From IMG/VR virus record IMGVR_UViG_3300028388_001808, positions 1 through 64,000 of that record: a stretch of 64,000 nt of DNA, one strand, 5' to 3'. The DNA comes from a virus. The position numbers and the translations under genes are program-made. The notes beneath the pieces were generated by a model. That model saw only the letters and a list, made by a program, of their open reading frames with translations, searched no databases and was not told the DNA's origin. This document shows, in pieces, positions 1 through 64,000 of the stretch (positions are counted from its first letter, which is position 1; each line of letters starts with the position of its first letter).

Positions 1-3000
1 CCTCTGCGAATCCATCTGATCGTACGCAGCTTTATCGAAAGTCTTACCGTCTATCACCTTAGCCAGATACTCAATTTCTCTTGAGAAGGATTTACGATCC
101 TTCAAAAACAGTTGGCGATACGTTTCATTCTCGCTATTAGCCAACTTGTTACCAGGGGCAATAAGAGAAGCTAGTCGCTTACCTACGTTAGTGAAAGTGT
201 TCGAAACAGCATGATTAAAGTCTTCAGGAGTCAGTAATTCTCTGCTTGCAGCATCGACAACTTTGCTGGAGAAGTCAAATCCGTAAGAATCTGTTTTTGC
301 GAATAATGCAGGATCACCTATTACCGTCATGAAACTGTTCGCATTGGCAATCATATTACCCAATACAAAATCAGTGGCTATCATAAAAGCCAGATTATCT
401 GCTGGCTGTTGGCCAAATCTTGACATGTAGGAACTATCGAAGTAAGGCAGTGTCGTATTACCGTCTTTATCCGGTACTAGCACACCAAGACTTTTCCATT
501 TCTTGACTTTGTTCTCTGCCTTTTCAGTAATCACCTTACCCAAAGTCTCGATAATAGCCTCTTCGAGATTAGGGTACTGCTGAAGTATTGCCTCTGTATT
601 CAAGCCTTCCTTTGCAGCATTTTCAAGGAACGTAAGGATGTTTATCTTGTTTCCGTCAGCATCGAAAGGAATCTTCAGTGCGTTCAAAATGGGAAAGAAA
701 TTGAACATTCTAGCACCAAGATCATATCCTTTGATATCAGTACTGCCCACCTCTCTAAAGAAGTGTACTATCCTTTTCAATTCCGGTAGAACTGACTGGT
801 CGAATAGGTACTGTACCAAATCAGGAGATATAATGGGTGAACCATCTTCAGCCGACAGGAAATCAGAAGAGTCTACCTTCCTGACGAGTGTTCTGGTTAC
901 AAGCATACTACCTTTATCAGACATTGTAGGCAGGAAGAAACCAGCTACCCGGTAAGTCTTTCCTTTATAGATCACATCCTTACCTTGTTTAGTGTCTTGA
1001 TGAAATCCAAGTTTCACCATTTCGTGATCGGCATCAGGGAGACTATCTATCTCAGCATTACGATAGTTACGCTTACCATGTTCCTTTAGTGCGTTTATAT
1101 CCAGATGAGCTAATGCAAAGACATCCCTCATAATTTCACTTATGGGGACACCTTCAAATTCCTCATCACTGGAAAGCATTCTAAGCCATTCTGAATTAGA
1201 GGAGAATGGAGTATTCAGAAGCTGTTGCAGTACATTACCCCTGCCAGTTACTAAATCAGTTACCCGGTCAGTAGCGTACTTACTTTGCGTGTAAGGGTAG
1301 ATTGTCTTATCACCCGTACGCACTGAATTAGGCATTAGTCTGTTTGTGTAGACTGCTTCCAGTCTTGCCAGAGACATTATAAGGCTCTGATCCAAAGGAT
1401 TATCCTGCGTTACATTGTAATCCTTATCAGACGAAATTACTTTTTGCAAGTAGTGTGCTAATGCCGCAAGTACATTATTCGTATTTTCAGCAGGTGTTAT
1501 TCTTGTAGTGAGTCCTACTGTTCTACCTCTATGTTTAAACTCTCCATTTATCAGACCGTTTATAGCTCTCGGAGAAAGATTGATGTTAAAAAAGGATAGA
1601 AACTCATAAATCTCAGGAGCTTGTGGACCTCTTCTATCGAACTTCTCAAGAACATAAAGCTCACGATCTCCTATCGCTGAACGATATATAGCATACTGTT
1701 CACCGTTTAGTACAAGTCCTGCATTCTTATTTTCTTGTAGTTTCTTGTTAAGAGCCGCTAAAGAAGATGCAGGTAGGTCACTTGGAGATACATAAATAAT
1801 GTTATTCCCTACCTCATTCTGTTCAGAGATGACCCTATAAAACTGCTTACTAAATGCAGTAGACAGGTTCTTTGGTACTTTCAACCCAAAAGTCATAGAC
1901 TCAAACACAGCTAATGCTGCTTTAGCCTGATCTTTATCTATAAGATATTCACCATTCTGATCAGTGTATACCAGATCGGAGAGTATGAAATCATTTACCC
2001 AGGTATTGTAGATCAGACGTTCCGTAGCACTTGCGTTCGAATCATAGACACGCAACACCATACCTTTTTTGGTACGGGAGTACATGACGAATTTCATGTC
2101 CATTGCATGTTTCGCCATTGTTACCACGAACTCATTTTTTATCTGCTGGTCTACTGCTTCTGATTTAAGTCTGGTAGCCAGTGACTTCAGCCAGGGAATT
2201 GCTTTACTTTGCTCCTCCAAAATGCCAATCATTGCATCCAGACTGACAGGGGAATTAGACTTGGCGATTACAGCAGATACCGTATTGTACGCCACGTCAA
2301 AAGGAACATAGACAGGTAGGCCGAGAAAACCTTTTATAGGTTCTCCATATTCATTCAAAGCTCTGACACCTGAAAGAAATCTTCTGAATCTGGAAGTGAT
2401 TGTAGCCTTCTGATCCATTTCAAGAGACGACTTGGAGTAGCTTCGTTCGTTGATCTGTTCCTCTTCGCTAAAATCTTCTGTGTTCTCTTCGCTATCTTCC
2501 AGAGGCTGCTCCTCTTGTATGTTTTGAATTTCTCCTACTTCTCCTTCTTCTGCTTTACGCAGCATGTTATCTCTACCAAGTACGTACTCTTCTATCGAAC
2601 CTTCTTCTTTATTGTACTTGAGTTTTACGCCCATGTGCTTACCAAGCATGTCTATCGCACTAGCAATAAGTTTTGCTTTGTTCTCAGGTGAGGACACAGT
2701 TTCCAGAGATTCGATAATAGGTAGTAGTCTGGAGACTACTTTTTGATAACTAGTATCCCCGGCATCCAATTTCTTTCTTGCCAGATTGTATTGAATCCTT
2801 GCACTATCCAATCTGTTCAGGATAGCAGATTCAAAGGTTTTGTTGATCTCTTTGAGTATCAGATCAAACGGCACAACTCCTACACGCGCTCCCCATTTTT
2901 CTCCCCTGTCAGTGCTTCTTGCGGACTGAATGGCTTCAGACATTACATTGAAAAGATAAGCAGTGATGTGAGCTTGTTGTGTATTTGTAAGCTTACCTAC

Positions 3001-6000
3001 TCTACTTTCTGCAAGTCTTTGTCGGATAGCATCTTCTTCCTCTTCAGACATTTCTCTGGAAAATAGCATATCGTCTCCTGCATCTTCCATGTCTTCGTAT
3101 CCATACTCATTATCAAGTTCATTCAAGATATCTTCTGCACTTTTTTCTTCTTCTGGTGTCTCTGTAGCGGCTTCTTCTTCAGTGGTTGTTCCTACTTCAG
3201 GAGCTACCTCTGTTACAGGTGCAGTAGTTTCTTCAGAATCTTCTTCCTGGATTATACCAACTTCAGGAGTACCGATACGTACTACAGGCTGTATGTACGT
3301 AACATACTTAGTACCTTCTGATGTCGGTACAGAGAAAGAAGGAATGTTGGTGAGTGTGCGAGATTTTACATGATCGACATAGTTCTGATCAGCAGTTATT
3401 GTGCCGTCTTCTTTTATGATAGGCACTACAGGATTTGTAGTAGCATGAGACAGTTGATAGTTGTAGCTTTTTTCTAGTAGAGACTGTGCTAGAAACTGAA
3501 GATTCGATCTCAAGTTTTGGATGTCTTCTTCAGTAGCGTTCTGCATAGCATTTGGGTGGATATGATAGAAGTCTTTTCCATCCGGAGTAAGTCTGTTCAC
3601 CTGTCCAAATACAACAGAACCGTGTTGAACACCTATAAAAGACATAGATGCAGGAATTACACTTGATCTTCCTGAAGTATCTTCTATGTGCGTACCGTGC
3701 TGCTCTGCTTGTGCTAATGCAGATACAAAGACTTGTCTGTAATCACCACCTCTCGCAATACCTTTTTGCGTATTTACGAATAGCGAAATATACTTTTCAA
3801 TACCTTCAGCAGAAGAAATATCTATTCTGGTAGCGTTTTGTATATCCTGAATTATTCTCGCATTCTCATCCGTACCTGGCATAATGTACGCTTCTACAGC
3901 TTTTGCTATAGATAGAGCAGCTTCCTCACTGACTTTACCATACTTCACAGGAAGCATGATATATTTAGGTTCTCCTTCATTTGCAGGTATAGGACGTAAT
4001 TCGAACATCTTACCTACACTGTCCGAAGCAATCGAATCGACATACTCCTTACCGCCAAGTACACTGTCAGTGGGAATAACTGAAGTGGAAGTCTCAGCCA
4101 ATTCTCCCTGAGCAGAAATTGCCACAACTTTAGTGTTCGGATCAGGATTTGCTACATTCAGCGGAACTGCTTTAGTCAGTCTACCGGATTTACCAATAGA
4201 GGTCTTTTCTATTGTAGTCTGCAATCCTTCTTCTTGCGCAAGGATTGCAGCTCTTGCATTCAGCAAGGACTCTCTTTGCTTACTTATTGTTTCATGTTGT
4301 GACTCTGCTATGTTGTGCGTATCTACCCAATTTACTTCATGTAAGTAACCATAGACCACACCTGTATCAGCATCTACAATTTCTATTGGTACTCTTGCTA
4401 CATACTCATAAGTACCGGGTTGCAGGTTTAATTCTTTGAACGGTACTTTCTCAATAGTATCTGCTTGATGATCTACTGTTACAGGTATCTCAGAAGGATC
4501 AGCTACTTTTCTGAGTATTACATTTTTCTTCCAACCCACAGGGTTTAGAAGAAATTGCAATGCACCAGGGTTATTCCTGTTTACTTCTATTGGATTTCCT
4601 TCATTCTGTATAGTCTGTCTTTCTACTTCCTGTATGTTTTCAGATTCGATAACAATCTTATCGTATTCGGCAGAAAGGTAAGCTACTTTGTTAAATGCTA
4701 TTTCTATAGCATCATTAACTATTCTGATGTTACCGTCTTCGTCATACTCAAGAACCTGATCAAGAGTAACTATTTTCTTCTCTTCCTTCTCTTCGTCTTC
4801 AGTAGTTTCCTTAATCTCTTCATAGGTAGGAGGAAGAGCTTGAGAGTTTATAGTATTTATAATCTCTTCAAGTCGAGACAAACTTTCTGTAGACTCAGGA
4901 GAACGATGTTTGTAAAGCAACGCCAGCGTTATAGCATAACGCTGAAAAGGTTGCATACCTACGCTATCAATAAACGATCTGGCAACCTCCTCAAATGTCG
5001 GTTCTCTTCCTATCCTGTTTGCTACAGCGTCAATAGCCTTGGAAAAAAACGTAAGGTTTTGGGTAGTGAAGTCTGTACTGACAGGGGCAAATAGATCATC
5101 GTTGTTAACGATGACCACATCACTCTGCTGGTTCATGGAATCCATGAAATTGCCCCATGCCTCAGCTTCTTCAGAAGAGGCGTTATCCAGATTTTCCTGT
5201 TCGCTTGAAACAGCTTCGCTTTGTGATGCTATAGGGTCTTCCGTAGAATCCATCTGAGCGGCTACCGTAGCTTCATATTCCTGACGTAGTTGTTCTTCGC
5301 TTACTTCAGATTCTGTAGGTGTGGCAGGTTCTGCTGGTGGGGCAGCAGGTGCTTCAGCTGTAGGAGTAGGAGCCGGAGTAGGAACAGGTGTTTCCGTTTC
5401 TTCTCTTTTTTGCTGTTCTTGCTGTTCTTTTCTGGCTACGTTACGTTTTGTGAGCTTCCTCATTTTATCGCGCAGCGTGTCAATCAGAGTAGCCTTTGTT
5501 TTCTTGATAGCTTCTTTCCTAGCGTTCTCTGTAGTGTCTACGATACTATCAATTACACTCTTGTCAAGAATACCATCATACTTAGCTTTAAGTTTTGCAA
5601 CCTTGTTAGCATAAACAGAATCGTCTCTTTCTGTACGCAGCTTGTCAAGACTGGTATACAAGTCCATCTGCTTACCTAAAGTCTCCTGAACTTCAGAAGA
5701 AGTAAGAGAGTGGTATTCTTTAGTATTCGCGTTAATGACATCCTGTAAAACTGCCTTTTGTTGCTGTAGAGCCATTAGTTGCGCTACTTCAGGAATAGCA
5801 GATGCTTTGTTTATAAACTCATCATAAGCTTTAGCTTCTGGAGTACCTTCTGCATATCCAGAATCTCCTACCAGATTATCAAGATGGTAGCGAAGACTAA
5901 CGTCTTCAGAAAGTTTGGTTGAGAGCGTACCAGCTTGTTCAGCTTCATTGATAGCAGTCCTTGCTTCGTCGATAAGTTCGTTCTGTGCCGTATTGATTTT

Positions 6001-7593
6001 ATCGATGTATGAATCAAGCATCACACGATTAGCGCGATTGACATATACATCTTTCTTATTGTTAAAGAGTGCAGACTTATCATAAGCTTTTTCAAGCTTT
6101 GTGATCATGTCTACAGCTTCAGCAGCCCTTTCCCTTACTGTATCTAATTCGTCCTGTTCGAATCCTTCGCTGATCAGTTTGTCATCAGAGAGACTGCCTA
6201 TTTCATTATATATAGACAACAGCTTTTCAGTAGTACCTTCTTCAAAGGATTTAAAAGCCTGTTCTGTAACAAGCTTTTTAGTTATAGCTTCATAAGCAGC
6301 CTCATCCCCTCTCTCATAAGCATCTTGTGCTTGCCGGGTAAGGTTTGCTATCTCTCCAGCAGACTGATAGAAAGAAGTAAGTGCTTTGATGTTGCCTCCT
6401 GCGGTAATCTCTGAAAGTTCTTCAAGGACTTTCTGCTGTCTGTCGTAAAGCAGCTTTCTGTCCGTTACAAATCCTTCTCCTTTTCTATAATTAGATACCT
6501 TCTCTCCAAAGTTCTTTATTCCTACAGTACCTGATGTCTGAGCCACACCACCAATAAAACCAAGAACACCGGAAGAAATACCTTCAGCAGATACAGCATC
6601 GCGTATACCGTCAGCTACAGTGTAGCCTTCTTGAAGACCTCTGTTAGTGGCTACGTGGTTAATTGTTTCTTCAAAATACTCCTGCAACCCTTCAGCACCT
6701 GTACTTCTAAGTGTACGTAACATCGTAGGCTTAGGTACTATCTTTCTTGTGCCACTAAGAAATGCTCCAGGCTTAACAAACCTGTAAGCAGACGTAAGGT
6801 TAAGCAAGAAATTTACCCTGTTCATGTTATACGAAGAAGCTGCACGTTGAGCAGCATACGTCTTCGCCCCTTCTACATCACCAGGATTTTCGGTAAGGAA
6901 TTTATGGTAAGACTGATCGTAGACATCTACAGCAATTCCAAATCCTTCAGCATGAGTAAGCGCGTAAGAGTTGATTGCAGATTCTGTAGCCAGTCCTAGC
7001 TGTTTACCAGCAGTAGTACCCTTCATAAAACGCGAGACGGCGTTACCAGAACGCAGCACCTTCATTGCTTTTGGTAATTGTGTTACCTTCGATACGCCAT
7101 AGCCAGTTGCAAGAAAAGCAAAGACTGAACGAGTCAGGTCGGCTCCGTTCTGAATCCAGAATCCCGTATCGCTCAAAGCATGATCAATAAGAGGATCATT
7201 ATCTCTGTAGTAGATTGGATTCTTTTGCTGTCTTCCTGCAATCTGACGATTTGCCCACCGTCTGACATCACCTGCAAACCATCCCTGATCTCCCCCTTTC
7301 CAGCTTTTCAGATCAGCTATAGATGCGGCTTGCGCGACTACTTCAGGAACAATACCACCTCTTACCTGAGAGACGCCATTCCAGAACTTTCTGGTCCAGT
7401 GCTGTGCGGCATCTAAAGAAGTAGCCCTGTCAGATAACAGGGCTGGTGTAAGACCGTAGTATTTTTGAGTTGCTTTCCAACCTCCCTCAGTTACTGTTCC
7501 TTTACCAGGAGTACCGGGAATTGGACTGGGGTTCGAATGAAAGTAGCTGGGATTGAATTTTTTATCTCTAGGATCGCTATTTCCGTTACTCAT
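1..7593 (-). CDS. Giant virion cargo protein / crAss-like virion RNA polymerase (3'-truncated by window edge, >=2531 aa)
   Basis: ATG at 7593 overlaps the stop of the upstream gene (MSNGNSDPRDKKF...). The same frame reads ...VGKRLASLIAPGNKL...KVIDGKTFDKAAYDQMDSQR at the left edge. It is absent from the ORF track, consistent with no stop inside the window; I checked the frame at both ends, not every codon. Position after muzzle and cargo genes matches crAss-like virion RNAP genes. Catalytic motif not seen in the window. Confidence 0.7.
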   Translation of the reverse strand, partial: MSNGNSDPRDKKFNPSYFHSNPSPIPGTPGKGTVTEGGWKATQKYYGLTPALLSDRATSLDAAQHWTRKFWNGVSQVRGGIVPEVVAQAASIADLKSWKGGDQGWFAGDVRRWANRQIAGRQQKNPIYYRDNDPLIDHALSDTGFWIQNGADLTRSVFAFLATGYGVSKVTQLPKAMKVLRSGNAVSRFMKGTTAGKQLGLATESAINSYALTHAEGFGIAVDVYDQSYHKFLTENPGDVEGAKTYAAQRAASSYNMNRVNFLLNLTSAYRFVKPGAFLSGTRKIVPKPTMLRTLRSTGAEGLQEYFEETINHVATNRGLQEGYTVADGIRDAVSAEGISSGVLGFIGGVAQTSGTVGIKNFGEKVSNYRKGEGFVTDRKLLYDRQQKVLEELSEITAGGNIKALTSFYQSAGEIANLTRQAQDAYERGDEAAYEAITKKLVTEQAFKSFEEGTTEKLLSIYNEIGSLSDDKLISEGFEQDELDTVRERAAEAVDMITKLEKAYDKSALFNNKKDVYVNRANRVMLDSYIDKINTAQNELIDEARTAINEAEQAGTLSTKLSEDVSLRYHLDNLVGDSGYAEGTPEAKAYDEFINKASAIPEVAQLMALQQQKAVLQDVINANTKEYHSLTSSEVQETLGKQMDLYTSLDKLRTERDDSVYANKVAKLKAKYDGILDKSVIDSIVDTTENARKEAIKKTKATLIDTLRDKMRKLTKRNVARKEQQEQQKREETETPVPTPAPTPTAEAPAAPPAEPATPTESEVSEEQLRQEYEATVAAQMDSTEDPIASQSEAVSSEQENLDNASSEEAEAWGNFMDSMNQQSDVVIVNNDDLFAPVSTDFTTQNLTFFSKAIDAVANRIGREPTFEEVARSFIDSVGMQPFQRYAITLALLYKHRSPESTESLSRLEEIINTINSQALPPTYEEIKETTEDEEKEEKKIVTLDQVLEYDEDGNIRIVNDAIEIAFNKVAYLSAEYDKIVIESENIQEVERQTIQNEGNPIEVNRNNPGALQFLLNPVGWKKNVILRKVADPSEIPVTVDHQADTIEKVPFKELNLQPGTYEYVARVPIEIVDADTGVVYGYLHEVNWVDTHNIAESQHETISKQRESLLNARAAILAQEEGLQTTIEKTSIGKSGRLTKAVPLNVANPDPNTKVVAISAQGELAETSTSVIPTDSVLGGKEYVDSIASDSVGKMFELRPIPANEGEPKYIMLPVKYGKVSEEAALSIAKAVEAYIMPGTDENARIIQDIQNATRIDISSAEGIEKYISLFVNTQKGIARGGDYRQVFVSALAQAEQHGTHIEDTSGRSSVIPASMSFIGVQHGSVVFGQVNRLTPDGKDFYHIHPNAMQNATEEDIQNLRSNLQFLAQSLLEKSYNYQLSHATTNPVVPIIKEDGTITADQNYVDHVKSRTLTNIPSFSVPTSEGTKYVTYIQPVVRIGTPEVGIIQEEDSEETTAPVTEVAPEVGTTTEEEAATETPEEEKSAEDILNELDNEYGYEDMEDAGDDMLFSREMSEEEEDAIRQRLAESRVGKLTNTQQAHITAYLFNVMSEAIQSARSTDRGEKWGARVGVVPFDLILKEINKTFESAILNRLDSARIQYNLARKKLDAGDTSYQKVVSRLLPIIESLETVSSPENKAKLIASAIDMLGKHMGVKLKYNKEEGSIEEYVLGRDNMLRKAEEGEVGEIQNIQEEQPLEDSEENTEDFSEEEQINERSYSKSSLEMDQKATITSRFRRFLSGVRALNEYGEPIKGFLGLPVYVPFDVAYNTVSAVIAKSNSPVSLDAMIGILEEQSKAIPWLKSLATRLKSEAVDQQIKNEFVVTMAKHAMDMKFVMYSRTKKGMVLRVYDSNASATERLIYNTWVNDFILSDLVYTDQNGEYLIDKDQAKAALAVFESMTFGLKVPKNLSTAFSKQFYRVISEQNEVGNNIIYVSPSDLPASSLAALNKKLQENKNAGLVLNGEQYAIYRSAIGDRELYVLEKFDRRGPQAPEIYEFLSFFNINLSPRAINGLINGEFKHRGRTVGLTTRITPAENTNNVLAALAHYLQKVISSDKDYNVTQDNPLDQSLIMSLARLEAVYTNRLMPNSVRTGDKTIYPYTQSKYATDRVTDLVTGRGNVLQQLLNTPFSSNSEWLRMLSSDEEFEGVPISEIMRDVFALAHLDINALKEHGKRNYRNAEIDSLPDADHEMVKLGFHQDTKQGKDVIYKGKTYRVAGFFLPTMSDKGSMLVTRTLVRKVDSSDFLSAEDGSPIISPDLVQYLFDQSVLPELKRIVHFFREVGSTDIKGYDLGARMFNFFPILNALKIPFDADGNKINILTFLENAAKEGLNTEAILQQYPNLEEAIIETLGKVITEKAENKVKKWKSLGVLVPDKDGNTTLPYFDSSYMSRFGQQPADNLAFMIATDFVLGNMIANANSFMTVIGDPALFAKTDSYGFDFSSKVVDAASRELLTPEDFNHAVSNTFTNVGKRLASLIAPGNKLANSENETYRQLFLKDRKSFSREIEYLAKVIDGKTFDKAAYDQMDSQR

Positions 7594-9823
7594 CTTCAGT
7601 GTTTGTAAAGTTGTACTCAGTTTCCCCTTCCGAATAGGATTGTAAGAGAGGCGGTGCTACATTATTAGCTGATTGTTGCAGACGTTGCTGGTTAGCTATT
7701 TTGTATATTTCCACTGCCAGTGCTTCCTGGTCTTTAGCCTTTAATTGCTCTGAATTCCCATCAGGGTCAGTAAGTGTGGCAGTGATCGTATTCGTTACAG
7801 GATGTCTTTTCATGCTTATCGTAACCTCGCCTAGCTGCATCACAGCTTCTTCGGAATGTGCAATACCTGAAAGATGAAGAGGTTCCATGTAATTAGCGTA
7901 CGCAGCCATCTTTACACCGTCCTGCCATTCAGCAGAACCGTACTCATAAGACTGCCACATTTTTTCTCCAAGATCATTCAGTAGCTGCGTCTCATTTCCT
8001 ATATCGGTAATTGCTGTAACCTTCTCTCTACCTAATACTTTACCGTCTTCGTCAAAGATGCTAAGCAAGAATACAGGCTTCCCTTCAAAATACTCAAGAC
8101 CTGGGCTACTTATATCTTTAGACGGATCACGAGTAGCGTATTTGTCATCATTTAGGATACCTCCTTTACCATTAACTCCGATGAGAGGTTTACCCTGCAC
8201 CGTCTTATAATCAGCGTAGATGTTTGAAAGTTGTTTCGTCAGCGTAGATTCGTAAGCACCTACAGTTGACTTGTAAGGTCCAGAATCAAATCCAGTAAAG
8301 TATGGAGCAGTTCCGGTAAGATGTACAATCTCTTCAGACTTACCAAACCTATTTACTGCTTTCTTATACTTTCCGTTGTACTTGTCAATAATACCATAGT
8401 GGTTTGACATGTTAGCAGTGTCATCATTTGTGATGCCCATTTTATCTAGCTGACGCATCAACCAATTATTCTTATTCTTTTCTTTAGCTGGATTCAACCC
8501 TTCTCTTACAAGCTTCTTAAAGTCTTCCATTCCTATCGGATCAAGACCATACTCGTATGCGTCTTTTTGATAGTCTGCGTACATTCTTCCCCAGCTAAAA
8601 TTAGCAGCGGGGCTATCGGCCATTTGTTTATCAAAAGCAGTTATGATGCTTTCATAGTTCTCGATATCCGATTCAAGACTTGAGATTCTTGCGTTTACGT
8701 CTTTGTACTCAGCAGTACCTGGTTCAAGTTGACTTAATTGCTGTTTAGCTACATCCAAAGCAGACCTGCTATCGTAGAGATTCTTGGAGGTTTCTTTGTA
8801 CGTAGGGAAGGCGTCAACTTGTTCACCTGCTGTGAACTTGCCGTAAATACCGGGAGACTTCTGATTCCAGTTTTTGTATTTCTTTTTGTAAGCCAGATTA
8901 GTAGCAGCTATAGCATCGTAGTCTCTGGATTTCATACTAGACGTTACCTTGAATTCCGATTTTGTCCTTGCGGCAGATGCGCCAAATACAATACTACCAA
9001 TTTGAGTATTCAGATTAGGTATTCTGTTACCTTCCTCATCTTCAATCCATACCTGATACTCATCAACAGGTTCAGTACCAGTAGCTTGCGCTACTGCATT
9101 CGACCACTGTTGCGCAGACATAAACACATCGCCAGGAATTTGAGACATGATCATATTTGTAATGTCTTCAAACTCCCTTCCTGTAACCTTACCAGATTGC
9201 CAAGCAGATTCCCATCTGCTAAGGTCTTGTCTTGTAAGACCGTAGACTTCAAGATCAGTATCTTTTATGTTATCTACTATCTGGTTGACCATGTTCGTGA
9301 TTTCCTTAGCGTCCACATGCTTTACCATGTTTGCTCCGGATATTTGACCATAAGTGCCTGTCGAAGGATTATAATTAAGAGGATCGACTTTTATGTTCGA
9401 TACGGCGTAGTTTGCAAGTATAGGATTATCCTTGTAGGTTTCCTTATACTGTTTAACCATTTCATCATACACCCCTTTACGCTTAAACATAGCAGACGCC
9501 TCTCCAGTCAACCAGTCTCTTTGTATCGTTCTACCTAGATTTGTTACTTTAGGCATGTACTTTCTGTACTGTAATGGGTCTTGTTGTATGCCTGAAGTAA
9601 TCTCATCTATCTCTGACTGGTATTTTCTTAACTTCTCCTGAAAAGCGGGCTGGTCTTCTTGTATTACTTCACCTTGAAGATACTCACTAAGAGTATAAGC
9701 ACCAGCCTCAGTAGCTGCTATCTTTTGATCCAGAGACTCGATTACCCCAAGTAATTGCTCTTGAGGTACTTTATAAGTAAAGTCCAGGTACTGACCTGGA
9801 CTTGTTCTATAATTTCGTGCCAT
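7586..9823 (-). CDS. Virion cargo / ejection protein (745 aa)
   Basis: Long helical/coiled-coil ORF between the first cargo gene and the giant gene; crAss-like synteny. Confidence 0.6.
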   Translation of the reverse strand: MARNYRTSPGQYLDFTYKVPQEQLLGVIESLDQKIAATEAGAYTLSEYLQGEVIQEDQPAFQEKLRKYQSEIDEITSGIQQDPLQYRKYMPKVTNLGRTIQRDWLTGEASAMFKRKGVYDEMVKQYKETYKDNPILANYAVSNIKVDPLNYNPSTGTYGQISGANMVKHVDAKEITNMVNQIVDNIKDTDLEVYGLTRQDLSRWESAWQSGKVTGREFEDITNMIMSQIPGDVFMSAQQWSNAVAQATGTEPVDEYQVWIEDEEGNRIPNLNTQIGSIVFGASAARTKSEFKVTSSMKSRDYDAIAATNLAYKKKYKNWNQKSPGIYGKFTAGEQVDAFPTYKETSKNLYDSRSALDVAKQQLSQLEPGTAEYKDVNARISSLESDIENYESIITAFDKQMADSPAANFSWGRMYADYQKDAYEYGLDPIGMEDFKKLVREGLNPAKEKNKNNWLMRQLDKMGITNDDTANMSNHYGIIDKYNGKYKKAVNRFGKSEEIVHLTGTAPYFTGFDSGPYKSTVGAYESTLTKQLSNIYADYKTVQGKPLIGVNGKGGILNDDKYATRDPSKDISSPGLEYFEGKPVFLLSIFDEDGKVLGREKVTAITDIGNETQLLNDLGEKMWQSYEYGSAEWQDGVKMAAYANYMEPLHLSGIAHSEEAVMQLGEVTISMKRHPVTNTITATLTDPDGNSEQLKAKDQEALAVEIYKIANQQRLQQSANNVAPPLLQSYSEGETEYNFTNTEDE

Positions 9824-12273
9824 TATTCTTCTTTGATGTTTGTGTTATAGAGTTCGTAACCTCCTGTTTTCTTTCTTCGGATACCTATACCATACGTAGA
9901 CAGTTCAGGCAGAAGAGAAAGGAAGTCTTCATTCAGTTGCTGAGTATTCAGATCAGCAGCAGTCTTCTGTACGCCAGTACCTAGATTAACCAGATCAGCA
10001 TTGAGTTGCGTGTAGAAGTTATCACGATCCTGCTGATTAGCAGTGAAGGCTCTTTCCCTTCCAGCTCTTCTCTGCGCATCTACTTGCAGTTCAGTACCTG
10101 CCAGTCCTCTTAACTGTTCAGCCATCACTTGCGCGAACTGAGAACCAATCTGACCAGCTTGAGTACCTTCCTGTGCAGCAATACCCATGTAATTGGACAT
10201 TTGCTGTCCAACTCCACGAAGATTGTTTGCCGCCTGTCTGCGAAGACGATTTGCTATTCTGGTGTTTCCTCTCTTCGCTTCTTCTTCAGCCTGCTTCAAA
10301 GCCTGCAAACTCTTTTCGTAAGTAGCCAATGCGTCAGAACCAAAACCTTCCATAAAATTCGGAGTAGGTTCATCGCCAAGACGATTACCTAAAGTCATAG
10401 CCATAGGTCCGACTGCACTGATTGCAGTACCTGCGAATCCAATATCGTCCGGGTTTACAGTCATGCCCTCATTCACATCACCTACAGCTTCTTCAGGAGT
10501 GATTCCAGAAGGCTCAGGAACCAAGTTTTTCATGAAGTCTTCACCTACTACCGGAATAGAAGGAATCTGGTCAGAGAGACCAGCTATGTCTTCAGGAGGC
10601 AGAATTTCCATCCCGGAAGAGGTAGCGATTTGTGGTTGCTTTATAGTGTACGGACCTGTACCTGTTTCAGAGTTGACTAAAGGCATTTGAGGTATCGTAG
10701 CAGGTATACCAGAAGGACCGTAGTCATAGATGTCTTCTTGTGGCATTATTGGAGTACGCGGATCAAATCCACTAGGATTGTCGCGCATCTGACGAAACAT
10801 ACGCAAACGTTCTTCATAGTCTACAGGATTCGTAGGATCGCCACCATTTGCAATACCACCTGTTTGCATTTTCTTTATTCCTCCACACTTGTAGATTTCC
10901 TCCATCACTTCGTTCTCAGTTATACCTCCTTGTGCGTATCTGCGAAGTGCCGTACGAACAGGTTTCAACTGTTTGTTTCTGTAAGATGTTTCAGGAGTCT
11001 CAAGTATTTCCATGTATGGAGCGTAGTTCTTTCCCTTGCCGCTTACATTCGGATAGATGTTCTTCCCTTCTTTCCAGAAGTTATGTTCGATCACATCATC
11101 CATATTATATCCAGTTTCCAGAGCAGCTTGCGCACATACAGCACCAGTTCTATCATATCCGTGCTTGCACATCACGATAGCATTACCTTGCTTTACCGCA
11201 TCTACGGCTTTTCTGAAATTCGCTTTCTCTCCTTTTCCGGACAGATTACCAATAGGAAGATACTTCACTTTAAAACCAAGGTTCTCCAATTGCTTTTTGG
11301 AAACTCCTTCGTTTTGTCCTCTAAGCAATACAATTGTATTGACTTCCGGATGATCCGATCTGAATTGCGTAAGTTGGTCAGGACTTACGTCTCCGCTTCT
11401 GTAAGAACCTGCCACAGTAGGCCGGATTAACTTTGTTTGATTTCCTTTCGTGATCCCTTTAGCCGGAGAAAGGCTAGGTCTACTGACAGGGGAAAAAGAA
11501 GGGGATTTAGCAGGTTTATTGCGTTTAGCTGTAACGGTAGCTTCAGGAAGATTACCACCAGAGTAAGTAGGCTCTGTTTGTTTTCCTGGTATTCTTAGTT
11601 TGGTCCCTACCTGCAAACTTCTAGGATCGCTAATATTATTTGCCTTTGCGATCTCTTCCCAAGAGACGCCTTGTGCTTTACCTATACCCCAAAGCGTGTC
11701 TCCCTTTTTAACCTCTACGATTCCACCATCAGCAAACTTCTGAGTCATTGCATCTGTGGCTCGCATAGCCTCCATAACTGCCACATCGTGCATATCTTCC
11801 ATAGCAGTAGTCACACCTGCTCTTTCAAGTGTGTTTCTTGCTATTCTGTCAGTAGGAGTAGCGACGAACTTTTTGGTGACGTTATTCAGATAGTTCTCTC
11901 TTCTCTTTTTTCTTTCAGCCATTGTTTTGCCGTCTGGTCCTTTTACCCGCTTAGAGTAAATCTTCGTACCGTCTTTCAAAGCAACATCAATTCCTCCGTT
12001 TTCGTGAGACGGTCCTTTAAATTCACCAACACCTCCTTGAGGCGTTTCAAACATTTCTTTTCCTTCCACCTCAACCATTCCTCCTGTGGCATAAGGATTC
12101 TGCTGAAGATGATACGGAGTGACATCTGTTTTAAGCGTCTCGATCATATCAGCTACGGCAGTAGTAGCCATTGATACCAAAGTACCTACACCGTAGTCTG
12201 TAACTGGTGCAGTACCTGATGCAGCAGCTTCACCACCACTTAGATATTTTTCAAGTCTTTTCTTTTTCATCAC
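9823..12273 (-). CDS. Cargo protein 1-like with inserted LysM and Cys-dependent (PTP/DSP) phosphatase domains
   Basis: N-terminal VEVEGKE...GPSHENGG motif and repeated (Y/F)xxGG motifs; LysM (VKKGDTLWGIGKAQGVSWEEIAKANNISDPRSLQVGTKLRIP); phosphatase YRSG ... CKHGYDRTG (CX5R). Confidence 0.7.
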   Translation of the reverse strand: MMKKKRLEKYLSGGEAAASGTAPVTDYGVGTLVSMATTAVADMIETLKTDVTPYHLQQNPYATGGMVEVEGKEMFETPQGGVGEFKGPSHENGGIDVALKDGTKIYSKRVKGPDGKTMAERKKRRENYLNNVTKKFVATPTDRIARNTLERAGVTTAMEDMHDVAVMEAMRATDAMTQKFADGGIVEVKKGDTLWGIGKAQGVSWEEIAKANNISDPRSLQVGTKLRIPGKQTEPTYSGGNLPEATVTAKRNKPAKSPSFSPVSRPSLSPAKGITKGNQTKLIRPTVAGSYRSGDVSPDQLTQFRSDHPEVNTIVLLRGQNEGVSKKQLENLGFKVKYLPIGNLSGKGEKANFRKAVDAVKQGNAIVMCKHGYDRTGAVCAQAALETGYNMDDVIEHNFWKEGKNIYPNVSGKGKNYAPYMEILETPETSYRNKQLKPVRTALRRYAQGGITENEVMEEIYKCGGIKKMQTGGIANGGDPTNPVDYEERLRMFRQMRDNPSGFDPRTPIMPQEDIYDYGPSGIPATIPQMPLVNSETGTGPYTIKQPQIATSSGMEILPPEDIAGLSDQIPSIPVVGEDFMKNLVPEPSGITPEEAVGDVNEGMTVNPDDIGFAGTAISAVGPMAMTLGNRLGDEPTPNFMEGFGSDALATYEKSLQALKQAEEEAKRGNTRIANRLRRQAANNLRGVGQQMSNYMGIAAQEGTQAGQIGSQFAQVMAEQLRGLAGTELQVDAQRRAGRERAFTANQQDRDNFYTQLNADLVNLGTGVQKTAADLNTQQLNEDFLSLLPELSTYGIGIRRKKTGGYELYNTNIKEE

Positions 12274-15200
12274 TCCGATTTTATTTTGTCTACTTTAACA
12301 AAGTTAGTTAAAAGTTGAACATTGTTCAAGTTTAAAATGAATCTGATTGACAGATACTTATCTCTGAAGTTCTCAAGCTGTGACCAGTCTTTAGAGAAAT
12401 CTACAGCATCTGCATTAGGTTCTTTGTAGGGTACGATAGCACCAGTAGCTACTGGTACATCTGTATCTGTTACGTAATCGTAAAGTTCTGGTATATGCCA
12501 GGTTCTTTCTCTTTTGTCTATTTTTATGATGCCGTACTCGTCTTTTGCATAATCCGACACATAATCAAAATCAACTGACAGTGGTCGTAAAGACTGAAGG
12601 CCGGTAGATTGTCTATTTGTATAGCCCCACAATTGGTCAAATGTAATAAATCGCTGCTCCACACTATCCTTTATTGCTTCTGTATGCAGCTCAATGTACT
12701 GAAATTTAACCGTCTCGTCTACCCTATCTACTACTTCAAGTACGTGCGGATAGTTATTTCCATAGTATGAATTGAAGAGTTCTTTATTATTGTGTATCCA
12801 AACAGAGTCACCATTTGATGTGAAGAACGTGCGTTTGTTGTAGAACGCATAATTCGGTAAATAGCTGTGAAAGCTTATCCACTTATCTGAAAGCATATCA
12901 TAGCTTATAGTCCAGCTATAGTTGTCGAAATATCTCCTGTCATTGACATCCACGTACTCTAATGTGCTTCCAGTATTTAAAAACCAGTATCCGGTCTGTT
13001 CGTTATAAACCAAAAAACTTCTACTAGATAGTTTCTTTGGAGTGAAATCTTTCTTAGTGATAATCAACCTGTCTTCCTCAGCGTCGTAGTAAGTAATGTA
13101 GCCTACACCATGCGGGTGTGCAGGATTAGGTGTTTGAGTAGACTGTAGTCTTAAATTGTCTCTAAAAAAATCGTCAAGTCCATTTAACGATATAGCTTTC
13201 AGTTTGTCGCTCAGGACGTAAACTACTCCGTCTCTGCTATCCAGTATAACAGTTCCATAAGGAGTGCTTATCGTACTAGTACTATCCACACATCCCACAG
13301 CACCAAGTTCACTGTCTACCACTTCTCTTGGAGGAATAGCAAGAAAATCTCCAGTACCGATATACGTAACAAGATCACTGTTTATACGCTCTTGTAGATT
13401 TTGAGGTACGTAGAAGAGCATGTCTGTAGTAGTGACGTAAACTTTTTCTCCTTTTCGTATGATATTTGTTATTTCTCCGTAACGTCCAGGAAAATCTTGT
13501 ACATCATTTGCCAGAAAGATTTTCAGTGCGTCTGCTTGTTGTTCATTGAGGGATGTCTGTGACCAAGTTATTCGATTAGGAAACTCTTCCAGACATTCCG
13601 TGCAGTAGTCAAAAGCAACTGGCAGGGAGAAAAAAGACTTCTGTCGATTGTATCTCGAATAGTCCTTGTTGTAAAGATAAATCTCAGGACACAATACAGG
13701 CTTTACTTGGAATTCTTTTTCTTCTGTATTATAGTAGGTCGTCTTATCTTTTATAAAGTTGAAGACGTCTCCAGTCTGATAATAAGTACCACACTCTTGA
13801 TTTGACGCATAACGCAACGCCACATTGATTTCAGATTCAACCCACAGATTTCTAAACTCTTCTGTAAAGAGGATAACCTTTTTATCCAGAGAATCAAGAA
13901 AACCAAACTGATCCTGTACAGCACCATCAAGGTCTTGATCAGAAAGGCATTCTTCGTAGATACCATCTTTGATAAGTTTGGTGTGTATAGATACTGCACT
14001 TGCTGTAATACCTACATAAGCCGCTGCTGTGGCAGTCAAGGCTACTGCAATTGCTACACCCGCTGCCGGAGCAGCTACACCTAGTGTGACCGCTGTAATG
14101 ACCAAAGCTCCTACTATGGCAGCTATTCCAGCTACATTAGCCCAGGAACTTTCTTGGATGTCTCTTATCTTGGTATCCATCAAACGGAACTCTGAGATAA
14201 AGGCATCACCACCGAATATCAGGTTAGATGACTGGTTATCCAACATGCCAGCGTGTATCTTGTAATACTTCAGATTGAACAGATTGCTATAGACGTCTTT
14301 GTACGTCTTTATAGAAGTATAAGCATGTTGAGGTAGAAGTTCGTATGTGTGATAGGCGTTTATGTTATTTGTCATAGACATATTCGCCAACTCTACACCT
14401 TCTACTGTATCTTTAGAGACTGCACCAAGTTTGATGTTTCCACGTACCGCATAGTTTAACTGATCCTGTTGAACAGCTACGCTGGTACATCTGATTTCTC
14501 TATATCCGAAATAAATATCATCCTGGCTAGCTCCGGTAAGTTCTTTTATGTCCGTAGCTGAGTTGGTCGTTTGTATTCGCATGTCTCCTTCCACTTTCAA
14601 GTATCCGGAGAGCATTTCGTTCTGATAAAGGAATCTTGGTGTAGCGATAAATTGAAATGGATTATCGTTTGGTATTTCTCTCATGTAAGAGAAGGCTACC
14701 AAATCGCTACATCCTTCGTACCTAAAAGATACGCCTTTGTCCAATACTGTTTTATTTTCTTCTGTCCTTTCAGCAGTTACAATATAATGACCAACTATTC
14801 TGGGATCAGGATACGCGATATTATGGAAGCGCACACCAATAAGACGAATTACATCATCGTCATAATCATATTGTTTTTGCAGTCTTCTATCCGGCATACG
14901 GTGATGCCTTATTTTTTTCCCTGTCAGTTCATTCCCGCATACATCGACTCCCCAGATACTATTTCCATTGCAATCACGTATATCAGGATAAGTGCTGTTT
15001 TCCAATTCGTGATACCCCATTACACCAGTAGTAGGTGTTATCCTGTTTGCTGTATTATAGACTTGCCATCTTTTTAAATCTCCTGCTGTGTAATCATCAG
15101 GATCATTTACGACATGGCGTAAGTCTTCACTCCATTCGTTTATAGGTGAAGTGTCCCACTGTGTTGGAATAGATGGACCTGGAATAAATCCATTACCTCC

Positions 15201-16415
15201 TGTAATAAGTTGACAGGTTTCAGGATTTACGTTTGCGGGTCTTCCTGGTATATGAAAAGCAGGAGTCTCATATCCATTATCAAACACATAAACTACTCCG
15301 TAAGCTTTAACCTCATCACCCATTTCGCTCATCTTCTCATAGAGCGTATTTGGATTTTTCGGGTTGCCTTTGATTAGAGCATCTTTGGAAGGAACTTCTT
15401 CAATTTCATAGGTGGTAAAAACCTGAGAAGCCGCTCTTTGCAAAGCCGCAAAGTCCACTTTAGTACCTTTGTAGTTTGCAAGCATCAAACGATTCTCAGC
15501 TATCTCCATCGTTCTTACCTGTTGTATATCCTGTTTGGGTATAGCAAGCTCTTCCGCAGTAGTTTCAGTAAATCCGTTCGTTCCTCCGTCTACGACATAT
15601 ATGCTTTGACTTATAGGAATTTCAGGACTCACCAGATAAGAAGACGGCTCTCCTGTATTCGAATTTGCGGCTATTACAGCAATCTGATAGTAAACAAAAG
15701 AACTGTCAAGATTGCCTATTTCCAAAGTTATAGACTTCGATGTTGCTGGTAATCCATTAGTAGGATCAGTTTGTATATCTATACCACCATCTATACCTAC
15801 ATAAGTAGCAAACACAGATTCGTCATAGATAGCAACAGTAGGTGTAGAATCTATCCAGTGTGTTGGGTTTAGGTCTTCATCCAGATAGCGTATAGCAAAG
15901 TTGTACGTTCCTAAGCGAAGAGAACCTCCATAATCGTTGACAGAAGCAGAGATTTCCGGTATAGTTACATCGTCGATGAGCTTTATCTTATCTGGATTGA
16001 ATACTCCGGAATCATAATAATCCTCCAGCTTTGAGAGGTTTATAGTTCTTGGCGGGTTGTAGTCATCAGTGAAGTAGATTACTTCTTCACAGCCTCTGCG
16101 TATCCTGAAGATTACTTTCTTCATTTGGTGAAGAAGAGAAAAATTCAGTGAAGGTTCCTCCAATAGCACAGTTAACTGGCAGTTGGATAACCTGGCTATT
16201 GCAGAATTATTTGCAGAAGCAAGTAACAGAATAGTACTATCTGTAGCATACGTATGACCTATTATGCTATATCCGGTAGGTAGTTCCGCACATAACGCAT
16301 TACCATACTCATTAACAAACTTACCGTTTTGGGTCATTGCATTTAGTGCATAACGGTAAGAATTTTCAGGCTGTTCAATAGGATGACTGTCTAAATGCAG
16401 GAACTTAGGATACAT
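12270..16415 (-). CDS. Muzzle / tail stabilisation protein (1381 aa)
   Basis: YRYALNA, IYFTDDYNPPRTINL, FGGDAFI and SWTISY...WISFHSYLP motifs typical of the crAss-like muzzle; follows the tail tubular gene. Confidence 0.8.
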   Translation of the reverse strand: MYPKFLHLDSHPIEQPENSYRYALNAMTQNGKFVNEYGNALCAELPTGYSIIGHTYATDSTILLLASANNSAIARLSNCQLTVLLEEPSLNFSLLHQMKKVIFRIRRGCEEVIYFTDDYNPPRTINLSKLEDYYDSGVFNPDKIKLIDDVTIPEISASVNDYGGSLRLGTYNFAIRYLDEDLNPTHWIDSTPTVAIYDESVFATYVGIDGGIDIQTDPTNGLPATSKSITLEIGNLDSSFVYYQIAVIAANSNTGEPSSYLVSPEIPISQSIYVVDGGTNGFTETTAEELAIPKQDIQQVRTMEIAENRLMLANYKGTKVDFAALQRAASQVFTTYEIEEVPSKDALIKGNPKNPNTLYEKMSEMGDEVKAYGVVYVFDNGYETPAFHIPGRPANVNPETCQLITGGNGFIPGPSIPTQWDTSPINEWSEDLRHVVNDPDDYTAGDLKRWQVYNTANRITPTTGVMGYHELENSTYPDIRDCNGNSIWGVDVCGNELTGKKIRHHRMPDRRLQKQYDYDDDVIRLIGVRFHNIAYPDPRIVGHYIVTAERTEENKTVLDKGVSFRYEGCSDLVAFSYMREIPNDNPFQFIATPRFLYQNEMLSGYLKVEGDMRIQTTNSATDIKELTGASQDDIYFGYREIRCTSVAVQQDQLNYAVRGNIKLGAVSKDTVEGVELANMSMTNNINAYHTYELLPQHAYTSIKTYKDVYSNLFNLKYYKIHAGMLDNQSSNLIFGGDAFISEFRLMDTKIRDIQESSWANVAGIAAIVGALVITAVTLGVAAPAAGVAIAVALTATAAAYVGITASAVSIHTKLIKDGIYEECLSDQDLDGAVQDQFGFLDSLDKKVILFTEEFRNLWVESEINVALRYASNQECGTYYQTGDVFNFIKDKTTYYNTEEKEFQVKPVLCPEIYLYNKDYSRYNRQKSFFSLPVAFDYCTECLEEFPNRITWSQTSLNEQQADALKIFLANDVQDFPGRYGEITNIIRKGEKVYVTTTDMLFYVPQNLQERINSDLVTYIGTGDFLAIPPREVVDSELGAVGCVDSTSTISTPYGTVILDSRDGVVYVLSDKLKAISLNGLDDFFRDNLRLQSTQTPNPAHPHGVGYITYYDAEEDRLIITKKDFTPKKLSSRSFLVYNEQTGYWFLNTGSTLEYVDVNDRRYFDNYSWTISYDMLSDKWISFHSYLPNYAFYNKRTFFTSNGDSVWIHNNKELFNSYYGNNYPHVLEVVDRVDETVKFQYIELHTEAIKDSVEQRFITFDQLWGYTNRQSTGLQSLRPLSVDFDYVSDYAKDEYGIIKIDKRERTWHIPELYDYVTDTDVPVATGAIVPYKEPNADAVDFSKDWSQLENFRDKYLSIRFILNLNNVQLLTNFVKVDKIKSE

Positions 16416-17373
16416 GGTAATAACCTCTTAAAGAATTAAATCTGTTCGGATCGTTGTACGTACGCACTTCTGTCTGCGCTAGCTTGCCAAAAAATCCGTA
16501 GTATCGATGCTGTCTTGGTAGAAACTGTTGTTTGATGTCCATGAGGTTCTGGTTCTCGTCAACTCCACTAGGCATCATAGTAACGGCAGCAGCTTGTCCG
16601 CAATACCACTGCCAGTCCTGTTCAGATTTTTGAAGCTGAGATACAGAACCCTCCCTGCTGGAATAAAATCGCTGTGACATTTTTCGGAAAATCGCATAAG
16701 CTTGCATAGCAGCTTCGTATGACTCGTGATCTGGTATCATTGGATAACCTTCGTCGTCAGTAGGTTGTCGTCTGTAAGCCATTGCTATCTGACCAGACTC
16801 AAACGAAAATCTGAGTATTCCAGCACTGGGTACTATAGAATATTCATATTCGCAACTATTCTGATAGGGTTTTTCTTCTACGTCGTTACAAACTAAGCTA
16901 CCAAAAAACGAATTTTCTGTTAACCTGACAGGTACATAAGATTGAGTGTACGCGTTACTGTTCATCCAAGCTTCGTATTCGTATTTCAGATCAAAATAAG
17001 GACGATAGTATGCAAGTTCTACCCCTGTTATAGGTTTACCATAGCAGTCTATCGGCACAGGGTACTTCTCCTCTTCCGCCTCTTCTACTACTACAGTACC
17101 TGGTAGAGTGCCTGTATTCACAGTGTCCTCTTCTGTATACTGCATATTTCTGGCAATCTGAATGATCTGATGAATACCGCAGGGAAGGCCACATTGATGG
17201 TTTTTCACTTCGATAAAAGCTACAGCTTCTTCGTAAAGACCTATAGCTCCTATAAGACCTAACGCCTCACCTACCCATTCTATGATGTCGTTATCAGACC
17301 ACTCAAGATCAGGATAGTTTCTGTTAAGCTTGGCTATGATCTTTTTTGCACTGGAGTATCTTAGATGTCTCAT
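16405..17373 (-). CDS. Tail ring / tail tubular protein
   Basis: IIEWVGEAL, DDEGYPMIPD and WQWYCGQA motifs; directly upstream of muzzle. Confidence 0.75.
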   Translation of the reverse strand: MRHLRYSSAKKIIAKLNRNYPDLEWSDNDIIEWVGEALGLIGAIGLYEEAVAFIEVKNHQCGLPCGIHQIIQIARNMQYTEEDTVNTGTLPGTVVVEEAEEEKYPVPIDCYGKPITGVELAYYRPYFDLKYEYEAWMNSNAYTQSYVPVRLTENSFFGSLVCNDVEEKPYQNSCEYEYSIVPSAGILRFSFESGQIAMAYRRQPTDDEGYPMIPDHESYEAAMQAYAIFRKMSQRFYSSREGSVSQLQKSEQDWQWYCGQAAAVTMMPSGVDENQNLMDIKQQFLPRQHRYYGFFGKLAQTEVRTYNDPNRFNSLRGYYHVS

Positions 17374-17828
17374 CTGCTGACATAAAATTTTTGACCTTTT
17401 TTAATCATTTGAGCGAGTCCTCTTTTGAACGTTCTGACAGGTACAAGTCTGTAGATTTTACGGAATCTGTACTTAGACTGATTGTTCGAGAACACTATCC
17501 TGTAAACCACACCATCACTATGATCGTTTGTCTGGTATATCTTTTCTCCTCTTTCTGCGCATTCCGGACAGTTTTCCCACAGTGCGTAAGTCTCTTCCCA
17601 ATCTATAGGTATGTTATATCTACCATTTTCAAATTTACGCACTTTGTACTTTCTGCCTTTTATGTAAACAGACCCAAGACTACTCGGTAAGAGTACCTCA
17701 TGGCCAGCATATACATACTCTATGAAAGCGTCTACAAAGTACTTTATTATCTTCTTATAGGTCTGTTTACTCAACTTACCTTTGTAAGTTTCTTTGTAAG
17801 CTGTATCCATGTTCACCATATAACTCAT
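17370..17828 (-). CDS. IHF/HU-like protein of the crAss tail module
   Basis: Basic 152 aa; LPSSLGSVYI, IDWEET and R-x-F-K-R-x-LA motifs; between ring genes as in crAss-like phages. Confidence 0.6.
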   Translation of the reverse strand: MSYMVNMDTAYKETYKGKLSKQTYKKIIKYFVDAFIEYVYAGHEVLLPSSLGSVYIKGRKYKVRKFENGRYNIPIDWEETYALWENCPECAERGEKIYQTNDHSDGVVYRIVFSNNQSKYRFRKIYRLVPVRTFKRGLAQMIKKGQKFYVSR

Positions 17829-18505
17829 CAGTTCTCTTTTAAGTCGAGTGTTCTGTCTTCCTGTACCGCAACAAACATTCGCTTCAGTTGCTCTATCGTA
17901 AGCGTGATAGCAGCGTCCAAAAATTTACCGTTCAAAGGATAGGATTTTTCAAATATATCAACACAATCCTCATCACATTGAGGGTACAACCATGCTTGTA
18001 CAGGATCATTGAAAGCGGCTACTACTGTGATCCTCTTATTCAGTCCTGTTGACACCTTATCATCAAGTACCCACAAATACTCATTGTGAAAAAAATATTC
18101 TCTGCTTTTTGAAGTGTACTTTTCGAACGACTTCACTCTGAAATGACTCCATTCAGTCGGATCAAACAGCGTATAACCGTCTACAGATGTTACAGACTTG
18201 ACTACATCTCGCATAGAACTTGCGATTATTGCAGGAAAAGGCTGCAAACTTTTATAGACGCTACAACCAGTAGGGACGCAGTTAGGACAATCTGTAAGTT
18301 CTGCTGGTTGTAATTCGATACAGGATAGTGTCTGGTAATCCCATTCAGATAGCCGCTGCCTCTTATCAATAGCCTGAGTCAGCAATTTTGACCGTATAGG
18401 AGCCAGTATGCTATAAATGGTTCTATTGTTAAGTCTCGTAACCTGAGAGGGAACACCTTTAGAGTATTCCGATTGTATCCTTGATAGTACCTCTCCTAAT
18501 GTCAT
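17828..18505 (-). CDS. Tail ring protein
   Basis: QTLSCIEL, Cys-rich loop and C-terminal YPL motif; synteny. Confidence 0.6.
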   Translation of the reverse strand: MTLGEVLSRIQSEYSKGVPSQVTRLNNRTIYSILAPIRSKLLTQAIDKRQRLSEWDYQTLSCIELQPAELTDCPNCVPTGCSVYKSLQPFPAIIASSMRDVVKSVTSVDGYTLFDPTEWSHFRVKSFEKYTSKSREYFFHNEYLWVLDDKVSTGLNKRITVVAAFNDPVQAWLYPQCDEDCVDIFEKSYPLNGKFLDAAITLTIEQLKRMFVAVQEDRTLDLKEN

Positions 18506-19217
18506 GATGGTATTTGATTATTTGATCGCTAAAATCCCTGGTCAGAAACGATTGGTAGCCCTTTTCCCCCTTTGGTATTAACCATACAAGCATACAAGGT
18601 CCAACATCAAATCCAGCCAGTTTAAGCATTGCTTTGTAGTAACTGAGCTGTAATTCGTACTTTGTGTATTCTGACTGACTGATCTGTTGAAAGGGATACA
18701 AAAGCTTTTGATTCTTGTAGACTCTAAACATATCAGATTCGTTTGTTTTCCAGTCTACAGGTATAAGAGTGCCAGTTCTTCTACACTGTATTATCAAGTC
18801 TGTAGTACCTGCAATCTCTTCTTCTTTCCAGTAAAGTATCTGCTCAAAAGCTATTGGCCTGTATCTTGAAGGCATATTACTGTACCATTCTACAATAGCC
18901 TTCTTTTGTGGATGATCTGCTTCAGATGCGCTAACTACACCTCTTCCAAACAATTCTCCGAATTCATGAACATCACTACCTTTAATCAATGCTTTTTTCG
19001 ATTTATCTTCCCATCTTGCAAGCATTTCACTTTCAGAAGTACCTTCTTTTCTTGCACACCATTTAGCGATACTTTTATCAAACGGCGTATAGAATCTTTT
19101 AAGGTTGTGGCTTACTGAAGTAAATCGTCTTCCATTGATGTAGTATATGTGTTCAGGTTCTATCAGTTCTGCGTTTTTGAAGCGTTCTGTCAACTTTATT
19201 TTTGTACTCTCGTTCAT
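18459..19217 (-). CDS. PD-(D/E)XK (RecB/Cas4-like) nuclease
   Basis: EPEHIY, GSDVHE, IAGTTDL, VDWKTN and YELQLSYY motifs. Confidence 0.8.
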   Translation of the reverse strand: MNESTKIKLTERFKNAELIEPEHIYYINGRRFTSVSHNLKRFYTPFDKSIAKWCARKEGTSESEMLARWEDKSKKALIKGSDVHEFGELFGRGVVSASEADHPQKKAIVEWYSNMPSRYRPIAFEQILYWKEEEIAGTTDLIIQCRRTGTLIPVDWKTNESDMFRVYKNQKLLYPFQQISQSEYTKYELQLSYYKAMLKLAGFDVGPCMLVWLIPKGEKGYQSFLTRDFSDQIIKYHHDIRRGTIKDTIGIL

Positions 19218-19221
19218 AATA

Positions 19222-19252
19222 CAAATATAAAAAAGTTGCGGAACGATAACAA
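19222..19252 (-). promoter_or_regulatory. Bacteroidota housekeeping-type promoter (TTG-N20-TATATTTG)
   Basis: Matches -33 TTG / -7 TAnnTTTG with a 20-nt spacer, just upstream of the nuclease ATG. Confidence 0.6.
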
Positions 19253-19271
19253 GGTATCAGAACCGCAACTT
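19231..19271 (-). terminator. Intrinsic terminator-like hairpin
   Basis: AAGTTGCGG...CCGCAACTT stem followed by a U-run on the minus strand. Confidence 0.5.
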
Positions 19272-19306
19272 GAAGACTACTTTTGAACCAAACGAGAATC
19301 TTATAA

Positions 19307-20035
19307 TCAGTTCCAAGTTATTGTTACATCAACCTTACCTGCTGTAGATGCTAAAGAAGCTATTCTAAGCCAGAATGTTTTTACACCTGGACCTGCATTA
19401 GTCACTGCATAGTCAGGTATTGTCGTTATACCTGCTCCCGGAAATGGTGGGATTCCAATATCCAGAAGATTCAGAGAAACACAAGAACCGTCATAAAGAG
19501 CAAGATAAATATCCGTAGCTCCTTCTGGACCGTAGGCTCCGCCGAATACTGTAAACGTAGTATCCGCTGCGGAGACGCCCGCAGGAACATTAAACTTTAC
19601 CCAAATATCACCTGCAAAAGGACCAGCTCCCCATCCTCCTGGAATAGCCTCTCCGGAATCTGTAGCTACTCCAACACCCGGACATTCGCCTCCATTATTC
19701 TGCAAAAGCAACTCAGTCCTACTTCCACTGGCAGTGGGAAAAGAAGCGGCGATAGCACCAGAACAGTTATCGTTAGCTAGTGCAGCATAATTATTTAGGT
19801 TGATGCCTACCGACTTCGCATCAGTTTTTCCATTCAGCGTAGTAGTATAAGTGTATTCATAATAACCTTCGGCAAACCCTCCAAAATCTACATCATCGTT
19901 GTATGCGGCAGGAACAGCAGGATAAGGATTAGCTGTACCTGTATAGGTCCATACTCCACTTACATTTCCAAGTGGAGTAACTTCACCGTCAGCAGATGCT
20001 TCAGGACCAAGTAAATTAAATAGATTTAGTATCAT
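19307..20035 (-). CDS. Beta-rich virion-associated protein with a Bacteroidota secreted-protein-like domain
   Basis: NDNCSGAI ... DIWVKF ... LALYDGSC pattern; Gly/Ala/Thr-rich. Confidence 0.45.
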   Translation of the reverse strand: MILNLFNLLGPEASADGEVTPLGNVSGVWTYTGTANPYPAVPAAYNDDVDFGGFAEGYYEYTYTTTLNGKTDAKSVGINLNNYAALANDNCSGAIAASFPTASGSRTELLLQNNGGECPGVGVATDSGEAIPGGWGAGPFAGDIWVKFNVPAGVSAADTTFTVFGGAYGPEGATDIYLALYDGSCVSLNLLDIGIPPFPGAGITTIPDYAVTNAGPGVKTFWLRIASLASTAGKVDVTITWN

Positions 20036-20468
20036 AGCTAATCTTTATCAATATTAAAGAATCTTGAGGATAGTACAGTTCGTGTTCCTTCAATGCAGGA
20101 GTATTTAGACGTTCTCCTGGCAATACTACAGAACCAGTTACTTTCTCTTCCAGTCTTCCTTTAAGAACTATGTACTCTTCATGTTCCGTGTGTATGTGTA
20201 GCGGAATAGTTGTTCCTGCTTCAGCCACTCCAATATACACCCTACCATTTTTAAAATCATTAGCAGAAATATACGGGATAGCGAGCTTCTCGTCGCCTTT
20301 AAGGTTTCTAATGTTTTGAACTCTACGTTCGCTAACACCGTCAAACACTTCAGCATAGGAGCCGTTTATGTTGTGTCTAGATACGACAATAGCATCAGAG
20401 TTTATGTCTTTCTTCATCATATCCTGAAGAACTAAAACGTAATGTGAAATATGTGCTGTTTTTTCCAT
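20016..20468 (-). CDS. Cupin-domain protein
   Basis: Cupin motif 1 GTTIPLHIHTEHEEYIVLKG and motif 2 PGERLNTPALKEH. Confidence 0.75.
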   Translation of the reverse strand: MEKTAHISHYVLVLQDMMKKDINSDAIVVSRHNINGSYAEVFDGVSERRVQNIRNLKGDEKLAIPYISANDFKNGRVYIGVAEAGTTIPLHIHTEHEEYIVLKGRLEEKVTGSVVLPGERLNTPALKEHELYYPQDSLILIKISYDTKSI

Positions 20469-20770
20469 TATTTAATCCTTTCTTGTAGAACTCTAATCAC
20501 ATCTTCTTTTAGGGTTCTCGTGTCTTCCAGACGCAGTTTAAGTTCTATAAGAGTTTTAGTCACTTCCGCGCTGTACTTATCATTTGCTTTATCTTTTGAA
20601 AGTACGACTTTATACAATCTAACTACTGTAATAGCCAGTACCACATTCGCCAGTAGCGACAAAGACAAAGCTATTCCATAACCCACAGCATTATATGGAG
20701 AAGCATCAAAAGCATGTCTTATCATGTCTTCCACTACTTCTATAGTAGCGATGTCTTGTAAAAATAACAT
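20468..20770 (-). CDS. Single-TM membrane protein (holin-like)
   Basis: Hydrophobic segment YGIALSLSLLANVVLAITVV followed by a coiled coil. Confidence 0.45.
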   Translation of the reverse strand: MLFLQDIATIEVVEDMIRHAFDASPYNAVGYGIALSLSLLANVVLAITVVRLYKVVLSKDKANDKYSAEVTKTLIELKLRLEDTRTLKEDVIRVLQERIK

Positions 20771-20780
20771 AACATGAGAT

Positions 20781-22325
20781 TTACTGGCATGTAGTAACTA
20801 CTACACTTTCGCCAGAACATATAATTTGTATAGTAACAGTAGCTTCGTTAGAAGTTCCAGTTTCTCCAGAGTCTCCTCCATTATTGTTGGATACTGTATA
20901 TTTGAACGTAACAGTACCAGAATATGATTCTGGAGCGTAATATACTACTGTACCGTCACCTACAACATTTAACGTACCTACTGAAGGTTGCTCAGTTATT
21001 GTCAGTGTGTTTGGATCAAAGTCTGACCCATTAGCATTATCATTAGCAAGAAGGTCTATCGTAACAGAGCCGTTACATGCTACAGTTTCAGTATCAGCTA
21101 CTGCTGTAGGAGCAATTTGATAATCCAACAGTACAAAATATGCCGGTTCGTTACTTACATTTCCTTCTGTGTCTTCTAAAGAAAACTGAAAGCAATCACA
21201 TATACCTGGACCAGCGTTTACTGGAAGCTCGTAGGTTATTTTCTTATGAGCCGCAGAGTAGACTACGTTAGGATTTGCTACGTCGTCATAGCCATTAGCT
21301 TCTCCCAACACTGTAGCAGATTGCTGAGTGCCAGAATCTTTAAATTTAAGACTGTTCCAGTCTACATTTTCCGCCGGAACAGGGTGATTTGAGATATCGA
21401 TCTCTATCGTATCGGTAGCAAGTTTACCACTTGCATCCATTTGATAGGTTTTGTCTTTGAAGTAAATCTGAGCCTGTGCTTCGCATTCAGCTACCTCTAC
21501 GGTTATCGTTCCTGTGTTACTTCTTATACCCAAGACATCTTTTACAGAATAGGAAAGCTGGTACGTCCCAGCAGCAAGATTGGCTGGTGCGCTTAGTTTA
21601 ATCCAGTTTTCAGCAATTGCGAAAGGAGTACCACTGGGAATAGCAGCAAACGGATGTTCAATTCCTATGTTTGCAGATGTAGGTCCAAAAGAAAGTGTCT
21701 TCCAATCAAGTGCAGAAGAAGATTGCACATTTAGGTAGATGGAATTATTCTGTCTCGACCCATCAGGAAGACACACTAAAGCCGTAGAAAGGTCATAGGC
21801 TATAGGTCGAGTAAATATGTAGTTGATATTTGTGAATTCAGTACAGCCTGATGAATTTTTTACAATTACAGAAATAGGAGTACTTTCAGGCAGAGTATTA
21901 GGAGATACCAGGGATAGAGAAATAAATGGATTATTTGTGTCTGCTTGAGGATCAGATAACTCGAATACAGTAGGATCGTAGTTCCATAGATATTCGTATG
22001 TATCTGTTATAGGTGAGGCTACTACACTGAACGTAAAGTCATTTACAGATATGGGCGAAATCTCAAAATTAAGACATGGGTTTGCTACAGCTATAGCAAA
22101 GTTTTGAGTGCAATCGTCTTGACTGACTACTGTAAGTACAATGCTTGCAGACTCTCGACAAGCATCGTTCGGAAAAGATACCTGAAATTGTATTTTTCCG
22201 AATTCGTCCGACGTACCACTGGCAGGAGTAAAAGACACGCAGTCTTGACCTGACGTATCTGCAAGAGAGTAAGTCCAGGGACCAATACCACCAGCTACAT
22301 ATTTCGTGATTGTTACAGTAATCAT
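20781..22325 (-). CDS. Ig-like repeat protein (C-terminal cadherin/Big_9-like domain)
   Basis: APTAVAD...VTIDLLAND...GTVVYYAP...FKYTV pattern. Confidence 0.65.
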   Translation of the reverse strand: MITVTITKYVAGGIGPWTYSLADTSGQDCVSFTPASGTSDEFGKIQFQVSFPNDACRESASIVLTVVSQDDCTQNFAIAVANPCLNFEISPISVNDFTFSVVASPITDTYEYLWNYDPTVFELSDPQADTNNPFISLSLVSPNTLPESTPISVIVKNSSGCTEFTNINYIFTRPIAYDLSTALVCLPDGSRQNNSIYLNVQSSSALDWKTLSFGPTSANIGIEHPFAAIPSGTPFAIAENWIKLSAPANLAAGTYQLSYSVKDVLGIRSNTGTITVEVAECEAQAQIYFKDKTYQMDASGKLATDTIEIDISNHPVPAENVDWNSLKFKDSGTQQSATVLGEANGYDDVANPNVVYSAAHKKITYELPVNAGPGICDCFQFSLEDTEGNVSNEPAYFVLLDYQIAPTAVADTETVACNGSVTIDLLANDNANGSDFDPNTLTITEQPSVGTLNVVGDGTVVYYAPESYSGTVTFKYTVSNNNGGDSGETGTSNEATVTIQIICSGESVVVTTCQ

Positions 22326-22666
22326 ATCAGTGGATAGTTAGAAATGTAGATTATATCGTTACAAGAAACTGTTTCTTCGTCTGTCAGTGTTAGTATGCAT
22401 GAAGAGTCTGTAACGGTAGAACCGAGACAATCTGCATTAGTTCTTTTGTATTCGTAGTTTTCAATAAAACGATTTATATCTTGTATTTCACAATCGGGAA
22501 GTACACAGTCTTTTGATACAAGCCATTTGTATCTGTGTGCTTTGTCCATATTACTTTCGTAGTCTTTACATGATATGTCATTGACATAAGCATCTATCCA
22601 CGCAGCTACAATGTCTGCATGGATACATTTAAGTAACGAAAGTGCATTATTGACTAGCATCCGCAA
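22322..22666 (-). CDS. Cys-rich hypothetical structural protein (possible tail hub)
   Basis: In operon with overlapping start/stop. Confidence 0.45.
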   Translation of the reverse strand: MRMLVNNALSLLKCIHADIVAAWIDAYVNDISCKDYESNMDKAHRYKWLVSKDCVLPDCEIQDINRFIENYEYKRTNADCLGSTVTDSSCILTLTDEETVSCNDIIYISNYPLI

Positions 22667-23139
22667 TCTTCGGTTGTTGTTGAGGAATTCAATTCAGATA
22701 GAAGAAGGCTATAAGCTTTTACCATATAAGTACAATCGCAATCACCGCATCCTTCTAAGTCAACAAGAGCATCATAGAGGTTTCTTACTTTAGAAGTAGG
22801 ATTATCTATTTGATACTCATGTACAGTACAGAGAAGATCAGAGCAGTCTGAGAAAAAACAATATTCTTCGTACTGCTCTGGTTCTCCTGTAGGAGTCAGG
22901 CTTAACCTTACTCCGTAGACTGAAGTCTCCCATTCAGTAAGACCAAAGTCAGAAGGATTAAGGTCTATAGTATCTACAGTAACATCTACATCTTCTATCG
23001 TTCTTGCGTCTTTATCCGCGCCGTTTAGAGACGGATAGAGTTTCATGGTATAACCACTAGGGTTACTCAGAAAAGTAGATAGTAGAGTAGAAGTGACCGT
23101 AACGGCTTCGCATGTATGGGAGACTGTCATTTTAGTCAA
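22654..23139 (-). CDS. Putative tail hub protein
   Basis: Cys-rich C-terminus ending DCGC; position in the structural operon. Confidence 0.45.
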   Translation of the reverse strand: MTKMTVSHTCEAVTVTSTLLSTFLSNPSGYTMKLYPSLNGADKDARTIEDVDVTVDTIDLNPSDFGLTEWETSVYGVRLSLTPTGEPEQYEEYCFFSDCSDLLCTVHEYQIDNPTSKVRNLYDALVDLEGCGDCDCTYMVKAYSLLLSELNSSTTTEDCGC

Positions 23140-23140
23140 T

Positions 23141-23944
23141 TTAGTCGGTAATAAATACAGCAGCTACATCACCATCTACGCTGCGAAATACAGGCAACTG
23201 TCTAGTTTGCCCATCTTGAGTCTGCACAATACGCTCCTCAGAAAAGACAAGAAGTTCGTTCGAGTTGAGTGTGCTTTGCAGTTCGGTAATAAGCTGATCA
23301 ATTTCTGTCGTGATTCCAGCATTTGTAGCCTTCATTTCTTCCAGCTTTTTAGCTGTCTTTGCGTCATCACTGGCAGGGATATTGATCACCATGAAGCAAT
23401 TTGTCCCGAACGGAACAATGGTAGTGACGATAGCAGATTCATCTACTTCAGTCGTCGCTGGGTTGTCAATTCCCTGAAGGCGCATTCGTTCGTTAGGCAA
23501 CTGGAATAGCCAGAAGTCAGCATAGGAGCTACCAAAGATGAACAGACGCACTTTTACAGAGTCCTGATCGAACAGAAATTGAGGACCGAGTACAGAGGAC
23601 TTTTCAGTTACATAATTACCTCCTGTCAGTGTTTCCCACAATCCACCATAGGTGCGAGTAAGTTCGTTCAGTTGAGGACGACCATTGACTGCTTGTGCTG
23701 CTGAGGCTCCCCAGGAGCTTGCAAAGTTGATCGGACCGTTACGAGAGATCGTTACTACTTCGCTGGAATCACCAGTCTGTCCTACGATCTTTACATCACG
23801 CGAAAGCAGCGTACCATCAGCATCGTAGTCAATGTCTACGGCGTACCACTTTCCGTCGATTTGCTCGAAGTAGCTGCTATCTACTTGAGCATAAGTCACT
23901 GCTGCGATCAGAATAGCAGCCAGAGTAATAAGAATTCGTTTCAT
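23141..23944 (-). CDS. Hypothetical protein with Sec signal peptide
   Basis: ATG at 23944 gives MKRILITLAAILIAAVTYA|QVDS. Confidence 0.6.
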   Translation of the reverse strand: MKRILITLAAILIAAVTYAQVDSSYFEQIDGKWYAVDIDYDADGTLLSRDVKIVGQTGDSSEVVTISRNGPINFASSWGASAAQAVNGRPQLNELTRTYGGLWETLTGGNYVTEKSSVLGPQFLFDQDSVKVRLFIFGSSYADFWLFQLPNERMRLQGIDNPATTEVDESAIVTTIVPFGTNCFMVINIPASDDAKTAKKLEEMKATNAGITTEIDQLITELQSTLNSNELLVFSEERIVQTQDGQTRQLPVFRSVDGDVAAVFITD

Positions 23945-23979
23945 TGTTGTCAAGTTATTTTGTTCAAAAGTTAAAGTTA

Positions 23980-26900
23980 CTAAAGTTTTGTGATTGTCAA
24001 CTTCATGGCATCAATGTAAGCCGATCCAGTAGTATTGTCTGCATCAAAATAGATATCTACGAAATCGTTGGTGCTTAGCTGAACAATTGCCGAACTGCCT
24101 AGCGTCTCATATTCTCCTGCTGTAGTTATCGTTGCGGCAGAATTCGACCCAACTTCTTCTGAATTGTTTACAAATATCCATCCCTCCACAACAGTTCCAT
24201 TAACAGTATGCGTCAGTGTAGCATCCCACTGAATAAGAAAATATGCTGTTTCTGCTCCGTCATAGTTAAGTCGAGCAGAAGACATGGTGAAGTTAGCTGT
24301 TGTTCCACCTGTTACATCTAATGGTTTGACTATACCTCCATTTAACAGAAGAGTGTCCGGATCAGCATCGTCGATGTACATTTCGGCGTAGGAAAAGGCG
24401 CGTTCAATTATTTTTCCGTCAGATTGTACGGAAAGGCTTTGGGCGGTTGGGGTGCCAGTGATATTGCCAGCACCATAGTCTGGAAATTCAATGCCATCCA
24501 ATTCACCCTTTACAATTATTCTTGGACTAACAATAGAATCCCACTCTGTCTCAATATAATATGCTACTTGGGCTTTTCCCGAAGACCCTTGCACTTGTTC
24601 AACCTTGCTGTATAGATTGACCATAGATCGCGCATAACCAATACGCGAACCAAAAGTCGGCATTTGCATAATGTGTTGTTGCTTATATCCAAAACCTGTA
24701 TTCACAGCCAGCCTTCCACCACCATTACCACCAAAAGAAGGGCCATATTCATACACCTGTACAGGCCACACGCTGCTTGTACTAACATCCCTATAACTTA
24801 CGGTTATAGGGGAAGCGTCAGTACGGTTTACCAAAATGAAAAGGGGGTTTCTCCCTTCAAGTTGAACACTTGACCCTGTGGCGGTACTTGTATTTTTCAC
24901 ATACAACATATTAGATGCTACATTCGAGCCTGATAAAGATAGTTTTGTTCCATCGTAAGTCATCGTGGAACTTTGAATCAGTTTTGAACCATCCGAATAA
25001 GGAATCCGGTTTGCTGTGAAACTAGCTGCATCAGCCTTTGGCAAGAAATACCAATTACTTCCATCATGCCCTTTGAACCAGTTGTAATATTCGAGTACCC
25101 CGGCAGCACCTACAATGTCACCTGATTCGGAGCCAAGACGTAAACCGCCTGTGGCAATGTCTAGCGTGTACTCAGGTATTTTTCCTACACCTAAGTTGCC
25201 AAGTTTAGTAGAGCCATTAAATGCTGCTATAACGTCACCTGGATTCCCTCCATCGTTAGATATGCCGCCAGACAGTACAAGATCACCACCGTTCGCAGCT
25301 CCTCCTTCCCAATTTGAATCTGTATCAGATGCTTTGATGTAAAACCAGTCTGCCCATTGAGTAGTAGTGGCATTACCAGCACCTCCATATAAAAGAGCGT
25401 TTTTATCTGCACTCAATCTGCTGGTTGCTCCGTTTCCGCCTGTAATGGAAATACTATATTGTCCAAACAAAGAATTTCCAACCTGCACGAATGGTTCTGA
25501 ATTAGCAAACCCAGCTGATGTTGTAATGTATCGATTCCAAGCACCCACGTTGGTCGTTAAAATTCTAACTCTGTTGTCTGATTCTACAATAAGACCAAGA
25601 GAAGAAGAATATGCAGGGTCTTGATGTATTCTTTGATATTGGCCAGAATAGTAAATACTTAGTTTTTCGCCACTATCCTGAAATATAACGTCTCCATCAA
25701 CTTGCAGCCGATAGGCTCCCAAATCTGCCGTACCTAATAGCAGCTCAGAACCGTTCCATAAAAAGTTGCTGTTTCCAGTCAAACTATTTGTCCCATCCCA
25801 ATAAGCTACCTGATTCGCAACACCACTGCCGCTTACATTACCTGCGCCACCTGCGGCAACGATGCTTGTCGGGGTTGCGTATTTTAGCGTGTCATCATCA
25901 AAAACAGCAATCCTACTAACGCTTAAATCTTCGCGTAGATGGAAGTATCGTTGGTTAAATGTGTTTTCAGTAGCACTATATTCAACTAATGTCCGGGGGT
26001 ATCCTGGGCCAGTAGTAGTATCTGGATAAGTTTGAATTTGAATTTTTCCAGGAATACCAGTATATGTAGACTCGTCAATTTTAGAAACAGGCCCAGACCT
26101 TATGACCACATTACCTGAATTATCATCACTTGCGGAACCTATTCCACCTTCAATTACTACATTTCCTCCTATTCTGTTCGCAATTGTTCCTTTTGAGCCT
26201 CTGATGTTTAAATTTGACTGCAAAGTAAATCCAATTATATTGTCAGTGTACATCCCGCGTACAGTTCCCAACTCTGCACCAAAAAAGCTGCTGCCGCCTA
26301 CTTTATTCAAATACCCAATAATGGCCGAGTTAGTGCCTGACTCGTTTTCAAAGGAAATTACACTTTCATTTGATGAAGAATTATGTACTAATTTCAACCT
26401 ATCATTTGAAAATTGAACTTTCATTCCTTCCCCAGTAATAGCCCCTCCGTCTGTAATCATTACTATATTTCCTTCTGGCCATATATCAGCAGCAGCATAT
26501 ATATTTCCACCTACTTGTAACTTAAAATTACCTGCATCTCCTCCTTGATTTATGTACAATTCCCCAGACTTATAATAAAAACTACTTGAAGTTACAAGCT
26601 TGTTTCCATCGCTATACGGTATCCTATTGACTGCCCAACTCGCAGCATCCGACCACGGCAAATAATAAAAACTTGACCCATCACCACCTCTAAAGCCGTT
26701 GCCGTCTGTGTCGTAGTACAGCAAACCTTTCGCTTGTACTGGGTCTGACGATTGCGGTGTGATATACAAGCCATCTGTTCCAATGTTTACTAAGCCAGTT
26801 GTTGCGGTTGTACCAAAAGACCATTCACCACTATATTTGATCCTTCCTTTTTCTGACCCGTTCGTATAAAAAAGAACTGTAGGGCCGCCAAGCACACCAA

Positions 26901-29031
26901 TACCTGTACGGGAATCTGTCATCGCACCCTCCATTATTCTGAACTTATCGGAAACCTCAATGTAATAACCGGACTGCGTTCTTACATGACGCGGATATAG
27001 GGTGTTATTGCTTTCGTAAATATTAGAATTAACAAGTGTTGTTCCTGTTGCATCCCAATGCGGAAGATAATTTTCCGTACCGCTACCACTGACATTCCCA
27101 GCACCACCGGCTGCTACAATGTCTGCTGCTGTGGTTTCGATAAAACGACCATCGGTATCCCAAGCTGCCCAAGTGGAGGGAGTGCCTGTTAAAGTGTTGT
27201 CGCCATAAAGAGGAAGAATCAATCCTGCGCTATCAAGCTGTGAAGCGTAAGTTAGATTATCGTCTACAAGTATGTATGTTCGAAAACCTACATCAGCATG
27301 ATTGTTATTATCATCATTAAGTACGATCGGAATAACTCGTGCTACTTCTTTGTCATAAGAACTTAAGCCAGTACCAAATGTGTAATCCCAGGTAATCGAC
27401 CTGCCACCACCAACCGCTACAAAGAAATTACCAGTTTGATTCGTAGACGCGATTCCACCTATTCTTATAGCTTGCCTCTGCGAAGAACTTGCGCTATTCT
27501 GCACACCGCCCAACAATAACGTTGGCTTGTTTGAATTTTCAGGAGGAACTATAAACATAGGCCACACGTCAACATCATTAGTCTCAAATTGAGCTGTCGC
27601 GTGAAATGTTGTGGTTCCGTATCCATCCACGAATAAAGCGTTTTGGACAGAATGCCCGCGAATATGAACTACCCCAAGGTTCGATGTTCCAAGACTATTT
27701 CCGAACATGGCCCTCTCAACATGAATTTCGTCATTGGAGTAGAAAAAATCTGCCGCATCAGTAGTAAGTTTATTTCCATCGCTGTACGGCACAGCACCAC
27801 TTGACCAGTTATCCGAATCTGCCCAGGGCAAATACCTTTCTACACCGTTATACCCTTGGAATCCACCAGCATCAGTATTATACCTCAGCATCCCATTCTG
27901 CCAAATAGGGTCTTGTGCGTCACTACCACTAGGAAGTACCAAAGCGCCTGTCAGAGCAGAAGCGTTCAGAACAGTTGAAGAGTACGAAATATCCGCATCA
28001 GCAATCGTCTGATCTGTGTCCCAATAAGCCAACTGATTCGTCAATCCTCCACCAGTAACTACGTCAGGAGGCAATATGCTGGACAGTGTAGCGAAGGAAG
28101 GATCAGCCAGTGAACCGTCACCAGTCCACACCATAAGCGAAATAGTGTCTGCATCTACAGATGGCGAGCTGTTCGCAAACAGGTACTTGTCGTAGAACTG
28201 GATGGAAGATGCTGTGGTATCCTCCATATTGATACTGATCCAGTTGTACGTATCGTTATTGTTGTTCAGGTTCTTTCGCTGTACTCGCCAGTACAGTATA
28301 GAATCTGTAGGAACAGACAACATTTTATTGTAAGTTGCTGCTCCAGGTTTTCTCCAACCTAAACCATAGAAGTTTCTAGCATTATTCTTTATTACTCCAC
28401 CGTATGCTCCATAGTTAGAGTTAAAGTTGCCAAGCGTTCTCCACATGGCGTCATCACTATCGGTAGCCATAGATAATTCTGTTTGACCGATTCCTATCTG
28501 ACCGTTACTATAGTTTTGACCAGCATATAGGATCATATTTCTGTCATAGAAGTCAATCGCTACCTGCCTCTGCTCGGCAGAATCACCGAGTGCAATTGTC
28601 ATATTCTCACCCTGTGGAGAATAGTATATTCCGCTTTCGTTAAAAGTAAAATCTCTATCAGGAAAATTAGGCCAGTAGCCCAAAGCAAATCCTTTGTAAG
28701 ACTCTAAAGCTAATGAAGTAGATGCTACCTCTGCATAAGTTGAATCAGGTACAGTATCACTCCCACTATATATCCCGTTGCCGTCTACGCTCACTAATCG
28801 TTGCCAATATTGTCCATCATAAAACCAGAATTGACTGCTATCTTGAGCATAAGTAACAATCCCTGGATATTTCCATGTAACGCTAGATGTATCAGCAAGA
28901 TTAGTCAAAGTGTCCCTTGTGTCTATAGGTTGATTCGACGCAACACTAAAATTCGTGTTTACGGTAATCTGTCCAAACGCACTTGCTGCAATAAAGAGCA
29001 ACAGAATACTAACGAATAAATTGATACGCAT
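23980..29031 (-). CDS. Long fibre-like protein (1683 aa) with signal peptide, three internal repeats and a probable C1q/TNF-like C-terminal head
   Basis: Gly/Ser/Thr/Asn-rich beta content; three YLPW..PYSDGxKL repeats; C-terminal ...SSAIVQLSTNDFVDIY...LTITKL. Confidence 0.65.
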   Translation of the reverse strand: MRINLFVSILLLFIAASAFGQITVNTNFSVASNQPIDTRDTLTNLADTSSVTWKYPGIVTYAQDSSQFWFYDGQYWQRLVSVDGNGIYSGSDTVPDSTYAEVASTSLALESYKGFALGYWPNFPDRDFTFNESGIYYSPQGENMTIALGDSAEQRQVAIDFYDRNMILYAGQNYSNGQIGIGQTELSMATDSDDAMWRTLGNFNSNYGAYGGVIKNNARNFYGLGWRKPGAATYNKMLSVPTDSILYWRVQRKNLNNNNDTYNWISINMEDTTASSIQFYDKYLFANSSPSVDADTISLMVWTGDGSLADPSFATLSSILPPDVVTGGGLTNQLAYWDTDQTIADADISYSSTVLNASALTGALVLPSGSDAQDPIWQNGMLRYNTDAGGFQGYNGVERYLPWADSDNWSSGAVPYSDGNKLTTDAADFFYSNDEIHVERAMFGNSLGTSNLGVVHIRGHSVQNALFVDGYGTTTFHATAQFETNDVDVWPMFIVPPENSNKPTLLLGGVQNSASSSQRQAIRIGGIASTNQTGNFFVAVGGGRSITWDYTFGTGLSSYDKEVARVIPIVLNDDNNNHADVGFRTYILVDDNLTYASQLDSAGLILPLYGDNTLTGTPSTWAAWDTDGRFIETTAADIVAAGGAGNVSGSGTENYLPHWDATGTTLVNSNIYESNNTLYPRHVRTQSGYYIEVSDKFRIMEGAMTDSRTGIGVLGGPTVLFYTNGSEKGRIKYSGEWSFGTTATTGLVNIGTDGLYITPQSSDPVQAKGLLYYDTDGNGFRGGDGSSFYYLPWSDAASWAVNRIPYSDGNKLVTSSSFYYKSGELYINQGGDAGNFKLQVGGNIYAAADIWPEGNIVMITDGGAITGEGMKVQFSNDRLKLVHNSSSNESVISFENESGTNSAIIGYLNKVGGSSFFGAELGTVRGMYTDNIIGFTLQSNLNIRGSKGTIANRIGGNVVIEGGIGSASDDNSGNVVIRSGPVSKIDESTYTGIPGKIQIQTYPDTTTGPGYPRTLVEYSATENTFNQRYFHLREDLSVSRIAVFDDDTLKYATPTSIVAAGGAGNVSGSGVANQVAYWDGTNSLTGNSNFLWNGSELLLGTADLGAYRLQVDGDVIFQDSGEKLSIYYSGQYQRIHQDPAYSSSLGLIVESDNRVRILTTNVGAWNRYITTSAGFANSEPFVQVGNSLFGQYSISITGGNGATSRLSADKNALLYGGAGNATTTQWADWFYIKASDTDSNWEGGAANGGDLVLSGGISNDGGNPGDVIAAFNGSTKLGNLGVGKIPEYTLDIATGGLRLGSESGDIVGAAGVLEYYNWFKGHDGSNWYFLPKADAASFTANRIPYSDGSKLIQSSTMTYDGTKLSLSGSNVASNMLYVKNTSTATGSSVQLEGRNPLFILVNRTDASPITVSYRDVSTSSVWPVQVYEYGPSFGGNGGGRLAVNTGFGYKQQHIMQMPTFGSRIGYARSMVNLYSKVEQVQGSSGKAQVAYYIETEWDSIVSPRIIVKGELDGIEFPDYGAGNITGTPTAQSLSVQSDGKIIERAFSYAEMYIDDADPDTLLLNGGIVKPLDVTGGTTANFTMSSARLNYDGAETAYFLIQWDATLTHTVNGTVVEGWIFVNNSEEVGSNSAATITTAGEYETLGSSAIVQLSTNDFVDIYFDADNTTGSAYIDAMKLTITKL

Positions 29032-30298
29032 ATCCTAAAGTAGTTGTAGTTGTATTAAGTTTGTACATCTTGTAGGGAACGTCTACCCAGTCATTCAGAA
29101 GGCCGCTGGAACTTACCAATACATCATAAGCAGTGAAGCTTGATGTGACATTAAATCCATTGTGGTCTATGATCTGGCTAAGCGTGAAGTCTCCCCATGT
29201 CTTAGGGACAAGATAGTAGATAAATCCTGATCCAGTCAAGGTTACAGTCTTATTTCCTTCCGTCTGCACCAATTTGGTAAGAGTGTACGGATCGCCACCG
29301 ACAGAGAAATCTGTGGCTGACATGCCATACAGCACCGGATAAACACCTTGTATGGTTCTGGTAGAAGAAGTAGCTAGTCCTGATTCAGCACCAAACACCC
29401 AGTTTTGCCTCGCCTGAAAACTGTAACTCAATTCATTGTAAGTGCCTGTGCCTCCCTGCTGAGGGGTGAAAGTGATACTGGCGGAATAGCTGGTTCCAGC
29501 ACCAAAGTTATCAAGGGTGTCTATACCTGGACTGGTTCTTCGAAGAACACCCCCAGACAGTGTAGCAGAACCAGGATTAGTCGTAGAGCCTGAAATAGTG
29601 TAGGATTGACTAGTTCCTACCTGAATAGGTGTAGTCATACCGGAAATAGACAAAGTAGGAGCTGTAAAGTACCACCATTCAAGCCACTGTTTAATCGATG
29701 ATCCTCCTATATTCGTGCCAATAGTAGGCACTCTGAGAATATTTCGATTAGAGTCAAACGCCAAGTCCAGTGTTACTGTAGTGGTGTCACCACCAGGAAA
29801 GATAAGAAATATAGTGTCTCCATTAGCATAAGCCGTATCTAAGGCGAAGTTATAAATTAGACTGTCTAGCATCAGCCAGTTATCAGTCATCATCTGGCTT
29901 TCTTGTTGTTCTGTTATGTAGTTGCTTCCGTTAGGTGGTATGATGTTAAGTTTCAGGTTTTCAGAAGGCGCGTACAGCGCACCTCTACCTTCGAATGGTT
30001 TTGCAGTTCCTCCGATATTAGATACGTCTACACGCACGATAAAACCAGAAACTACTATAGAGTCATCTTCTATACGATACTTGTTTCCATAAGAATCGAA
30101 TAATATGTATCCAACCTGTATACTGTCGATTGAATAAGTAGAAGACCCGACCAATGCCAAATTACCCTGCCAGTCTGCTGTGCCTGTAGCAGTAAATGTG
30201 CCTATAGCAACATTAAGATTATACTGTGTTTTCGTAGAATCTTGCGAGAAAACTGACAGTGGAAGTAACAGGGCGATGATCCAAATTAGAGTACGCAT
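29009..30298 (-). CDS. Beta-rich structural-type protein with signal peptide
   Basis: Likely start ATG 30298 (MRTLIWIIALLLPLSVFS|QDST); the track start at 30379 overlaps the upstream gene. Confidence 0.6.
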   Translation of the reverse strand: MRTLIWIIALLLPLSVFSQDSTKTQYNLNVAIGTFTATGTADWQGNLALVGSSTYSIDSIQVGYILFDSYGNKYRIEDDSIVVSGFIVRVDVSNIGGTAKPFEGRGALYAPSENLKLNIIPPNGSNYITEQQESQMMTDNWLMLDSLIYNFALDTAYANGDTIFLIFPGGDTTTVTLDLAFDSNRNILRVPTIGTNIGGSSIKQWLEWWYFTAPTLSISGMTTPIQVGTSQSYTISGSTTNPGSATLSGGVLRRTSPGIDTLDNFGAGTSYSASITFTPQQGGTGTYNELSYSFQARQNWVFGAESGLATSSTRTIQGVYPVLYGMSATDFSVGGDPYTLTKLVQTEGNKTVTLTGSGFIYYLVPKTWGDFTLSQIIDHNGFNVTSSFTAYDVLVSSSGLLNDWVDVPYKMYKLNTTTTTLGYAYQFIR

Positions 30299-30308
30299 AT
30301 TTATTCTT

Positions 30309-31514
30309 TTAAAGAAACGCCAAATTAACAGTTCCTTGAATATCGGCATTAGCTGACAGCGGAGTAGCACATAGTACAATCTCGTCAGGTACTCCTGCTA
30401 CAGTACTTCCTGGATAGAGCAAGTTACTGTAAGTGCTTTTACTTCCAGCACCTCCACCAGCACCTCCGCTTGGAACCAGATCACCTATGATCGGATATCC
30501 TCCTGTAACAGTATTTGCGGTTGCTCCATAGGCAGCCTGTATAGGAGCATTCGCTACATCTGAGTAAGTAAACGTATCCGCTACTGTAGGATTTAGCAGT
30601 AACGCCCAACGAAAAGCACCTGATTGTTCATTGATTACAGAGAGAGAAAGCACCTTAACTACGTTATCAAGGTGAGTAGATTTCAATTTATAACCAACTA
30701 CAGCGTAAGTCGTATTAGCATCGTTAGCGTCTACGTGAGTAGGAACAGTAGTAAGTTCTCTTGTATGACCGACGAGTTCTATACCACCCTCAGAAGACAC
30801 AGATGAACAGATACATTCCAAGTCTGCTGCTGGACCTGTTCCGTCATTCTCTATTTCATAACGAATAGGAAGGTTTGGTGTAGTCATATAAACACCAGCA
30901 GCACTGTTAGCATGGTTCCATTGTAGTACATAAGTAGGCTGTCCGTTATTGATGAAGCCTACACGAATAGAACCTACTCCTAACCATTCGAAATCAATTT
31001 CTATGATTAAAGAGTTTTCAGGATTCAAGTATAAATCTCTAAAAAGATTCCACTCTGCTTGCTGCTTCACCTCATCTACGGCAGAACCTGTAGTGTAACT
31101 TCTACGTTTGATGCTGATATCTGTATCCGTAATGTCTACAAAAATGCCATTTTTGTCATCAAAGTAGCCTACTTTTCGTGAAATGCCAGCAACAGGCGTA
31201 CCAAACGTTGTTGTAGCAAATACCTGATGCGACTTTGCCGACTGATAGTCAAACCGCTGCTTGCTTTGACGTACTCTACGACCAGCCGTAGCATCGGAAA
31301 CAGAAAGCGTAACGCTGGATTTGTTAATATTATAGGTAGAATCTGTACCTCCGCCACTAACTTCTACATCATCCCACAAAATAGCGCGATTGTCTCCAAG
31401 TAGTTTTGATCCCCATTGTGTATAAGGTTGAGAAACGCGCTCTCTGCCAAATGCGTCTTTAGTGAAGTCTCCAAAATAAGGCGGAACATACGAAGCAGTC
31501 GACTGTGTAGACAT
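30309..31514 (-). CDS. Phage virion structural protein (DAFGR-RVS type)
   Basis: DAFGRERVSQP, FEWLGVGSIRVG and PNLPIRYEI motifs recurrent in phage structural proteins. Confidence 0.55.
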   Translation of the reverse strand: MSTQSTASYVPPYFGDFTKDAFGRERVSQPYTQWGSKLLGDNRAILWDDVEVSGGGTDSTYNINKSSVTLSVSDATAGRRVRQSKQRFDYQSAKSHQVFATTTFGTPVAGISRKVGYFDDKNGIFVDITDTDISIKRRSYTTGSAVDEVKQQAEWNLFRDLYLNPENSLIIEIDFEWLGVGSIRVGFINNGQPTYVLQWNHANSAAGVYMTTPNLPIRYEIENDGTGPAADLECICSSVSSEGGIELVGHTRELTTVPTHVDANDANTTYAVVGYKLKSTHLDNVVKVLSLSVINEQSGAFRWALLLNPTVADTFTYSDVANAPIQAAYGATANTVTGGYPIIGDLVPSGGAGGGAGSKSTYSNLLYPGSTVAGVPDEIVLCATPLSANADIQGTVNLAFL

Positions 31515-31518
31515 AATA

Positions 31519-32031
31519 TTAAAGTTGGCCCATAATCTCCCAATTACCTGACAAACCTGTTACCAGACTTACACAAGTACCGGGAGTGGTGATTTGATAA
31601 TGATAAACATCAAAAATTCCAGCATCGTGAGGACGCTGCATAAAAGGATCGGAGCCTATAACGTTTCTACTGACAGGGGTTAAAAACGGATGAAAGCTAT
31701 CCGTATTATCGTTCTGGAAATCTTTAACCGTTGCTGTCGCTCCTTTACCGCCTACTATTGTAATCGTTAGTTCGTTTCCATTCAGATAACTTGAGTCGCC
31801 TCTTAAACGAAAAGAGATCAGATTGATTGTAGCTGGTACATCAATCTGAACTCCTCCGCTAACCTTTGTGCATTCTATTCCTTCGCCGTCTGCAAATACG
31901 ATACATCCGTTTCCGGCATCATACCTCCGTAAAGCGGTATCATCCAGTCTGTCATCAAGTTTATCCAACTCACAAACGAGTATGTTTCCTGTGACGACTG
32001 GTATATCACGTAAAGGCATTCCTTTAAACAT
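31519..32031 (-). CDS. Hypothetical structural protein
   Basis: ORF in operon. Confidence 0.5.
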   Translation of the reverse strand: MFKGMPLRDIPVVTGNILVCELDKLDDRLDDTALRRYDAGNGCIVFADGEGIECTKVSGGVQIDVPATINLISFRLRGDSSYLNGNELTITIVGGKGATATVKDFQNDNTDSFHPFLTPVSRNVIGSDPFMQRPHDAGIFDVYHYQITTPGTCVSLVTGLSGNWEIMGQL

Positions 32032-32045
32032 AGCAGAACTTTAAG

Positions 32046-32095
32046 GAATAAAGAAAGTAGTGAGGAGACTGTACAAAGGCAACCAGTCTCCTCAT
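32046..32095 (-). terminator. Intrinsic terminator-like hairpin
   Basis: TGAGGAGACTG / CAGTCTCCTCA 11-bp stem with a U-rich tail on the minus strand. Confidence 0.55.
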
Positions 32096-32101
32096 GAATC
32101 T

Positions 32102-32491
32102 TCAAAGCTTTATCATCAACTCGCCCGTAGCTTGCTTGTATACCATTCCTGCTGTAAGTCCGCCTGCACCAGCAGCAGCGTCGTCTGCATAGGTAGGAAT
32201 GGCAGCAAGAGTGAGTACCAAGTTATCTGTAGGAGTGAGTGTGATATTCGTAGGAGACGTAACGACTATCTCACCAGTACCACCAGCATCGATAGTAACA
32301 TCATCACCAGCATTGATGTCAACAGCTCCAGCAGTTGCTGTGATGTCAACTTCACCCGTAGCTGCTGTAATTCCAAAAGAGTCTACAGCAAAAACAGGAT
32401 TTACCGATGTATTGTCAATGTCTCCGAAGTAACGTTCAATGAAGTTTTGAATCTTTTTGATCCAGGACTTCATTCTATAAAGTGACCACAT
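32102..32491 (-). CDS. Small fibre-like (head fibre/decoration) protein
   Basis: Repetitive VDITA/VDINA/VTIDA strands; C-terminal PTYADDAAAGAGGLTAGMVY motif. Confidence 0.5.
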   Translation of the reverse strand: MWSLYRMKSWIKKIQNFIERYFGDIDNTSVNPVFAVDSFGITAATGEVDITATAGAVDINAGDDVTIDAGGTGEIVVTSPTNITLTPTDNLVLTLAAIPTYADDAAAGAGGLTAGMVYKQATGELMIKL

Positions 32492-32528
32492 ATTTCAAAT
32501 TTTAAAAGGTTAAGAAATAAGGTTCACT

Positions 32529-33626
32529 TTAATCACCACAGCAAGAAGCTACATCATTAGCTACAGCAGGCATGCCACTTGCAGCAGCAAGCGCATCTAC
32601 TACAGCAGCAAACGAAACGTCTCCACCACATTCTGCAAGAATAGTCGTATTCAATGTATCCGTGAAGGTCTGGAAACCAGATGCGTGGACATCATCGTAC
32701 GTCAGGTGGAACGTGTTGTAGTTCTTGGTTTTGTCGATAAGATTTGAAACCGGAGAAGGTCCAAAAATAGGACCGCTTTCGTACTGACGATACGGACCGG
32801 GACGACCATTCCAGCCACCTGCGGTATATTCGTCAAAAGCAGCATCGTAGCCCGAAGTTTCTTCGAAGATCAATTCCTGGAAAGTGCTGGTAGTCAGCGG
32901 ACAAGTCCAACCGATAGTACTTACCGAGAAGTTCAAACCGTTCGGTTCGATATAATCTTCGTTGATCTGGCAATACGAAGTCTGTGCTTCGAAAGAACCC
33001 GTCAGGTGCAGATCAGGACATACGTCCGGATTCGCAGCTACCCATACAGCCAGATCATCGATCAGAGCGTCATTAGACGGATCGTGAAGCGTAGCCGTTA
33101 CCAGAGCATCCGGGTCTGCGTTAATGTCGTCACGAAGCTGATCAAGCAGCGTGTAGCAAGGAGCTTCGGTACAACCGTCACAGCAGTCACCACAACAGTC
33201 GGTTTTTGTGATGTAGGTTTTCACCAGATCGTTAAAACCAAAGTTGGTTCCGATACGAGTGTTGTAAAGGTGAACCTTGATACCATAGTCGTTGGTGCAA
33301 CAGCCGTTTTTGAAACCAGTGACTTTGACGATTTTCTCTTGACGAGTTACCCCACAGGAACCTTCCCATGCAATGACTTTCGTCTTTGCGATGTGGTCGC
33401 CCGCACTTTTCAGATAATCATCAACAGTACCATCTCCATCATAGTCTACAGCTACGGCAAGGTAGAACCGGGATACGGTAGCTACTTGAGTTGCGTCAAT
33501 CGACGTATTGGTATCCGCGTTGAAAATACCAAGTTGCCCTACAGCAAGATCAGCAAGGTTTTTATCCTTTGCCAGAACTGCCGTATCAGCAATTGGAAGA
33601 ACGGAAAATACATGATTGTTGCGCAT
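32529..33626 (-). CDS. Auxiliary capsid protein (crAss-like)
   Basis: Synteny after ring gene; codon usage like the capsid gene; LAVGQLGIF N-terminus. Confidence 0.6.
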   Translation of the reverse strand: MRNNHVFSVLPIADTAVLAKDKNLADLAVGQLGIFNADTNTSIDATQVATVSRFYLAVAVDYDGDGTVDDYLKSAGDHIAKTKVIAWEGSCGVTRQEKIVKVTGFKNGCCTNDYGIKVHLYNTRIGTNFGFNDLVKTYITKTDCCGDCCDGCTEAPCYTLLDQLRDDINADPDALVTATLHDPSNDALIDDLAVWVAANPDVCPDLHLTGSFEAQTSYCQINEDYIEPNGLNFSVSTIGWTCPLTTSTFQELIFEETSGYDAAFDEYTAGGWNGRPGPYRQYESGPIFGPSPVSNLIDKTKNYNTFHLTYDDVHASGFQTFTDTLNTTILAECGGDVSFAAVVDALAAASGMPAVANDVASCCGD

Positions 33627-33639
33627 AGCAATTCAAATT

Positions 33640-34347
33640 TTATTGAATAGATAATTGATAGTTAGCTTGTTTTACTTGGTAATCAGGCATTTGCAAATCA
33701 CCAGATAACAATAACGCTGCCAGTCTTACGATCTCTATATGCGTATGATCAGGCAAATCGCAATCTTGACTTCCAGTTAAAACAACTCCGCCTCCCGTTG
33801 TATACGTACCATCGCCATAGTCTTGAGCGTTGTGTATGTATGCAGGTTGTTTGAGATATGTCAATCTGGTAGTACTCACGATGAATGATCCATTGTGTAA
33901 AAAACTCAACCCTTTATCAGTAAGTCTTACATTCAGGACCTGCCAGTTAAAGTTAGATACACTAAGTTCATCATTTTCATCGTCGTCAAGATCAACATAC
34001 GTACAAAGTACATTCTTTGTACACTCTCCTTTCTTTATGTCTGACCTGCATTTTGCGTAAAATAAAAAATCTTCAGGCAGCGTCAGCGTAGAAGAAAGAC
34101 CGTCAGAATCAGGAATGGGAGTACTATTGTACTCCCTTACCAGTGTTCGTATATCGTGGATACTTCTTCCAGAAGATTCGTAACCAAGTTGCCTAGCTAT
34201 TCTAGGCTGCGTTACGAATTTCACAAAAGTAATGACCGCATCATTCAAGGCAGAATCCAGTGCAGGAATCCTAAGATTCTCATACTTTCTGGAATCAACT
34301 TTGTTCAGTACAGAACGTAAACGAACGATCATTTCTCGTGCTGTCAT
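33640..34347 (-). CDS. Tail ring / head-tail adaptor protein
   Basis: LNKVDS, TLPEDFLF, LTYLKQP and CDLPDHTHIEIV motifs. Confidence 0.7.
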   Translation of the reverse strand: MTAREMIVRLRSVLNKVDSRKYENLRIPALDSALNDAVITFVKFVTQPRIARQLGYESSGRSIHDIRTLVREYNSTPIPDSDGLSSTLTLPEDFLFYAKCRSDIKKGECTKNVLCTYVDLDDDENDELSVSNFNWQVLNVRLTDKGLSFLHNGSFIVSTTRLTYLKQPAYIHNAQDYGDGTYTTGGGVVLTGSQDCDLPDHTHIEIVRLAALLLSGDLQMPDYQVKQANYQLSIQ

Positions 34348-35297
34348 TCTTCAGAAGTTTTCCTTGTTTTCCTCGTTTTTTTTGGAGGTGTGTCCTCTTC
34401 AACATCTTCTACTACCTCTTTCAAAGATACAGTTTTTGCAGCTTCTATAGGAGTAGCGTCTGCTGGTTTTGAGGAACCCTCTTCAATTTTTTCCATGATC
34501 GCCAACTTGATCTGCTGATTGGTCGGATTTAGGAAGTAAGTTACAGCGTCTTCAAAGTCATATCCGATCATACTGTCGAGATACATGATCGCAGGACCAT
34601 CGTGACGAAGTACAAACTTCTCAAGACCTCTAACAATCATAGATCGAGTAGTCTTTTCTTTATCACTCATGTTTAGATAACGCAGAAGTTTTGCAATGTT
34701 TGGTTCTTCTACATCACCTTCTATGATCTTGGCAAATTCCAGATCAAGAGAATCTGCGTTATGACCTTTACCAGACCTGCTTGTAACCGCTTCAAAAAGC
34801 GTACGTTTCTGTTCTGTACTCAGAGGAGACAGTGCGACATAGGCTTTCTGCTTCAATTGTACTTTGCTTGCCTTCAGTGCAGCATTTTGACGCTCGTCGT
34901 AAATAACGTGAGTAGCGTCTGGCCACAAACCTTTTTCCCATTCTTCAATGGAGTTTGCCACATAGCGACTGGCAAGCATATTTTTCCACTTGACAAAATC
35001 ACGTGGATTGTTCGGATTCAGAAGTGTCGTTCTGTTAGGAAGACGTAACCAGGAAGCCGGACTGCTCCAATAAGGATGAGGCTTCTCCGGATCAAACTTT
35101 CTGGAAAGGTCTACTCCCAAAAGATTTGAATACTTTTCTTCCTCTTCAGGAGTCAATCCAGTTGCGTATCCTCCAATATCCGGATCGTAAAGAACTTCAT
35201 ATTTCTTTTCAGAACCGAAGTCACGGTCTTCCGGACCCCACCATTCAGGACGTTTACCGTTAAACGGTACAGGTCTAATCTCAATGAACTCTTGCAT
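34344..35297 (-). CDS. Conserved crAss-like protein downstream of major capsid gene
   Basis: Synteny; YATGLT and LNPNNPRD motifs. Confidence 0.55.
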   Translation of the reverse strand: MQEFIEIRPVPFNGKRPEWWGPEDRDFGSEKKYEVLYDPDIGGYATGLTPEEEEKYSNLLGVDLSRKFDPEKPHPYWSSPASWLRLPNRTTLLNPNNPRDFVKWKNMLASRYVANSIEEWEKGLWPDATHVIYDERQNAALKASKVQLKQKAYVALSPLSTEQKRTLFEAVTSRSGKGHNADSLDLEFAKIIEGDVEEPNIAKLLRYLNMSDKEKTTRSMIVRGLEKFVLRHDGPAIMYLDSMIGYDFEDAVTYFLNPTNQQIKLAIMEKIEEGSSKPADATPIEAAKTVSLKEVVEDVEEDTPPKKTRKTRKTSEE

Positions 35298-35331
35298 GTG
35301 CTGTTATTTGTTGTGTATTGTTTATAAAATG

Positions 35332-35420
35332 CTGACTGTTTTTTTGTTCTGAAGAAGACTTATGGGGGACAAGCCCCCACAAGTTTCTTACAACAGAACA
35401 CAACAGTAGAACAGTACAGC
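35332..35420 (-). promoter_or_regulatory. Long imperfect hairpin 3' of the major capsid gene (mRNA stabiliser or processing site)
   Basis: About 90-nt inverted repeat centred on GGGGG-ACAAG-CCCCC. Confidence 0.45.
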
Positions 35421-36875
35421 TTACGAATTACGTTGCAGAATCAATTCACCACAACGGCTCGTATCTTCGATATGTACACCACAGCGATCAACTACGTGCA
35501 TTTCGTAGTAGTCACCACTATGCGACATGCCTTTGTTGTTTACAGGTCCATAAGGAGTCTGCAAACCATGTACGTAACCGAGTTTGAATTCATTCTTTTT
35601 CTTCATGAGTTTCACGTTGCTCGAAACACCCTCACCAGAGAAGTCGAGGAACGTATAACGCATGGATTCAGTCGGATAACCCGTAACCGGATCAATTTCA
35701 AAGTTGATTTCCCGATCATCATACAGAGGCAGGTGAATCAGTCGCAGAGACGAACCATTAGCCATTTTGTATTTGATGAACTGGAAGCCGTAACTCTTGG
35801 CATTGGTGTGGTACGGAGACTTATCATCCTGGATGAAGTAGCTGTCTACGGTGATGAAACCTTTCTTCGAGAGTTCATCAGTGATGGCACGATGGAATTG
35901 AATCATACCGTATTCACCCGTAAAGGCTACCATTTCACGCTTCGAACCGGGAGATACGCGATTGTAGAATACATCCATGAGGTATTCTTCGATCAGACGA
36001 GCCGTCAGGTGGCTGTAGCGGTGGATGTGTGATTTTTCAAGAAGTTCCTGAACACCAGGACCGGAGTAGATCGGACGACCGTTTGCACCAAGTACAGTAG
36101 ACGTACTGCGGCTGTACCAGTAACCCCTTTCGAGTTCACGATACCATTGTTCCCAGTATTCTACTTCAGCATACTTGACCCACGTATCGTGCATCTTTCC
36201 TTTGCTGTCAGGAATCTTCACAGCGAGTACTTCGTTTGCAGCATCACCAGTTACCTGATACTCCTTACGATAGCGCGACATGCGGCTACCAAGAGTCATC
36301 GGCAGACTGTACTGAGTGCTACCAGACTGTTGACCAGCTTCTTCATACTGGCTGAACAGTTTAGCCCACTGCGTACCTGCTTTGAAGTACTTGAGAGGAA
36401 TGTAAAAGTCGATTGCATCGTTCATCGGACGGACTTTGTAAATCCAGCCGTTTCCATGACGACGCGGATGGTCCTGAATACGGACCTGATACTTTTTGTC
36501 GGAAGTACCTGGGTGCATGATATCACCTGGCTTGTACCAGTTGGTATCCCACTTCATTTCGATAACGGTACGACCCACACCGGGTTGCGTTACTCCAGCA
36601 GGAGTAATATCTTCCAGAATCACTGCGGGACGAGTGTTTGCTGTACGCAAATCCCACTCCCAATGACTCTTACCGATAGTCTCCATTTTGCCTGTCATGC
36701 CCAATACAGCAGATAGCGGATTGTCGCTATAACGGTACGCAGTGAAAAGCTTCATCATCGTACCCTGCAATCGTTCAGGCTTGGCAATCAGAGCCGCCCC
36801 AAGGTGGTTCATTTCCGTCATGTTAGCGTGCCAAGGCATCTTACGAATGACGAGATTTGATTGAACAGCAGCCAT
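35421..36875 (-). CDS. Major capsid protein
   Basis: 484 aa; YEW/WEW-type motif, GPGVQE and FTGEYG motifs; portal-scaffold-MCP synteny. Confidence 0.85.
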   Translation of the reverse strand: MAAVQSNLVIRKMPWHANMTEMNHLGAALIAKPERLQGTMMKLFTAYRYSDNPLSAVLGMTGKMETIGKSHWEWDLRTANTRPAVILEDITPAGVTQPGVGRTVIEMKWDTNWYKPGDIMHPGTSDKKYQVRIQDHPRRHGNGWIYKVRPMNDAIDFYIPLKYFKAGTQWAKLFSQYEEAGQQSGSTQYSLPMTLGSRMSRYRKEYQVTGDAANEVLAVKIPDSKGKMHDTWVKYAEVEYWEQWYRELERGYWYSRSTSTVLGANGRPIYSGPGVQELLEKSHIHRYSHLTARLIEEYLMDVFYNRVSPGSKREMVAFTGEYGMIQFHRAITDELSKKGFITVDSYFIQDDKSPYHTNAKSYGFQFIKYKMANGSSLRLIHLPLYDDREINFEIDPVTGYPTESMRYTFLDFSGEGVSSNVKLMKKKNEFKLGYVHGLQTPYGPVNNKGMSHSGDYYEMHVVDRCGVHIEDTSRCGELILQRNS

Positions 36876-36894
36876 TTTTGATTTATGTTAAAAG

Positions 36895-38040
36895 TTAAAA
36901 GAAATCAGCCAGTCGCTTCTTTTCACCAGTATCTGTTTCAGACCTTCTGGTTGTCAAGCTTTTACGTGCTTTTCTTGTCTTTGAAGTAATCACTGCGTTT
37001 TTCAGGTTACTCAACTCCAGGTCTTCACGTACGAGCTTTGCAAGAAGCATCAATTTTTCAGGATCGCGGTAAACCTCTTGTAAATCTTTAGCGAACTGAC
37101 TGACTTTTTCACCCTTACTGGCAGGGGCTAAAACATAGTCAGGCAAGCTGGTATCGGATTTACCCAGTTTAACATTCGAAGCTTTACCACTACGTACAAT
37201 GTCTTGTAGTGCCTTGTACGTATTCTTTCTATTTTCTGCGGCAGTGCGCCTCAGTTCTTCTTGACGTTCTAGCAGAGCAGCCTTTTCAGCCTTCTCTTTC
37301 TCTACGAGCTTGTTGTGATATTTCTTGGCTCTGCTTTCCAGCTTACCAAGCTCTATCAGCGTTTCAATCTCATCTTCAGCTTCATCCTCTGTGAATCCTT
37401 CCTCTTTAAGCTTTGCACGAAGCACAGCTTTCTGAGCAGATTCCTTCGTGATGTCCATGCTTTCGTAGTCTCCAGACTTACTATAGGTCTGTATGAAATC
37501 GGAGGTCTTGCCTCCATTTCGTTTGAACATCAAGAACTGACGAGCGTCATCATCCAGTTCATCCTGAAAGAATGTGGATAGTGCTTCATCGACACGTTTT
37601 TCAATTTTCGACTCTACTCTTTCGTAGAAGTCATCTACATCTTTGATTGGTTCTTCGTCTTCTTCTTTATCGAAGATACCTTCTTCGAGAAGGTTGTCAT
37701 AAAGGTTCGAGTAGACGTCTTTTTCTGATCCACCTGTTTCCTTTTCAGGTTCATCATCTTCGTCTTCGTCACCTTCGTCTTCATCGTCACTAGTTTCAGT
37801 CTCTTTTGAATCGTCTTTGCTGTCTTCGGTATCCTCAGAACCATCACTAAAATCATCTTCAGAACCTTCGTCAGAGCCGTCATCTTCAGAACCCTCTTCA
37901 AAAAACTTGAAGTTGTCGTCTTCTTCAGGCTCTTCTTTTTCTCGTTTGTCAGCAAGAACGTCAATCTCATCCAGTGACGATCCAGGAACTTCAGAACTAG
38001 CATCCCATTCAAAACCTAGTGTTCCGCTATTGTCTTCCAT
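36895..38040 (-). CDS. Putative scaffolding protein (highly acidic N-terminus)
   Basis: D/E-rich low complexity plus coiled coil; between portal and MCP. Confidence 0.65.
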   Translation of the reverse strand: MEDNSGTLGFEWDASSEVPGSSLDEIDVLADKREKEEPEEDDNFKFFEEGSEDDGSDEGSEDDFSDGSEDTEDSKDDSKETETSDDEDEGDEDEDDEPEKETGGSEKDVYSNLYDNLLEEGIFDKEEDEEPIKDVDDFYERVESKIEKRVDEALSTFFQDELDDDARQFLMFKRNGGKTSDFIQTYSKSGDYESMDITKESAQKAVLRAKLKEEGFTEDEAEDEIETLIELGKLESRAKKYHNKLVEKEKAEKAALLERQEELRRTAAENRKNTYKALQDIVRSGKASNVKLGKSDTSLPDYVLAPASKGEKVSQFAKDLQEVYRDPEKLMLLAKLVREDLELSNLKNAVITSKTRKARKSLTTRRSETDTGEKKRLADFF

Positions 38041-38041
38041 A

Positions 38042-38049
38042 CAAAGTTA
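38042..38049 (-). promoter_or_regulatory. TAnnTTTG (-7) element immediately before the scaffold ATG
   Basis: TAACTTTG-T-ATG; no canonically spaced -33 element. Confidence 0.4.
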
Positions 38050-38113
38050 AATTTAAAAGTGTACAAATGTAAATTAAGCTGCTGTATTCTGTATTAGAAA
38101 GTCCTACATAGCA

Positions 38114-40492
38114 TTATTCTTTTTTCTTTGCATCTTGCTTGACTTTCTGTCGCTCTATATCAACCTTTTGCTGCTCTATATCAAGCTTCCTGTTCTCTAT
38201 CTGTGCATCTTTTCCGCTTCGATAAAGCTCAAGAACGTCAGGAATACCATCATTGTCCATGTCTTTATCCTGATTAAATCCAGCAGATAGCATTGCTTGC
38301 TTTTGTAGTTCAGTCTTTCTTCGTTCCTCTTCTTTGACTCTAATCTCATCTAATCTGTTCTTGTGTTGCTTATCTTCAGTTTCCTGACGCATAGCTTCTA
38401 TCTCCTTAGCCTGTGCAGCAGCTTGCTTCTGAGTTTCTACATCTTTAGTACGTTTGCGCTCTTCTGCATCAGCCAGTTCTTCTTCAGCCTCAGCTATATT
38501 CGTACTGCGGTACAGCTTGATAATATCAGAAAGTTCTACGCTCTGAGTCTGCATTGCAGCATGTCCAAGCTGCTGGATCAGATTCATCACTTCAGAGTCT
38601 TTTGCTGCATTCGACACAAACACACCAAATGAAGCATTATCCAGAAGTGCTACATTAGAAGAAAGGTTCAACATTTCCAGAGAAAGATCGTCTAATGTAT
38701 AGACCAGATAATCAGGAGGATCGAGTGCATAAGAAGCTTTAGCCACCTCAAGTAATTGAGACAGTACATGCTTCTTTACATTATTGTGCAGATCAAAGTA
38801 AGGCTCAAGTAGATTCGAAGATTGGATAATCTGTTGCTGTACATTAGTAACAGCCTCCGTAGGACTTATCTGCGCCTCTATCTGTTTTGGAATACCAACA
38901 GACTCACCACAACGTCGTTCAATATATTCAGCCAGCTCTATGTATTGTCGAATCTGATCTGTATTTGAGAGATCAAGTTCTTTGAACAGATTCGTCACAT
39001 TCATATCTCCCCTGTTCCCTTCTTCCGATGGATTGACCCAGGTGACTCTGTTAGCTGCTGCATAGTACATGAATTTACTAATATCCATCCCCATAGATCG
39101 GGCAACCTTAGTAACATCACCAACAGCAATCTTACCAAGATCAGTAGCCATCAGCACCTCTATCCGATACATGATGATATTATAGTAGTACTGATAGGCT
39201 TTCATCCTATCCATCAGAGCTACAGAAGTAGAGTTCGTATCGGAATAAACAGCACCAATGAAAGGAAGAGGAGCGTAAGTAAGATCATTCAAGTCTTTGT
39301 GCTGGTAAGGAACAGGACGCATCCTTACATACTTGTCTCTGCCTATCTTTATTCCTTCATGTACTTCAGGAATCCAGGTCCACTCGATCTTTAGGTCTCC
39401 GGCTGGTTTGTTTACCTTATACGACTCAGATACAATTCTTTCCTGTTCATTACCATCCGGATCAACATAGGTCAGAAAACCTATTTTCTTCAGACTTCTC
39501 CATGCTCTATGAACGCAACGTATCTTACCTGCTGTTTCATCATAGGTAGAGTCATCAAAACTAAAATCACTATCAGATACAGAAGTCCCGCCAGTAAAGA
39601 AACCGGAATACAGATCATCTATATCTTCATCATTTAGCTCGTCTCCCCATCTGGCTATTACTTCTTCAGGAGATAACCAATACTCCACACCTGCCCATTG
39701 ACGCTCATGTACATAAGGAGTTTCCGTATTTCGATCACAGTCAAAATACTTCGAGTTGATCGTTTTTACAATCGGTCCGTTTCCTTCGTCTGTGACGTAA
39801 TAGATTTCTTCCCCTGACAGTAGAGCATGTTTCCACCCTTCATTAAACTTCCTGTTCAACTCTTGCTTCTCGAACAGATAATTCAATATGCGCTGTCCCA
39901 GAATCTCTACCATATCCTGATGTTCGCGTTTCATGTACTTGCGAACTTCAGGCGGCGTTCTGGCGTCCAGTTCTTCTTGTATCTCTTGTCGTATTTTTTG
40001 AATCTCTTCTTGTGACGGCTGTCTTCCTTCCAGTTCCTGAATCTTCCTTTGCTGGATTTCCATCCTTACAGGTTCCAGAATCTGAGCTACGACAAACCGT
40101 TTGATTCTTTCAGCCTCTTCCTGTTCTCTTCTGGACAAGGCTTCCGGATTAGTCGCCACGACACGCCAGGTAAACGGACGCTTCATTTCCCAGCCAAGTA
40201 AAGCGTTGATCTTACCAGATACAATATCACGATTTGTCATTTCAGCAGGTAACTCACCAGCTTGTGCGCCATAAGGAGCGCATACGTACTCAAAGTCGTT
40301 GATGTTGATGATATTGTTCATCAAGTTGTAGTTGACGGACTTTCTTCTTTTGTCATCAACTCCCTGAAAGGTAAAGCTGAATCTCCCAGAGATAAGATCA
40401 AGTCTATCTATATTGTCTTTGTACCACTGCTTGTCGTCAGCATCCTTCTGAGACTGGGTAAGCTTTTGGGTAAACATATTGTCGGTTGTCAT
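38114..40492 (-). CDS. Portal protein
   Basis: 792 aa after TerL; INALLGWEMKRPF, SLMDRMKxYQ-type motif and DMDNDGIPD C-terminus typical of crAss portals. Confidence 0.85.
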   Translation of the reverse strand: MTTDNMFTQKLTQSQKDADDKQWYKDNIDRLDLISGRFSFTFQGVDDKRRKSVNYNLMNNIININDFEYVCAPYGAQAGELPAEMTNRDIVSGKINALLGWEMKRPFTWRVVATNPEALSRREQEEAERIKRFVVAQILEPVRMEIQQRKIQELEGRQPSQEEIQKIRQEIQEELDARTPPEVRKYMKREHQDMVEILGQRILNYLFEKQELNRKFNEGWKHALLSGEEIYYVTDEGNGPIVKTINSKYFDCDRNTETPYVHERQWAGVEYWLSPEEVIARWGDELNDEDIDDLYSGFFTGGTSVSDSDFSFDDSTYDETAGKIRCVHRAWRSLKKIGFLTYVDPDGNEQERIVSESYKVNKPAGDLKIEWTWIPEVHEGIKIGRDKYVRMRPVPYQHKDLNDLTYAPLPFIGAVYSDTNSTSVALMDRMKAYQYYYNIIMYRIEVLMATDLGKIAVGDVTKVARSMGMDISKFMYYAAANRVTWVNPSEEGNRGDMNVTNLFKELDLSNTDQIRQYIELAEYIERRCGESVGIPKQIEAQISPTEAVTNVQQQIIQSSNLLEPYFDLHNNVKKHVLSQLLEVAKASYALDPPDYLVYTLDDLSLEMLNLSSNVALLDNASFGVFVSNAAKDSEVMNLIQQLGHAAMQTQSVELSDIIKLYRSTNIAEAEEELADAEERKRTKDVETQKQAAAQAKEIEAMRQETEDKQHKNRLDEIRVKEEERRKTELQKQAMLSAGFNQDKDMDNDGIPDVLELYRSGKDAQIENRKLDIEQQKVDIERQKVKQDAKKKE

Positions 40493-40506
40493 GGCAATTG
40501 TTTTAA

Positions 40507-42588
40507 TTAACGTCTTGGCTGTCTTATGTTTCTAAGCTGTTCCAGTTCTTCTGCTACTTTCTGATTAAAATCACTTGATTTGCTTTGACGTTCCAAAGTC
40601 TTCTCTTGCATTTGAAACTGTATCATAAAGAAAGCAGATAATCTATCATAGTTACCTACTCTCTTACCATTTCGTTTCTTATAGGCTATAACCTCTTCAA
40701 GAAAACCTGGAATATTTACAGTATGTATGTTCAGAATAATCTTATCAGTCTCATCTATAGACCGTTCTTCGATCATCCACTTCTTACTGTATTTCTCCCC
40801 AGCCTCTATAAGGTTATCGGTCATGTGTATACCATAAACACGTTTAACCGAACTTTCTTTTATACTGGCCCTGATTACATTATCAGGCTGTTCTGCCAAC
40901 AAATGTAACTTATTTTTATTTCTAAAGTAAGTCTTTACATCAGGAACCATGTTCTCATACATGATTTCTGCACTATAATACTCAGCAAGATATTCTGCTA
41001 TCCTGTGCGTACCATCTGGATTTTCCAATCTACCATAATAATCAGCTACTATCGTACCTGATGTATATGAAAGATCAGACCATTTATAAACGATTATAGA
41101 CGCAAGAGAAGTACCCTGATCTTGTTGAATAGGGTCGTATCCTATCAAATAAGTACCAGGCATAGCACCTGGTCTTGGAGGTTCGAATATGACAACAGCA
41201 CCAGATAAATCCAAATCACCATTCTTTTTTGGTTTGGGTTTCCACTCCCATATTGGATTTAATTCATTATTCAAATCAGGTACAGCTTTAACCTTACCGT
41301 CTTCTCTGGTTAAATGTACAGGCTGCCCAAGCTTTAAGTGAAGCTTGTTTGACATTACTCTGGCTAGCTGCGCTCTTGCTTCTTGTACTGGAAAGACGTT
41401 CCCTGTAGATTGCAGGAAGGCTTCTTCAGGAGAGAAACAGAATTCTTGCGTATGCGTGGTAATCGTAGATGGAGAAGACGCAGTAGAACGTATCTCTTCT
41501 CGCTTTTTTTCTTCATATTCTTTTGCTGCTTGTCTATCTGAATTACCGTGTTCGTCAATAAAACCCGGTTTGTTTTGATAATCAGGAAAGAAAAAAGAGC
41601 ATTGAGCATCTACGGCATGTTCGTCCCACACATTTTCATAACTTATCGCACCATAAGCTTCAGGACTGTAGAACATCTTAGCAAAGTCATACATATCGTC
41701 ACCACCAGACGTTCCAAAGACTACCATTTGCCCAGTCACATATTTACCATCTTCTAAAGAAGGCTTAGTTACCAAATAAGAAGTCTCAAGATTTGGAAAG
41801 GAGCCAGCCTCTTCAAACAGTATCAGTGTACCGTCTTTACCACGAGCCGCACTAGGATTGTCTTTGAATGAAATAGCAAGTACAGAAGAGACATAGCCAC
41901 GCTTACTCAATACTCCATTAACCTCACCTCTAAAAGAGGCTTCTTTTGCATCTGACCTGTCTACGTATTCTCTTTTCTTAGCCCACCCTGTGTGAGCATT
42001 CAGGAAATCCATATAATCAGATGCCATAGCCATCGTACCTCTTGGGTAGAGATACTTTTTATCGAAAGCACCTATAATAGATACGCTACCACGTATAGAA
42101 TTGTACCTGTTTACAACTATGGCTGCATTCTTGTAAGAAAAGCCTTTACGTCTGGCCTTACCTACAATCATGTGCCTACCACCATCTATCTGCTTAGGTT
42201 CATTTATAAGGTGTAACTCTTTAAGCTTCTCAGGAGTAGTACCGTAACGCGCTATGTTCATATTGTGATAGTAATCATAGTCACCATCCCAAAAGAACGG
42301 AAATGTCTTTTTCTTGTCAGTAGCTTTACCTTTTATCTGCTTTGTTACATCAGTAAGTTGTATCTGACAGAAATTCAGGTAAAAATAATGATCGCCTGTA
42401 ACATACGCACCTCCTGAGCTATGTCCTTCCTTACACCTTCTTAGTTGCTCCTGCCAATATTCTACCCAAGGTTGGGAACCCCAAGGATCAGGACAATAGT
42501 AGCCGTACTTGCTAAAATGCAAGGCTTCTTCTCGAAAACCTTGCGTATTAACCCATAATCCTTCGGAGTTCCTAACACTTAGAGACAT
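40507..42588 (-). CDS. terL: Terminase large subunit
   Basis: TGDHYFYLNF, Walker A KARRKGFS, Walker B LFEEAG, nuclease GYDP and GNYDR. Confidence 0.9.
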   Translation of the reverse strand: MSLSVRNSEGLWVNTQGFREEALHFSKYGYYCPDPWGSQPWVEYWQEQLRRCKEGHSSGGAYVTGDHYFYLNFCQIQLTDVTKQIKGKATDKKKTFPFFWDGDYDYYHNMNIARYGTTPEKLKELHLINEPKQIDGGRHMIVGKARRKGFSYKNAAIVVNRYNSIRGSVSIIGAFDKKYLYPRGTMAMASDYMDFLNAHTGWAKKREYVDRSDAKEASFRGEVNGVLSKRGYVSSVLAISFKDNPSAARGKDGTLILFEEAGSFPNLETSYLVTKPSLEDGKYVTGQMVVFGTSGGDDMYDFAKMFYSPEAYGAISYENVWDEHAVDAQCSFFFPDYQNKPGFIDEHGNSDRQAAKEYEEKKREEIRSTASSPSTITTHTQEFCFSPEEAFLQSTGNVFPVQEARAQLARVMSNKLHLKLGQPVHLTREDGKVKAVPDLNNELNPIWEWKPKPKKNGDLDLSGAVVIFEPPRPGAMPGTYLIGYDPIQQDQGTSLASIIVYKWSDLSYTSGTIVADYYGRLENPDGTHRIAEYLAEYYSAEIMYENMVPDVKTYFRNKNKLHLLAEQPDNVIRASIKESSVKRVYGIHMTDNLIEAGEKYSKKWMIEERSIDETDKIILNIHTVNIPGFLEEVIAYKKRNGKRVGNYDRLSAFFMIQFQMQEKTLERQSKSSDFNQKVAEELEQLRNIRQPRR

Positions 42589-42598
42589 TCGATGCTGT

Positions 42599-42964
42599 TT
42601 AAACTGTTCGACCGGCCTTCAACGGAATACGTTTAGCTGCGCTAATCGCTTCGGTGATCTTCACCTCTGCCTGATCAGAAGGCAGCGTATTCCGATTTTT
42701 CCACTCTTCAAGGGTATTTGCGAACTCCTGAATCGTGTCGATCAGTACCTTCATAGTTGCAAATCCCATGAGAATGAATCGGAACCATCCAAGCAGTTTC
42801 TGAGGAACGAATTCCTCCAACTGAACGGCAAAGTCACGAATCTTCCCGATAATGTCTTCAAAGCCTTGAAGCTTTTCAAGAAGTCCGTTGTTCTCTGTTT
42901 CCAGTTGCTGTGCGTACTTGACCAGTTCATCTTTGGTCAGTTTCGACAATTTCTGATTACTCAT
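42599..42964 (-). CDS. Hypothetical coiled-coil/amphipathic protein
   Basis: ORF in operon. Confidence 0.5.
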   Translation of the reverse strand: MSNQKLSKLTKDELVKYAQQLETENNGLLEKLQGFEDIIGKIRDFAVQLEEFVPQKLLGWFRFILMGFATMKVLIDTIQEFANTLEEWKNRNTLPSDQAEVKITEAISAAKRIPLKAGRTV

Positions 42965-43410
42965 AATATAGCTATATTAAAGATGAAAAATAAAGTAAGC
43001 CCTACTACAAAATACAATAAGCGCAGCCAGGGATTCTTATCCGGAAAGTTTGAAGAGTCTGCATGCGCATACCCAAAGAATCGATATGGTTTGCCTCTAG
43101 CATCCAATACAGGTTTCAGTTCTTTGTACCACTTAGTCAACCAGTAATGACCTTCAAAATAAAATCCAGTCTGTATGAAAGGCAACATCAGCCAGAGAAA
43201 TACAGTATTCAAAGCAATGCCCAGAAGATTCAGATGACTGACAGTGAGAAAAAGAACGACTATGCGCTGCAATAGCGCAAATAGATGAGGCACGTGTATG
43301 CTTTTCGAATTGAATCTGTATCGTATTGGAAGAAATCGATAAAGATAGCTATCGTAAAGACCTTCGATAGCAAGATAAGTAATCCATAGTAGTAGAGATA
43401 TATATATCAT
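42961..43410 (-). CDS. Multi-TM membrane protein (holin candidate)
   Basis: Three or four hydrophobic segments; near lysis genes. Confidence 0.5.
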   Translation of the reverse strand: MIYISLLLWITYLAIEGLYDSYLYRFLPIRYRFNSKSIHVPHLFALLQRIVVLFLTVSHLNLLGIALNTVFLWLMLPFIQTGFYFEGHYWLTKWYKELKPVLDARGKPYRFFGYAHADSSNFPDKNPWLRLLYFVVGLTLFFIFNIAIL

Positions 43411-43955
43411 TCTTCAAAAGGGTTTATTTGTCGATTACCTCTGGTTTTCATCTTTGTGTAAACTTCCTCTTCTACTTTTTTCTCTAAAGTCTGGAGCGCA
43501 GCCAAAACCTTGTCTGACTCTGCAAGTGCTTTCATTAAGTCAGCAGGTTTATAAACTGCTGCTCCTCCTTTTGTTCTTTCAGTTACGTCTATGTTCTGTA
43601 TGTCAAGTATAAATTTTTCAGCACCTGCTTTAGCTGCCTCAAGTAATCTTACAGGTAACTGATTCATTAAAAGCTCTTTGTAGGCATCTAAACACTTTTT
43701 TACCAACTCATCAGGACAATAGTCAGCGTCTTTAAATACAGCTCTTCCTACAGCAGCTGGTCTGTCCTCTTCAGCATACCCTTTGTAAGGATTTGTCTTT
43801 TTAAGAGAACACATATACTCCACATACAATAACTCAGCTAATGCTGTGTCTTTTCTTTCTGAGTTGTCTCTTTGCCAGAGTTCGCTAAACGGACTTAACG
43901 CTATAAGATGAGCGTTAGGTACGACTCTAGCACCTTCCATTGTGATTAGGTCCAT
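43407..43955 (-). CDS. Putative terminase small subunit
   Basis: Helical 182 aa with C-terminal KTRGN...FEE; upstream of TerL as in crAss-like phages. Confidence 0.6.
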   Translation of the reverse strand: MDLITMEGARVVPNAHLIALSPFSELWQRDNSERKDTALAELLYVEYMCSLKKTNPYKGYAEEDRPAAVGRAVFKDADYCPDELVKKCLDAYKELLMNQLPVRLLEAAKAGAEKFILDIQNIDVTERTKGGAAVYKPADLMKALAESDKVLAALQTLEKKVEEEVYTKMKTRGNRQINPFEE

Positions 43956-44599
43956 TACTTAAAGATTGGGACAAAGAAATGAGCCTGTATTCTTTTGTCA
44001 GTTCCTACATCAATAGAATACATTCTACGTTTTTTGTCCTGATAAAATAAACCAACATTCACTGCAAATCCCTGCAATGGATCGTCCCATACCGTTCCTG
44101 TACCTAGTTTAGCACCAAAAGCAGATCTTTCTACAGGAATCTCTACAGTCTTTTCTGTAGTATGTTCAATAATTATCGGATCGGTATAAACAGGTACAGT
44201 ATCAGTAATATATACATTTTGAATGATGTAAGGAGTGTCTAGGGTTATCTCGTGTTCTACAGCAACTAACTCTCCTGTATGCAGTATTTTAGTTTCCAGA
44301 TCAATATGCTTGTCTGTATAAGATACTACAGACTCCACAGTATCTGCCGACACAATAACCTCATTTACTTTTTTAGTCTTGACTTTCTTCATTAGCCCTT
44401 TGCGTACAGTCCGATAGATTTCCATGCTGTCAATCTGTACAGGAAAACAAGTGTCTTTGTATTGAGTAATGTAAATCAGGCTATCTCTGGTTACAGGAAC
44501 CTCACGTTTACCAGAAGCCTTACCTGCGAAGAAAGCACCCACTACAGCAGACAGAAACAAAAGAACAAGAATGATAATAGAGGTAATTGGATTTTTCAT
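43955..44599 (-). CDS. Spanin-like membrane protein
   Basis: N-terminal TM, DT-V/I repeats and C-terminal amphipathic beta strands; directly after the endolysin. Confidence 0.5.
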   Translation of the reverse strand: MKNPITSIIILVLLFLSAVVGAFFAGKASGKREVPVTRDSLIYITQYKDTCFPVQIDSMEIYRTVRKGLMKKVKTKKVNEVIVSADTVESVVSYTDKHIDLETKILHTGELVAVEHEITLDTPYIIQNVYITDTVPVYTDPIIIEHTTEKTVEIPVERSAFGAKLGTGTVWDDPLQGFAVNVGLFYQDKKRRMYSIDVGTDKRIQAHFFVPIFK

Positions 44600-44602
44600 G
44601 TT

Positions 44603-44995
44603 TTAATAGTAATGCCATACTAGATATGGCGGTTTAGTAGGATCGCAATCGGCATGAATAAACGTTCTTCCGATACCGATACGGTTTATTCCAGCTTGTA
44701 TTAAAGCCCTGATAATCGTATAACGATGAGACGAAGTAAGTACCTTGATATCGGCAGCCCAGCCCTTCAAATGTGGAGAGTTTTTAGCTGTCTTATATCC
44801 TCTGTTTCTAAGATCGTCATGGTGTCTTTGCGTCCTGTATCCAGATGTGACAATAAAGGGTATCTGTGCTATCCTTCTTGCCTCATCAAGCTTCAGAAGA
44901 AAAGACCTTTCCATAAGCTCTCCTGATCCCGGAGCGTCAGGAGAATCAAACTCCCAGGAAGTAAAATATTTTATACCTTCAAACTTACTTGCCAT
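44603..44995 (-). CDS. Peptidase M15 family endolysin
   Basis: TSGYR, SPHLKGWAADI, RIGI and FIHAD motifs. Confidence 0.85.
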   Translation of the reverse strand: MASKFEGIKYFTSWEFDSPDAPGSGELMERSFLLKLDEARRIAQIPFIVTSGYRTQRHHDDLRNRGYKTAKNSPHLKGWAADIKVLTSSHRYTIIRALIQAGINRIGIGRTFIHADCDPTKPPYLVWHYY

Positions 44996-45305
44996 GACGA
45001 ACAGCTTTTATAGTCAATATTTGGGTTCTTTGGTTTTCTCCATCTGTCAGCGTCACTGCGATTGTTTTAACAGTAGGCTGAATTGTAGAATTCACCAAAG
45101 GTGACAATTGTGGTATCTTGTAGATAACTGTTACCACATTGTTCTTAACAGAGGCGACAGTACAAGAGCATCCAGGCACTACATTAAGGATAGTATCCTT
45201 CCCCATATACGTAAACGTGACTGGATACTTCTTACCTACTTCAACGTCTCCAAGATTAACTACTGTAGCATCCCATTCCAATTGACTTCTTACTACGTCA
45301 GCCAT
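44985..45305 (-). CDS. DUF1573-like Ig-fold protein
   Basis: NLGDV, FTY and VVPGCSCT motifs. Confidence 0.6.
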   Translation of the reverse strand: MADVVRSQLEWDATVVNLGDVEVGKKYPVTFTYMGKDTILNVVPGCSCTVASVKNNVVTVIYKIPQLSPLVNSTIQPTVKTIAVTLTDGENQRTQILTIKAVRHGK

Positions 45306-45311
45306 ATTTAT

Positions 45312-45755
45312 TTATTTAATGTGAAGTTCTTCATAGTTTTCGTAGATATAAACTAAAAGTTCTTTTGTGCGGATATTCATTGCCTTATAATCCCTTTTAC
45401 TTATCATCTTGGGATAGCATCCTCCTTTGTCTGCCTTATTTGCAAAAAACAGATCAGGAGTAACGCATCCACAGACTACACAATGTCCGTTCTCTATACA
45501 CTCCAAAGATTTCTGTCTTACTTTCTCCACCCTGTATTCATAAGTAAATCTTACCCTTTCCGACAACCACAGAGGATCGACTCCATAGTAAATAAAAAAT
45601 CTCCACTCGCCTGTCAAAAAATGAAAAATGTCGGGCAGCTTATACTGTCCCGACATCATCATTTTGATTCCCTTCCCTGACAGCTTCAAGAAGCGTATCA
45701 TAAGCTTCAATACTTTCAGGTAGGATTTGTCTGATGTGTTCTGAAGTTCTGGCAT
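45312..45755 (-). CDS. Zn-finger-like hypothetical protein
   Basis: CIENGHCVVCGC...CYPKM. Confidence 0.55.
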   Translation of the reverse strand: MPELQNTSDKSYLKVLKLMIRFLKLSGKGIKMMMSGQYKLPDIFHFLTGEWRFFIYYGVDPLWLSERVRFTYEYRVEKVRQKSLECIENGHCVVCGCVTPDLFFANKADKGGCYPKMISKRDYKAMNIRTKELLVYIYENYEELHIK

Positions 45756-46059
45756 AGTTCAAAAGTAGTTCGTAATACTCCCTGTGAAAAAAATTAACCT
45801 TTCCTTTCTTGATACCTTTCCGTAGAATGAAGGCTGATTTGATCAGTTCGTTTTTTACGAATCTGTCCTGTGGGACGAAAGAGCCGAAATACTTTAATCG
45901 AAGCACAGGAAACAAGCCCTTTCTTATATGCCCGACAAAGCATTGAAATAAAGACATCACAGCGTGTCTGAACTCTTCAAATGAAACATCTTCCTCTTCT
46001 TCTTCAATAAACAGTTCATACGCTCTTTTTATCACTCTTTCCCATCCTACTACCGTCAT
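45640..46059 (-). CDS. IHF/HU-like DNA-binding protein
   Basis: VLRLKYFGSF motif. Confidence 0.5.
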   Translation of the reverse strand: MTVVGWERVIKRAYELFIEEEEEDVSFEEFRHAVMSLFQCFVGHIRKGLFPVLRLKYFGSFVPQDRFVKNELIKSAFILRKGIKKGKVNFFHREYYELLLNYARTSEHIRQILPESIEAYDTLLEAVREGNQNDDVGTV

Positions 46060-46442
46060 GAGTTGTCAAGTTCCAGATTTATATCATATTGAAGATAATC
46101 AGCTACAGGCTCTACCGCAGGGTTCACAGCATACTTCATTCTGGTATTAACAGAGACGAGATAACCTTTACGTAGTAACTGTGTAAGATAATTAGAAACT
46201 CCTGCTCTTGAAAGAGTAAGCGCGTCCATAACCTTCTTTCTGGCTTCTGTACTAAACCTGTAATCTACAGGTTCGCACATAAACAAAGAAAGAACTTCAA
46301 CTTCTTTCTCTGTAAGCTGCTTTTCCTTGTTCGGTATAAGCGCATTCAATATGTTCAAATGTCTCTTGTAAAACTCAGGCTTACCTGAAACAGGTATACT
46401 CTTGCTTAGCTTTTGTTTATTCTTGTCAGACCCGTCGATCAT
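46056..46442 (-). CDS. Winged-helix DNA-binding protein
   Basis: LTEKEVEVL ... ARKKVMDALTLSRAGVSNYLTQLLRKGYL ... YAVNP. Confidence 0.65.
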   Translation of the reverse strand: MIDGSDKNKQKLSKSIPVSGKPEFYKRHLNILNALIPNKEKQLTEKEVEVLSLFMCEPVDYRFSTEARKKVMDALTLSRAGVSNYLTQLLRKGYLVSVNTRMKYAVNPAVEPVADYLQYDINLELDNS

Positions 46443-46458
46443 TATTCTACTGTTTGTA

Positions 46459-46490
46459 CAAAGTTAACGATAAATATTTACAACATGCAA
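46459..46490 (-). promoter_or_regulatory. Bacteroidota-type promoter at the head of the late operon (TTG-N21-TAACTTTG)
   Basis: Consensus match about 17 nt upstream of ATG 46442. Confidence 0.65.
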
Positions 46491-46499
46491 GTACAAACA

Positions 46500-46533
46500 T
46501 AAAAAAAGAGGACACCGTTTCCAGTATCCTCTT
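46500..46533 (-). terminator. Intrinsic terminator
   Basis: AAGAGGA...TCCTCTT stem followed by a U-run on the minus strand. Confidence 0.55.
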
Positions 46534-46827
46534 AAAGACCCTTTTCCTCAGACAAGAAGATCTTTATGGCATGAACAAGATAGGCAAAATAAGTCGTTTT
46601 ATTCAGGCGTTCACAAAATGATAGAGTTCGCCCAGTTCGCCCAGTATTATATAATAGATATACAATACTAAGTTATTTATTATTAACTATATAATAATTA
46701 TATAGTATTATAAGGTTCCTCCCCACCCTCCCTCCACAATTTTTTCATTTTTTTTTGATAAAACCAACTTTTTTCACCTAAAAAAACTCATCCCACTCAT
46801 AACTAATTGACTGACAGGGGGAAAAAA

Positions 46828-47166
46828 TCAGAGGGGTCTGGACTCTTCAGCAGGTAGACTGGCCACTTTTTGCAGTTCGTCAGAGTGAAGTACCATGTTC
46901 GATCTGAGTTTCTCAGAACATGATACAATCTCAATCCACTCTCCGCTTCTTGAAAGATTGATATCTCTGATCAACTCATTCTGTACAATAACAGAAATAA
47001 GATCATTCATAAGACGATCATCTTTCTGCACACCAAAACTATCAGGTAATGCCTGATCGAATGCAAATGTGCGTAAACTAATAGAGCTTACAGCTCTTAA
47101 ATTTTGTCCTCTGTAATAAGCGTAGCCTACTACTACAGACCTTGCAGGAAATGATTGTGTGTTCAT
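46828..47166 (-). CDS. Hypothetical protein
   Basis: ORF track; operon-like spacing. Confidence 0.5.
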   Translation of the reverse strand: MNTQSFPARSVVVGYAYYRGQNLRAVSSISLRTFAFDQALPDSFGVQKDDRLMNDLISVIVQNELIRDINLSRSGEWIEIVSCSEKLRSNMVLHSDELQKVASLPAEESRPL

Positions 47167-47177
47167 AACAAAAATTA

Positions 47178-47834
47178 TTAAGAATGACTAGATTTAATCT
47201 TATGCACGTACTCTCCTATAAAGTTCTCTTTCTTAGTAATAAAGCCAATAGTATCAAACGTAGTCAGCATCTTGCAAACTATCTGTTTTCCTGCGATCTT
47301 CACCAACTCTAAAGCCTTACCGTTCACAGATACAAAATCCCCACTCTGTGCATCAATACGCTCACTGAAGTTACGATCCAAGGTAAGTACAATAATAGAA
47401 AAAGGCGCATAAGTCGTACTATCTATAGAACAGTCAATGATTCTCAAAAGGACTGACTGGTTTGCACCTTTCGCCTCTATACCCATAAGATCACAAATAG
47501 TGTTAAAATCCGTCTTGTCCCAATCATAACTAACACCATTATAAGACAACGTATCATACCTTCCACCAGAGTCAAAATACTCTTTCAACCCACCTTTACC
47601 CGTCATAATCATTTTATCAGGAGTCTTTATTACAGCAGAGAAAAACTCCGATCTATCAACCCTGTCAGTCTTATGGACTACACTAATCGTCGTTTTGCCT
47701 TTAACTGAAGTGTTCTCTATTCTATCATAGAACACCTCTAAAAGATACCTTTCTACATCTTCAACTACGAGATTCTTGATCTCCAGGAATTTTTTCATCT
47801 TGTCCATGCTATACATTTTTAATAAGTCAACCAA
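47178..47834 (-). CDS. Hypothetical protein
   Basis: 218 aa ORF. Confidence 0.55.
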   Translation of the reverse strand: MVDLLKMYSMDKMKKFLEIKNLVVEDVERYLLEVFYDRIENTSVKGKTTISVVHKTDRVDRSEFFSAVIKTPDKMIMTGKGGLKEYFDSGGRYDTLSYNGVSYDWDKTDFNTICDLMGIEAKGANQSVLLRIIDCSIDSTTYAPFSIIVLTLDRNFSERIDAQSGDFVSVNGKALELVKIAGKQIVCKMLTTFDTIGFITKKENFIGEYVHKIKSSHS

Positions 47835-48118
47835 TCTTTAAACTCTCTGAGACGCTCAACTACAATCACCTTTATCTTCTGCATCCTGGAAAGGGAGTCA
47901 TACCAAATCTTACTTTTTTTGAACTCCTTATCTATAAAACCTTCCCACAGCTCTATAGTAGAGGCTCCTCCTACAGTAACATACTCATAATGAAGTTTCC
48001 CGCATCTACTACAATAGCTAGAAACATAAGAACCGTAATTCCTAGATACCTTCATATCATGTCCTTTGAACAGACATACGGTCTTCCTAACAAGTCTTCT
48101 TGGTCTTTTTCTCATCAT
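47819..48118 (-). CDS. Small Cys/His protein (CLFKGH...CSRCG)
   Basis: DUF1660-like C-x3-GH...CxRCG pattern. Confidence 0.5.
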   Translation of the reverse strand: MMRKRPRRLVRKTVCLFKGHDMKVSRNYGSYVSSYCSRCGKLHYEYVTVGGASTIELWEGFIDKEFKKSKIWYDSLSRMQKIKVIVVERLREFKDWLTY

Positions 48119-48426
48119 CTACAATTTAAGCCATTTTGTACATAAAGATACTGAACATTTTAAAGAAAACCCAGAAAAACTGACAGGGTAGAAAAATCCA
48201 GTACTCCAAAAATTTTTAGAGGTGGGGGTACTATACCCTAAAAATCAAAGGATTTAATACCCCCCCCCCTACAATACCTTACCTATTTCTGAAACCCGAA
48301 AAAAATTAGGGGGTAGGGGTGAAATGGTGAACCCCCTCTATTCTTTAGCCCCCACTAATGATTGCAGGGGATACCCCCCTGCATATTTCTAGGAAGGATT
48401 TCTATCACCTTGTAAATATATTTACT

Positions 48427-48996
48427 ATGCGTACCGAACATTCCAAAGTCACTTGTACTCAAGTAGTTTCTTCTCAGTATGATCAGCTTCAAGCAGAGCT
48501 GCGTCAGACTGTGACTACGTACTATCCTAACGAGGCTGTCAATGCTGGACACGACGAGTTGTTCTCCTTTGAAGGAGAAGAAACGCCGTACAGCAGTGAA
48601 CGCGTCGTGTGGATCAATGTACCTGAAGGAACTACCAAAGAACAGGTTGACCAGCGTCTGGCTTCCATGCCGAATTGCTGCATCACCAGGACTCTTTCGT
48701 TCGTTCCGATCCTTGAAGAGGGCGATATCGCCAACGGAGTTTCCGTTGAAGAGAAGTCCAGATCTCAGATCGTATGCGACGAATCCGGTGAAGTGGTCTA
48801 CCGCAATGGAAAGCCTATGTTCCGCCGTTACTACTTCCGCACCACCAAGTCGGAAGATGTTGACCTGCGGGAACAAACGGCTGAGAAGGCTTACATGCCG
48901 CTGTGGCTGCAAGGAGAGTCTGAAATCTCCAGCAACGCCGCCGCATCCTATGCGGAGCAGTCTGAAGACCTGGCTGCTGAAGAGCAGACCTTCTGA
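48427..48996 (+). CDS. Putative single-stranded DNA-binding protein
   Basis: Likely start ATG 48427; beta-rich core with acidic tail ending in Phe (EDLAAEEQTF); first gene after the strand switch. Confidence 0.5.
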   Translation: MRTEHSKVTCTQVVSSQYDQLQAELRQTVTTYYPNEAVNAGHDELFSFEGEETPYSSERVVWINVPEGTTKEQVDQRLASMPNCCITRTLSFVPILEEGDIANGVSVEEKSRSQIVCDESGEVVYRNGKPMFRRYYFRTTKSEDVDLREQTAEKAYMPLWLQGESEISSNAAASYAEQSEDLAAEEQTF

Positions 48997-49007
48997 CCGC
49001 CGGAGAT

Positions 49008-49049
49008 ATTGTCCGAGTCCTGTAGAAATGCAGGATTCGGACAATTTTT
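49008..49049 (+). terminator. Strong intrinsic terminator
   Basis: 17-bp stem ATTGTCCGAGTCCTGTA-GAAA-TGCAGGATTCGGACAAT plus T-run. Confidence 0.75.
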
Positions 49050-49265
49050 CACAATCAAAGGGCGGTGAATTGACAATTGGAAGAAAATTCGGTACATAGT
49101 ATGGTGATTATGAGGTGATTAGAGGAGTGAAGAGACGAGTCAGGAACCTGACGCCCTCTCAAACCTTTTTCACAAATCCTCATTTTTATGAATCTAACTG
49201 TGATTTTACATAGCAGTTTCAGATAGACAGGTAAACAAATGTATCGTTAACCTAAATCTATCACC

Positions 49266-49463
49266 ATGAAACTGTACGTAATAACTATAGAGACAGCACA
49301 AGAATTTACTCCCTGGAGTGAATGGCGTATTTACGCTGTGTTCGTCTCTAAAGATAAAGCAGTAGCTTGCTTAACTCAGTTAAGACAAGACATCCAGAAC
49401 AGCAATTGCTGGTACTCTGATGTCGAACTGTCTGAACAAGAGGAAGGCGAGTTAGCTGTTTAG
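49266..49463 (+). CDS. Small hypothetical protein (MKLYVI...IYAVFVSKDKA)
   Basis: Common small phage protein pattern; A-rich leader. Confidence 0.6.
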   Translation: MKLYVITIETAQEFTPWSEWRIYAVFVSKDKAVACLTQLRQDIQNSNCWYSDVELSEQEEGELAV

Positions 49464-49882
49464 GGATATTCAGGATTCACCCTTAAAAGAATCCGATTCA
49501 TGCCAAGGATGATAATCTCGTAGTCCTTGGACATCTGCCTCTCTACAGAACGCTGAGATAAGAGAAGGCATGTGAGGCCCGTTTGACCCTCACTGGTTAG
49601 AGACTCAGTAGAAGATCAGATAATACCTTCAGTAATGTTGGTATTAGCCGCCTGATTAGCAATGTGCAGGTTTGAGGTACTGTACATAAAAAAAATCCAC
49701 AACCTATCGCCTAAACAACGAAGGTGGACTAAGTGTCGGATTGTTATCGGCATGTCCATGTGGAATACTACCGTAGGCTGACTGGGATGCTGCATCGTGT
49801 GTGTAGCAATACTCCAGTGTAATGAGTATGACTCGTGCGAATGCCTACGGTAGTTACTTTGTAATCAACTCAATCCAATGAT

Positions 49883-50230
49883 ATGAAAAAGCAACTGACA
49901 CGCCGCGAAGTAGAGATTCTCACTCTTATCAAGACTGTATATAAGTCTTATAAGCACATTAGCGAGATGCATACTCTTACGTACTTACTGGAAAAGCTTG
50001 ATGATTACACAGAGATCATGGAAGCTAAAGGTACTAGCTACGGCTATACCTACATCAACAACATGGAATCTCTGGTCAAAGTGGTCGCCATGACCACTAT
50101 CAACGCACAATACGGATATACGAGGTTCCTGAGAAAGGAATACCAGAATCCAGCTTATCACGTCGACAACTTTGTGTCTGATGACATGAAGTGGATTGGC
50201 GATGAGCGAGAGTTTGAATTCTCCGTATAA
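49883..50230 (+). CDS. Hypothetical protein
   Basis: ORF with A-rich leader, followed by a hairpin. Confidence 0.6.
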   Translation: MKKQLTRREVEILTLIKTVYKSYKHISEMHTLTYLLEKLDDYTEIMEAKGTSYGYTYINNMESLVKVVAMTTINAQYGYTRFLRKEYQNPAYHVDNFVSDDMKWIGDEREFEFSV

Positions 50231-51124
50231 CAAATAACAGACCTACTAGGTGGGTCTGTTACTCTCTCATAGATGCCCTGACAGACGGCTTCTATACTGT
50301 GAGAGAGTATCCGAACCAAATAGTCTGTTAAAAGATAGCAGTAACAAGGATCATAACCTTGAGGCTTTGTTATGTGCCTTAGCCGACCGGAGAGCTAAAC
50401 ATAACCATCACAAGTGATGTCTTGGTCTAAACCTTGCTGCTGTCTTTTACAAGTCACCAATACCTCTATATCATGAGATTACGATACTAGCATATTACTT
50501 AGCGAAAAAAAAGATCGGACAGCGGACAACAGAGGAGTCTTTAAGATGGGCTTCTCTGTTGTTGTCTTTAATGTTCCATTACTTCATGCTATTGGAGGTG
50601 TGAGTCTTTTGACGACATACGACCTCCAGTAGTAGAGAAGTGAAAGCCCTTAAATGGGATAACTACAGGTATAAGCAACCTGTAGGATGGCAGCAATCCA
50701 GCTTTAGGATTGCCTTACTGTAGCGAATAAAGTTACAGTAAGTAGCTACCACATATCGGAAATGTTATGGTAGCATTGTGCGGGAAATCTCTATGAAGAA
50801 CTAGCTTAATGGCAGAGCTGCCATAGTAATTTTGCTATGGTGTAACATTCTTTTTGAAGCATCCCTACAGATGTGGATATAGAATGACTGGTGTGTAGGC
50901 ACTTGGTTTTGGTTCGAATCCAAAGTTCTTCACTACTAAGCGTACAATCTGGATAAAACCGGATGTTAGCCAGTACGCTTCCTACCTCATTAGGTAGGTA
51001 TATCAAGTACTTGCGCATTGCCCGTTTAATACGGCCACAGTGCAAGGCTAAAAGGAGTAAAGGGAAACTCCAGTTATGGCTGTTTTTACCCAACACCACT
51101 ATGGGTTGATGTTAGTGGTAATAA

Positions 51125-51313
51125 TTGAGCATTCTAAATCCTAAAAGAGTGAAGGGATATGTAGTGTGGATGCACTGGGACGACAACTCCGTAACTACGG
51201 ATGTTGTACGTGACCTACGTGCAGCCATGCGGATTGTCCGTAATGTAAAGAAGGACATTCGCCTTTATGAGGTGGAAGTTCGTTCTAACAGAACGGGCAA
51301 AAGAGTATATTAG
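51125..51313 (+). CDS. Small hypothetical protein
   Basis: ORF track (TTG start). Confidence 0.4.
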   Translation: MSILNPKRVKGYVVWMHWDDNSVTTDVVRDLRAAMRIVRNVKKDIRLYEVEVRSNRTGKRVY

Positions 51314-51687
51314 TACTCTTATCCGATGATCTCAATGTAAAGCGAGTCATAGCTTTACACGCAGGACTACATGCGATAATGGTAGTATATGCTGGTATGG
51401 GCTAAAGGATAACCATACTACCTTGGCAGAGTAGATAAAGGATGCGAAACTCTGCGTGTCACCACTGACACCGTTAAAGAAGGGCGTTTCTCCATGTGGA
51501 GGCTGCTGTACGATAACAGTAATATTTAAAACTCGTGCCAGCGAGTATAATGCTGGGAGCTTACTTTTACCCTAAGTCTCGAAAGAGATATGGGATGCTT
51601 ACAAGACTGTAGAAATACAGAGCAAGCCAAGCAGGGCAAGCAATACTGCAAAAAAACCAAACCCCGGAGCGCCAACCGGATTAAAAA

Positions 51688-51987
51688 ATGGCGGGAAATA
51701 TGTTAGAGATTAAAAAAGGCGACTTGACCATACTTATTAGTATGGTTAAGCTCCAATCCGTCGAAAATTGGGTTGGAGAGATTCAGGCACCACACGGAAC
51801 ATTCCGTTCGAAGATATCGGCGGACTGGCTTCCACCTAATACTTATGCTAGCCATGTAAAAGATGACCCAAGCCTCATTGGGGTTTGGGAGGTAGACACA
51901 GAAAAGATGGAAGTCGTATGTGAGGGGTACCACTACCCCAAAACGTCAAGTAATAATGTCCAGCTAGTGGTTAGCTGGGAACATTAA
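51688..51987 (+). CDS. Hypothetical protein
   Basis: ORF track. Confidence 0.5.
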   Translation: MAGNMLEIKKGDLTILISMVKLQSVENWVGEIQAPHGTFRSKISADWLPPNTYASHVKDDPSLIGVWEVDTEKMEVVCEGYHYPKTSSNNVQLVVSWEH

Positions 51988-52535
51988 GACATTCCCCGTC
52001 ACAGCGTTTGGGGGAGAATGCACGTTGATTTTTTTTAATAGCCTACAGCTATTGTTGCAGCAATAGAGACAACTGTAGAGTAGAATATGAGGATGAAAGC
52101 GCCTCACCATAGTTGTAGTCTTGTCAACTGCTTATCCGAAACACTACACACTCCTAAAAAGCTGGAGTGTTAAATGCAAGATTAGTTGGTGTGAAGGATA
52201 ATAAACTATGGTTATGTTTTGACAGTCCACCGAGAGGGAGGACGTTACTCTGATCTCGGTTAATCTTTGTGGAGGCTAGTAAACACGCCGAAGAAACTAG
52301 ATTGCCGAACGCCTAACCAGCGGAGACAGAGTAGGCAGCTACTTGGCTGTACCTTTGAAAAATCAACCACTGTCGGTTGGTCAGATCATCGGTACTTCTC
52401 ACAGACAAGTAGCGTTCTTTACACCAGACGTGAGAAGAAGGTGTAAAGTCCTAGCACTCGTGGGAGTGCAGTGTGCGATTAGTGATGTGCTACAGGTTTG
52501 AAACAGCATCACTGAAGACAACAAAACTCAATACC

Positions 52536-52838
52536 ATGAAAGACATTGGAGGATTTATTGCTATTTCTATCTTTGTAGTCCTGATTTTAGGATTACCTTT
52601 ACTGCTCTGGTACTACGACCAAGGCGGTAAGGAGGTAGAAAAACAAGAAATATTGACTCAGATCACCGAAGATTTTACCGTTGCACAGATCACTGCAATG
52701 GTAGAAGAACGCATGAGCGGAGTCAGCGACACCAGTGAAGCCTATGAGGCTTACTGGATAGTGCTACACGCACTGTCGGAGAAAGAATACAAAGAATTTT
52801 CAGTTGAGGTTAACGTACAAAGTTACCTCAGCAGATAA
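52536..52838 (+). CDS. Single-TM membrane protein
   Basis: Likely start 52536 MKDIGGFIAISIFVVLILGLPLLLW. Confidence 0.55.
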   Translation: MKDIGGFIAISIFVVLILGLPLLLWYYDQGGKEVEKQEILTQITEDFTVAQITAMVEERMSGVSDTSEAYEAYWIVLHALSEKEYKEFSVEVNVQSYLSR

Positions 52839-52910
52839 AGAAACGCCGGGGTCCCCTCGAATCCCTCTAACCCACCACACAGAGGGGACTTCCGGCACAA
52901 AACAACTGAC

Positions 52911-53075
52911 ATGAATGTAGAACTGTTTGAAAAGGGAGACAGTGTGCTGAAAGGATTTGGAATCCTGACAGTCCACACTGGACTAAAAAGCAGGTCACTG
53001 TTGGCTTGCTTTTACAACAGAGAAACCAAAGAATTCTGGGTGGACATTATGTTCATCCAAATAGTACTACGATAA
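52911..53075 (+). CDS. 54-aa hypothetical protein (below the track cutoff)
   Basis: MNVELFEKGDSVLKGFG...IQIVLR*, between two hairpins, A-rich leader. Confidence 0.45.
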   Translation: MNVELFEKGDSVLKGFGILTVHTGLKSRSLLACFYNRETKEFWVDIMFIQIVLR

Positions 53076-53367
53076 GATACGAGGGCGGCACTAGTTTTCT
53101 CACATAGCGTAATCCTCTTACGCATCTGTTTTATGGGGTAATTGTTTAGCCGCCTTCTTTTAAGGATTGGTTTTTTGGGGTTTTCAGGCTGCCTGTCTTC
53201 GGATGGGCAGCCTATCTTTAAGACAAGTCACAGACCGAACTCTGGAGAGTGCAAAGTCAGGACTTGTCTTTTTTTTGATCCAAGGTAGGCCAGCGATCTC
53301 CCTTTTTTGGGTAACTGGTTGCGGTGAAAACCCGCTTAAATGCGCTTATAATCAAAAAAAAGACGCC

Positions 53368-53679
53368 ATGACAAAGGAACAGATCAAACATCTGACGCAA
53401 AATGTGTTGAACGAATTGGGATTACAGCAGGTAGAAACGGTAGAAATACCTGAACCTGTACTACAGCATCTTCTTGAAAAAAGAGGCAAAAGAATGGGTA
53501 TACCCAGTAGCCTCATAAACAAATTAGACATAATACTGTACAGGGCTAACAAAAATAAGACATCAAGTAACGATGTCTTTATAAAGGCGTTGACAGAGAT
53601 GAAAAGAGAGATATTCGTCCATACCTTCTTTGAACACCTGGACGAAATTTTAGTGGATCAGGCAGAACAGCTACTATGA
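53368..53679 (+). CDS. Hypothetical protein
   Basis: Likely start 53368 MTKEQIK. Confidence 0.5.
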   Translation: MTKEQIKHLTQNVLNELGLQQVETVEIPEPVLQHLLEKRGKRMGIPSSLINKLDIILYRANKNKTSSNDVFIKALTEMKREIFVHTFFEHLDEILVDQAEQLL

Positions 53680-54251
53680 AGAAAAGAGAAGACATAGACT
53701 ACGAAATGCTAGACAAGCGTCATAGCTACAGCAAACCCACTTGTGGGGTAGAAGAACTGTTTGAAAAGTGGGACTTTTTGTGGTCCTCTTTCTTAAAAAG
53801 CTTCAACCCCTGTCAGTGGGAGAATGGAACCTGTGCGCTAATGAGAGACGACCAGTTCAAAGGTCATCCTTATTACAACAGCCCGTTTGCTTGCTGTAGC
53901 GGATGTAGTCACGCTTCGTCAGATGGATGCACTACGTCCAACCTGGAATGTAAATCCTGGCTATGCAGTAAGGCGAAAGCCAACCTGCAAGATCAGGGGA
54001 ACTATGATGCGTACGTTCTACTAGATCGTGCATATCATAGAGAGGTACTGCACAGAAAATTCTACATTAGCAAGGAGCAATACATAGAAGATGTGTACCT
54101 TGCGAAAAATAACGGTACTCAAGTCCAGAAGTTAGACTTTGGCTGGAGTAACAAAGAGGATATAAGAAAAAAACTGTCGCAGCATGGAGCAGGGATTATT
54201 TACAAAGAAAGATTTGGAGAAAGAATACCAGAAGTGGTGTTTAACATTTGA
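53676..54251 (+). CDS. Cys-rich metal-binding protein (paralog 1)
   Basis: FNPC..C..CCxxC..GC...CKxWLC. Confidence 0.55.
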   Translation: MKKREDIDYEMLDKRHSYSKPTCGVEELFEKWDFLWSSFLKSFNPCQWENGTCALMRDDQFKGHPYYNSPFACCSGCSHASSDGCTTSNLECKSWLCSKAKANLQDQGNYDAYVLLDRAYHREVLHRKFYISKEQYIEDVYLAKNNGTQVQKLDFGWSNKEDIRKKLSQHGAGIIYKERFGERIPEVVFNI

Positions 54252-54600
54252 CGGCTTTTTCAAAGCCTTCAACGTCTGTGGTTGGAGAACTGACCAAGAC
54301 GGAAATACCACTTGTCACGGTATGAGGAGAGGAGTCTTCAAGAACAGCCCTACGGGTTGTTGCGGAGACTGCAAGCTGTTCAACAACGGCTGCCCTACTC
54401 AAAATCTTTCGTGCAAAATATTCCTTTGCCAAGAGGCAGCAGATAATCTGCCAGAAAGGGCGAAGGAAGACTACAAGAAGCTACTGTTTGGTTTCAACCA
54501 AGAGTTTAAAGGTTGGAACCATACCGAGACATACAAGGTTGAAAAAGAGGACTGTCTGAAATCGATCAGACGTCATCTTGAAAACAAGGAAGTAGAGTGA
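54184..54600 (+). CDS. Cys-rich metal-binding protein (paralog 2)
   Basis: FNVC..C..CCxxC..GC...CKxFLC. Confidence 0.55.
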   Translation: MEQGLFTKKDLEKEYQKWCLTFDGFFKAFNVCGWRTDQDGNTTCHGMRRGVFKNSPTGCCGDCKLFNNGCPTQNLSCKIFLCQEAADNLPERAKEDYKKLLFGFNQEFKGWNHTETYKVEKEDCLKSIRRHLENKEVE

Positions 54601-54649
54601 AGAACACACTATGAGATAACTATTATTTCTTCACTTTAAAAGCCAAAAT

Positions 54650-54877
54650 ATGGCACGTACACACAAGGACAAACGCAATGCGTTGGTCAAACAAGGAAAA
54701 GCTGAGTACAAACCCGTATCCCGTATAGGGGTGTACAAGCGTGTTAGGAAACACAATCAGCCGAAAGGTCTTGAGAATCTTCCGGCAGTACCCGGTGGTT
54801 TCTTTCACAGCATCAAAAACACATGTCGGGATATCCTTCCCTGGAACTGGGGGAAGGGTAAGCACCGTAAGGTGTGA
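54650..54877 (+). CDS. Small basic protein
   Basis: MARTHK..., K/R-rich. Confidence 0.45.
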   Translation: MARTHKDKRNALVKQGKAEYKPVSRIGVYKRVRKHNQPKGLENLPAVPGGFFHSIKNTCRDILPWNWGKGKHRKV

Positions 54878-54928
54878 AGAATTCCGGTGTTAGGTAGGGG
54901 TAACACGAGACGAGTACCTCTACCAAAT

Positions 54929-55004
54929 GTCAGTGAGTCACCGATTGGTAAGGTGGCAGGGGTAAATCCCCCTGTTGTAGTCGGTTCGAATCCGATCACT
55001 GGCA
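54929..55004 (+). tRNA. tRNA-like element with aberrant anticodon loop (possible pseudo-tRNA)
   Basis: Acceptor GTCAGTG/CACTGGC-A, D stem CACC/GGTG, T arm GTCGG-TTCGAAT-CCGAT; anticodon arm CAGGG-GTAAATCC-CCCTG (8-nt loop). Confidence 0.6.
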
Positions 55005-55056
55005 CTCGTATCATGGATTGAGAAGTGTTGCACCCATTACGGTGCATCTACCCCCA

Positions 55057-55088
55057 GGAGCTGCTCTTAATTGAGTGGCTCCTTTTTC
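55057..55088 (+). terminator. Intrinsic terminator
   Basis: AGGAGCTGCTC-TTAATT-GAGTGGCTCCT plus TTTT. Confidence 0.65.
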
Positions 55089-55110
55089 ATTAACCAAAAA
55101 ACAAAAGATC

Positions 55111-55422
55111 ATGGGAGATATGGCAGACGATGCTTTTGACAGAGCGTTAGCTGAAGAACTATGGGAGGAGGAACAGAATAGAGGAAAAGAAACGTCTTTA
55201 TTAGACGCGTATCTGGAGGAGAATCTTGTATGGAGAACCAGACAAGAGACTTTGATAAGGATACAGAATCTAAGCGATCCTCATTTACTCAACATCATAA
55301 AGATGCTTGAGTCCAATCAGTCTTATTCCGAAATATTGAAGATCATGAGAATTGAACAATACCACAGGAAAAGGTTGAGAGAGTTCATACACAGACACGA
55401 AGAGGAAAGCAGAGGCTGGTAG
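55111..55422 (+). CDS. Hypothetical protein (MGDMADD...; W-x-TR...LSDPHLLNIIKML)
   Basis: Pattern common in small phage proteins. Confidence 0.55.
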   Translation: MGDMADDAFDRALAEELWEEEQNRGKETSLLDAYLEENLVWRTRQETLIRIQNLSDPHLLNIIKMLESNQSYSEILKIMRIEQYHRKRLREFIHRHEEESRGW

Positions 55423-55583
55423 CAGTCTCTTCAACAAGGTGAGAATCCTTGTCAAGCTTACATTAACAAGATGGTGTAAGCTGGGGCATCTATCTGGTCT
55501 TTGAACCAGTAGTTGTGCGGAATAAAAAAGAGTTGTACATTGCGCCTCTTTACATCTTTATTTTTAAACCTAGTTGAGTAACC

Positions 55584-55931
55584 ATGAGAAACGAACAATT
55601 GGTATTGGTAGCTATCTTCGATGGCAGCCACATCGCATTCGTGGGGACTCAATCCAAGGGATACGAACTTCCTACTGCCGAGTTGGGAAGAGCCTCTCTG
55701 ATCGAGAAGTCGAAAGACTTGGCAGAACAGATAGGTTGTATCAGTCACAGTGCTGTACACTATGATGGTAAAAGAGAAAACCAGCATATTGTATGGATCA
55801 CTGTGGATGAACACACCAATTACAAGGCAGTGAGATGGGAAACAACTGATCGCATAGCCATGACAGAGTCTATGCGAAAGATGTTGTCTGCCATAAAAGA
55901 GAAGGCCAGAGATTCACTCCAAACGGCCTAA
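55584..55931 (+). CDS. Hypothetical protein (possibly degenerate Nudix-like)
   Basis: 115 aa ORF; GYELP motif only. Confidence 0.45.
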   Translation: MRNEQLVLVAIFDGSHIAFVGTQSKGYELPTAELGRASLIEKSKDLAEQIGCISHSAVHYDGKRENQHIVWITVDEHTNYKAVRWETTDRIAMTESMRKMLSAIKEKARDSLQTA

Positions 55932-56006
55932 AAAAGCAGGGCGGCTGCACTATACCATAGTATGTAGATCGCAGTCGTCCTGTATTTTCTAACAAAACCT
56001 AATCTC

Positions 56007-56594
56007 GTGAAGAATGACACAATTTTACTTATCATTCTGTTCATCTTTTCACTACCGATAAAGGGTTTTTCACCCTGCCAGTCCAATTTGGGTTTGACTG
56101 ACAGGTTGGAAAAACAAGAGGTCTGTCAGCCTACTAGGCTGGACAGTCTTCTTCAATTGTCCCTTTATCTGCTGAAAGACATGGAAGGACTCCGATTGGA
56201 GTCGTATAAATGTCCCGGTGGGATGTGGACAATTGGCTATGGTCATACCAAAGAGGTCAAAAGAGGTATGATCATTACAGAAGAACAGGCTGACAGTCTG
56301 TTGCTTCAAGACCTCACAGAAGCTTTGAACCATGTTGATCGTTTGTCGAACAACTTGGAAGAAGGCGAGAGATACGCTTTAGCATTGTTTCTCTTCAATG
56401 TCGGACCGTACCGACTGAAGGGAACACGTACTCTGAGACATATTCAGGAAGGAAATGAACCTCCATTCCATCTTTGGGTACACGCTAAAGGAAAGAGGCT
56501 CAGAGGATTAACTGAAAGACGACAGATCGAAACTGAATTTTTCAGAAATTGGTCTGGACTATTTCAGAAAACCTTTGTACATTTGGATTCATAA
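56007..56594 (+). CDS. GH24 lysozyme with N-terminal hydrophobic signal/SAR segment
   Basis: EGLRLESYKCPGGMWTIGYGHT (E-x8-C-x5-T triad), FNVG and GLTERRQIE. Confidence 0.85.
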   Translation: MKNDTILLIILFIFSLPIKGFSPCQSNLGLTDRLEKQEVCQPTRLDSLLQLSLYLLKDMEGLRLESYKCPGGMWTIGYGHTKEVKRGMIITEEQADSLLLQDLTEALNHVDRLSNNLEEGERYALALFLFNVGPYRLKGTRTLRHIQEGNEPPFHLWVHAKGKRLRGLTERRQIETEFFRNWSGLFQKTFVHLDS

Positions 56595-56615
56595 CACAGT
56601 AAAAATAATCAGTCA

Positions 56616-57116
56616 ATGAAAAAGATTGAGTACAGCAAAGAACAAGTCGATGCAGTCATCGCCAAGTTCAACAAGTACGGTCGTGGGGTGCTGATATCTC
56701 CCTACCAGACCGGAAACTTTAAGAGTAAAACTGGTAGCGCCAGTGAGGTTACGTTCTCTGACCTGTGCAACCCTGAGTTGTACGGAGTGCAGCACCTCCA
56801 AAAAGCCTACCAGTTTTACTACGACCGAATGAGCCGTCAAGCCATTGATCCGGAGGTCTTTGGTGATGAGAAGGTTCCCCTCTTTGTTCACACGACTCCT
56901 CTCGATGAGGACATCGTGTTTACAGCAGAGGAAGCCTTCATCCTGGTTCGCGCAGCCCTCATTGAGCAAAAGAACATCGAGAAGCTCATCGAACTGAAAG
57001 AAGCGGCCCGTCAGGCACAGATTTATCTGGATGCCAACGAAACCCGCAAGTCGAAAAGGGAAAAGGCTAAGGCTATCATCGAAGCAGCAAAGGCTGCTGG
57101 TATTGAGTCGCTGTAG
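56616..57116 (+). CDS. Conserved helical phage protein
   Basis: 166 aa with C-terminal coiled coil; directly upstream of the RNA array. Confidence 0.6.
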   Translation: MKKIEYSKEQVDAVIAKFNKYGRGVLISPYQTGNFKSKTGSASEVTFSDLCNPELYGVQHLQKAYQFYYDRMSRQAIDPEVFGDEKVPLFVHTTPLDEDIVFTAEEAFILVRAALIEQKNIEKLIELKEAARQAQIYLDANETRKSKREKAKAIIEAAKAAGIESL

Positions 57117-57401
57117 CTCTGTAAGTATCTGGTCCGCACAGCCAGATACTCTCAAACGTTCCTGTTACTCTACAGGACCAGGTACACCAGGCAGCGTAGA
57201 GTCCACACGTACCACAAACAAGTAATCTTATCTTATTCACCACGACAGGAGGTGAGGTGTGCCGACACCAGGGATTTGATGAAGTGAGTACGAATGAACA
57301 CGGAAACAAGGGGTTTGTGCATGAAAGACAGACAGGTAATATTAACCGTACCCTACCTGTATTCGGACTGTCTTTTTTCTTTGACAATTTGTTAGTAGCG
57401 C

Positions 57402-57470
57402 ATGTCCCTCTTAGAACCTAAAACTTTAGACGTTTTTTTGGTTAAACTGGCTAAGTTGTCAGAGGGACAT
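57402..57470 (+). ncRNA. Handle RNA unit 1 (Y-RNA-like; inner hairpin with a TTTTGGT loop resembling a Gln anticodon loop)
   Basis: ATGTCCCTCT-TAGAAC ... GTC-AGAGGGACAT, 10-bp closing stem. Confidence 0.65.
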
Positions 57471-57480
57471 TTTAAAAAGC

Positions 57481-57572
57481 AAGATACAGCGCAACGTGAT
57501 GGCAAGAGCCTTTCTTTTAGACGAAAGGGAAGCGCAAGGCTCTTTAGGGTAAATCGTGGCCCTCTGTATCTT
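57481..57572 (+). ncRNA. Structured RNA element without the handle motif
   Basis: AAGATACAG/CTGTATCTT closing stem enclosing AAGAGCCTT/AAGGCTCTT and AGGGT/GCCCT arms. Confidence 0.45.
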
Positions 57573-57577
57573 TTTTA

Positions 57578-57696
57578 GGGGAGGTTGAAATGTTGGTCTT
57601 AGAGACAGAGAGGTGAATCCTCTCTTAGAACTAAACTAAAACTTTCAAGTACACTCATAATGTATCCTAACGTAGGTTCGATTCCTACCCTCCCCA
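57578..57696 (+). ncRNA. Handle RNA unit 2: tRNA(CAT) with the handle inserted in its D-loop
   Basis: Acceptor GGGGAGG/CCTCCCC-A; D stem GAAA/TTTC around a 52-nt loop containing GAC-AGAGAGG-TGAAT-CCTCTCT-TAGAAC; anticodon arm GTACA-CTCATAA-TGTAT; T arm GTAGG-TTCGATT-CCTAC. Confidence 0.75.
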
Positions 57697-57700
57697 CAAA

Positions 57701-57830
57701 AGTCCACTTAGAACTGTAACATAGTTACAAAATTTGCAGGTTCAAATCCTGCTATAAGCGAAAGCTTATATGGCGGAAATGGTATACGCACTTCACTTAA
57801 AATGAAGCATTTTAAAACAGACAGTGGACT
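57701..57830 (+). ncRNA. Handle RNA unit 3: circularly permuted tRNA-Leu(TAA)
   Basis: AGTCCACT-TAGAAC, small hairpin, T arm GCAGG-TTCAAAT-CCTGC, acceptor TATAAGC-GAAA-GCTTATA, D arm GCG..CGC, anticodon arm CTTCA-CTTAAAA-TGAAG, then GAC-AGTGGACT. Confidence 0.8.
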
Positions 57831-57899
57831 AAGACAAACGTAGGCGGAAGTCTAGCCCGTAGAAGGTAACTACAAATCAAATCCCTTCCGCTGAACGTA

Positions 57900-57948
57900 G
57901 GAACCCCCTTAGTATCATGTACGCATGGTGTCTTAGTCAGGGGGTTCC
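57900..57948 (+). ncRNA. Handle RNA unit 4 (minimal, variant motif TAGTAT)
   Basis: GGAACCCCCT-TAGTAT ... GTC-AGGGGGTTCC with an inner ATCATG-TACG-CATGGT hairpin. Confidence 0.55.
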
Positions 57949-57958
57949 AAAGAAAAAA

Positions 57959-58059
57959 CGTCTCGCTTAGAACAAACAAAAGTTATAGGTTCGAGTCCTA
58001 TATTTTCTCGATTTTGAGGAAATTAGCTTAATTGGTTAGAGCAAATAGGCAGCGAGACG
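57959..58059 (+). ncRNA. Handle RNA unit 5: YrlA-like architecture (T arm, loop-closed acceptor stem, D arm; handle replaces the anticodon arm)
   Basis: CGTCTCGCT-TAGAAC ... ATAGG-TTCGAGT-CCTAT, ATTTTCTC-GATTTT-GAGGAAAT, GCTT-AATTGGTTA-GAGC ... GGC-AGCGAGACG. Confidence 0.8.
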
Positions 58060-58203
58060 ACAAAAAGAGGGGCCAGCCTCCCAAATACCGATTCAAACAG
58101 GTAAGTGCTGGTCCCTCCTACTTCGATCAAAGATTAGGGGGAGCCGATACGGTTGAACAAATCAAAAGGGGATTTTTTGATTCCGGCTCCTCCGACCTTA
58201 TAA

Positions 58204-58273
58204 GGTCCACTTAGAACTAAAACTAAAAACACCAGACTTGTAAATCCGGCAACGTTTTAGCAGTCAGTGGACC
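58204..58273 (+). ncRNA. Handle RNA unit 6: isolated anticodon-arm-like hairpin (CTTGTAAA loop)
   Basis: GGTCCACT-TAGAAC ... CCAGA-CTTGTAAA-TCCGG ... GTC-AGTGGACC. Confidence 0.65.
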
Positions 58274-58290
58274 AAACTTCTATCATAACC

Positions 58291-58396
58291 GTCTCTCTTA
58301 GAACCAAAAAAACTTTGTATAGCTCATTGTAGAGCATCAAATTTAGGTTTTGAAGGTTGCTGGGTCAAACCAGCTACAAAAGTTTGACAGAGAGAC
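58291..58396 (+). ncRNA. Handle RNA unit 7: unpermuted tRNA-like body (TAG anticodon) extended from its acceptor stem into the handle
   Basis: GTCTCTCT-TAGAAC ... TTTGTA/TACAAA acceptor, GCTC/GAGC D stem, TCAAA-TTTAGGT-TTTGA, GCTGG-GTCAAA-CCAGC ... GAC-AGAGAGAC. Confidence 0.75.
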
Positions 58397-58426
58397 AAGG
58401 GAGTGCTTCGGCACTCCTTATTTTTT
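58397..58426 (+). terminator. Intrinsic terminator closing the RNA array
   Basis: GGAGTGC-TTCG-GCACTCC plus TTATTTTTT. Confidence 0.75.
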
Positions 58427-58437
58427 GTTTAACCGCT

Positions 58438-58511
58438 GGTCCCTTAGTTCAGTTGGTTAGAACCCCTGACTCATAATCAGGAAGTCGCAAGTTCGAGTCT
58501 TGCAGGGACCA
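58438..58511 (+). tRNA. tRNA(CAT), probably Ile2 (lysidine type) rather than Met
   Basis: Canonical cloverleaf GGTCCCT/AGGGACC-A; anticodon arm CCTGA-CTCATAA-TCAGG; body resembles Ile2 tRNAs. Confidence 0.85.
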
Positions 58512-58541
58512 CTACGAGGAGCAGCATCTCAAATCACAATT

Positions 58542-58700
58542 ATGAAAGACACAATAAAAACAAAAAAAAGATTTGCATTCTTTCCAGTTAAACTTAGTGA
58601 CGGGAGAATAATCTTTTGGAAAAAATACAAACTAACAGTAACAAAATCCTGGCATCCATCAGGGTTGACGGTAACAAAGAAGTATGAATGGATTCCGTAG
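58542..58700 (+). CDS. Small hypothetical protein (RFAFFPVKLSDGRIIFW)
   Basis: Likely start 58542; stop codon lies inside the 5' end of tRNA-Arg. Confidence 0.5.
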   Translation: MKDTIKTKKRFAFFPVKLSDGRIIFWKKYKLTVTKSWHPSGLTVTKKYEWIP

Positions 58701-58764
58701 CTCAGTTGGATAGAGCATCTGCCTTCTAAGCAGACGGTCACAGGTTCGAATCCTGTCGGGATCA
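58691..58764 (+). tRNA. tRNA-Arg(TCT)
   Basis: Canonical cloverleaf; anticodon arm TCTGC-CTTCTAA-GCAGA. Confidence 0.9.
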
Positions 58765-58796
58765 CAATTACTGTAATTACAAATAAATCTAAGCAA

Positions 58797-59018
58797 ATGC
58801 AAACAACGTTTATTGACATCGACACTAATGAGGCGCTCGACATTCAGTGGCATTCTAACAATGTGCCTGCTCGCCTGGAATACATTTCTGCTAATGGGAT
58901 ATGGTATAAAGTTGATGAGGTGGTGTATCGGATAGTAGAAAAATTAAATTTTACGCCACCGGAACAAATATTACCGGTTGTGTATCTCAAGAAAACAGGT
59001 AGACCGTATTTTATTTAA
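58797..59018 (+). CDS. Small hypothetical protein
   Basis: ORF between tRNAs. Confidence 0.55.
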   Translation: MQTTFIDIDTNEALDIQWHSNNVPARLEYISANGIWYKVDEVVYRIVEKLNFTPPEQILPVVYLKKTGRPYFI

Positions 59019-59027
59019 GTTATAATT

Positions 59028-59108
59028 GCCCGGATGGTGGAATTGGTAGACGCGCTGGTCTTAGGAACCAGTGTTCTAGCGACGTGTGGGTTCGAGTCCC
59101 ACCGGGCG
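59028..59108 (+). tRNA. tRNA-Leu(TAG) with a shortened 3' acceptor strand
   Basis: GCCCGGA-TG-GTGG..., anticodon arm CTGGT-CTTAGGA-ACCAG, long variable arm, GTGGG-TTCGAGT-CCCAC then only CGGGC (2 nt short). Confidence 0.7.
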
Positions 59109-59142
59109 TACAATATCTTTCAACTTAAAAACAACAGACACC

Positions 59143-59406
59143 ATGACAAGAAAAGAAGTAGAGTTTATTGAGAGGCACAAAGCAGGATTATTAAATCCTG
59201 ATTGCGCTTACTACATCGGAGACAAGGCAAGAGAGGCAGTGAAAGAAGGTAGAGTCGCGCTTCAGAACTACACGACAAGGGATAAAATACAAGAACTCAA
59301 GCCAAAGAAAAAGACCAAAAGGCAATCTGGCTGGAATCTTAATAATGAATATGATGGTCGTAACGACTTTCACACGTTCGGATATCCGGACAGTTACTGG
59401 ATGTAA
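59143..59406 (+). CDS. Hypothetical protein
   Basis: Likely start 59143; leader AACAGACACC-ATG shared with the next gene. Confidence 0.55.
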   Translation: MTRKEVEFIERHKAGLLNPDCAYYIGDKAREAVKEGRVALQNYTTRDKIQELKPKKKTKRQSGWNLNNEYDGRNDFHTFGYPDSYWM

Positions 59407-59432
59407 TTTTCAAAATCTAAATAACAGACACC

Positions 59433-61187
59433 ATGAAGAAAAGTACAGAGATACTGCTTCCTACAGGAGTAGATCAGAAAAAGCTGGCTGCGATGAGTGT
59501 AACGATCAACACCATCAAAAAATCAGCAAAAGAACCCAACGAGCAGTTGGTCTATGACCAGTTGACAAGACTTATTGGGGGGACTACTGATGAAGAGAAG
59601 ACTTTACTGCTCCGCAACCTGTTCCAGATCATAGATCGTGAATCCGGAAAAGAGCTGGGTTATATCTCTCGAATCATTATCCGGTGGATAGAACACTACA
59701 TGCCGGAATGGTTCTATGCGAACCTTTGGACAGTACCGTATTTCGTCAAGTGGGAGTACCTCTGGTACAACCAGATTCGGACTACCAAAAAGTCCAGCCA
59801 CAAGCGACCTGCAAAGGTTGAAAAGACAGAACTGTCTGATTTCGACTATGAAGCAATCGCCAAGTTTGTTGCGGATTACATCCGTAGCAAAGAGGACAAA
59901 GGTCTTCTGGCGAAGTGGTTGCCGAAATACCGTAAAACAAAGCGGTGGCGTAAGAAGGTTTTAAAGGACGGTACAGTGAAACGCTGGACTACGAATCTGC
60001 TGCCTTCCACACAGTCGGTTGTGAATGTAAACAACCACTTCATCAACCTCATCTGTGAGGAAATGGGGTGGACTGTTTCTGATTACGCCAACTGGAGAAA
60101 GGAAAATCAGCGCACCATCGAACAACAGGTGTCAAAAGGAGCTGCCTTTGACGCTTTGCCGGAAGCTACAATCAAGGACCATTTCGACAAAATGGCTACC
60201 CATGCCAGATTCAGAGTGGAGAAATCCATGAAGAATACGGATAAGTGGAAAAGAGCTTCCCAGGTATTCAACGCCTGGAAAGAAGATGAAACACGAGTAG
60301 CAGAGAAAATCCGTACCGCCCTGTCGAAAGGCGATGAAGAAGGAGCAAAACTCCTTCGAAAAGCTTCCAAGGCGAAAACCGGAGGTGGACTTCAGACCTA
60401 TGATCTGCTTTATAAGCTAATGAAAGAGAATGACATTTCCACAGCAAACAACCTGCATAGCAACCTTATGGTTGACTTAATGGATAAACTAGACGGAGAC
60501 GTCTATACCATTATCGACTGGTCGGGAAGTATGGAGAGCTATAACCAATCAGATATAGCGATGATTGACATTGCAAATACGCTGGCCGTGACATTCTCTA
60601 CGATGCACAAAAACCCCATGTACAAAAACGAGTTCATGGTATTTGGTAAAGATGCAGTCGTCGTAGGAACCACTTCCAAATACAGCAAGACTGGTAAATT
60701 CCAGGTTGCCAAAGTGGAAGAAAGGAAAAAAGAACCGACAATCGATGCCAAATGGACGTTTGAGCAGAACCTTCGCAGGATGAGAGAGGCCCGCAGAGGT
60801 ATGGATCAGTGGAGTTTGGTGTCTGCAACCAACATGGGTGCTTGCTTCGAGCATTTCATCCAGTTGGTGAAAGACGGACACTGCACGCCGGAGGAACTAC
60901 CTGTTGCTCTTCTTTTCATTACCGACGAAGAGAACAACATGGGTAAACACCCTACAGAGTGCATGGCTGATGCCGCACAGATTGGCTGGTATCCTCTGGT
61001 CATCTGGTGGGGACTCCGCAGTAACCGGATGTCTAGCATCCGCTGCGAGAATTTCTTGCCTGTAACAGGCTTTGCGGAAAACGTACTGAGTGAAGTACTG
61101 ACTTTCTTGCGTAACGGAGTTATTCTTCCCGGAGCGGAACTGCTGGCGGTGAACGATAATCCCCGCTATAAGGATATTAAATACTGA
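59433..61187 (+). CDS. Ro60/TROVE-like helical ring plus vWA protein (DUF2828-like)
   Basis: N-terminal helical region with LFQIIDR..G, NLWTVPYFVKW, LLAKWLP and TIEQ; vWA MIDAS DWSGS, TN, FITD, IWWGL and VTGF motifs in the order seen in TROVE/DUF2828 proteins. Confidence 0.8.
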   Translation: MKKSTEILLPTGVDQKKLAAMSVTINTIKKSAKEPNEQLVYDQLTRLIGGTTDEEKTLLLRNLFQIIDRESGKELGYISRIIIRWIEHYMPEWFYANLWTVPYFVKWEYLWYNQIRTTKKSSHKRPAKVEKTELSDFDYEAIAKFVADYIRSKEDKGLLAKWLPKYRKTKRWRKKVLKDGTVKRWTTNLLPSTQSVVNVNNHFINLICEEMGWTVSDYANWRKENQRTIEQQVSKGAAFDALPEATIKDHFDKMATHARFRVEKSMKNTDKWKRASQVFNAWKEDETRVAEKIRTALSKGDEEGAKLLRKASKAKTGGGLQTYDLLYKLMKENDISTANNLHSNLMVDLMDKLDGDVYTIIDWSGSMESYNQSDIAMIDIANTLAVTFSTMHKNPMYKNEFMVFGKDAVVVGTTSKYSKTGKFQVAKVEERKKEPTIDAKWTFEQNLRRMREARRGMDQWSLVSATNMGACFEHFIQLVKDGHCTPEELPVALLFITDEENNMGKHPTECMADAAQIGWYPLVIWWGLRSNRMSSIRCENFLPVTGFAENVLSEVLTFLRNGVILPGAELLAVNDNPRYKDIKY

Positions 61188-61210
61188 AGACTTGGAATTT
61201 TGGGACTGAA

Positions 61211-61249
61211 GGCGTAGTCTTCCTTTGTGGAGGGCTGCGCCATTTTTTT
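61211..61249 (+). terminator. Intrinsic terminator
   Basis: GGCGTAGTCTTCC-TTTGT-GGAGGGCTGCGCC plus T-run. Confidence 0.75.
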
Positions 61250-61271
61250 ATCTTACCAAAACAACACTTAG

Positions 61272-61643
61272 ATGAAAATCTACAGAGAACTTTTGAATGA
61301 GGTTGTAGAATCTCTAAACAGCTACTACCTGCACAAGAACGTAAAGTTCTATTTAAACACGACAGGGCCAACTATCATGGACGAGAAAAAAGGATACTAT
61401 CAGTACACTTTAAGGCTGGTAGCATATATACCAAATCAACCTAATCTTGTAATTGCTATACGTTCCATAATAGTAAAGTCATTAGATGATGAAGGTCAGG
61501 TAATGGAATCGTTGGCATATAAATTACTTGTAGACATGATAATGACAGGTATTGTAGAGGCTGGTAGGCGTGCAACAGAGACGTACTCTAGTCTGGAAGA
61601 ACAGATAGGAGTAAGCTTTCAGGAGTACAAAGAGAAGTTATGA
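61272..61643 (+). CDS. Hypothetical protein
   Basis: ORF track. Confidence 0.55.
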   Translation: MKIYRELLNEVVESLNSYYLHKNVKFYLNTTGPTIMDEKKGYYQYTLRLVAYIPNQPNLVIAIRSIIVKSLDDEGQVMESLAYKLLVDMIMTGIVEAGRRATETYSSLEEQIGVSFQEYKEKL

Positions 61644-61960
61644 AGAGGAAAGCAAGAAAAGAACACATCTGCGACACCTGCGGAGAAGTCATACAAAAAG
61701 GAGAAGTGTACGAATATGACGAGCTTAGAGTACCTAGACTTGACGAACAAGACGTTCAGGTAGGAATAGAATACTTTAAGTTTAAGACATGTTGGCACTG
61801 CTTTGCTTTGTGTCACGAAAAACAAGAAGAGCATTACTTTGTAGATGAATACGTAACAGATGGCTTCGTATCCGGAAATAGAGTAATGTCACCTACAGGA
61901 AGGCAATATTGCGTAAAATGCGGAATGTATAAGGAGGATTATGATAATATTCATCACTAA
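61640..61960 (+). CDS. Zn-finger protein
   Basis: RKARKEHICDTCGEVIQKGEVY...CWHC...CVKCG. Confidence 0.65.
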   Translation: MKRKARKEHICDTCGEVIQKGEVYEYDELRVPRLDEQDVQVGIEYFKFKTCWHCFALCHEKQEEHYFVDEYVTDGFVSGNRVMSPTGRQYCVKCGMYKEDYDNIHH

Positions 61961-63854
61961 ACAACTCGGAATTTGGGATTCTAGCGAAATTCCAACAGTG
62001 AACTCTATAGAACCACTGTTACAGTTCATGAGAACTGAACAGGTCTATGGAGTGGATACAGAGACTACCGGAGCTTGGAATATGAGGAATGACCTTACTT
62101 CTCTTCAGATTATGAGGAATGACCTCATTTCTCTTCAGGTAGGGAATGAGGAAGTACAGTATGTCGTAGATTGGCAGTCTATGTCTACGGCAGAACGTAT
62201 GGAAATACTGAATGAAATGGCTAAACCAAGAGCCACGAAGGTACTACAGAATGCGAAGTTTGATCTGAAATTCTTTATGCAGTATGGCGTGTATCTCCTG
62301 AACATCTACGATGTGATGGTAGCAGAGTGCTTGATCTATGCAGGAAGAAAACAGGAGAAGGGATTCTTCGCACTGGATGCGATTGCAGCACGCTACTCGG
62401 ATATGCGGCTTGACAAGTCAGTGCGTGGGAAGATTCACATTGAAGGGCTAACTGGCAGGGTAATAAGATATGGTGCGGCTGACGTAGAATGCCTTATCCC
62501 AATAATGCGGGGAACGCATCTGAAGCTTCAAAGCCTCCACATGGCGAAAGAGGACCATCAAGACCCTCATACGGTACTGGGAATCGAAAATCGTTCTTGT
62601 CTGGCCTTTGCAATGATGGAATTCAACGGGTTAAAACTCGATCTGGTCAAATGGGAACAGATCAAGGAAGAATTGAAGGAATCTATCATACGTATAGAAA
62701 AAGAACTGGACAAAATCGTAGTCGAGTCAGACCTATTTACAGGAATGGGAATGCGTCAACTTGATCTTTTCTCGGACACAGTAGAGACGAGAATAAACTG
62801 GGGTAGCTGGCAACAGAAATTACCACTGTTGAAACAGATTAACCCAGAGATACAAGATACCTCAGAACGATCTCTGTCAGTTCATAAGAACGAGCATCCA
62901 ATCATTCCAAAGTTGATAGAGTATGCAAAAACTACAAAGCTGTACAACGGATTCGCTAAGACAATGCCAAAGATGATAAATCCTGTAACGAATAGGATAC
63001 ATACATCCTTTTGGCAGAACCAAAGTACAGGACGTGTCTCTACAGATAGTCCTAATTTGCAGAACATCCCAGCAAGAAGTGAAATGGGAGGTAGAATGAG
63101 AGAATGTTTCATTCACGAAGAAGGTTGGAAGATAGTAGGCGGAGATTACAGTGGTTGCGAATTACGGGTAATGGCTGAATTCAGTCAAGACCCTCTATGG
63201 TTGAAAGTCTTCAATGAAGACGGAGACTTACACAGCGAGTTGTGTGCAAAGACATTCAACATACCAATAAGCGACGTTAAAACAATGTCTCCTTATGGTG
63301 TGAAATACAGAGACGTACAAAAGACCATAAACTTCGGTCTCGCGTACGGAATGTCAGAATATAAACTGGCAGACACGTTACAAATCAGCATAGAAGAGGC
63401 AAGAACTATCATTAACCAGTTCTTTGCCGTAGTGCCTACACTGAAAGCTTTCCTAAACAAGCTTGGAAGGTTTGCAGTAAGAAAAGGCTTCTCAAGGACT
63501 CCTCCACCATACGGTAGGATTCGCTGGTTTGATAAGTACAAAGGTAGCCCCAAACAGAGGGGTGAGGTGGAAAGGGAAGGTAAGAATCATCCTATCCAGG
63601 GAGCAAACGCAGATATGGTTAAACTCGCACTAGCCAACTGCTACGAATACATTGTAAATCACGGTCTTACAGATCATGTAAAGTTAATGCACACTATACA
63701 TGACGAGATACAGACTGAGGCAAGGGAAGACATTGCAGAGATATGGGCTGTAGAACTACAGAACATAATGGTGGAAGCCGCCTCTGTTATTATCAAATCA
63801 ATTCCTATGGTTGTCGATGTGAAAATCGGAGACAACTGGGGAGAAACCAAATAA
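61941..63854 (+). CDS. polA: Family A DNA polymerase with 3'-5' exonuclease domain
   Basis: ExoI DTETTG, ExoII NAKFD, ExoIII YGAAD; motif A DYSGCELR, motif B KTINFGLAYG, motif C IHDEI. Confidence 0.95.
   Translation: MIIFITKQLGIWDSSEIPTVNSIEPLLQFMRTEQVYGVDTETTGAWNMRNDLTSLQIMRNDLISLQVGNEEVQYVVDWQSMSTAERMEILNEMAKPRATKVLQNAKFDLKFFMQYGVYLLNIYDVMVAECLIYAGRKQEKGFFALDAIAARYSDMRLDKSVRGKIHIEGLTGRVIRYGAADVECLIPIMRGTHLKLQSLHMAKEDHQDPHTVLGIENRSCLAFAMMEFNGLKLDLVKWEQIKEELKESIIRIEKELDKIVVESDLFTGMGMRQLDLFSDTVETRINWGSWQQKLPLLKQINPEIQDTSERSLSVHKNEHPIIPKLIEYAKTTKLYNGFAKTMPKMINPVTNRIHTSFWQNQSTGRVSTDSPNLQNIPARSEMGGRMRECFIHEEGWKIVGGDYSGCELRVMAEFSQDPLWLKVFNEDGDLHSELCAKTFNIPISDVKTMSPYGVKYRDVQKTINFGLAYGMSEYKLADTLQISIEEARTIINQFFAVVPTLKAFLNKLGRFAVRKGFSRTPPPYGRIRWFDKYKGSPKQRGEVEREGKNHPIQGANADMVKLALANCYEYIVNHGLTDHVKLMHTIHDEIQTEAREDIAEIWAVELQNIMVEAASVIIKSIPMVVDVKIGDNWGETK
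62081..62140 (+). repeat. 30-bp in-frame tandem duplication in the polymerase exonuclease domain
   Basis: TATGAGGAATGACCTTACTTCTCTTCAGAT / TATGAGGAATGACCTCATTTCTCTTCAGGT. Confidence 0.9.
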
Positions 63855-63855
63855 C

Positions 63856-64000
63856 ATGGGACTCTTTAAAGACATTCAGATGATCTTAGGTATGGCGAAA
63901 ATGTCACCACCTAAAGACATGAGCAACGAAGTGGCAATCTATGAAGCATCTATGCTGTATGAAAAGACGGTAAAGGAAGCTCCAATAGACCAGTTAACTC
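63856..64000 (+). CDS. Partial hypothetical protein (runs off window)
   Basis: ATG 63856 (MGLFKDIQMILGM...), open to the window end. Confidence 0.5.
   Translation, partial: MGLFKDIQMILGMAKMSPPKDMSNEVAIYEASMLYEKTVKEAPIDQLT

Follow-up and report, generated by a model that had tools for sequence, protein, structure and literature searches.

Distribution of the Word in a crAss-like Phage Genome

The DNA analyzed here is a 64-kb window of the genome of a crAss-like phage of the environmental FpV4-like branch; the whole genome is circular and, with a 99-bp end overlap included, 93,733 bp long. The phage encodes a Toprim primase (genome 67898-68896), a DnaB-like helicase, and a family A polymerase. 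The preliminary description of the window had reported 17 exact copies of the word ACTGRCAGGG, and we verified all of their coordinates and strands. The near-matches it had pointed out at 19727, 22218, 43237, and 56097 are true one-mismatch variants with the same tail. The exact copies are as follows:

1239-1248, minus: ACTGGCAGGG; giant virion protein gene, sense, phase 0
2242-2251, plus: ACTGACAGGG; giant gene, antisense
2904-2913, minus: with A-tract; giant gene, sense
5077-5086, plus: giant gene, antisense
11482-11491, plus: consensus tail GAAAAA; antisense in gene 9823-12273
13618-13627, plus: with A-tract; antisense in gene 12270-16415
14919-14928, minus: with A7 tract; sense in gene 12270-16415
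23369-23378, plus: antisense in gene 23141-23953
30165-30174, minus: sense in gene 29009-30379; opposite-strand variant 30252 at 87 bp
31669-31678, plus: with A-tract; antisense in gene 31519-32031
37117-37126, plus: antisense in gene 36895-38040; local peptide unlike all orthologues
46810-46819, plus: with A6 tract; intergenic
47660-47669, minus: sense in gene 47178-47834
48179-48188, plus: with A-tract; divergent intergenic region at the junction of the minus-strand and plus-strand gene blocks
53808-53817, minus: antisense in gene 53676-54251
56073-56082, minus: antisense in endolysin gene 56007-56594; back to back with variant 56097, 24 bp
62451-62460, plus: sense in family A DNA polymerase gene 61941-63854

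The variants in the window are:

4062-4071, minus: ACTGACAGTG
7712-7721, minus: ACTGGCAGTG, A-rich tail
12574-12583, plus: ACTGACAGTG
16607-16616, minus: ACTGGCAGTG; DWQW versus DWHW in four of five orthologues, the Gln codon CAG completing the word
19727-19736, plus: ACTGGCAGTG, tail GGAAAAGAA
22218-22227, plus: ACTGGCAGGA, A-rich tail
30252-30261, plus: ACTGACAGTG
43237-43246, plus: ACTGACAGTG, tail AGAAAAAG
56097-56106, plus: ACTGACAGGT, tail TGGAAAAA

Enrichment and Selection at the DNA Level

The enrichment of the word is confirmed. Dinucleotide shuffles of the window contained 0.29 copies on average and 2 at most, none of the 100 reaching 17. The whole circular genome holds 25 exact copies, 15 on the plus and 10 on the minus strand, against 3.45 ± 1.0 (maximum 7) when synonymous codons were shuffled per gene across the genome, a figure that includes the two intergenic copies left unshuffled. 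The two 10-mers also top the over-representation among the words of the genome (order-3 Markov P ~1e-21 each), and the reported enrichment thus persists under both codon-aware and Markov-aware null models. The shorter 8-mer ACTGRCAG was observed 47 times compared with 11.6 ± 3.1 in the codon-aware shuffles. Where the protein sequence permits the word through synonymous codons, it is realized at 23 of 68 places.

Copies are found in all six frames and in both orientations relative to the genes, with 23 of the 25 being intragenic, in agreement with the 92% coding fraction, and two, at 46810 and 48179, intergenic. The 32 intragenic sites of the ACTGRCAGKG set divide into 17 sense and 15 antisense, and the copies show no relation to gene starts. 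They occupy protein positions that are variable among orthologues and, in one case, a His to Gln substitution completes the word. The use of six frames, the codon-aware shuffle, and the variable protein positions exclude a peptide motif, as the preliminary description had argued from the orientations and the intergenic copies, and support selection on the word at the DNA level rather than a peptide or codon effect.

This placement bears on the idea that the word serves transcription, with the RNA polymerase of the host or of the virion starting, pausing, or terminating at it. In favor of this idea, the copy at 48179 is located in a divergent intergenic region and points at the plus-strand genes, and in phi14:2 the virion RNA polymerase uses single-stranded templates and has undefined early promoters (10.1101/2020.03.07.982082). 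However, the predominance of intragenic copies, the sense and antisense counts, the lack of a hairpin, and the dissimilarity of the word to the sigma-70-like middle promoters of crAss-like phages make such a role highly improbable.

Anatomy of the Full Signal

The full signal consists of ACTGRCAG, a G or T followed by G, and then a stretch rich in A and free of C; it extends over ~17 nt and is matched by ~41 sites in the genome. The ACTGRCAG part (47 copies) hardly varies, the two following bases are looser, and the information content is at background by about +17. C is absent at +10 and at +12 to +15, with two C at +16, and A makes up 72 to 76% of the bases at +13 to +15; the A-tract first noticed by eye is thus a real C-depleted, A-rich tail, measured at +10 to +16. 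The tail almost never occurs without the prefix (12/14). There are 23 one-mismatch variants where 8.8 would be expected, their mismatches clustering at the last two G's, and A or T precedes ACT in 17 of 25 copies. No hairpin or excess folding energy was found at the sites.

A core this sharp is reminiscent of an enzyme recognition site, and many lineage-specific genes of the phage have no assigned function; a sequence-specific DNA modification could have the word as its target, or the word could have arisen from a drive through biased repair or gene conversion. Yet a census with Pfam and PHROG turned up no domain of a methyltransferase, transglycosylase, or reverse transcriptase, enrichment is not the norm for modification targets, and pure drive does not predict the same-strand spacing described below. 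We consider either origin very unlikely.

Strand-Specific Spacing

The sites avoid each other only when they lie on the same strand. Among the exact copies, the 8 closest neighbor pairs are all on opposite strands, with a minimum same-strand gap of 1,369 bp (label permutation P = 0.007), and the summed CV of the per-strand spacings gives P = 0.003 against random positions. The pattern is sharper in the set of 41 sites, where each of the 11 closest pairs joins sites of opposite strands and no same-strand gap is below 1,044 bp (label permutation P = 0.0004). Sites on opposite strands, on the other hand, come as near as 24 bp, with others 87 and 214 bp apart. No switch in site orientation sets the two halves of the circle apart. 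The spacing points to each DNA strand being read separately by some phage process. crAss-like phages are among the most abundant viruses known and their replication and DNA handling are poorly known; the word takes precedence over protein coding and keeps to a spacing on each strand, and so gives access to a definite step of this biology that can be tested, with ~40 sites in the genome open to direct experiments.

The same-strand rule weakens the proposal of a duplex-DNA binding site for an architectural or regulatory protein of the phage, such as an HU/IHF-like or winged-helix protein, with the A-tract supplying a bend, since duplex binding, as at a symmetric site, does not predict repulsion between same-strand copies only. 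The asymmetric core with its adjoining A-tract does recall IHF-type sites, and three sites cluster at the divergent control region at 46.8 to 48.2 kb, but the copies are otherwise mostly intragenic and unrelated to gene starts, and the core is unlike the IHF consensus, WATCAANNNNTTR. Two proteins had been suggested as readers:

17370-17828, minus: HU/IHF-like protein of the virion module; sub-threshold Pfam hit, E = 0.045
46056: protein with weak winged-helix hits

Both candidacies are weakened by the word-free relatives, as homologues of the 17370 protein are found in five of five and those of the 46056 protein in four of five relatives compared, all without the word. Taken together, a duplex binding site appears improbable.

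The same-strand spacing seen here would also suit site-specific single-strand nicks, the word being cut in one strand by a phage nickase. Nick sites are the only documented class of dispersed, intragenic, and strand-defined phage words: each of the 13 WACTRTGAC sites of Rembedalsseter falls on a nick, and 60 relatives are enriched for this word (PMC11780129), while the nick word of phage tf is TACT/RTGMC (PMC3517423). Like the words of tf and Rembedalsseter, the phiKMV-like phages, and T5, the present one is a dispersed word of 9 to 10 bases, mostly intragenic and enriched many-fold, and their 5' element, WACT plus purine, resembles the aACTG found here. The resemblance is nevertheless limited to four or five bases. 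The known words are restricted to a single strand, conserved in the family, and located at mapped nicks, whereas the present word is on both strands (15:10) and, contrary to that of the tf family, absent from all relatives examined. Moreover, nicks at opposite-strand sites separated by 24, 87, and 214 bp could lead to double-strand breaks, and no HNH or other nickase-like domain was detected in the proteins scanned. We therefore see nicking as a rather poor prospect.

Occurrence in Hosts, Relatives, and Other Viruses

The preliminary description had also raised a host-type Chi, uptake, or nucleoid motif. In 401 Bacteroidota genomes, the word had at most ~30 copies each, similar to a reversed-word control, and 401 Flavobacteriales genomes contained at most 3 copies each of the extended word, compared with 15 in the 94-kb phage. 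The ~800 Bacteroidota genomes thus show background counts only, which speaks against this proposal within the genomes searched. A screen of IMG/VR for the consensus 16-mer, estimated to catch ~60% of genomes like the present one, found it in only 14 records, in each of which the 10-mer occurs just once; no other record holding the 16-mer had more than one copy.

A host word, whether Chi-like, uptake-sequence-like, or translocase-guiding, could have been copied by the phage to exploit or evade a host enzyme. The random-looking spread over both strands and all frames, the orientation of the word, and its AT-rich flank are like those of the Haemophilus uptake sequence (USS), and over-represented oriented words are likewise known as the Neisseria DUS and Chi; the host may also lie outside the genomes sampled. 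However, USS, DUS, and Chi are words of host genomes with about one copy per kilobase, whereas here the carrier is a lytic-type phage with no known uptake drive and the sampled Bacteroidota are unenriched. No other phage in IMG/VR was seen to share the word, and its ten strictly conserved bases exceed any known Chi or KOPS word. A host origin is accordingly quite unlikely.

The word is absent from FpV4 and 17 related phage records, a set that excludes the closest relative (65% TerL identity), and FpV4, G001, G005, G009, and G010 have no comparable word of their own. The present phage thereby differs from the other members of the FpV4-like branch examined. Outside the branch, the crAss-like phage cr10_1 carries its own word, TTACT(TT/CA/CT)GGA, in ~38 copies. 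The two genomes are alike in having a lineage-specific word, but the sequences differ and the same-strand spacing rule holds in the present phage while none was found in cr10_1, a point against the strand-read interpretation. We found no publication on such dispersed words in crAss-like phages.

A Possible Priming Signal

The chance that the phage's own DNA machinery reads the word strand by strand, as a signal specific to this lineage, is, in our judgment, only a little below even. A priming site appears to fit the anatomy best, nicking being second, and we infer both the enzyme reading the word and its action there. On the complementary (template) strand, the signal reads as a T-run, N, CCC, TG, Y, and CAGT; the template CTG is followed by CC-N-T-run, and the composition signal stops 11 to 12 nt from the predicted start. 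The DnaG primase of E. coli recognizes template CTG and makes primers of ~11 nt. A DnaG-type primase that recognized 5'-CTG-3' in the template would place its first nucleotide at the A of CAG and produce a purine-rich primer of AGGG, a variable base, and an A-run, ~11 to 12 nt in length, and this predicted primer would have exactly the span of the composition signal. The invariant ACTGR could then be the 3' flank of the template aiding the site choice, as in T7 primase. Each strand would need one priming site every few kilobases, and same-strand copies would be spaced and opposite-strand copies not because each strand would need sites of its own.

T7 primase chooses its ~26 strong sites by the pentanucleotide 5'-(G/T)2GTC-3' and a 10-nt 3' flank (PMC12839067). 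The present signal would share with such T7-type and DnaG-type sites a number of a few dozen strand-specific sites per phage genome, a short start element with a template 3'-side flank guiding site choice, and a less constrained primer-coding stretch; its template strand has CTG with a primer-length run of pyrimidines behind it. It differs from them in being much longer and sharper, with 8 to 10 invariant bases. The anatomical fit has only modest weight because CTG and CAG arise by chance in many 10-mers. Against priming, the orientation switch predicted by simple bidirectional theta replication is not seen, and Okazaki initiation would call for denser sites than one per 4 to 9 kb on each strand. 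The primase itself also sets the system apart from T7 and DnaG: a zinc-binding domain usually gives a primase its template specificity, but we saw no canonical zinc-ribbon motif in the N-terminal part of the phage enzyme, and its orthologues (28 to 36% identity) are present in FpV4, G001, G005, G009, and G010, all word-free. A strong priming site is thus a tentative reading, more doubtful than the general one of a strand-read signal.

On a broader scale, crAss-like phages, including the FpV4-like lineage, might use lineage-specific intragenic super-sites to fix the starts of DNA synthesis or strand opening on each strand, the system having been gained recently in the present phage with a swapped replication cassette of family A polymerase, divergent helicase, and a small zinc-ribbon protein. 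This scenario is speculative and we hold it to be unlikely. If the system was gained with the cassette, its reader could be found by comparing gene content with word-free relatives, and the list of candidate genes is short because the closest available relatives are without any such word. One gene of the cassette lies in the window:

61941-63854, plus: family A DNA polymerase gene; no homologue in the five relatives compared

As a part of the lineage-specific replication cassette, this polymerase is a candidate partner of the signal. The small genes adjoining it have no or only weak homologues in the five relatives, and the helicase is just 22 to 23% identical to theirs.

Selection of the Word at the DNA Level

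All 17 sites that the preliminary description had claimed in the window are exact copies of the word ACTGRCAGGG (R = A or G), against an expectation of 0.29, and the whole genome holds 25. The two 10-mers covered by the pattern top the genome's list of over-represented words. The excess persisted under the codon-aware null model: synonymous shuffling within genes gave 3.45 ± 1.0 copies, including two fixed intergenic ones, compared with the 25 observed. The word sites use all six frames, and the word is realised at 23 of the 68 positions where synonymous choice permits it. These results rule out a peptide or codon origin and agree with the original view that a peptide motif does not explain the copies. 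Intergenic sequence contains two of the 25, in line with the non-coding fraction of 8%.

In orthologue alignments, the word sites coincide with variable protein positions. At a variant copy (window 16607–16616, minus strand), the protein reads DWQW here and DWHW in four of five relatives (phage FpV4 and the complete genomes G001, G005, G009, and G010), and the CAG codon brought in by the change to DWQW completes the word. As the copies exceed the codon shuffle, use six frames, fill 23 of the 68 permitted positions, and coincide with this replacement, we conclude that selection, or a drive, acts on the DNA itself, strongly enough to alter proteins.

Within the signal, ACTGRCAG is nearly invariant, with 47 copies compared with 11.6 in the codon-aware null. 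Of the dinucleotides that follow it, GG occurs 25 times, TG 9 times, and GA or GT 6 times, and after them comes a tail consisting of 72–76% A and almost lacking C, whose information content fades at +17; the A-tract noted earlier after many copies is thus real. The tail rarely occurs without the prefix, which was present in 12 of 14 cases, and no conserved sequence was found upstream of the word. A hairpin or other structured element was rejected, the mean folding energy being −13.2 compared with −11.4 ± 4.7 in random windows.

Strand-Specific Spacing of the Sites

The clearest regularity in the placement is that sites on the same strand are always well separated while those on opposite strands can be close. 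Among the exact copies, each of the eight closest neighbor pairs combines one copy from either strand, and copies that share a strand are at least 1,369 bp apart (P = 0.007, label permutation); the summed per-strand coefficient of variation of the spacing gave P = 0.003 in comparison with random positions. The pattern was also seen in a looser set of 41 sites, defined as ACTGRCAG followed by G or T and then by any base except C: in none of the 11 closest pairs do the two members share a strand, and the smallest gap within a strand is 1,044 bp (P = 0.0004). Opposite-strand pairs occur at distances of 24, 87, and 214 bp. Strand alternation of the sites was not significant, and a replichore-type switch of orientation between the halves of the circle was rejected. 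In the endolysin gene (window 56073–56106), two sites stand back to back, 24 bp apart, as a short inverted repeat.

The word is a real, strongly selected DNA signal that is read by strand. As the spacing rule holds only for sites on the same strand, it argues for a process reading one strand. Duplex binding by the HU/IHF-like protein (window 17370) or the winged-helix protein (window 46056), two of the readers suggested in the preliminary description, does not predict such a rule, and both proteins are retained in phages without the word; this explanation is weakened accordingly.

The Phage and the Lineage Specificity of the Word

The full IMG/VR record, of which the window covers the first 64 kb, is 93,733 bp long, and 99 bp are repeated at its ends, so the assembly closes to a circle of 93,634 bp. 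The presence of a Crassvirus major capsid protein, tail ring proteins 1 and 2, portal, and TerL identifies the source as a crAss-like phage. Its replication genes comprise a family A DNA polymerase, a DnaB-like helicase, a Toprim primase, UDG, Sak4, and an ExoVIII-like nuclease. The features needed here are:

Window 1–7593 (minus strand), continuing across the record junction at genome 93634–85535: giant virion-protein ORF of 5,230 aa, formed by two large end ORFs once the 99-bp overlap is collapsed; holds five exact copies of the word and two variants
Window 58438–59109 (plus strand): three tRNA genes, Met-CAT, Arg-TCT, and Leu-TAG
Window 61941–63854 (plus strand): family A DNA polymerase
Genome 61640–61960: small zinc-ribbon protein
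Genome 64667–65848: DnaB-like helicase
Genome 67898–68896: Toprim primase

Among cultured phages, the nearest are those of Flavobacterium psychrophilum in the FpV4 group, which have the same gene order and 58% identity in the major capsid protein; gut crAss-like phages are much more remote (31%). The sole nearer relative is a Logan contig of 94,463 bp (protein P0002; 65% identity in TerL), and a single-protein TerL search of IMG/VR gave no match.

None of 17 related IMG/VR records (TerL identity of around 50%) contained copies of the word, and no word of like strength was found in FpV4 or the four complete genomes (best P of around 1e-8 vs. 1e-21). In FpV4 and G001, AGGGTCA is enriched five- to eightfold and lies nearly always antisense to genes; we rejected it as a DNA signal, as it reads Asp-Pro codons (GAC CCT) from the opposite strand and is thus a coding effect. 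Across IMG/VR, the consensus 16-mer retrieved 14 other records, each with a single copy of the 10-mer, and an early viral scan with a 14-base pattern gave, among the matches listed, chance single matches only. The suggestion of a host-type word found no support: counts were at background in the 401 Bacteroidota and 401 Flavobacteriales genomes searched. As enrichment is lacking in the relatives, in the 14 other IMG/VR records, and in these bacterial genomes, we regard the word as specific to the lineage of this phage; within the genomes searched, it is not a host word.

CrAssphage cr10_1 (NC_055875.1) likewise has a dispersed word of its own, TTACT(TT/CA/CT)GGA, with around 38 copies spread over the two strands and top 10-mers that reach P of 1e-12 to 1e-14, but no same-strand spacing rule was detected there, unlike in the present phage. 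In phi14:2, the middle promoters are reported to be sigma-70-like and the early promoters to share no common motif; neither class fits the word. We found no description of such dispersed words in crAss-like phages in the literature, and the present word is a new and unusually sharp example.

Candidate Readers and Mechanisms

Analogues in the literature are found in the words that accompany nicks in tf and Rembedalsseter and in the extended primase sites of T7. A strand-specific signal for the phage's own DNA machinery, whether for priming, nicking, or another strand-specific loader, falls somewhat short of an even chance in our assessment. Within this class, a strong priming site is the best anatomical fit and the leading candidate, though taken alone it is possible rather than likely. 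E. coli DnaG starts primer synthesis at CTG on the template. The template strand of the word would supply such a CTG, and the pyrimidine run after it would give a purine-rich primer of 11–12 nt. The invariant ACTGR would then form the template 3′ flank, a counterpart to the extra bases that T7 primase reads on that side (PMC12839067). Counting against priming, the phage primase has orthologues in relatives lacking the word; its sequence contains no obvious zinc ribbon, and the fit could be a coincidence. Single-strand nicking at the word, the second option, has its parallel in tf and Rembedalsseter, but the occurrence of sites on either strand, and of closely spaced pairs across the strands, weighs against it, and we rate it as unlikely.

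The family A polymerase has no homologue in any of the five relatives, and among the compared phages the FpV4-type polymerase is found in G001 and G005 only; this patchiness implies that DNA polymerases have been swapped within the FpV4-like branch. The small genes adjoining the polymerase have no or only weak homologues, and the helicase is highly divergent, which makes these proteins, part of a lineage-specific block at 59–67 kb, the shortlist of possible readers. When lineage-specific proteins were scanned against Pfam and PHROG, no nuclease, methyltransferase, or DNA-binding domain emerged, and Protein Atlas searches with two of them gave nothing usable, apart from a weak Prok-E2 hint for a 404-aa protein.

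Other Observations

An 11-kb region (window 48100–59400) contains few ORFs longer than 120 aa under the standard code and has homologues in none of the five relatives; small early genes and RNA genes may be present. In the isolate assembly of Zeaxanthinibacter sp. PT1, a crAss-like TerL homologue (41% identity) lies within a 1.6-Mb bacterial contig and could belong to an integrated or co-assembled crAss-like element.

What the first reader, a model, noticed from the sequence alone, without database searches (positions are those of the whole stretch)
57578..57696. tRNA(CAT) with the handle inserted inside-out in its D-loop
A complete cloverleaf (7-bp acceptor, A73, CAT anticodon loop, TTCGATT T loop) has a D-loop expanded to 52 nt. 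Here the handle appears in reversed strand order, GAC-AGAGAGG-loop-CCTCTCT-TAGAAC, a circular permutation of the handle in the other units. This suggests the handle is a structural module independent of the RNA ends, not a promoter or DNA repeat. The acceptor end is free, so this unit could be aminoacylated while tethered to the Ro60-like protein (inference).
Basis: partly seen in the sequence, partly recalled or inferred. Interest (0 to 1): 0.85.

Follow-up and report, generated by a model that had tools for sequence, protein, structure and literature searches.

The report
tRNA-shaped partner RNA with internal handle
A crAss-like phage encodes a complete tRNA-shaped RNA whose D-loop holds, as a closed hairpin, the same short "handle" that closes five neighbouring small RNAs. 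These RNAs lie beside a gene for a Ro60-like protein, and the layout recurs in many related phages, so it is probably an undescribed tRNA-shaped form of a Y RNA and not an ordinary tRNA.

Summary
Window 57578-57696 (+) is a full cloverleaf: 7-bp acceptor, A73, CUCAUAA anticodon loop, UUCGAUU T loop. It scores 34.1 bits against Rfam tRNA (cut-off 29). Its D-loop is 52 nt and contains GAC-AGAGAGG-UGAAU-CCUCUCU-UAGAAC.

Five neighbouring units (57402-58396) carry the same two-strand motif, but there the variable 8-10 bp helix is formed by the RNA ends. All six copies lie on one strand within 1 kb, against 0.4 expected in the whole 93.7-kb genome.

The 584-aa ORF downstream (59433-61187) has a vWA/MIDAS domain. 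Its best full-length fold matches are all Ro60, and it is homologous to phage DUF2828+DUF7788 proteins. Pfam TROVE does not hit it, and its N-terminal domain alone matches only generic helical repeats.

Distant homologues of this gene in 8 viral and about 25 metagenomic contigs are preceded by the same UAGAA handle. Nineteen sequences there are free-acceptor tRNA-like RNAs with the hairpin handle, with compensatory changes. Their anticodon arms are not conserved.

Best reading (0.55): a gene-level circular permutation of a YrlA-type Y RNA that docks the Ro60-like protein. Binding and charging were not tested. This scan has noted the same kind of RNA on other phage DNA.

The parts
57578..57696 (+). 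tRNA-shaped RNA (unit 2): acceptor 57578-84/57689-95, A73 57696, D stem 57587-90/57643-46, anticodon arm 57649-65 (CAU 57656-58), 6-nt variable loop 57666-71, T arm 57672-88
   Evidence: Rfam tRNA 34.1 bits over the full model; fold z = -3.9; ARAGORN tRNA-Met(cat) once the D-loop is shortened; model R1, built only from relatives, hits it at 31.8 bits, E 0.0013
57591..57642 (+). 52-nt D-loop. Its 5' end UGUUGG keeps a G18G19-like GG; the insert follows it
   Evidence: sequence read directly
57604..57631 (+). Inside-out handle: GAC, helix AGAGAGG/CCUCUCU closed by UGAAU, then UAGAAC
   Evidence: the 7-bp helix is in the minimum-free-energy and centroid folds
57599..57634 (+). Predicted second helix UUAG (57599-57602) with CUAA (57631-57634). 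It joins the handle's internal loop (AGAC / UAGAA) to the tRNA body
   Evidence: Thermodynamic prediction only; no comparative support
57402..57470 (+). Unit 1: end-closed handle (10-bp helix, UAGAAC, GUC) with a small hairpin cargo
57701..57830 (+). Unit 3: end-closed handle around a permuted tRNA-like body (T arm, acceptor-like hairpin sealed by GAAA, D-like arm, anticodon-like arm)
   Evidence: weak Rfam tRNA hit at 57764-57846, 23.2 bits
57959..58059 (+). Unit 5: end-closed handle around a T arm, sealed hairpin and D arm (YrlA layout)
   Evidence: Partial Rfam YrlA hit at 57982-58042, 24.8 bits, below the cut-off of 69
58204..58273 (+). Unit 6: end-closed handle with an anticodon-arm-like hairpin. 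Its linker after UAGAAC is nearly identical to that of unit 2
58291..58396 (+). Unit 7: end-closed handle clamping a whole tRNA-like cloverleaf (58313-58382, UAG anticodon loop)
   Evidence: Rfam tRNA 51.1 bits
58398..58427 (+). Intrinsic-terminator-like hairpin plus U run that ends the RNA array
59433..61187 (+). 584-aa Ro60-like protein: helical-repeat N-terminal domain plus vWA domain with MIDAS residues D362, S364, S366, T466, D498. Presumed handle-binding partner
   Evidence: negative or inconclusive results

Best explanation
Unit 2 is a genuine small-RNA gene. It belongs to a conserved phage family of tRNA-shaped RNAs that carry the handle as an internal hairpin, whereas their neighbours form it with their ends.

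The likely pathway:
1. The roughly 1-kb array (about 57.39-58.43 kb) is transcribed as one precursor.
2. The tRNA-like acceptor/T minihelix lets host RNase P and RNase Z (or exonucleases) cut the RNA out. The host CCA-adding enzyme can then complete its 3' end.
3. The handle projects from the variable part of the D-loop, after the GG that would contact the T loop, so the L-shape can still form.
4. The handle docks the Ro60-like protein encoded 1.7 kb downstream, as Y-RNA stems dock Ro60.

The result would be a tRNA look-alike with a free acceptor end that carries the ring protein. It would be a gene-level circular permutation of a YrlA-type Y RNA. Its presumed role is to bring the ring protein and tRNA-binding factors together, or to serve as a bait for them.

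Shown: the RNA architecture, its conservation and covariation, and its genomic linkage to the protein family. Inferred: processing, protein binding and biological role.
For: 1. Architecture.

2. The handle is non-random and strand-specific. There are six copies in 1 kb against 0.375 expected in the genome. All six CTTAGAAC are on the + strand.

3. Genome-specific details are shared between the hairpin copy and the end-closed copies. All have GNC before the helix and UAGAAC with a final C. Relatives use UAGAAU with AUU- or CAU-type opposite strands in both topologies. This fits one genome-specific partner.

4. The partner protein has Ro60-like architecture.

5. Linkage:
- All 8 viral loci with a roughly 30%-identical homologue lie in same-strand tRNA arrays. 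Seven of them have handle units upstream by the strict scan, 25 on the + strand and 0 on the - strand. The eighth, L159, has its hairpin handle just upstream of the gene.
- 24 PolA-related crAss-like loci have neither the gene nor clusters of handles.

6. The free-acceptor tRNA-like RNA with a hairpin handle recurs in 19 sequences from viral and metagenomic contigs. In several it lies 31-35 nt upstream of the gene's start codon.

7. Covariation in 9 relatives: 22 pairs, 13 with compensatory double changes, 89.9% of cells paired, 0 of 500 shuffles as good, and slid controls 42-62% paired.

8. A covariance model built without the window finds unit 2 (E 0.0013) and five further relatives, and nothing in 11 control loci.

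9. Precedent: M. smegmatis YrlA is cut by RNase P in its acceptor-like stem and receives CCA while bound to Rsr (PMC4201824, section 8). Y RNAs are typically encoded upstream of Ro60 on the same strand (PMC4201824, section 5).
Against: - No experiment or RNA data show that the RNA is made, how it is processed, or what it binds.
- The protein is not matched by Pfam TROVE. Its N-terminal domain alone gives only generic helical-repeat matches.
- The handle motif CUUAGAAC differs from the published Ro60/Rsr motifs: GNCGAA(N)G (PMC4201824) and CGAA (PMC12135203).
- Rfam YrlA does not hit this unit.
- The D stem GAAA/UUUC and the second helix rest on energy and the tRNA model only. No close orthologue of this D-loop version was found. 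Relatives place the hairpin elsewhere: after an intact D arm, or in place of the D arm.
- Here the unit lies 1.7 kb from the gene, not directly upstream as in many relatives.
Confidence: 0.55

Rival explanations
1. It is a working tRNA (elongator Met, or Ile2 after lysidine modification) that tolerates a large D-loop expansion. The handle is a tag for stability, sorting or protection, and translation is the main function.
For: The anticodon loop CUCAUAA is canonical, with A73, U8, a G18G19-like GG, a possible G15:C48 pair and a canonical T loop. ARAGORN calls tRNA-Met once the loop is shortened. The unit sits next to genuine phage tRNAs.
Against: - The phage already has a standard tRNA-Met(CAT) at 58438-58512.
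- In the 18 related sequences the anticodon-like loops differ (UGA, UAC, UAU, AAU, 5-nt loops, C at position 37) and discriminators vary (A, G, U). Decoding is therefore not what conserves the family.
- Unit 2 departs from standard tRNA in several ways: U where A14 is expected, C where A21 is expected, two nucleotides between the D and anticodon stems, and a 6-nt variable loop.
Confidence: 0.15
2. The handle is real, but its partner is not the Ro60-like protein. It could be a processing or stability signal for a host RNase or another RNA-binding protein. The linkage to the gene would then reflect a shared operon inside tRNA clusters.
For: - Binding was not tested.
- The motif does not match published Ro60 sites (PMC4201824, PMC12135203).
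- The gene family always lies in tRNA arrays, where many RNA elements cluster.
- The Klebsiella phage KP2025 homologue has no UAGAA handles nearby.
Against: - Handles track the gene closely. Seven of the 8 viral loci have them upstream by the strict scan and the eighth has its hairpin copy there. Most metagenomic loci with upstream DNA also have them, and related phages without the gene have none.
- A sequence-variable helix next to a fixed single-stranded motif, working in either topology, is the pattern of a protein-docking module and not of a cleavage site.
Confidence: 0.2
3. It is a dead tRNA gene, disrupted when a repeat unit of the array recombined into its D-loop, and has no function of its own.
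For: The 19 nt from CUUAGAAC through the A-rich linker in unit 2 are almost identical to the start of unit 6. This is compatible with recent recombination between units.
Against: - All four tRNA arms and the 7-bp handle helix are intact.
- The same overall design is kept in distant phages, with compensatory changes.
- Model R1 from relatives recognises the unit end to end.
Confidence: 0.06
4. The insert is an intron, removed to give a normal tRNA.
For: Only the size and position of the insert, which lies inside a loop and is flanked by a short helix.
Against: - Bacterial tRNA introns are group I introns in the anticodon loop and are far larger (established knowledge).
- The predicted 4x5 internal loop is not a bulge-helix-bulge site.
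- The genome has no RtcB-type ligase.
- The insert is the conserved, covarying part of the family.
Confidence: 0.03

Closest known systems
YrlA-type Y RNAs bound by bacterial and phage Ro60/Rsr (Rfam RF02553; Chen et al. 2014, PMC4201824). [quoted passage not shown]
   Same: - A small RNA encoded upstream of, and on the same strand as, a Ro60-type gene.
- Two modules: a protein-docking helix with a short conserved motif that contains GAA, and a tRNA-like part with T and D arms.
- Several different partner RNAs per locus.
- Processed M. smegmatis YrlA also ends up with an open, CCA-tailed acceptor stem while on the protein.
   Different: - In YrlA the docking helix is made by the RNA's own 5' and 3' ends and the acceptor-like stem is sealed. 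Here the gene encodes the reverse: open acceptor ends and a sealed docking hairpin inside the D-loop.
- The motif is CUUAGAAC, not GNCGAA(N)G.
- Rfam YrlA does not hit this unit.
- The partner protein is not recognised by Pfam TROVE.
Thermus phage phiLo Ro60 with Yrl1 and Yrl2 (PMC12135203; PDB 9KOP, 9L5Y)
   Same: - A phage-encoded Ro60-type protein with partner RNAs just upstream of its gene.
- The motif lies in an internal bulge between two helices.
- These structures are among the best fold matches of the window's protein.
   Different: - The phiLo protein is a recognisable TROVE protein, and its RNAs use a CGAA motif.
- Its RNAs are not described as tRNA-shaped or as having a free acceptor end.
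- Sequence identity to the window's protein in the fold alignments is 11-13%.
Ordinary tRNA-Met / tRNA-Ile2 (Rfam RF00005)
   Same: Full cloverleaf above the Rfam cut-off, CAU anticodon loop, A73, canonical T loop, no encoded CCA (like the phage's three standard tRNAs).
   Different: - The D-loop is 52 nt against the usual 7-11 nt.
- Positions 14 and 21 are non-standard, there is an extra nucleotide at position 26, and the variable loop is 6 nt.
- Relatives do not conserve the anticodon arm.
tmRNA tRNA-like domain
   Same: A G-rich acceptor stem plus T arm frames a large non-tRNA insert, and the 3' end is free.
   Different: There is no G3:U70 pair, no tag reading frame and no pseudoknot series. 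ARAGORN finds no tmRNA. A normal anticodon arm is present.
Phage DUF2828+DUF7788 proteins, annotated 'RNA-binding protein' or 'DUF2828 protein' in Klebsiella, Campylobacter and Staphylococcus phages
   Same: Homologous to the window's 584-aa protein (hhalign 99.6%, E 6e-25, 418 columns). The Klebsiella phage KP2025 gene also lies inside a tRNA array.
   Different: - Identity is only about 22%.
- The Pfam models DUF2828 and DUF7788 do not hit the window's protein directly.
- No UAGAA handles were seen beside the KP2025 gene.
- I found no published function for this family.

Membership tests
tRNA (RF00005) | Cloverleaf with 7-bp acceptor, D, anticodon and T arms, scoring above the Rfam cut-off | tested here: met
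   34.1 bits against a cut-off of 29, model positions 1-71; ARAGORN tRNA-Met(cat) after the loop is shortened
tRNA (RF00005) | D-loop of normal size, with A14 and A21 | tested here: not met
   The D-loop is 52 nt. Position 14 is U, and the base before the 3' D-stem strand is C
tRNA (RF00005) | Anticodon conserved among orthologues (a decoding constraint) | tested here: not met
   Anticodon-like loops differ in sequence and length among the 18 related sequences. No close orthologue of this copy was available.
tRNA (RF00005) | CCA addition and aminoacylation | not testable with these tools
   No CCA is encoded (the downstream sequence is CAAAAG). The three standard phage tRNAs lack it too.
YrlA / Y RNA (RF02553) | Encoded near a Ro60-type gene on the same strand | tested here: met
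   The Ro60-like ORF starts 1.7 kb downstream on the + strand. In relatives the equivalent RNA lies as close as 31-35 nt upstream of the gene.
YrlA / Y RNA (RF02553) | Docking helix formed by the 5' and 3' ends, with the GNCGAA(N)G motif on the 5' strand | tested here: not met
   The helix is an internal hairpin, 57607-57625. The motif is CUUAGAAC (motif definition from PMC4201824, section 6).
YrlA / Y RNA (RF02553) | tRNA-like module with T and D arms | tested here: met
YrlA / Y RNA (RF02553) | Match to the Rfam covariance model | tested here: not met
   No YrlA hit on 57578-57696 at E <= 10. Only unit 5 gives a partial hit of 24.8 bits against a cut-off of 69.
YrlA / Y RNA (RF02553) | Bound by the Ro60 protein | not testable with these tools
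   Inferred from co-occurrence only
Ro60 / TROVE proteins (for the partner ORF 59433-61187) | Pfam TROVE domain (PF05731) | tested here: not met
   No hit in the protein or in the six-frame genome at E <= 1
Ro60 / TROVE proteins (for the partner ORF 59433-61187) | C-terminal vWA domain with a MIDAS motif | tested here: met
   D362, S364, S366, T466 and D498 are invariant in 26 sequences. Pfam VWA hits 6 of 26 members. vWA structures give Z of about 11.
Ro60 / TROVE proteins (for the partner ORF 59433-61187) | Full-length fold like Ro60 (helical-repeat ring plus vWA) | tested here: met
   The 12 best Foldseek matches are all Ro60/Rsr or phiLo Ro60, E 2e-6 to 4e-4, about 600 columns. VIA gives Z 12.7-15.5 with 323-418 residues aligned across residues 18-583.
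Ro60 / TROVE proteins (for the partner ORF 59433-61187) | N-terminal domain alone recognisable as the TROVE ring | tested here: inconclusive
   The model of residues 1-356 (pLDDT 74) gives only generic helical-repeat matches, Z <= 8.6 and Foldseek E >= 0.07. Language-model neighbours are DUF2828 and TROVE clusters, scores 0.92-0.94.
DUF2828 + DUF7788 phage proteins | Profile-level homology over both domains | tested here: met
   hhalign gives 99.6%, E 5.8e-25, 418 columns against the KP2025 protein. That protein itself hits DUF2828 (1.7e-23), DUF7788 (1.5e-52) and, weakly, vWA_Ro60 (0.0014).
tRNA introns (group I, or archaeal bulge-helix-bulge) | Group I core, or two 3-nt bulges separated by a 4-bp helix | tested here: not met
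   The insert is about 44 nt with a 4x5 internal loop. No ribozyme family hits the unit.

The most novel reading that the evidence does not exclude
This copy, which unlike its relatives keeps a canonical CAU anticodon loop and A73, may really receive CCA and an amino acid while the Ro60-like ring sits on its D-loop handle. That would make it a chargeable tRNA physically coupled to an RNA-surveillance ring. Such a particle could take the ring to EF-Tu or ribosomes. It could also shield or bait a specific tRNA species in the contest with host anticodon nucleases.
Probability: 0.1. Interest if true: 0.85.

Novelty: new variant of a known kind. Interest (0 to 1): 0.62.

Why it matters
In every described Y RNA the Ro60-docking helix is made by the RNA's two ends. 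Here the docking module is a portable hairpin that has been built into different places of a tRNA frame: the D-loop in this phage, and after or in place of the D arm in relatives. The acceptor end stays free.

If the Ro60-like protein binds it, three things follow:
- The docking motif works independently of topology.
- Phages make tRNA-shaped particles that can still enter tRNA-processing pathways.
- A large, Pfam-invisible branch of Ro60-like proteins sitting in phage tRNA clusters gains a concrete, testable RNA ligand.

That would give a handle on the long-open question of what the tRNA mimicry of bacterial and phage Y RNAs is for.

Tried and rejected
- blastn of the array against GenBank phages found no match.
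- A single-protein search for the 584-aa ORF in viral contigs found no relative. The full 26-sequence alignment was too divergent to seed a scan.
- The pattern CTTAGAAC + T loop in viral contigs returned ordinary tRNAs whose D arm happens to contain TTAGAAC. L039 turned out to be coding sequence.
- 24 PolA-related crAss-like loci and 18 of their whole records have no handle clusters, with counts equal to the reversed-pattern control.
- A unit-2-specific pattern (handle, then CTCATAA, then T loop) in viral contigs gave no orthologue. Its one tRNA hit is a normal tRNA-Met.
The 94,463-bp contig that encodes the 58%-identical protein P0002 could therefore not be fetched.
- Sequencing runs: none was listed and no RNA holder was listed.
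- PDB sequence searches gave nothing significant; the best TROVE hit had E 0.12, at the MIDAS motif only.
- PHROGs gave no hit for the ORF.
- A fold search of the N-terminal domain alone returned only generic helical repeats.
- RtcB, the CCA-adding enzyme and the DUF2828 Pfam model are absent from the phage genome.
- No UAGAA handles lie beside the Klebsiella phage KP2025 homologue.
- Kink-turn and sarcin-ricin readings of the internal loop were considered by eye. I dropped them because the 2b-2n position would be A-C and the 57898-57950 variant lacks the GA.
- No conserved RNA-repair gene neighbours the homologues. ClpP, HNH, SPFH and DUF7873 genes were seen instead.
- Papers: I found none on TROVE in crAss-like phages or on DUF2828 function.

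Full report
**Setting.** The window is bases 1-64000 of a complete 93,733-bp phage genome with terminal repeats. The phage is crAss-like: it has the Crassvirus major capsid protein and tail ring protein 1. Between a lysozyme gene (56007-56594) and a family-A DNA polymerase gene (61941-63854) lies an ORF-poor stretch on the + strand. It holds three standard tRNAs: Met-CAT at 58438, Arg-TCT at 58691 and Leu-TAG at 59027. Upstream of them, from about 57.39 to 58.43 kb, is a dense set of structured RNAs that ends in a terminator-like hairpin at 58398-58427.

**The observation.**
- The 7-bp acceptor stem is GGGGAGG/CCUCCCC, followed by A73.
- The D stem is GAAA/UUUC and encloses a 52-nt D-loop.
- The anticodon arm is 5 bp with loop CUCAUAA. 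The T arm has loop UUCGAUU.
- Rfam's tRNA model matches end to end at 34.1 bits (cut-off 29) and places a 54-nt insertion in the D-loop.
- ARAGORN misses the element as it stands. It calls tRNA-Met(cat) with exactly these ends in 53 of 54 in-silico shortenings of the loop.
- The minimum-free-energy fold gives all four arms and the 7-bp helix AGAGAGG/CCUCUCU, with z = -3.9.
- The loop begins UGUUGG, so a G18G19-like pair is kept. The insert follows it, at the place where natural D-loops vary in length. This last point is my reading of the sequence, not a test.

**The handle.** Five other units have a variable 8-10 bp helix formed by their two ends: 57402-57470, 57701-57830, 57959-58059, 58204-58273 and 58291-58396.
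- The 5' strand of each helix ends in CU and is followed by UAGAAC. The 3' strand starts with AG and is preceded by GNC.
- In unit 2 the same two strands appear in the order GAC-helix-loop-helix-UAGAAC. The variable helix is therefore sealed, and the motif opens towards the tRNA body.
- The strict pattern occurs six times, all on the + strand within 1 kb, and nowhere else in the genome. Shuffles expect 0.375. All six CTTAGAAC lie there.
- The cargoes differ between units. They are a small hairpin, a permuted tRNA-like body with a sealed acceptor hairpin, a YrlA-like T arm/hairpin/D arm set (partial Rfam YrlA hit, 24.8 bits), an anticodon-arm-like hairpin, and a whole cloverleaf (Rfam tRNA 51.1 bits).

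**The neighbouring protein.** ORF 59433-61187 (584 aa) has no Pfam, PHROG or PDB sequence hit. The genome has no Pfam TROVE match.
- An exhaustive profile-free search found 59 relatives. Their alignment shows an invariant DxSxS...T...D MIDAS motif, and 6 of 26 members reach Pfam VWA.
- An AlphaFold model (pLDDT 80) has as its 12 best Foldseek matches only Ro60, Rsr and the Thermus phage phiLo Ro60, over about 600 columns.
- VIA-align gives Z 12.7-15.5 over residues 18-583. vWA-only matches give about 11.
- The N-terminal 356 residues modelled alone match only generic helical repeats. A TROVE ring as such is therefore not demonstrated.
- Independent links exist. tblastn finds the 'DUF2828' / 'RNA-binding protein' genes of Klebsiella, Campylobacter and Staphylococcus phages.
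- The KP2025 protein carries DUF2828+DUF7788 with a weak vWA_Ro60 hit, and its gene lies inside a tRNA array. hhalign joins the two families at 99.6% probability over 418 columns.
- Protein-language-model neighbours of the N-terminal part are DUF2828 and TROVE clusters.
- I therefore call the protein Ro60-like in architecture and a distant member of the DUF2828/vWA group. I do not call it a demonstrated TROVE protein.

**Comparative evidence.** Eight viral contigs (L155-L162) encode homologues about 30% identical.
- In every one the gene lies on the same strand as large tRNA arrays.
- In seven of them the strict scan finds units with helix-CU|UAGAA ... AG-helix upstream of the gene: 25 on the gene's strand and none on the other. 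The eighth, L159, carries its hairpin handle just upstream of the gene.
- Crass-like loci related through PolA lack the gene and lack such clusters.
- The free-acceptor, hairpin-handle design of unit 2 recurs. A metagenome scan added more cases, giving 19 sequences in all.
- Each of the 19 has a G-rich 7-bp acceptor stem, a canonical T arm, a free 3' end, and a 4-7 bp hairpin that abuts UAGAA(U/C/A).
- The hairpin sequence differs while pairing is kept: AGAGAGG/CCUCUCU, AGAAG/CUUCU, AGUGU/ACACU, AGUGGU/ACCACU, AGUGA/UCACU, UGAAAG/CUUUCA.
- For nine relatives with an intact D arm, RNAalifold predicts 22 pairs, 13 of them with compensatory changes. My count gives 89.9% of cells paired, with 0 of 500 shuffles as good and slid controls at 42-62%.
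- A covariance model from these nine, with the window excluded, finds unit 2 at 31.8 bits (E 0.0013) with the hairpin and UAGAA aligned. It also finds five further relatives and nothing in 11 control loci.
- In several relatives the RNA ends 31-35 nt before the gene's start codon.

**What differs between lineages.** The hairpin sits in the D-loop only here. Elsewhere it follows an intact D arm or replaces the D arm.
- Anticodon-like loops and discriminator bases vary among relatives. Decoding or charging is therefore unlikely to be the conserved function.
- Within each genome the hairpin copy shares the genome's own version of the motif with the end-closed copies. Here that is GNC and a final C; elsewhere it is U-rich or CAU opposite strands and a final U. 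This fits one genome-specific partner.

**Mechanism.** The best reading is a Y-RNA-like particle.
- The handle docks the Ro60-like protein.
- The acceptor/T minihelix makes the RNA a substrate for host RNase P, RNase Z and the CCA-adding enzyme. The phage encodes no CCA-adding enzyme and no RtcB.
- The closest precedent is M. smegmatis YrlA. It is cut by RNase P in its acceptor-like stem and receives CCA while bound to Rsr (PMC4201824, section 8). The phage gene encodes that end state directly, by circular permutation.
- Published Ro60 motifs (GNCGAA(N)G and CGAA; PMC4201824, PMC12135203) share only the GAA with CUUAGAAC.
- Binding, processing and role are all inferred.

**Rivals.**
- A working tRNA with a tolerated insert (0.15).
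- A handle that serves another partner or acts as a processing signal (0.2).
- A dead tRNA gene (0.06).
- An intron (0.03).

**Novelty.** I found no paper that describes Ro60-type proteins or such RNAs in crAss-like phages, or a function for DUF2828.
- Earlier AI notes of this scan report the same protein-handle pairing in many other phages.
- They also report tRNA frames with a permuted handle in the anticodon arm. Those are leads, not evidence.
- My own comparative results agree with them and add the D-loop position.

**Verdict.** This is a new variant of a known kind: a Y RNA with a tRNA-like module.

Noticed in passing
window 50795-50932 (+): A second 138-nt tRNA-like element. It has acceptor stem GAAGAAC/GUUCUUC plus A, a normal D arm and a T arm, with a long insert containing AUUCU...hairpin...UAGAAU. 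It is the best hit of model R1 (41.7 bits, E 2.5e-5) and is not called by ARAGORN or Rfam. It lies in an ORF-poor stretch at about 50.2-51.7 kb.
   Followed up: partly
window 58291-58396 and 57578-57696, against 59027-59109 and 58438-58512: The two handle-bearing cloverleaves carry the same anticodons (UAG and CAU) as two of the phage's three standard tRNAs, Leu-TAG and Met-CAT. The handle RNAs may mimic the phage's own tRNAs.
   Followed up: no
window 57480-57575 and 58067-58195: Three further long-range stems inside the same transcription unit, without the UAGAAC motif: AAGAUACAG/CUGUAUCUU, GAGGGGCCAGC/GCUGGUCCCUC and GGAGCCG/CGGCUCC. They may be other structured RNAs or processing spacers.
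   Followed up: no
window 57898-57950: A 10-bp hairpin (GGAACCCCCU/AGGGGGUUCC, z = -5.3) with variant motifs UUAGUAUC on the 5' side and CUUAGUC on the 3' side. It is a degenerate or differently arranged handle.
   Followed up: partly
window 57624-57642 against 58210-58230: The stretch from CUUAGAAC through the A-rich linker (UAAACUAAAAC) in unit 2 is almost identical to the start of unit 6. This suggests recent exchange between units.
   Followed up: no
L158 4500-4775: In one relative, a structured RNA of about 280 nt lies between a handle unit and the Ro60-like gene. It ends in a T-arm-like hairpin followed by ...GGGCACCA, which resembles a tmRNA or tRNA 3' end. ARAGORN does not call it.
   Followed up: no
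L218 (Klebsiella phage KP2025, PP919962.1) 3536-5062: The DUF2828 gene lies inside a tRNA array of 16 annotated tRNA genes. An annotated 432-nt 'tRNA-Arg' overlaps the start of the gene, which is probably an annotation artefact or a split or odd tRNA.
   Followed up: no
window 55430-55481 (+): A partial hatchet-ribozyme-like match: 27.6 bits against a cut-off of 51, with only the two terminal helices matched. It is probably chance.
   Followed up: no
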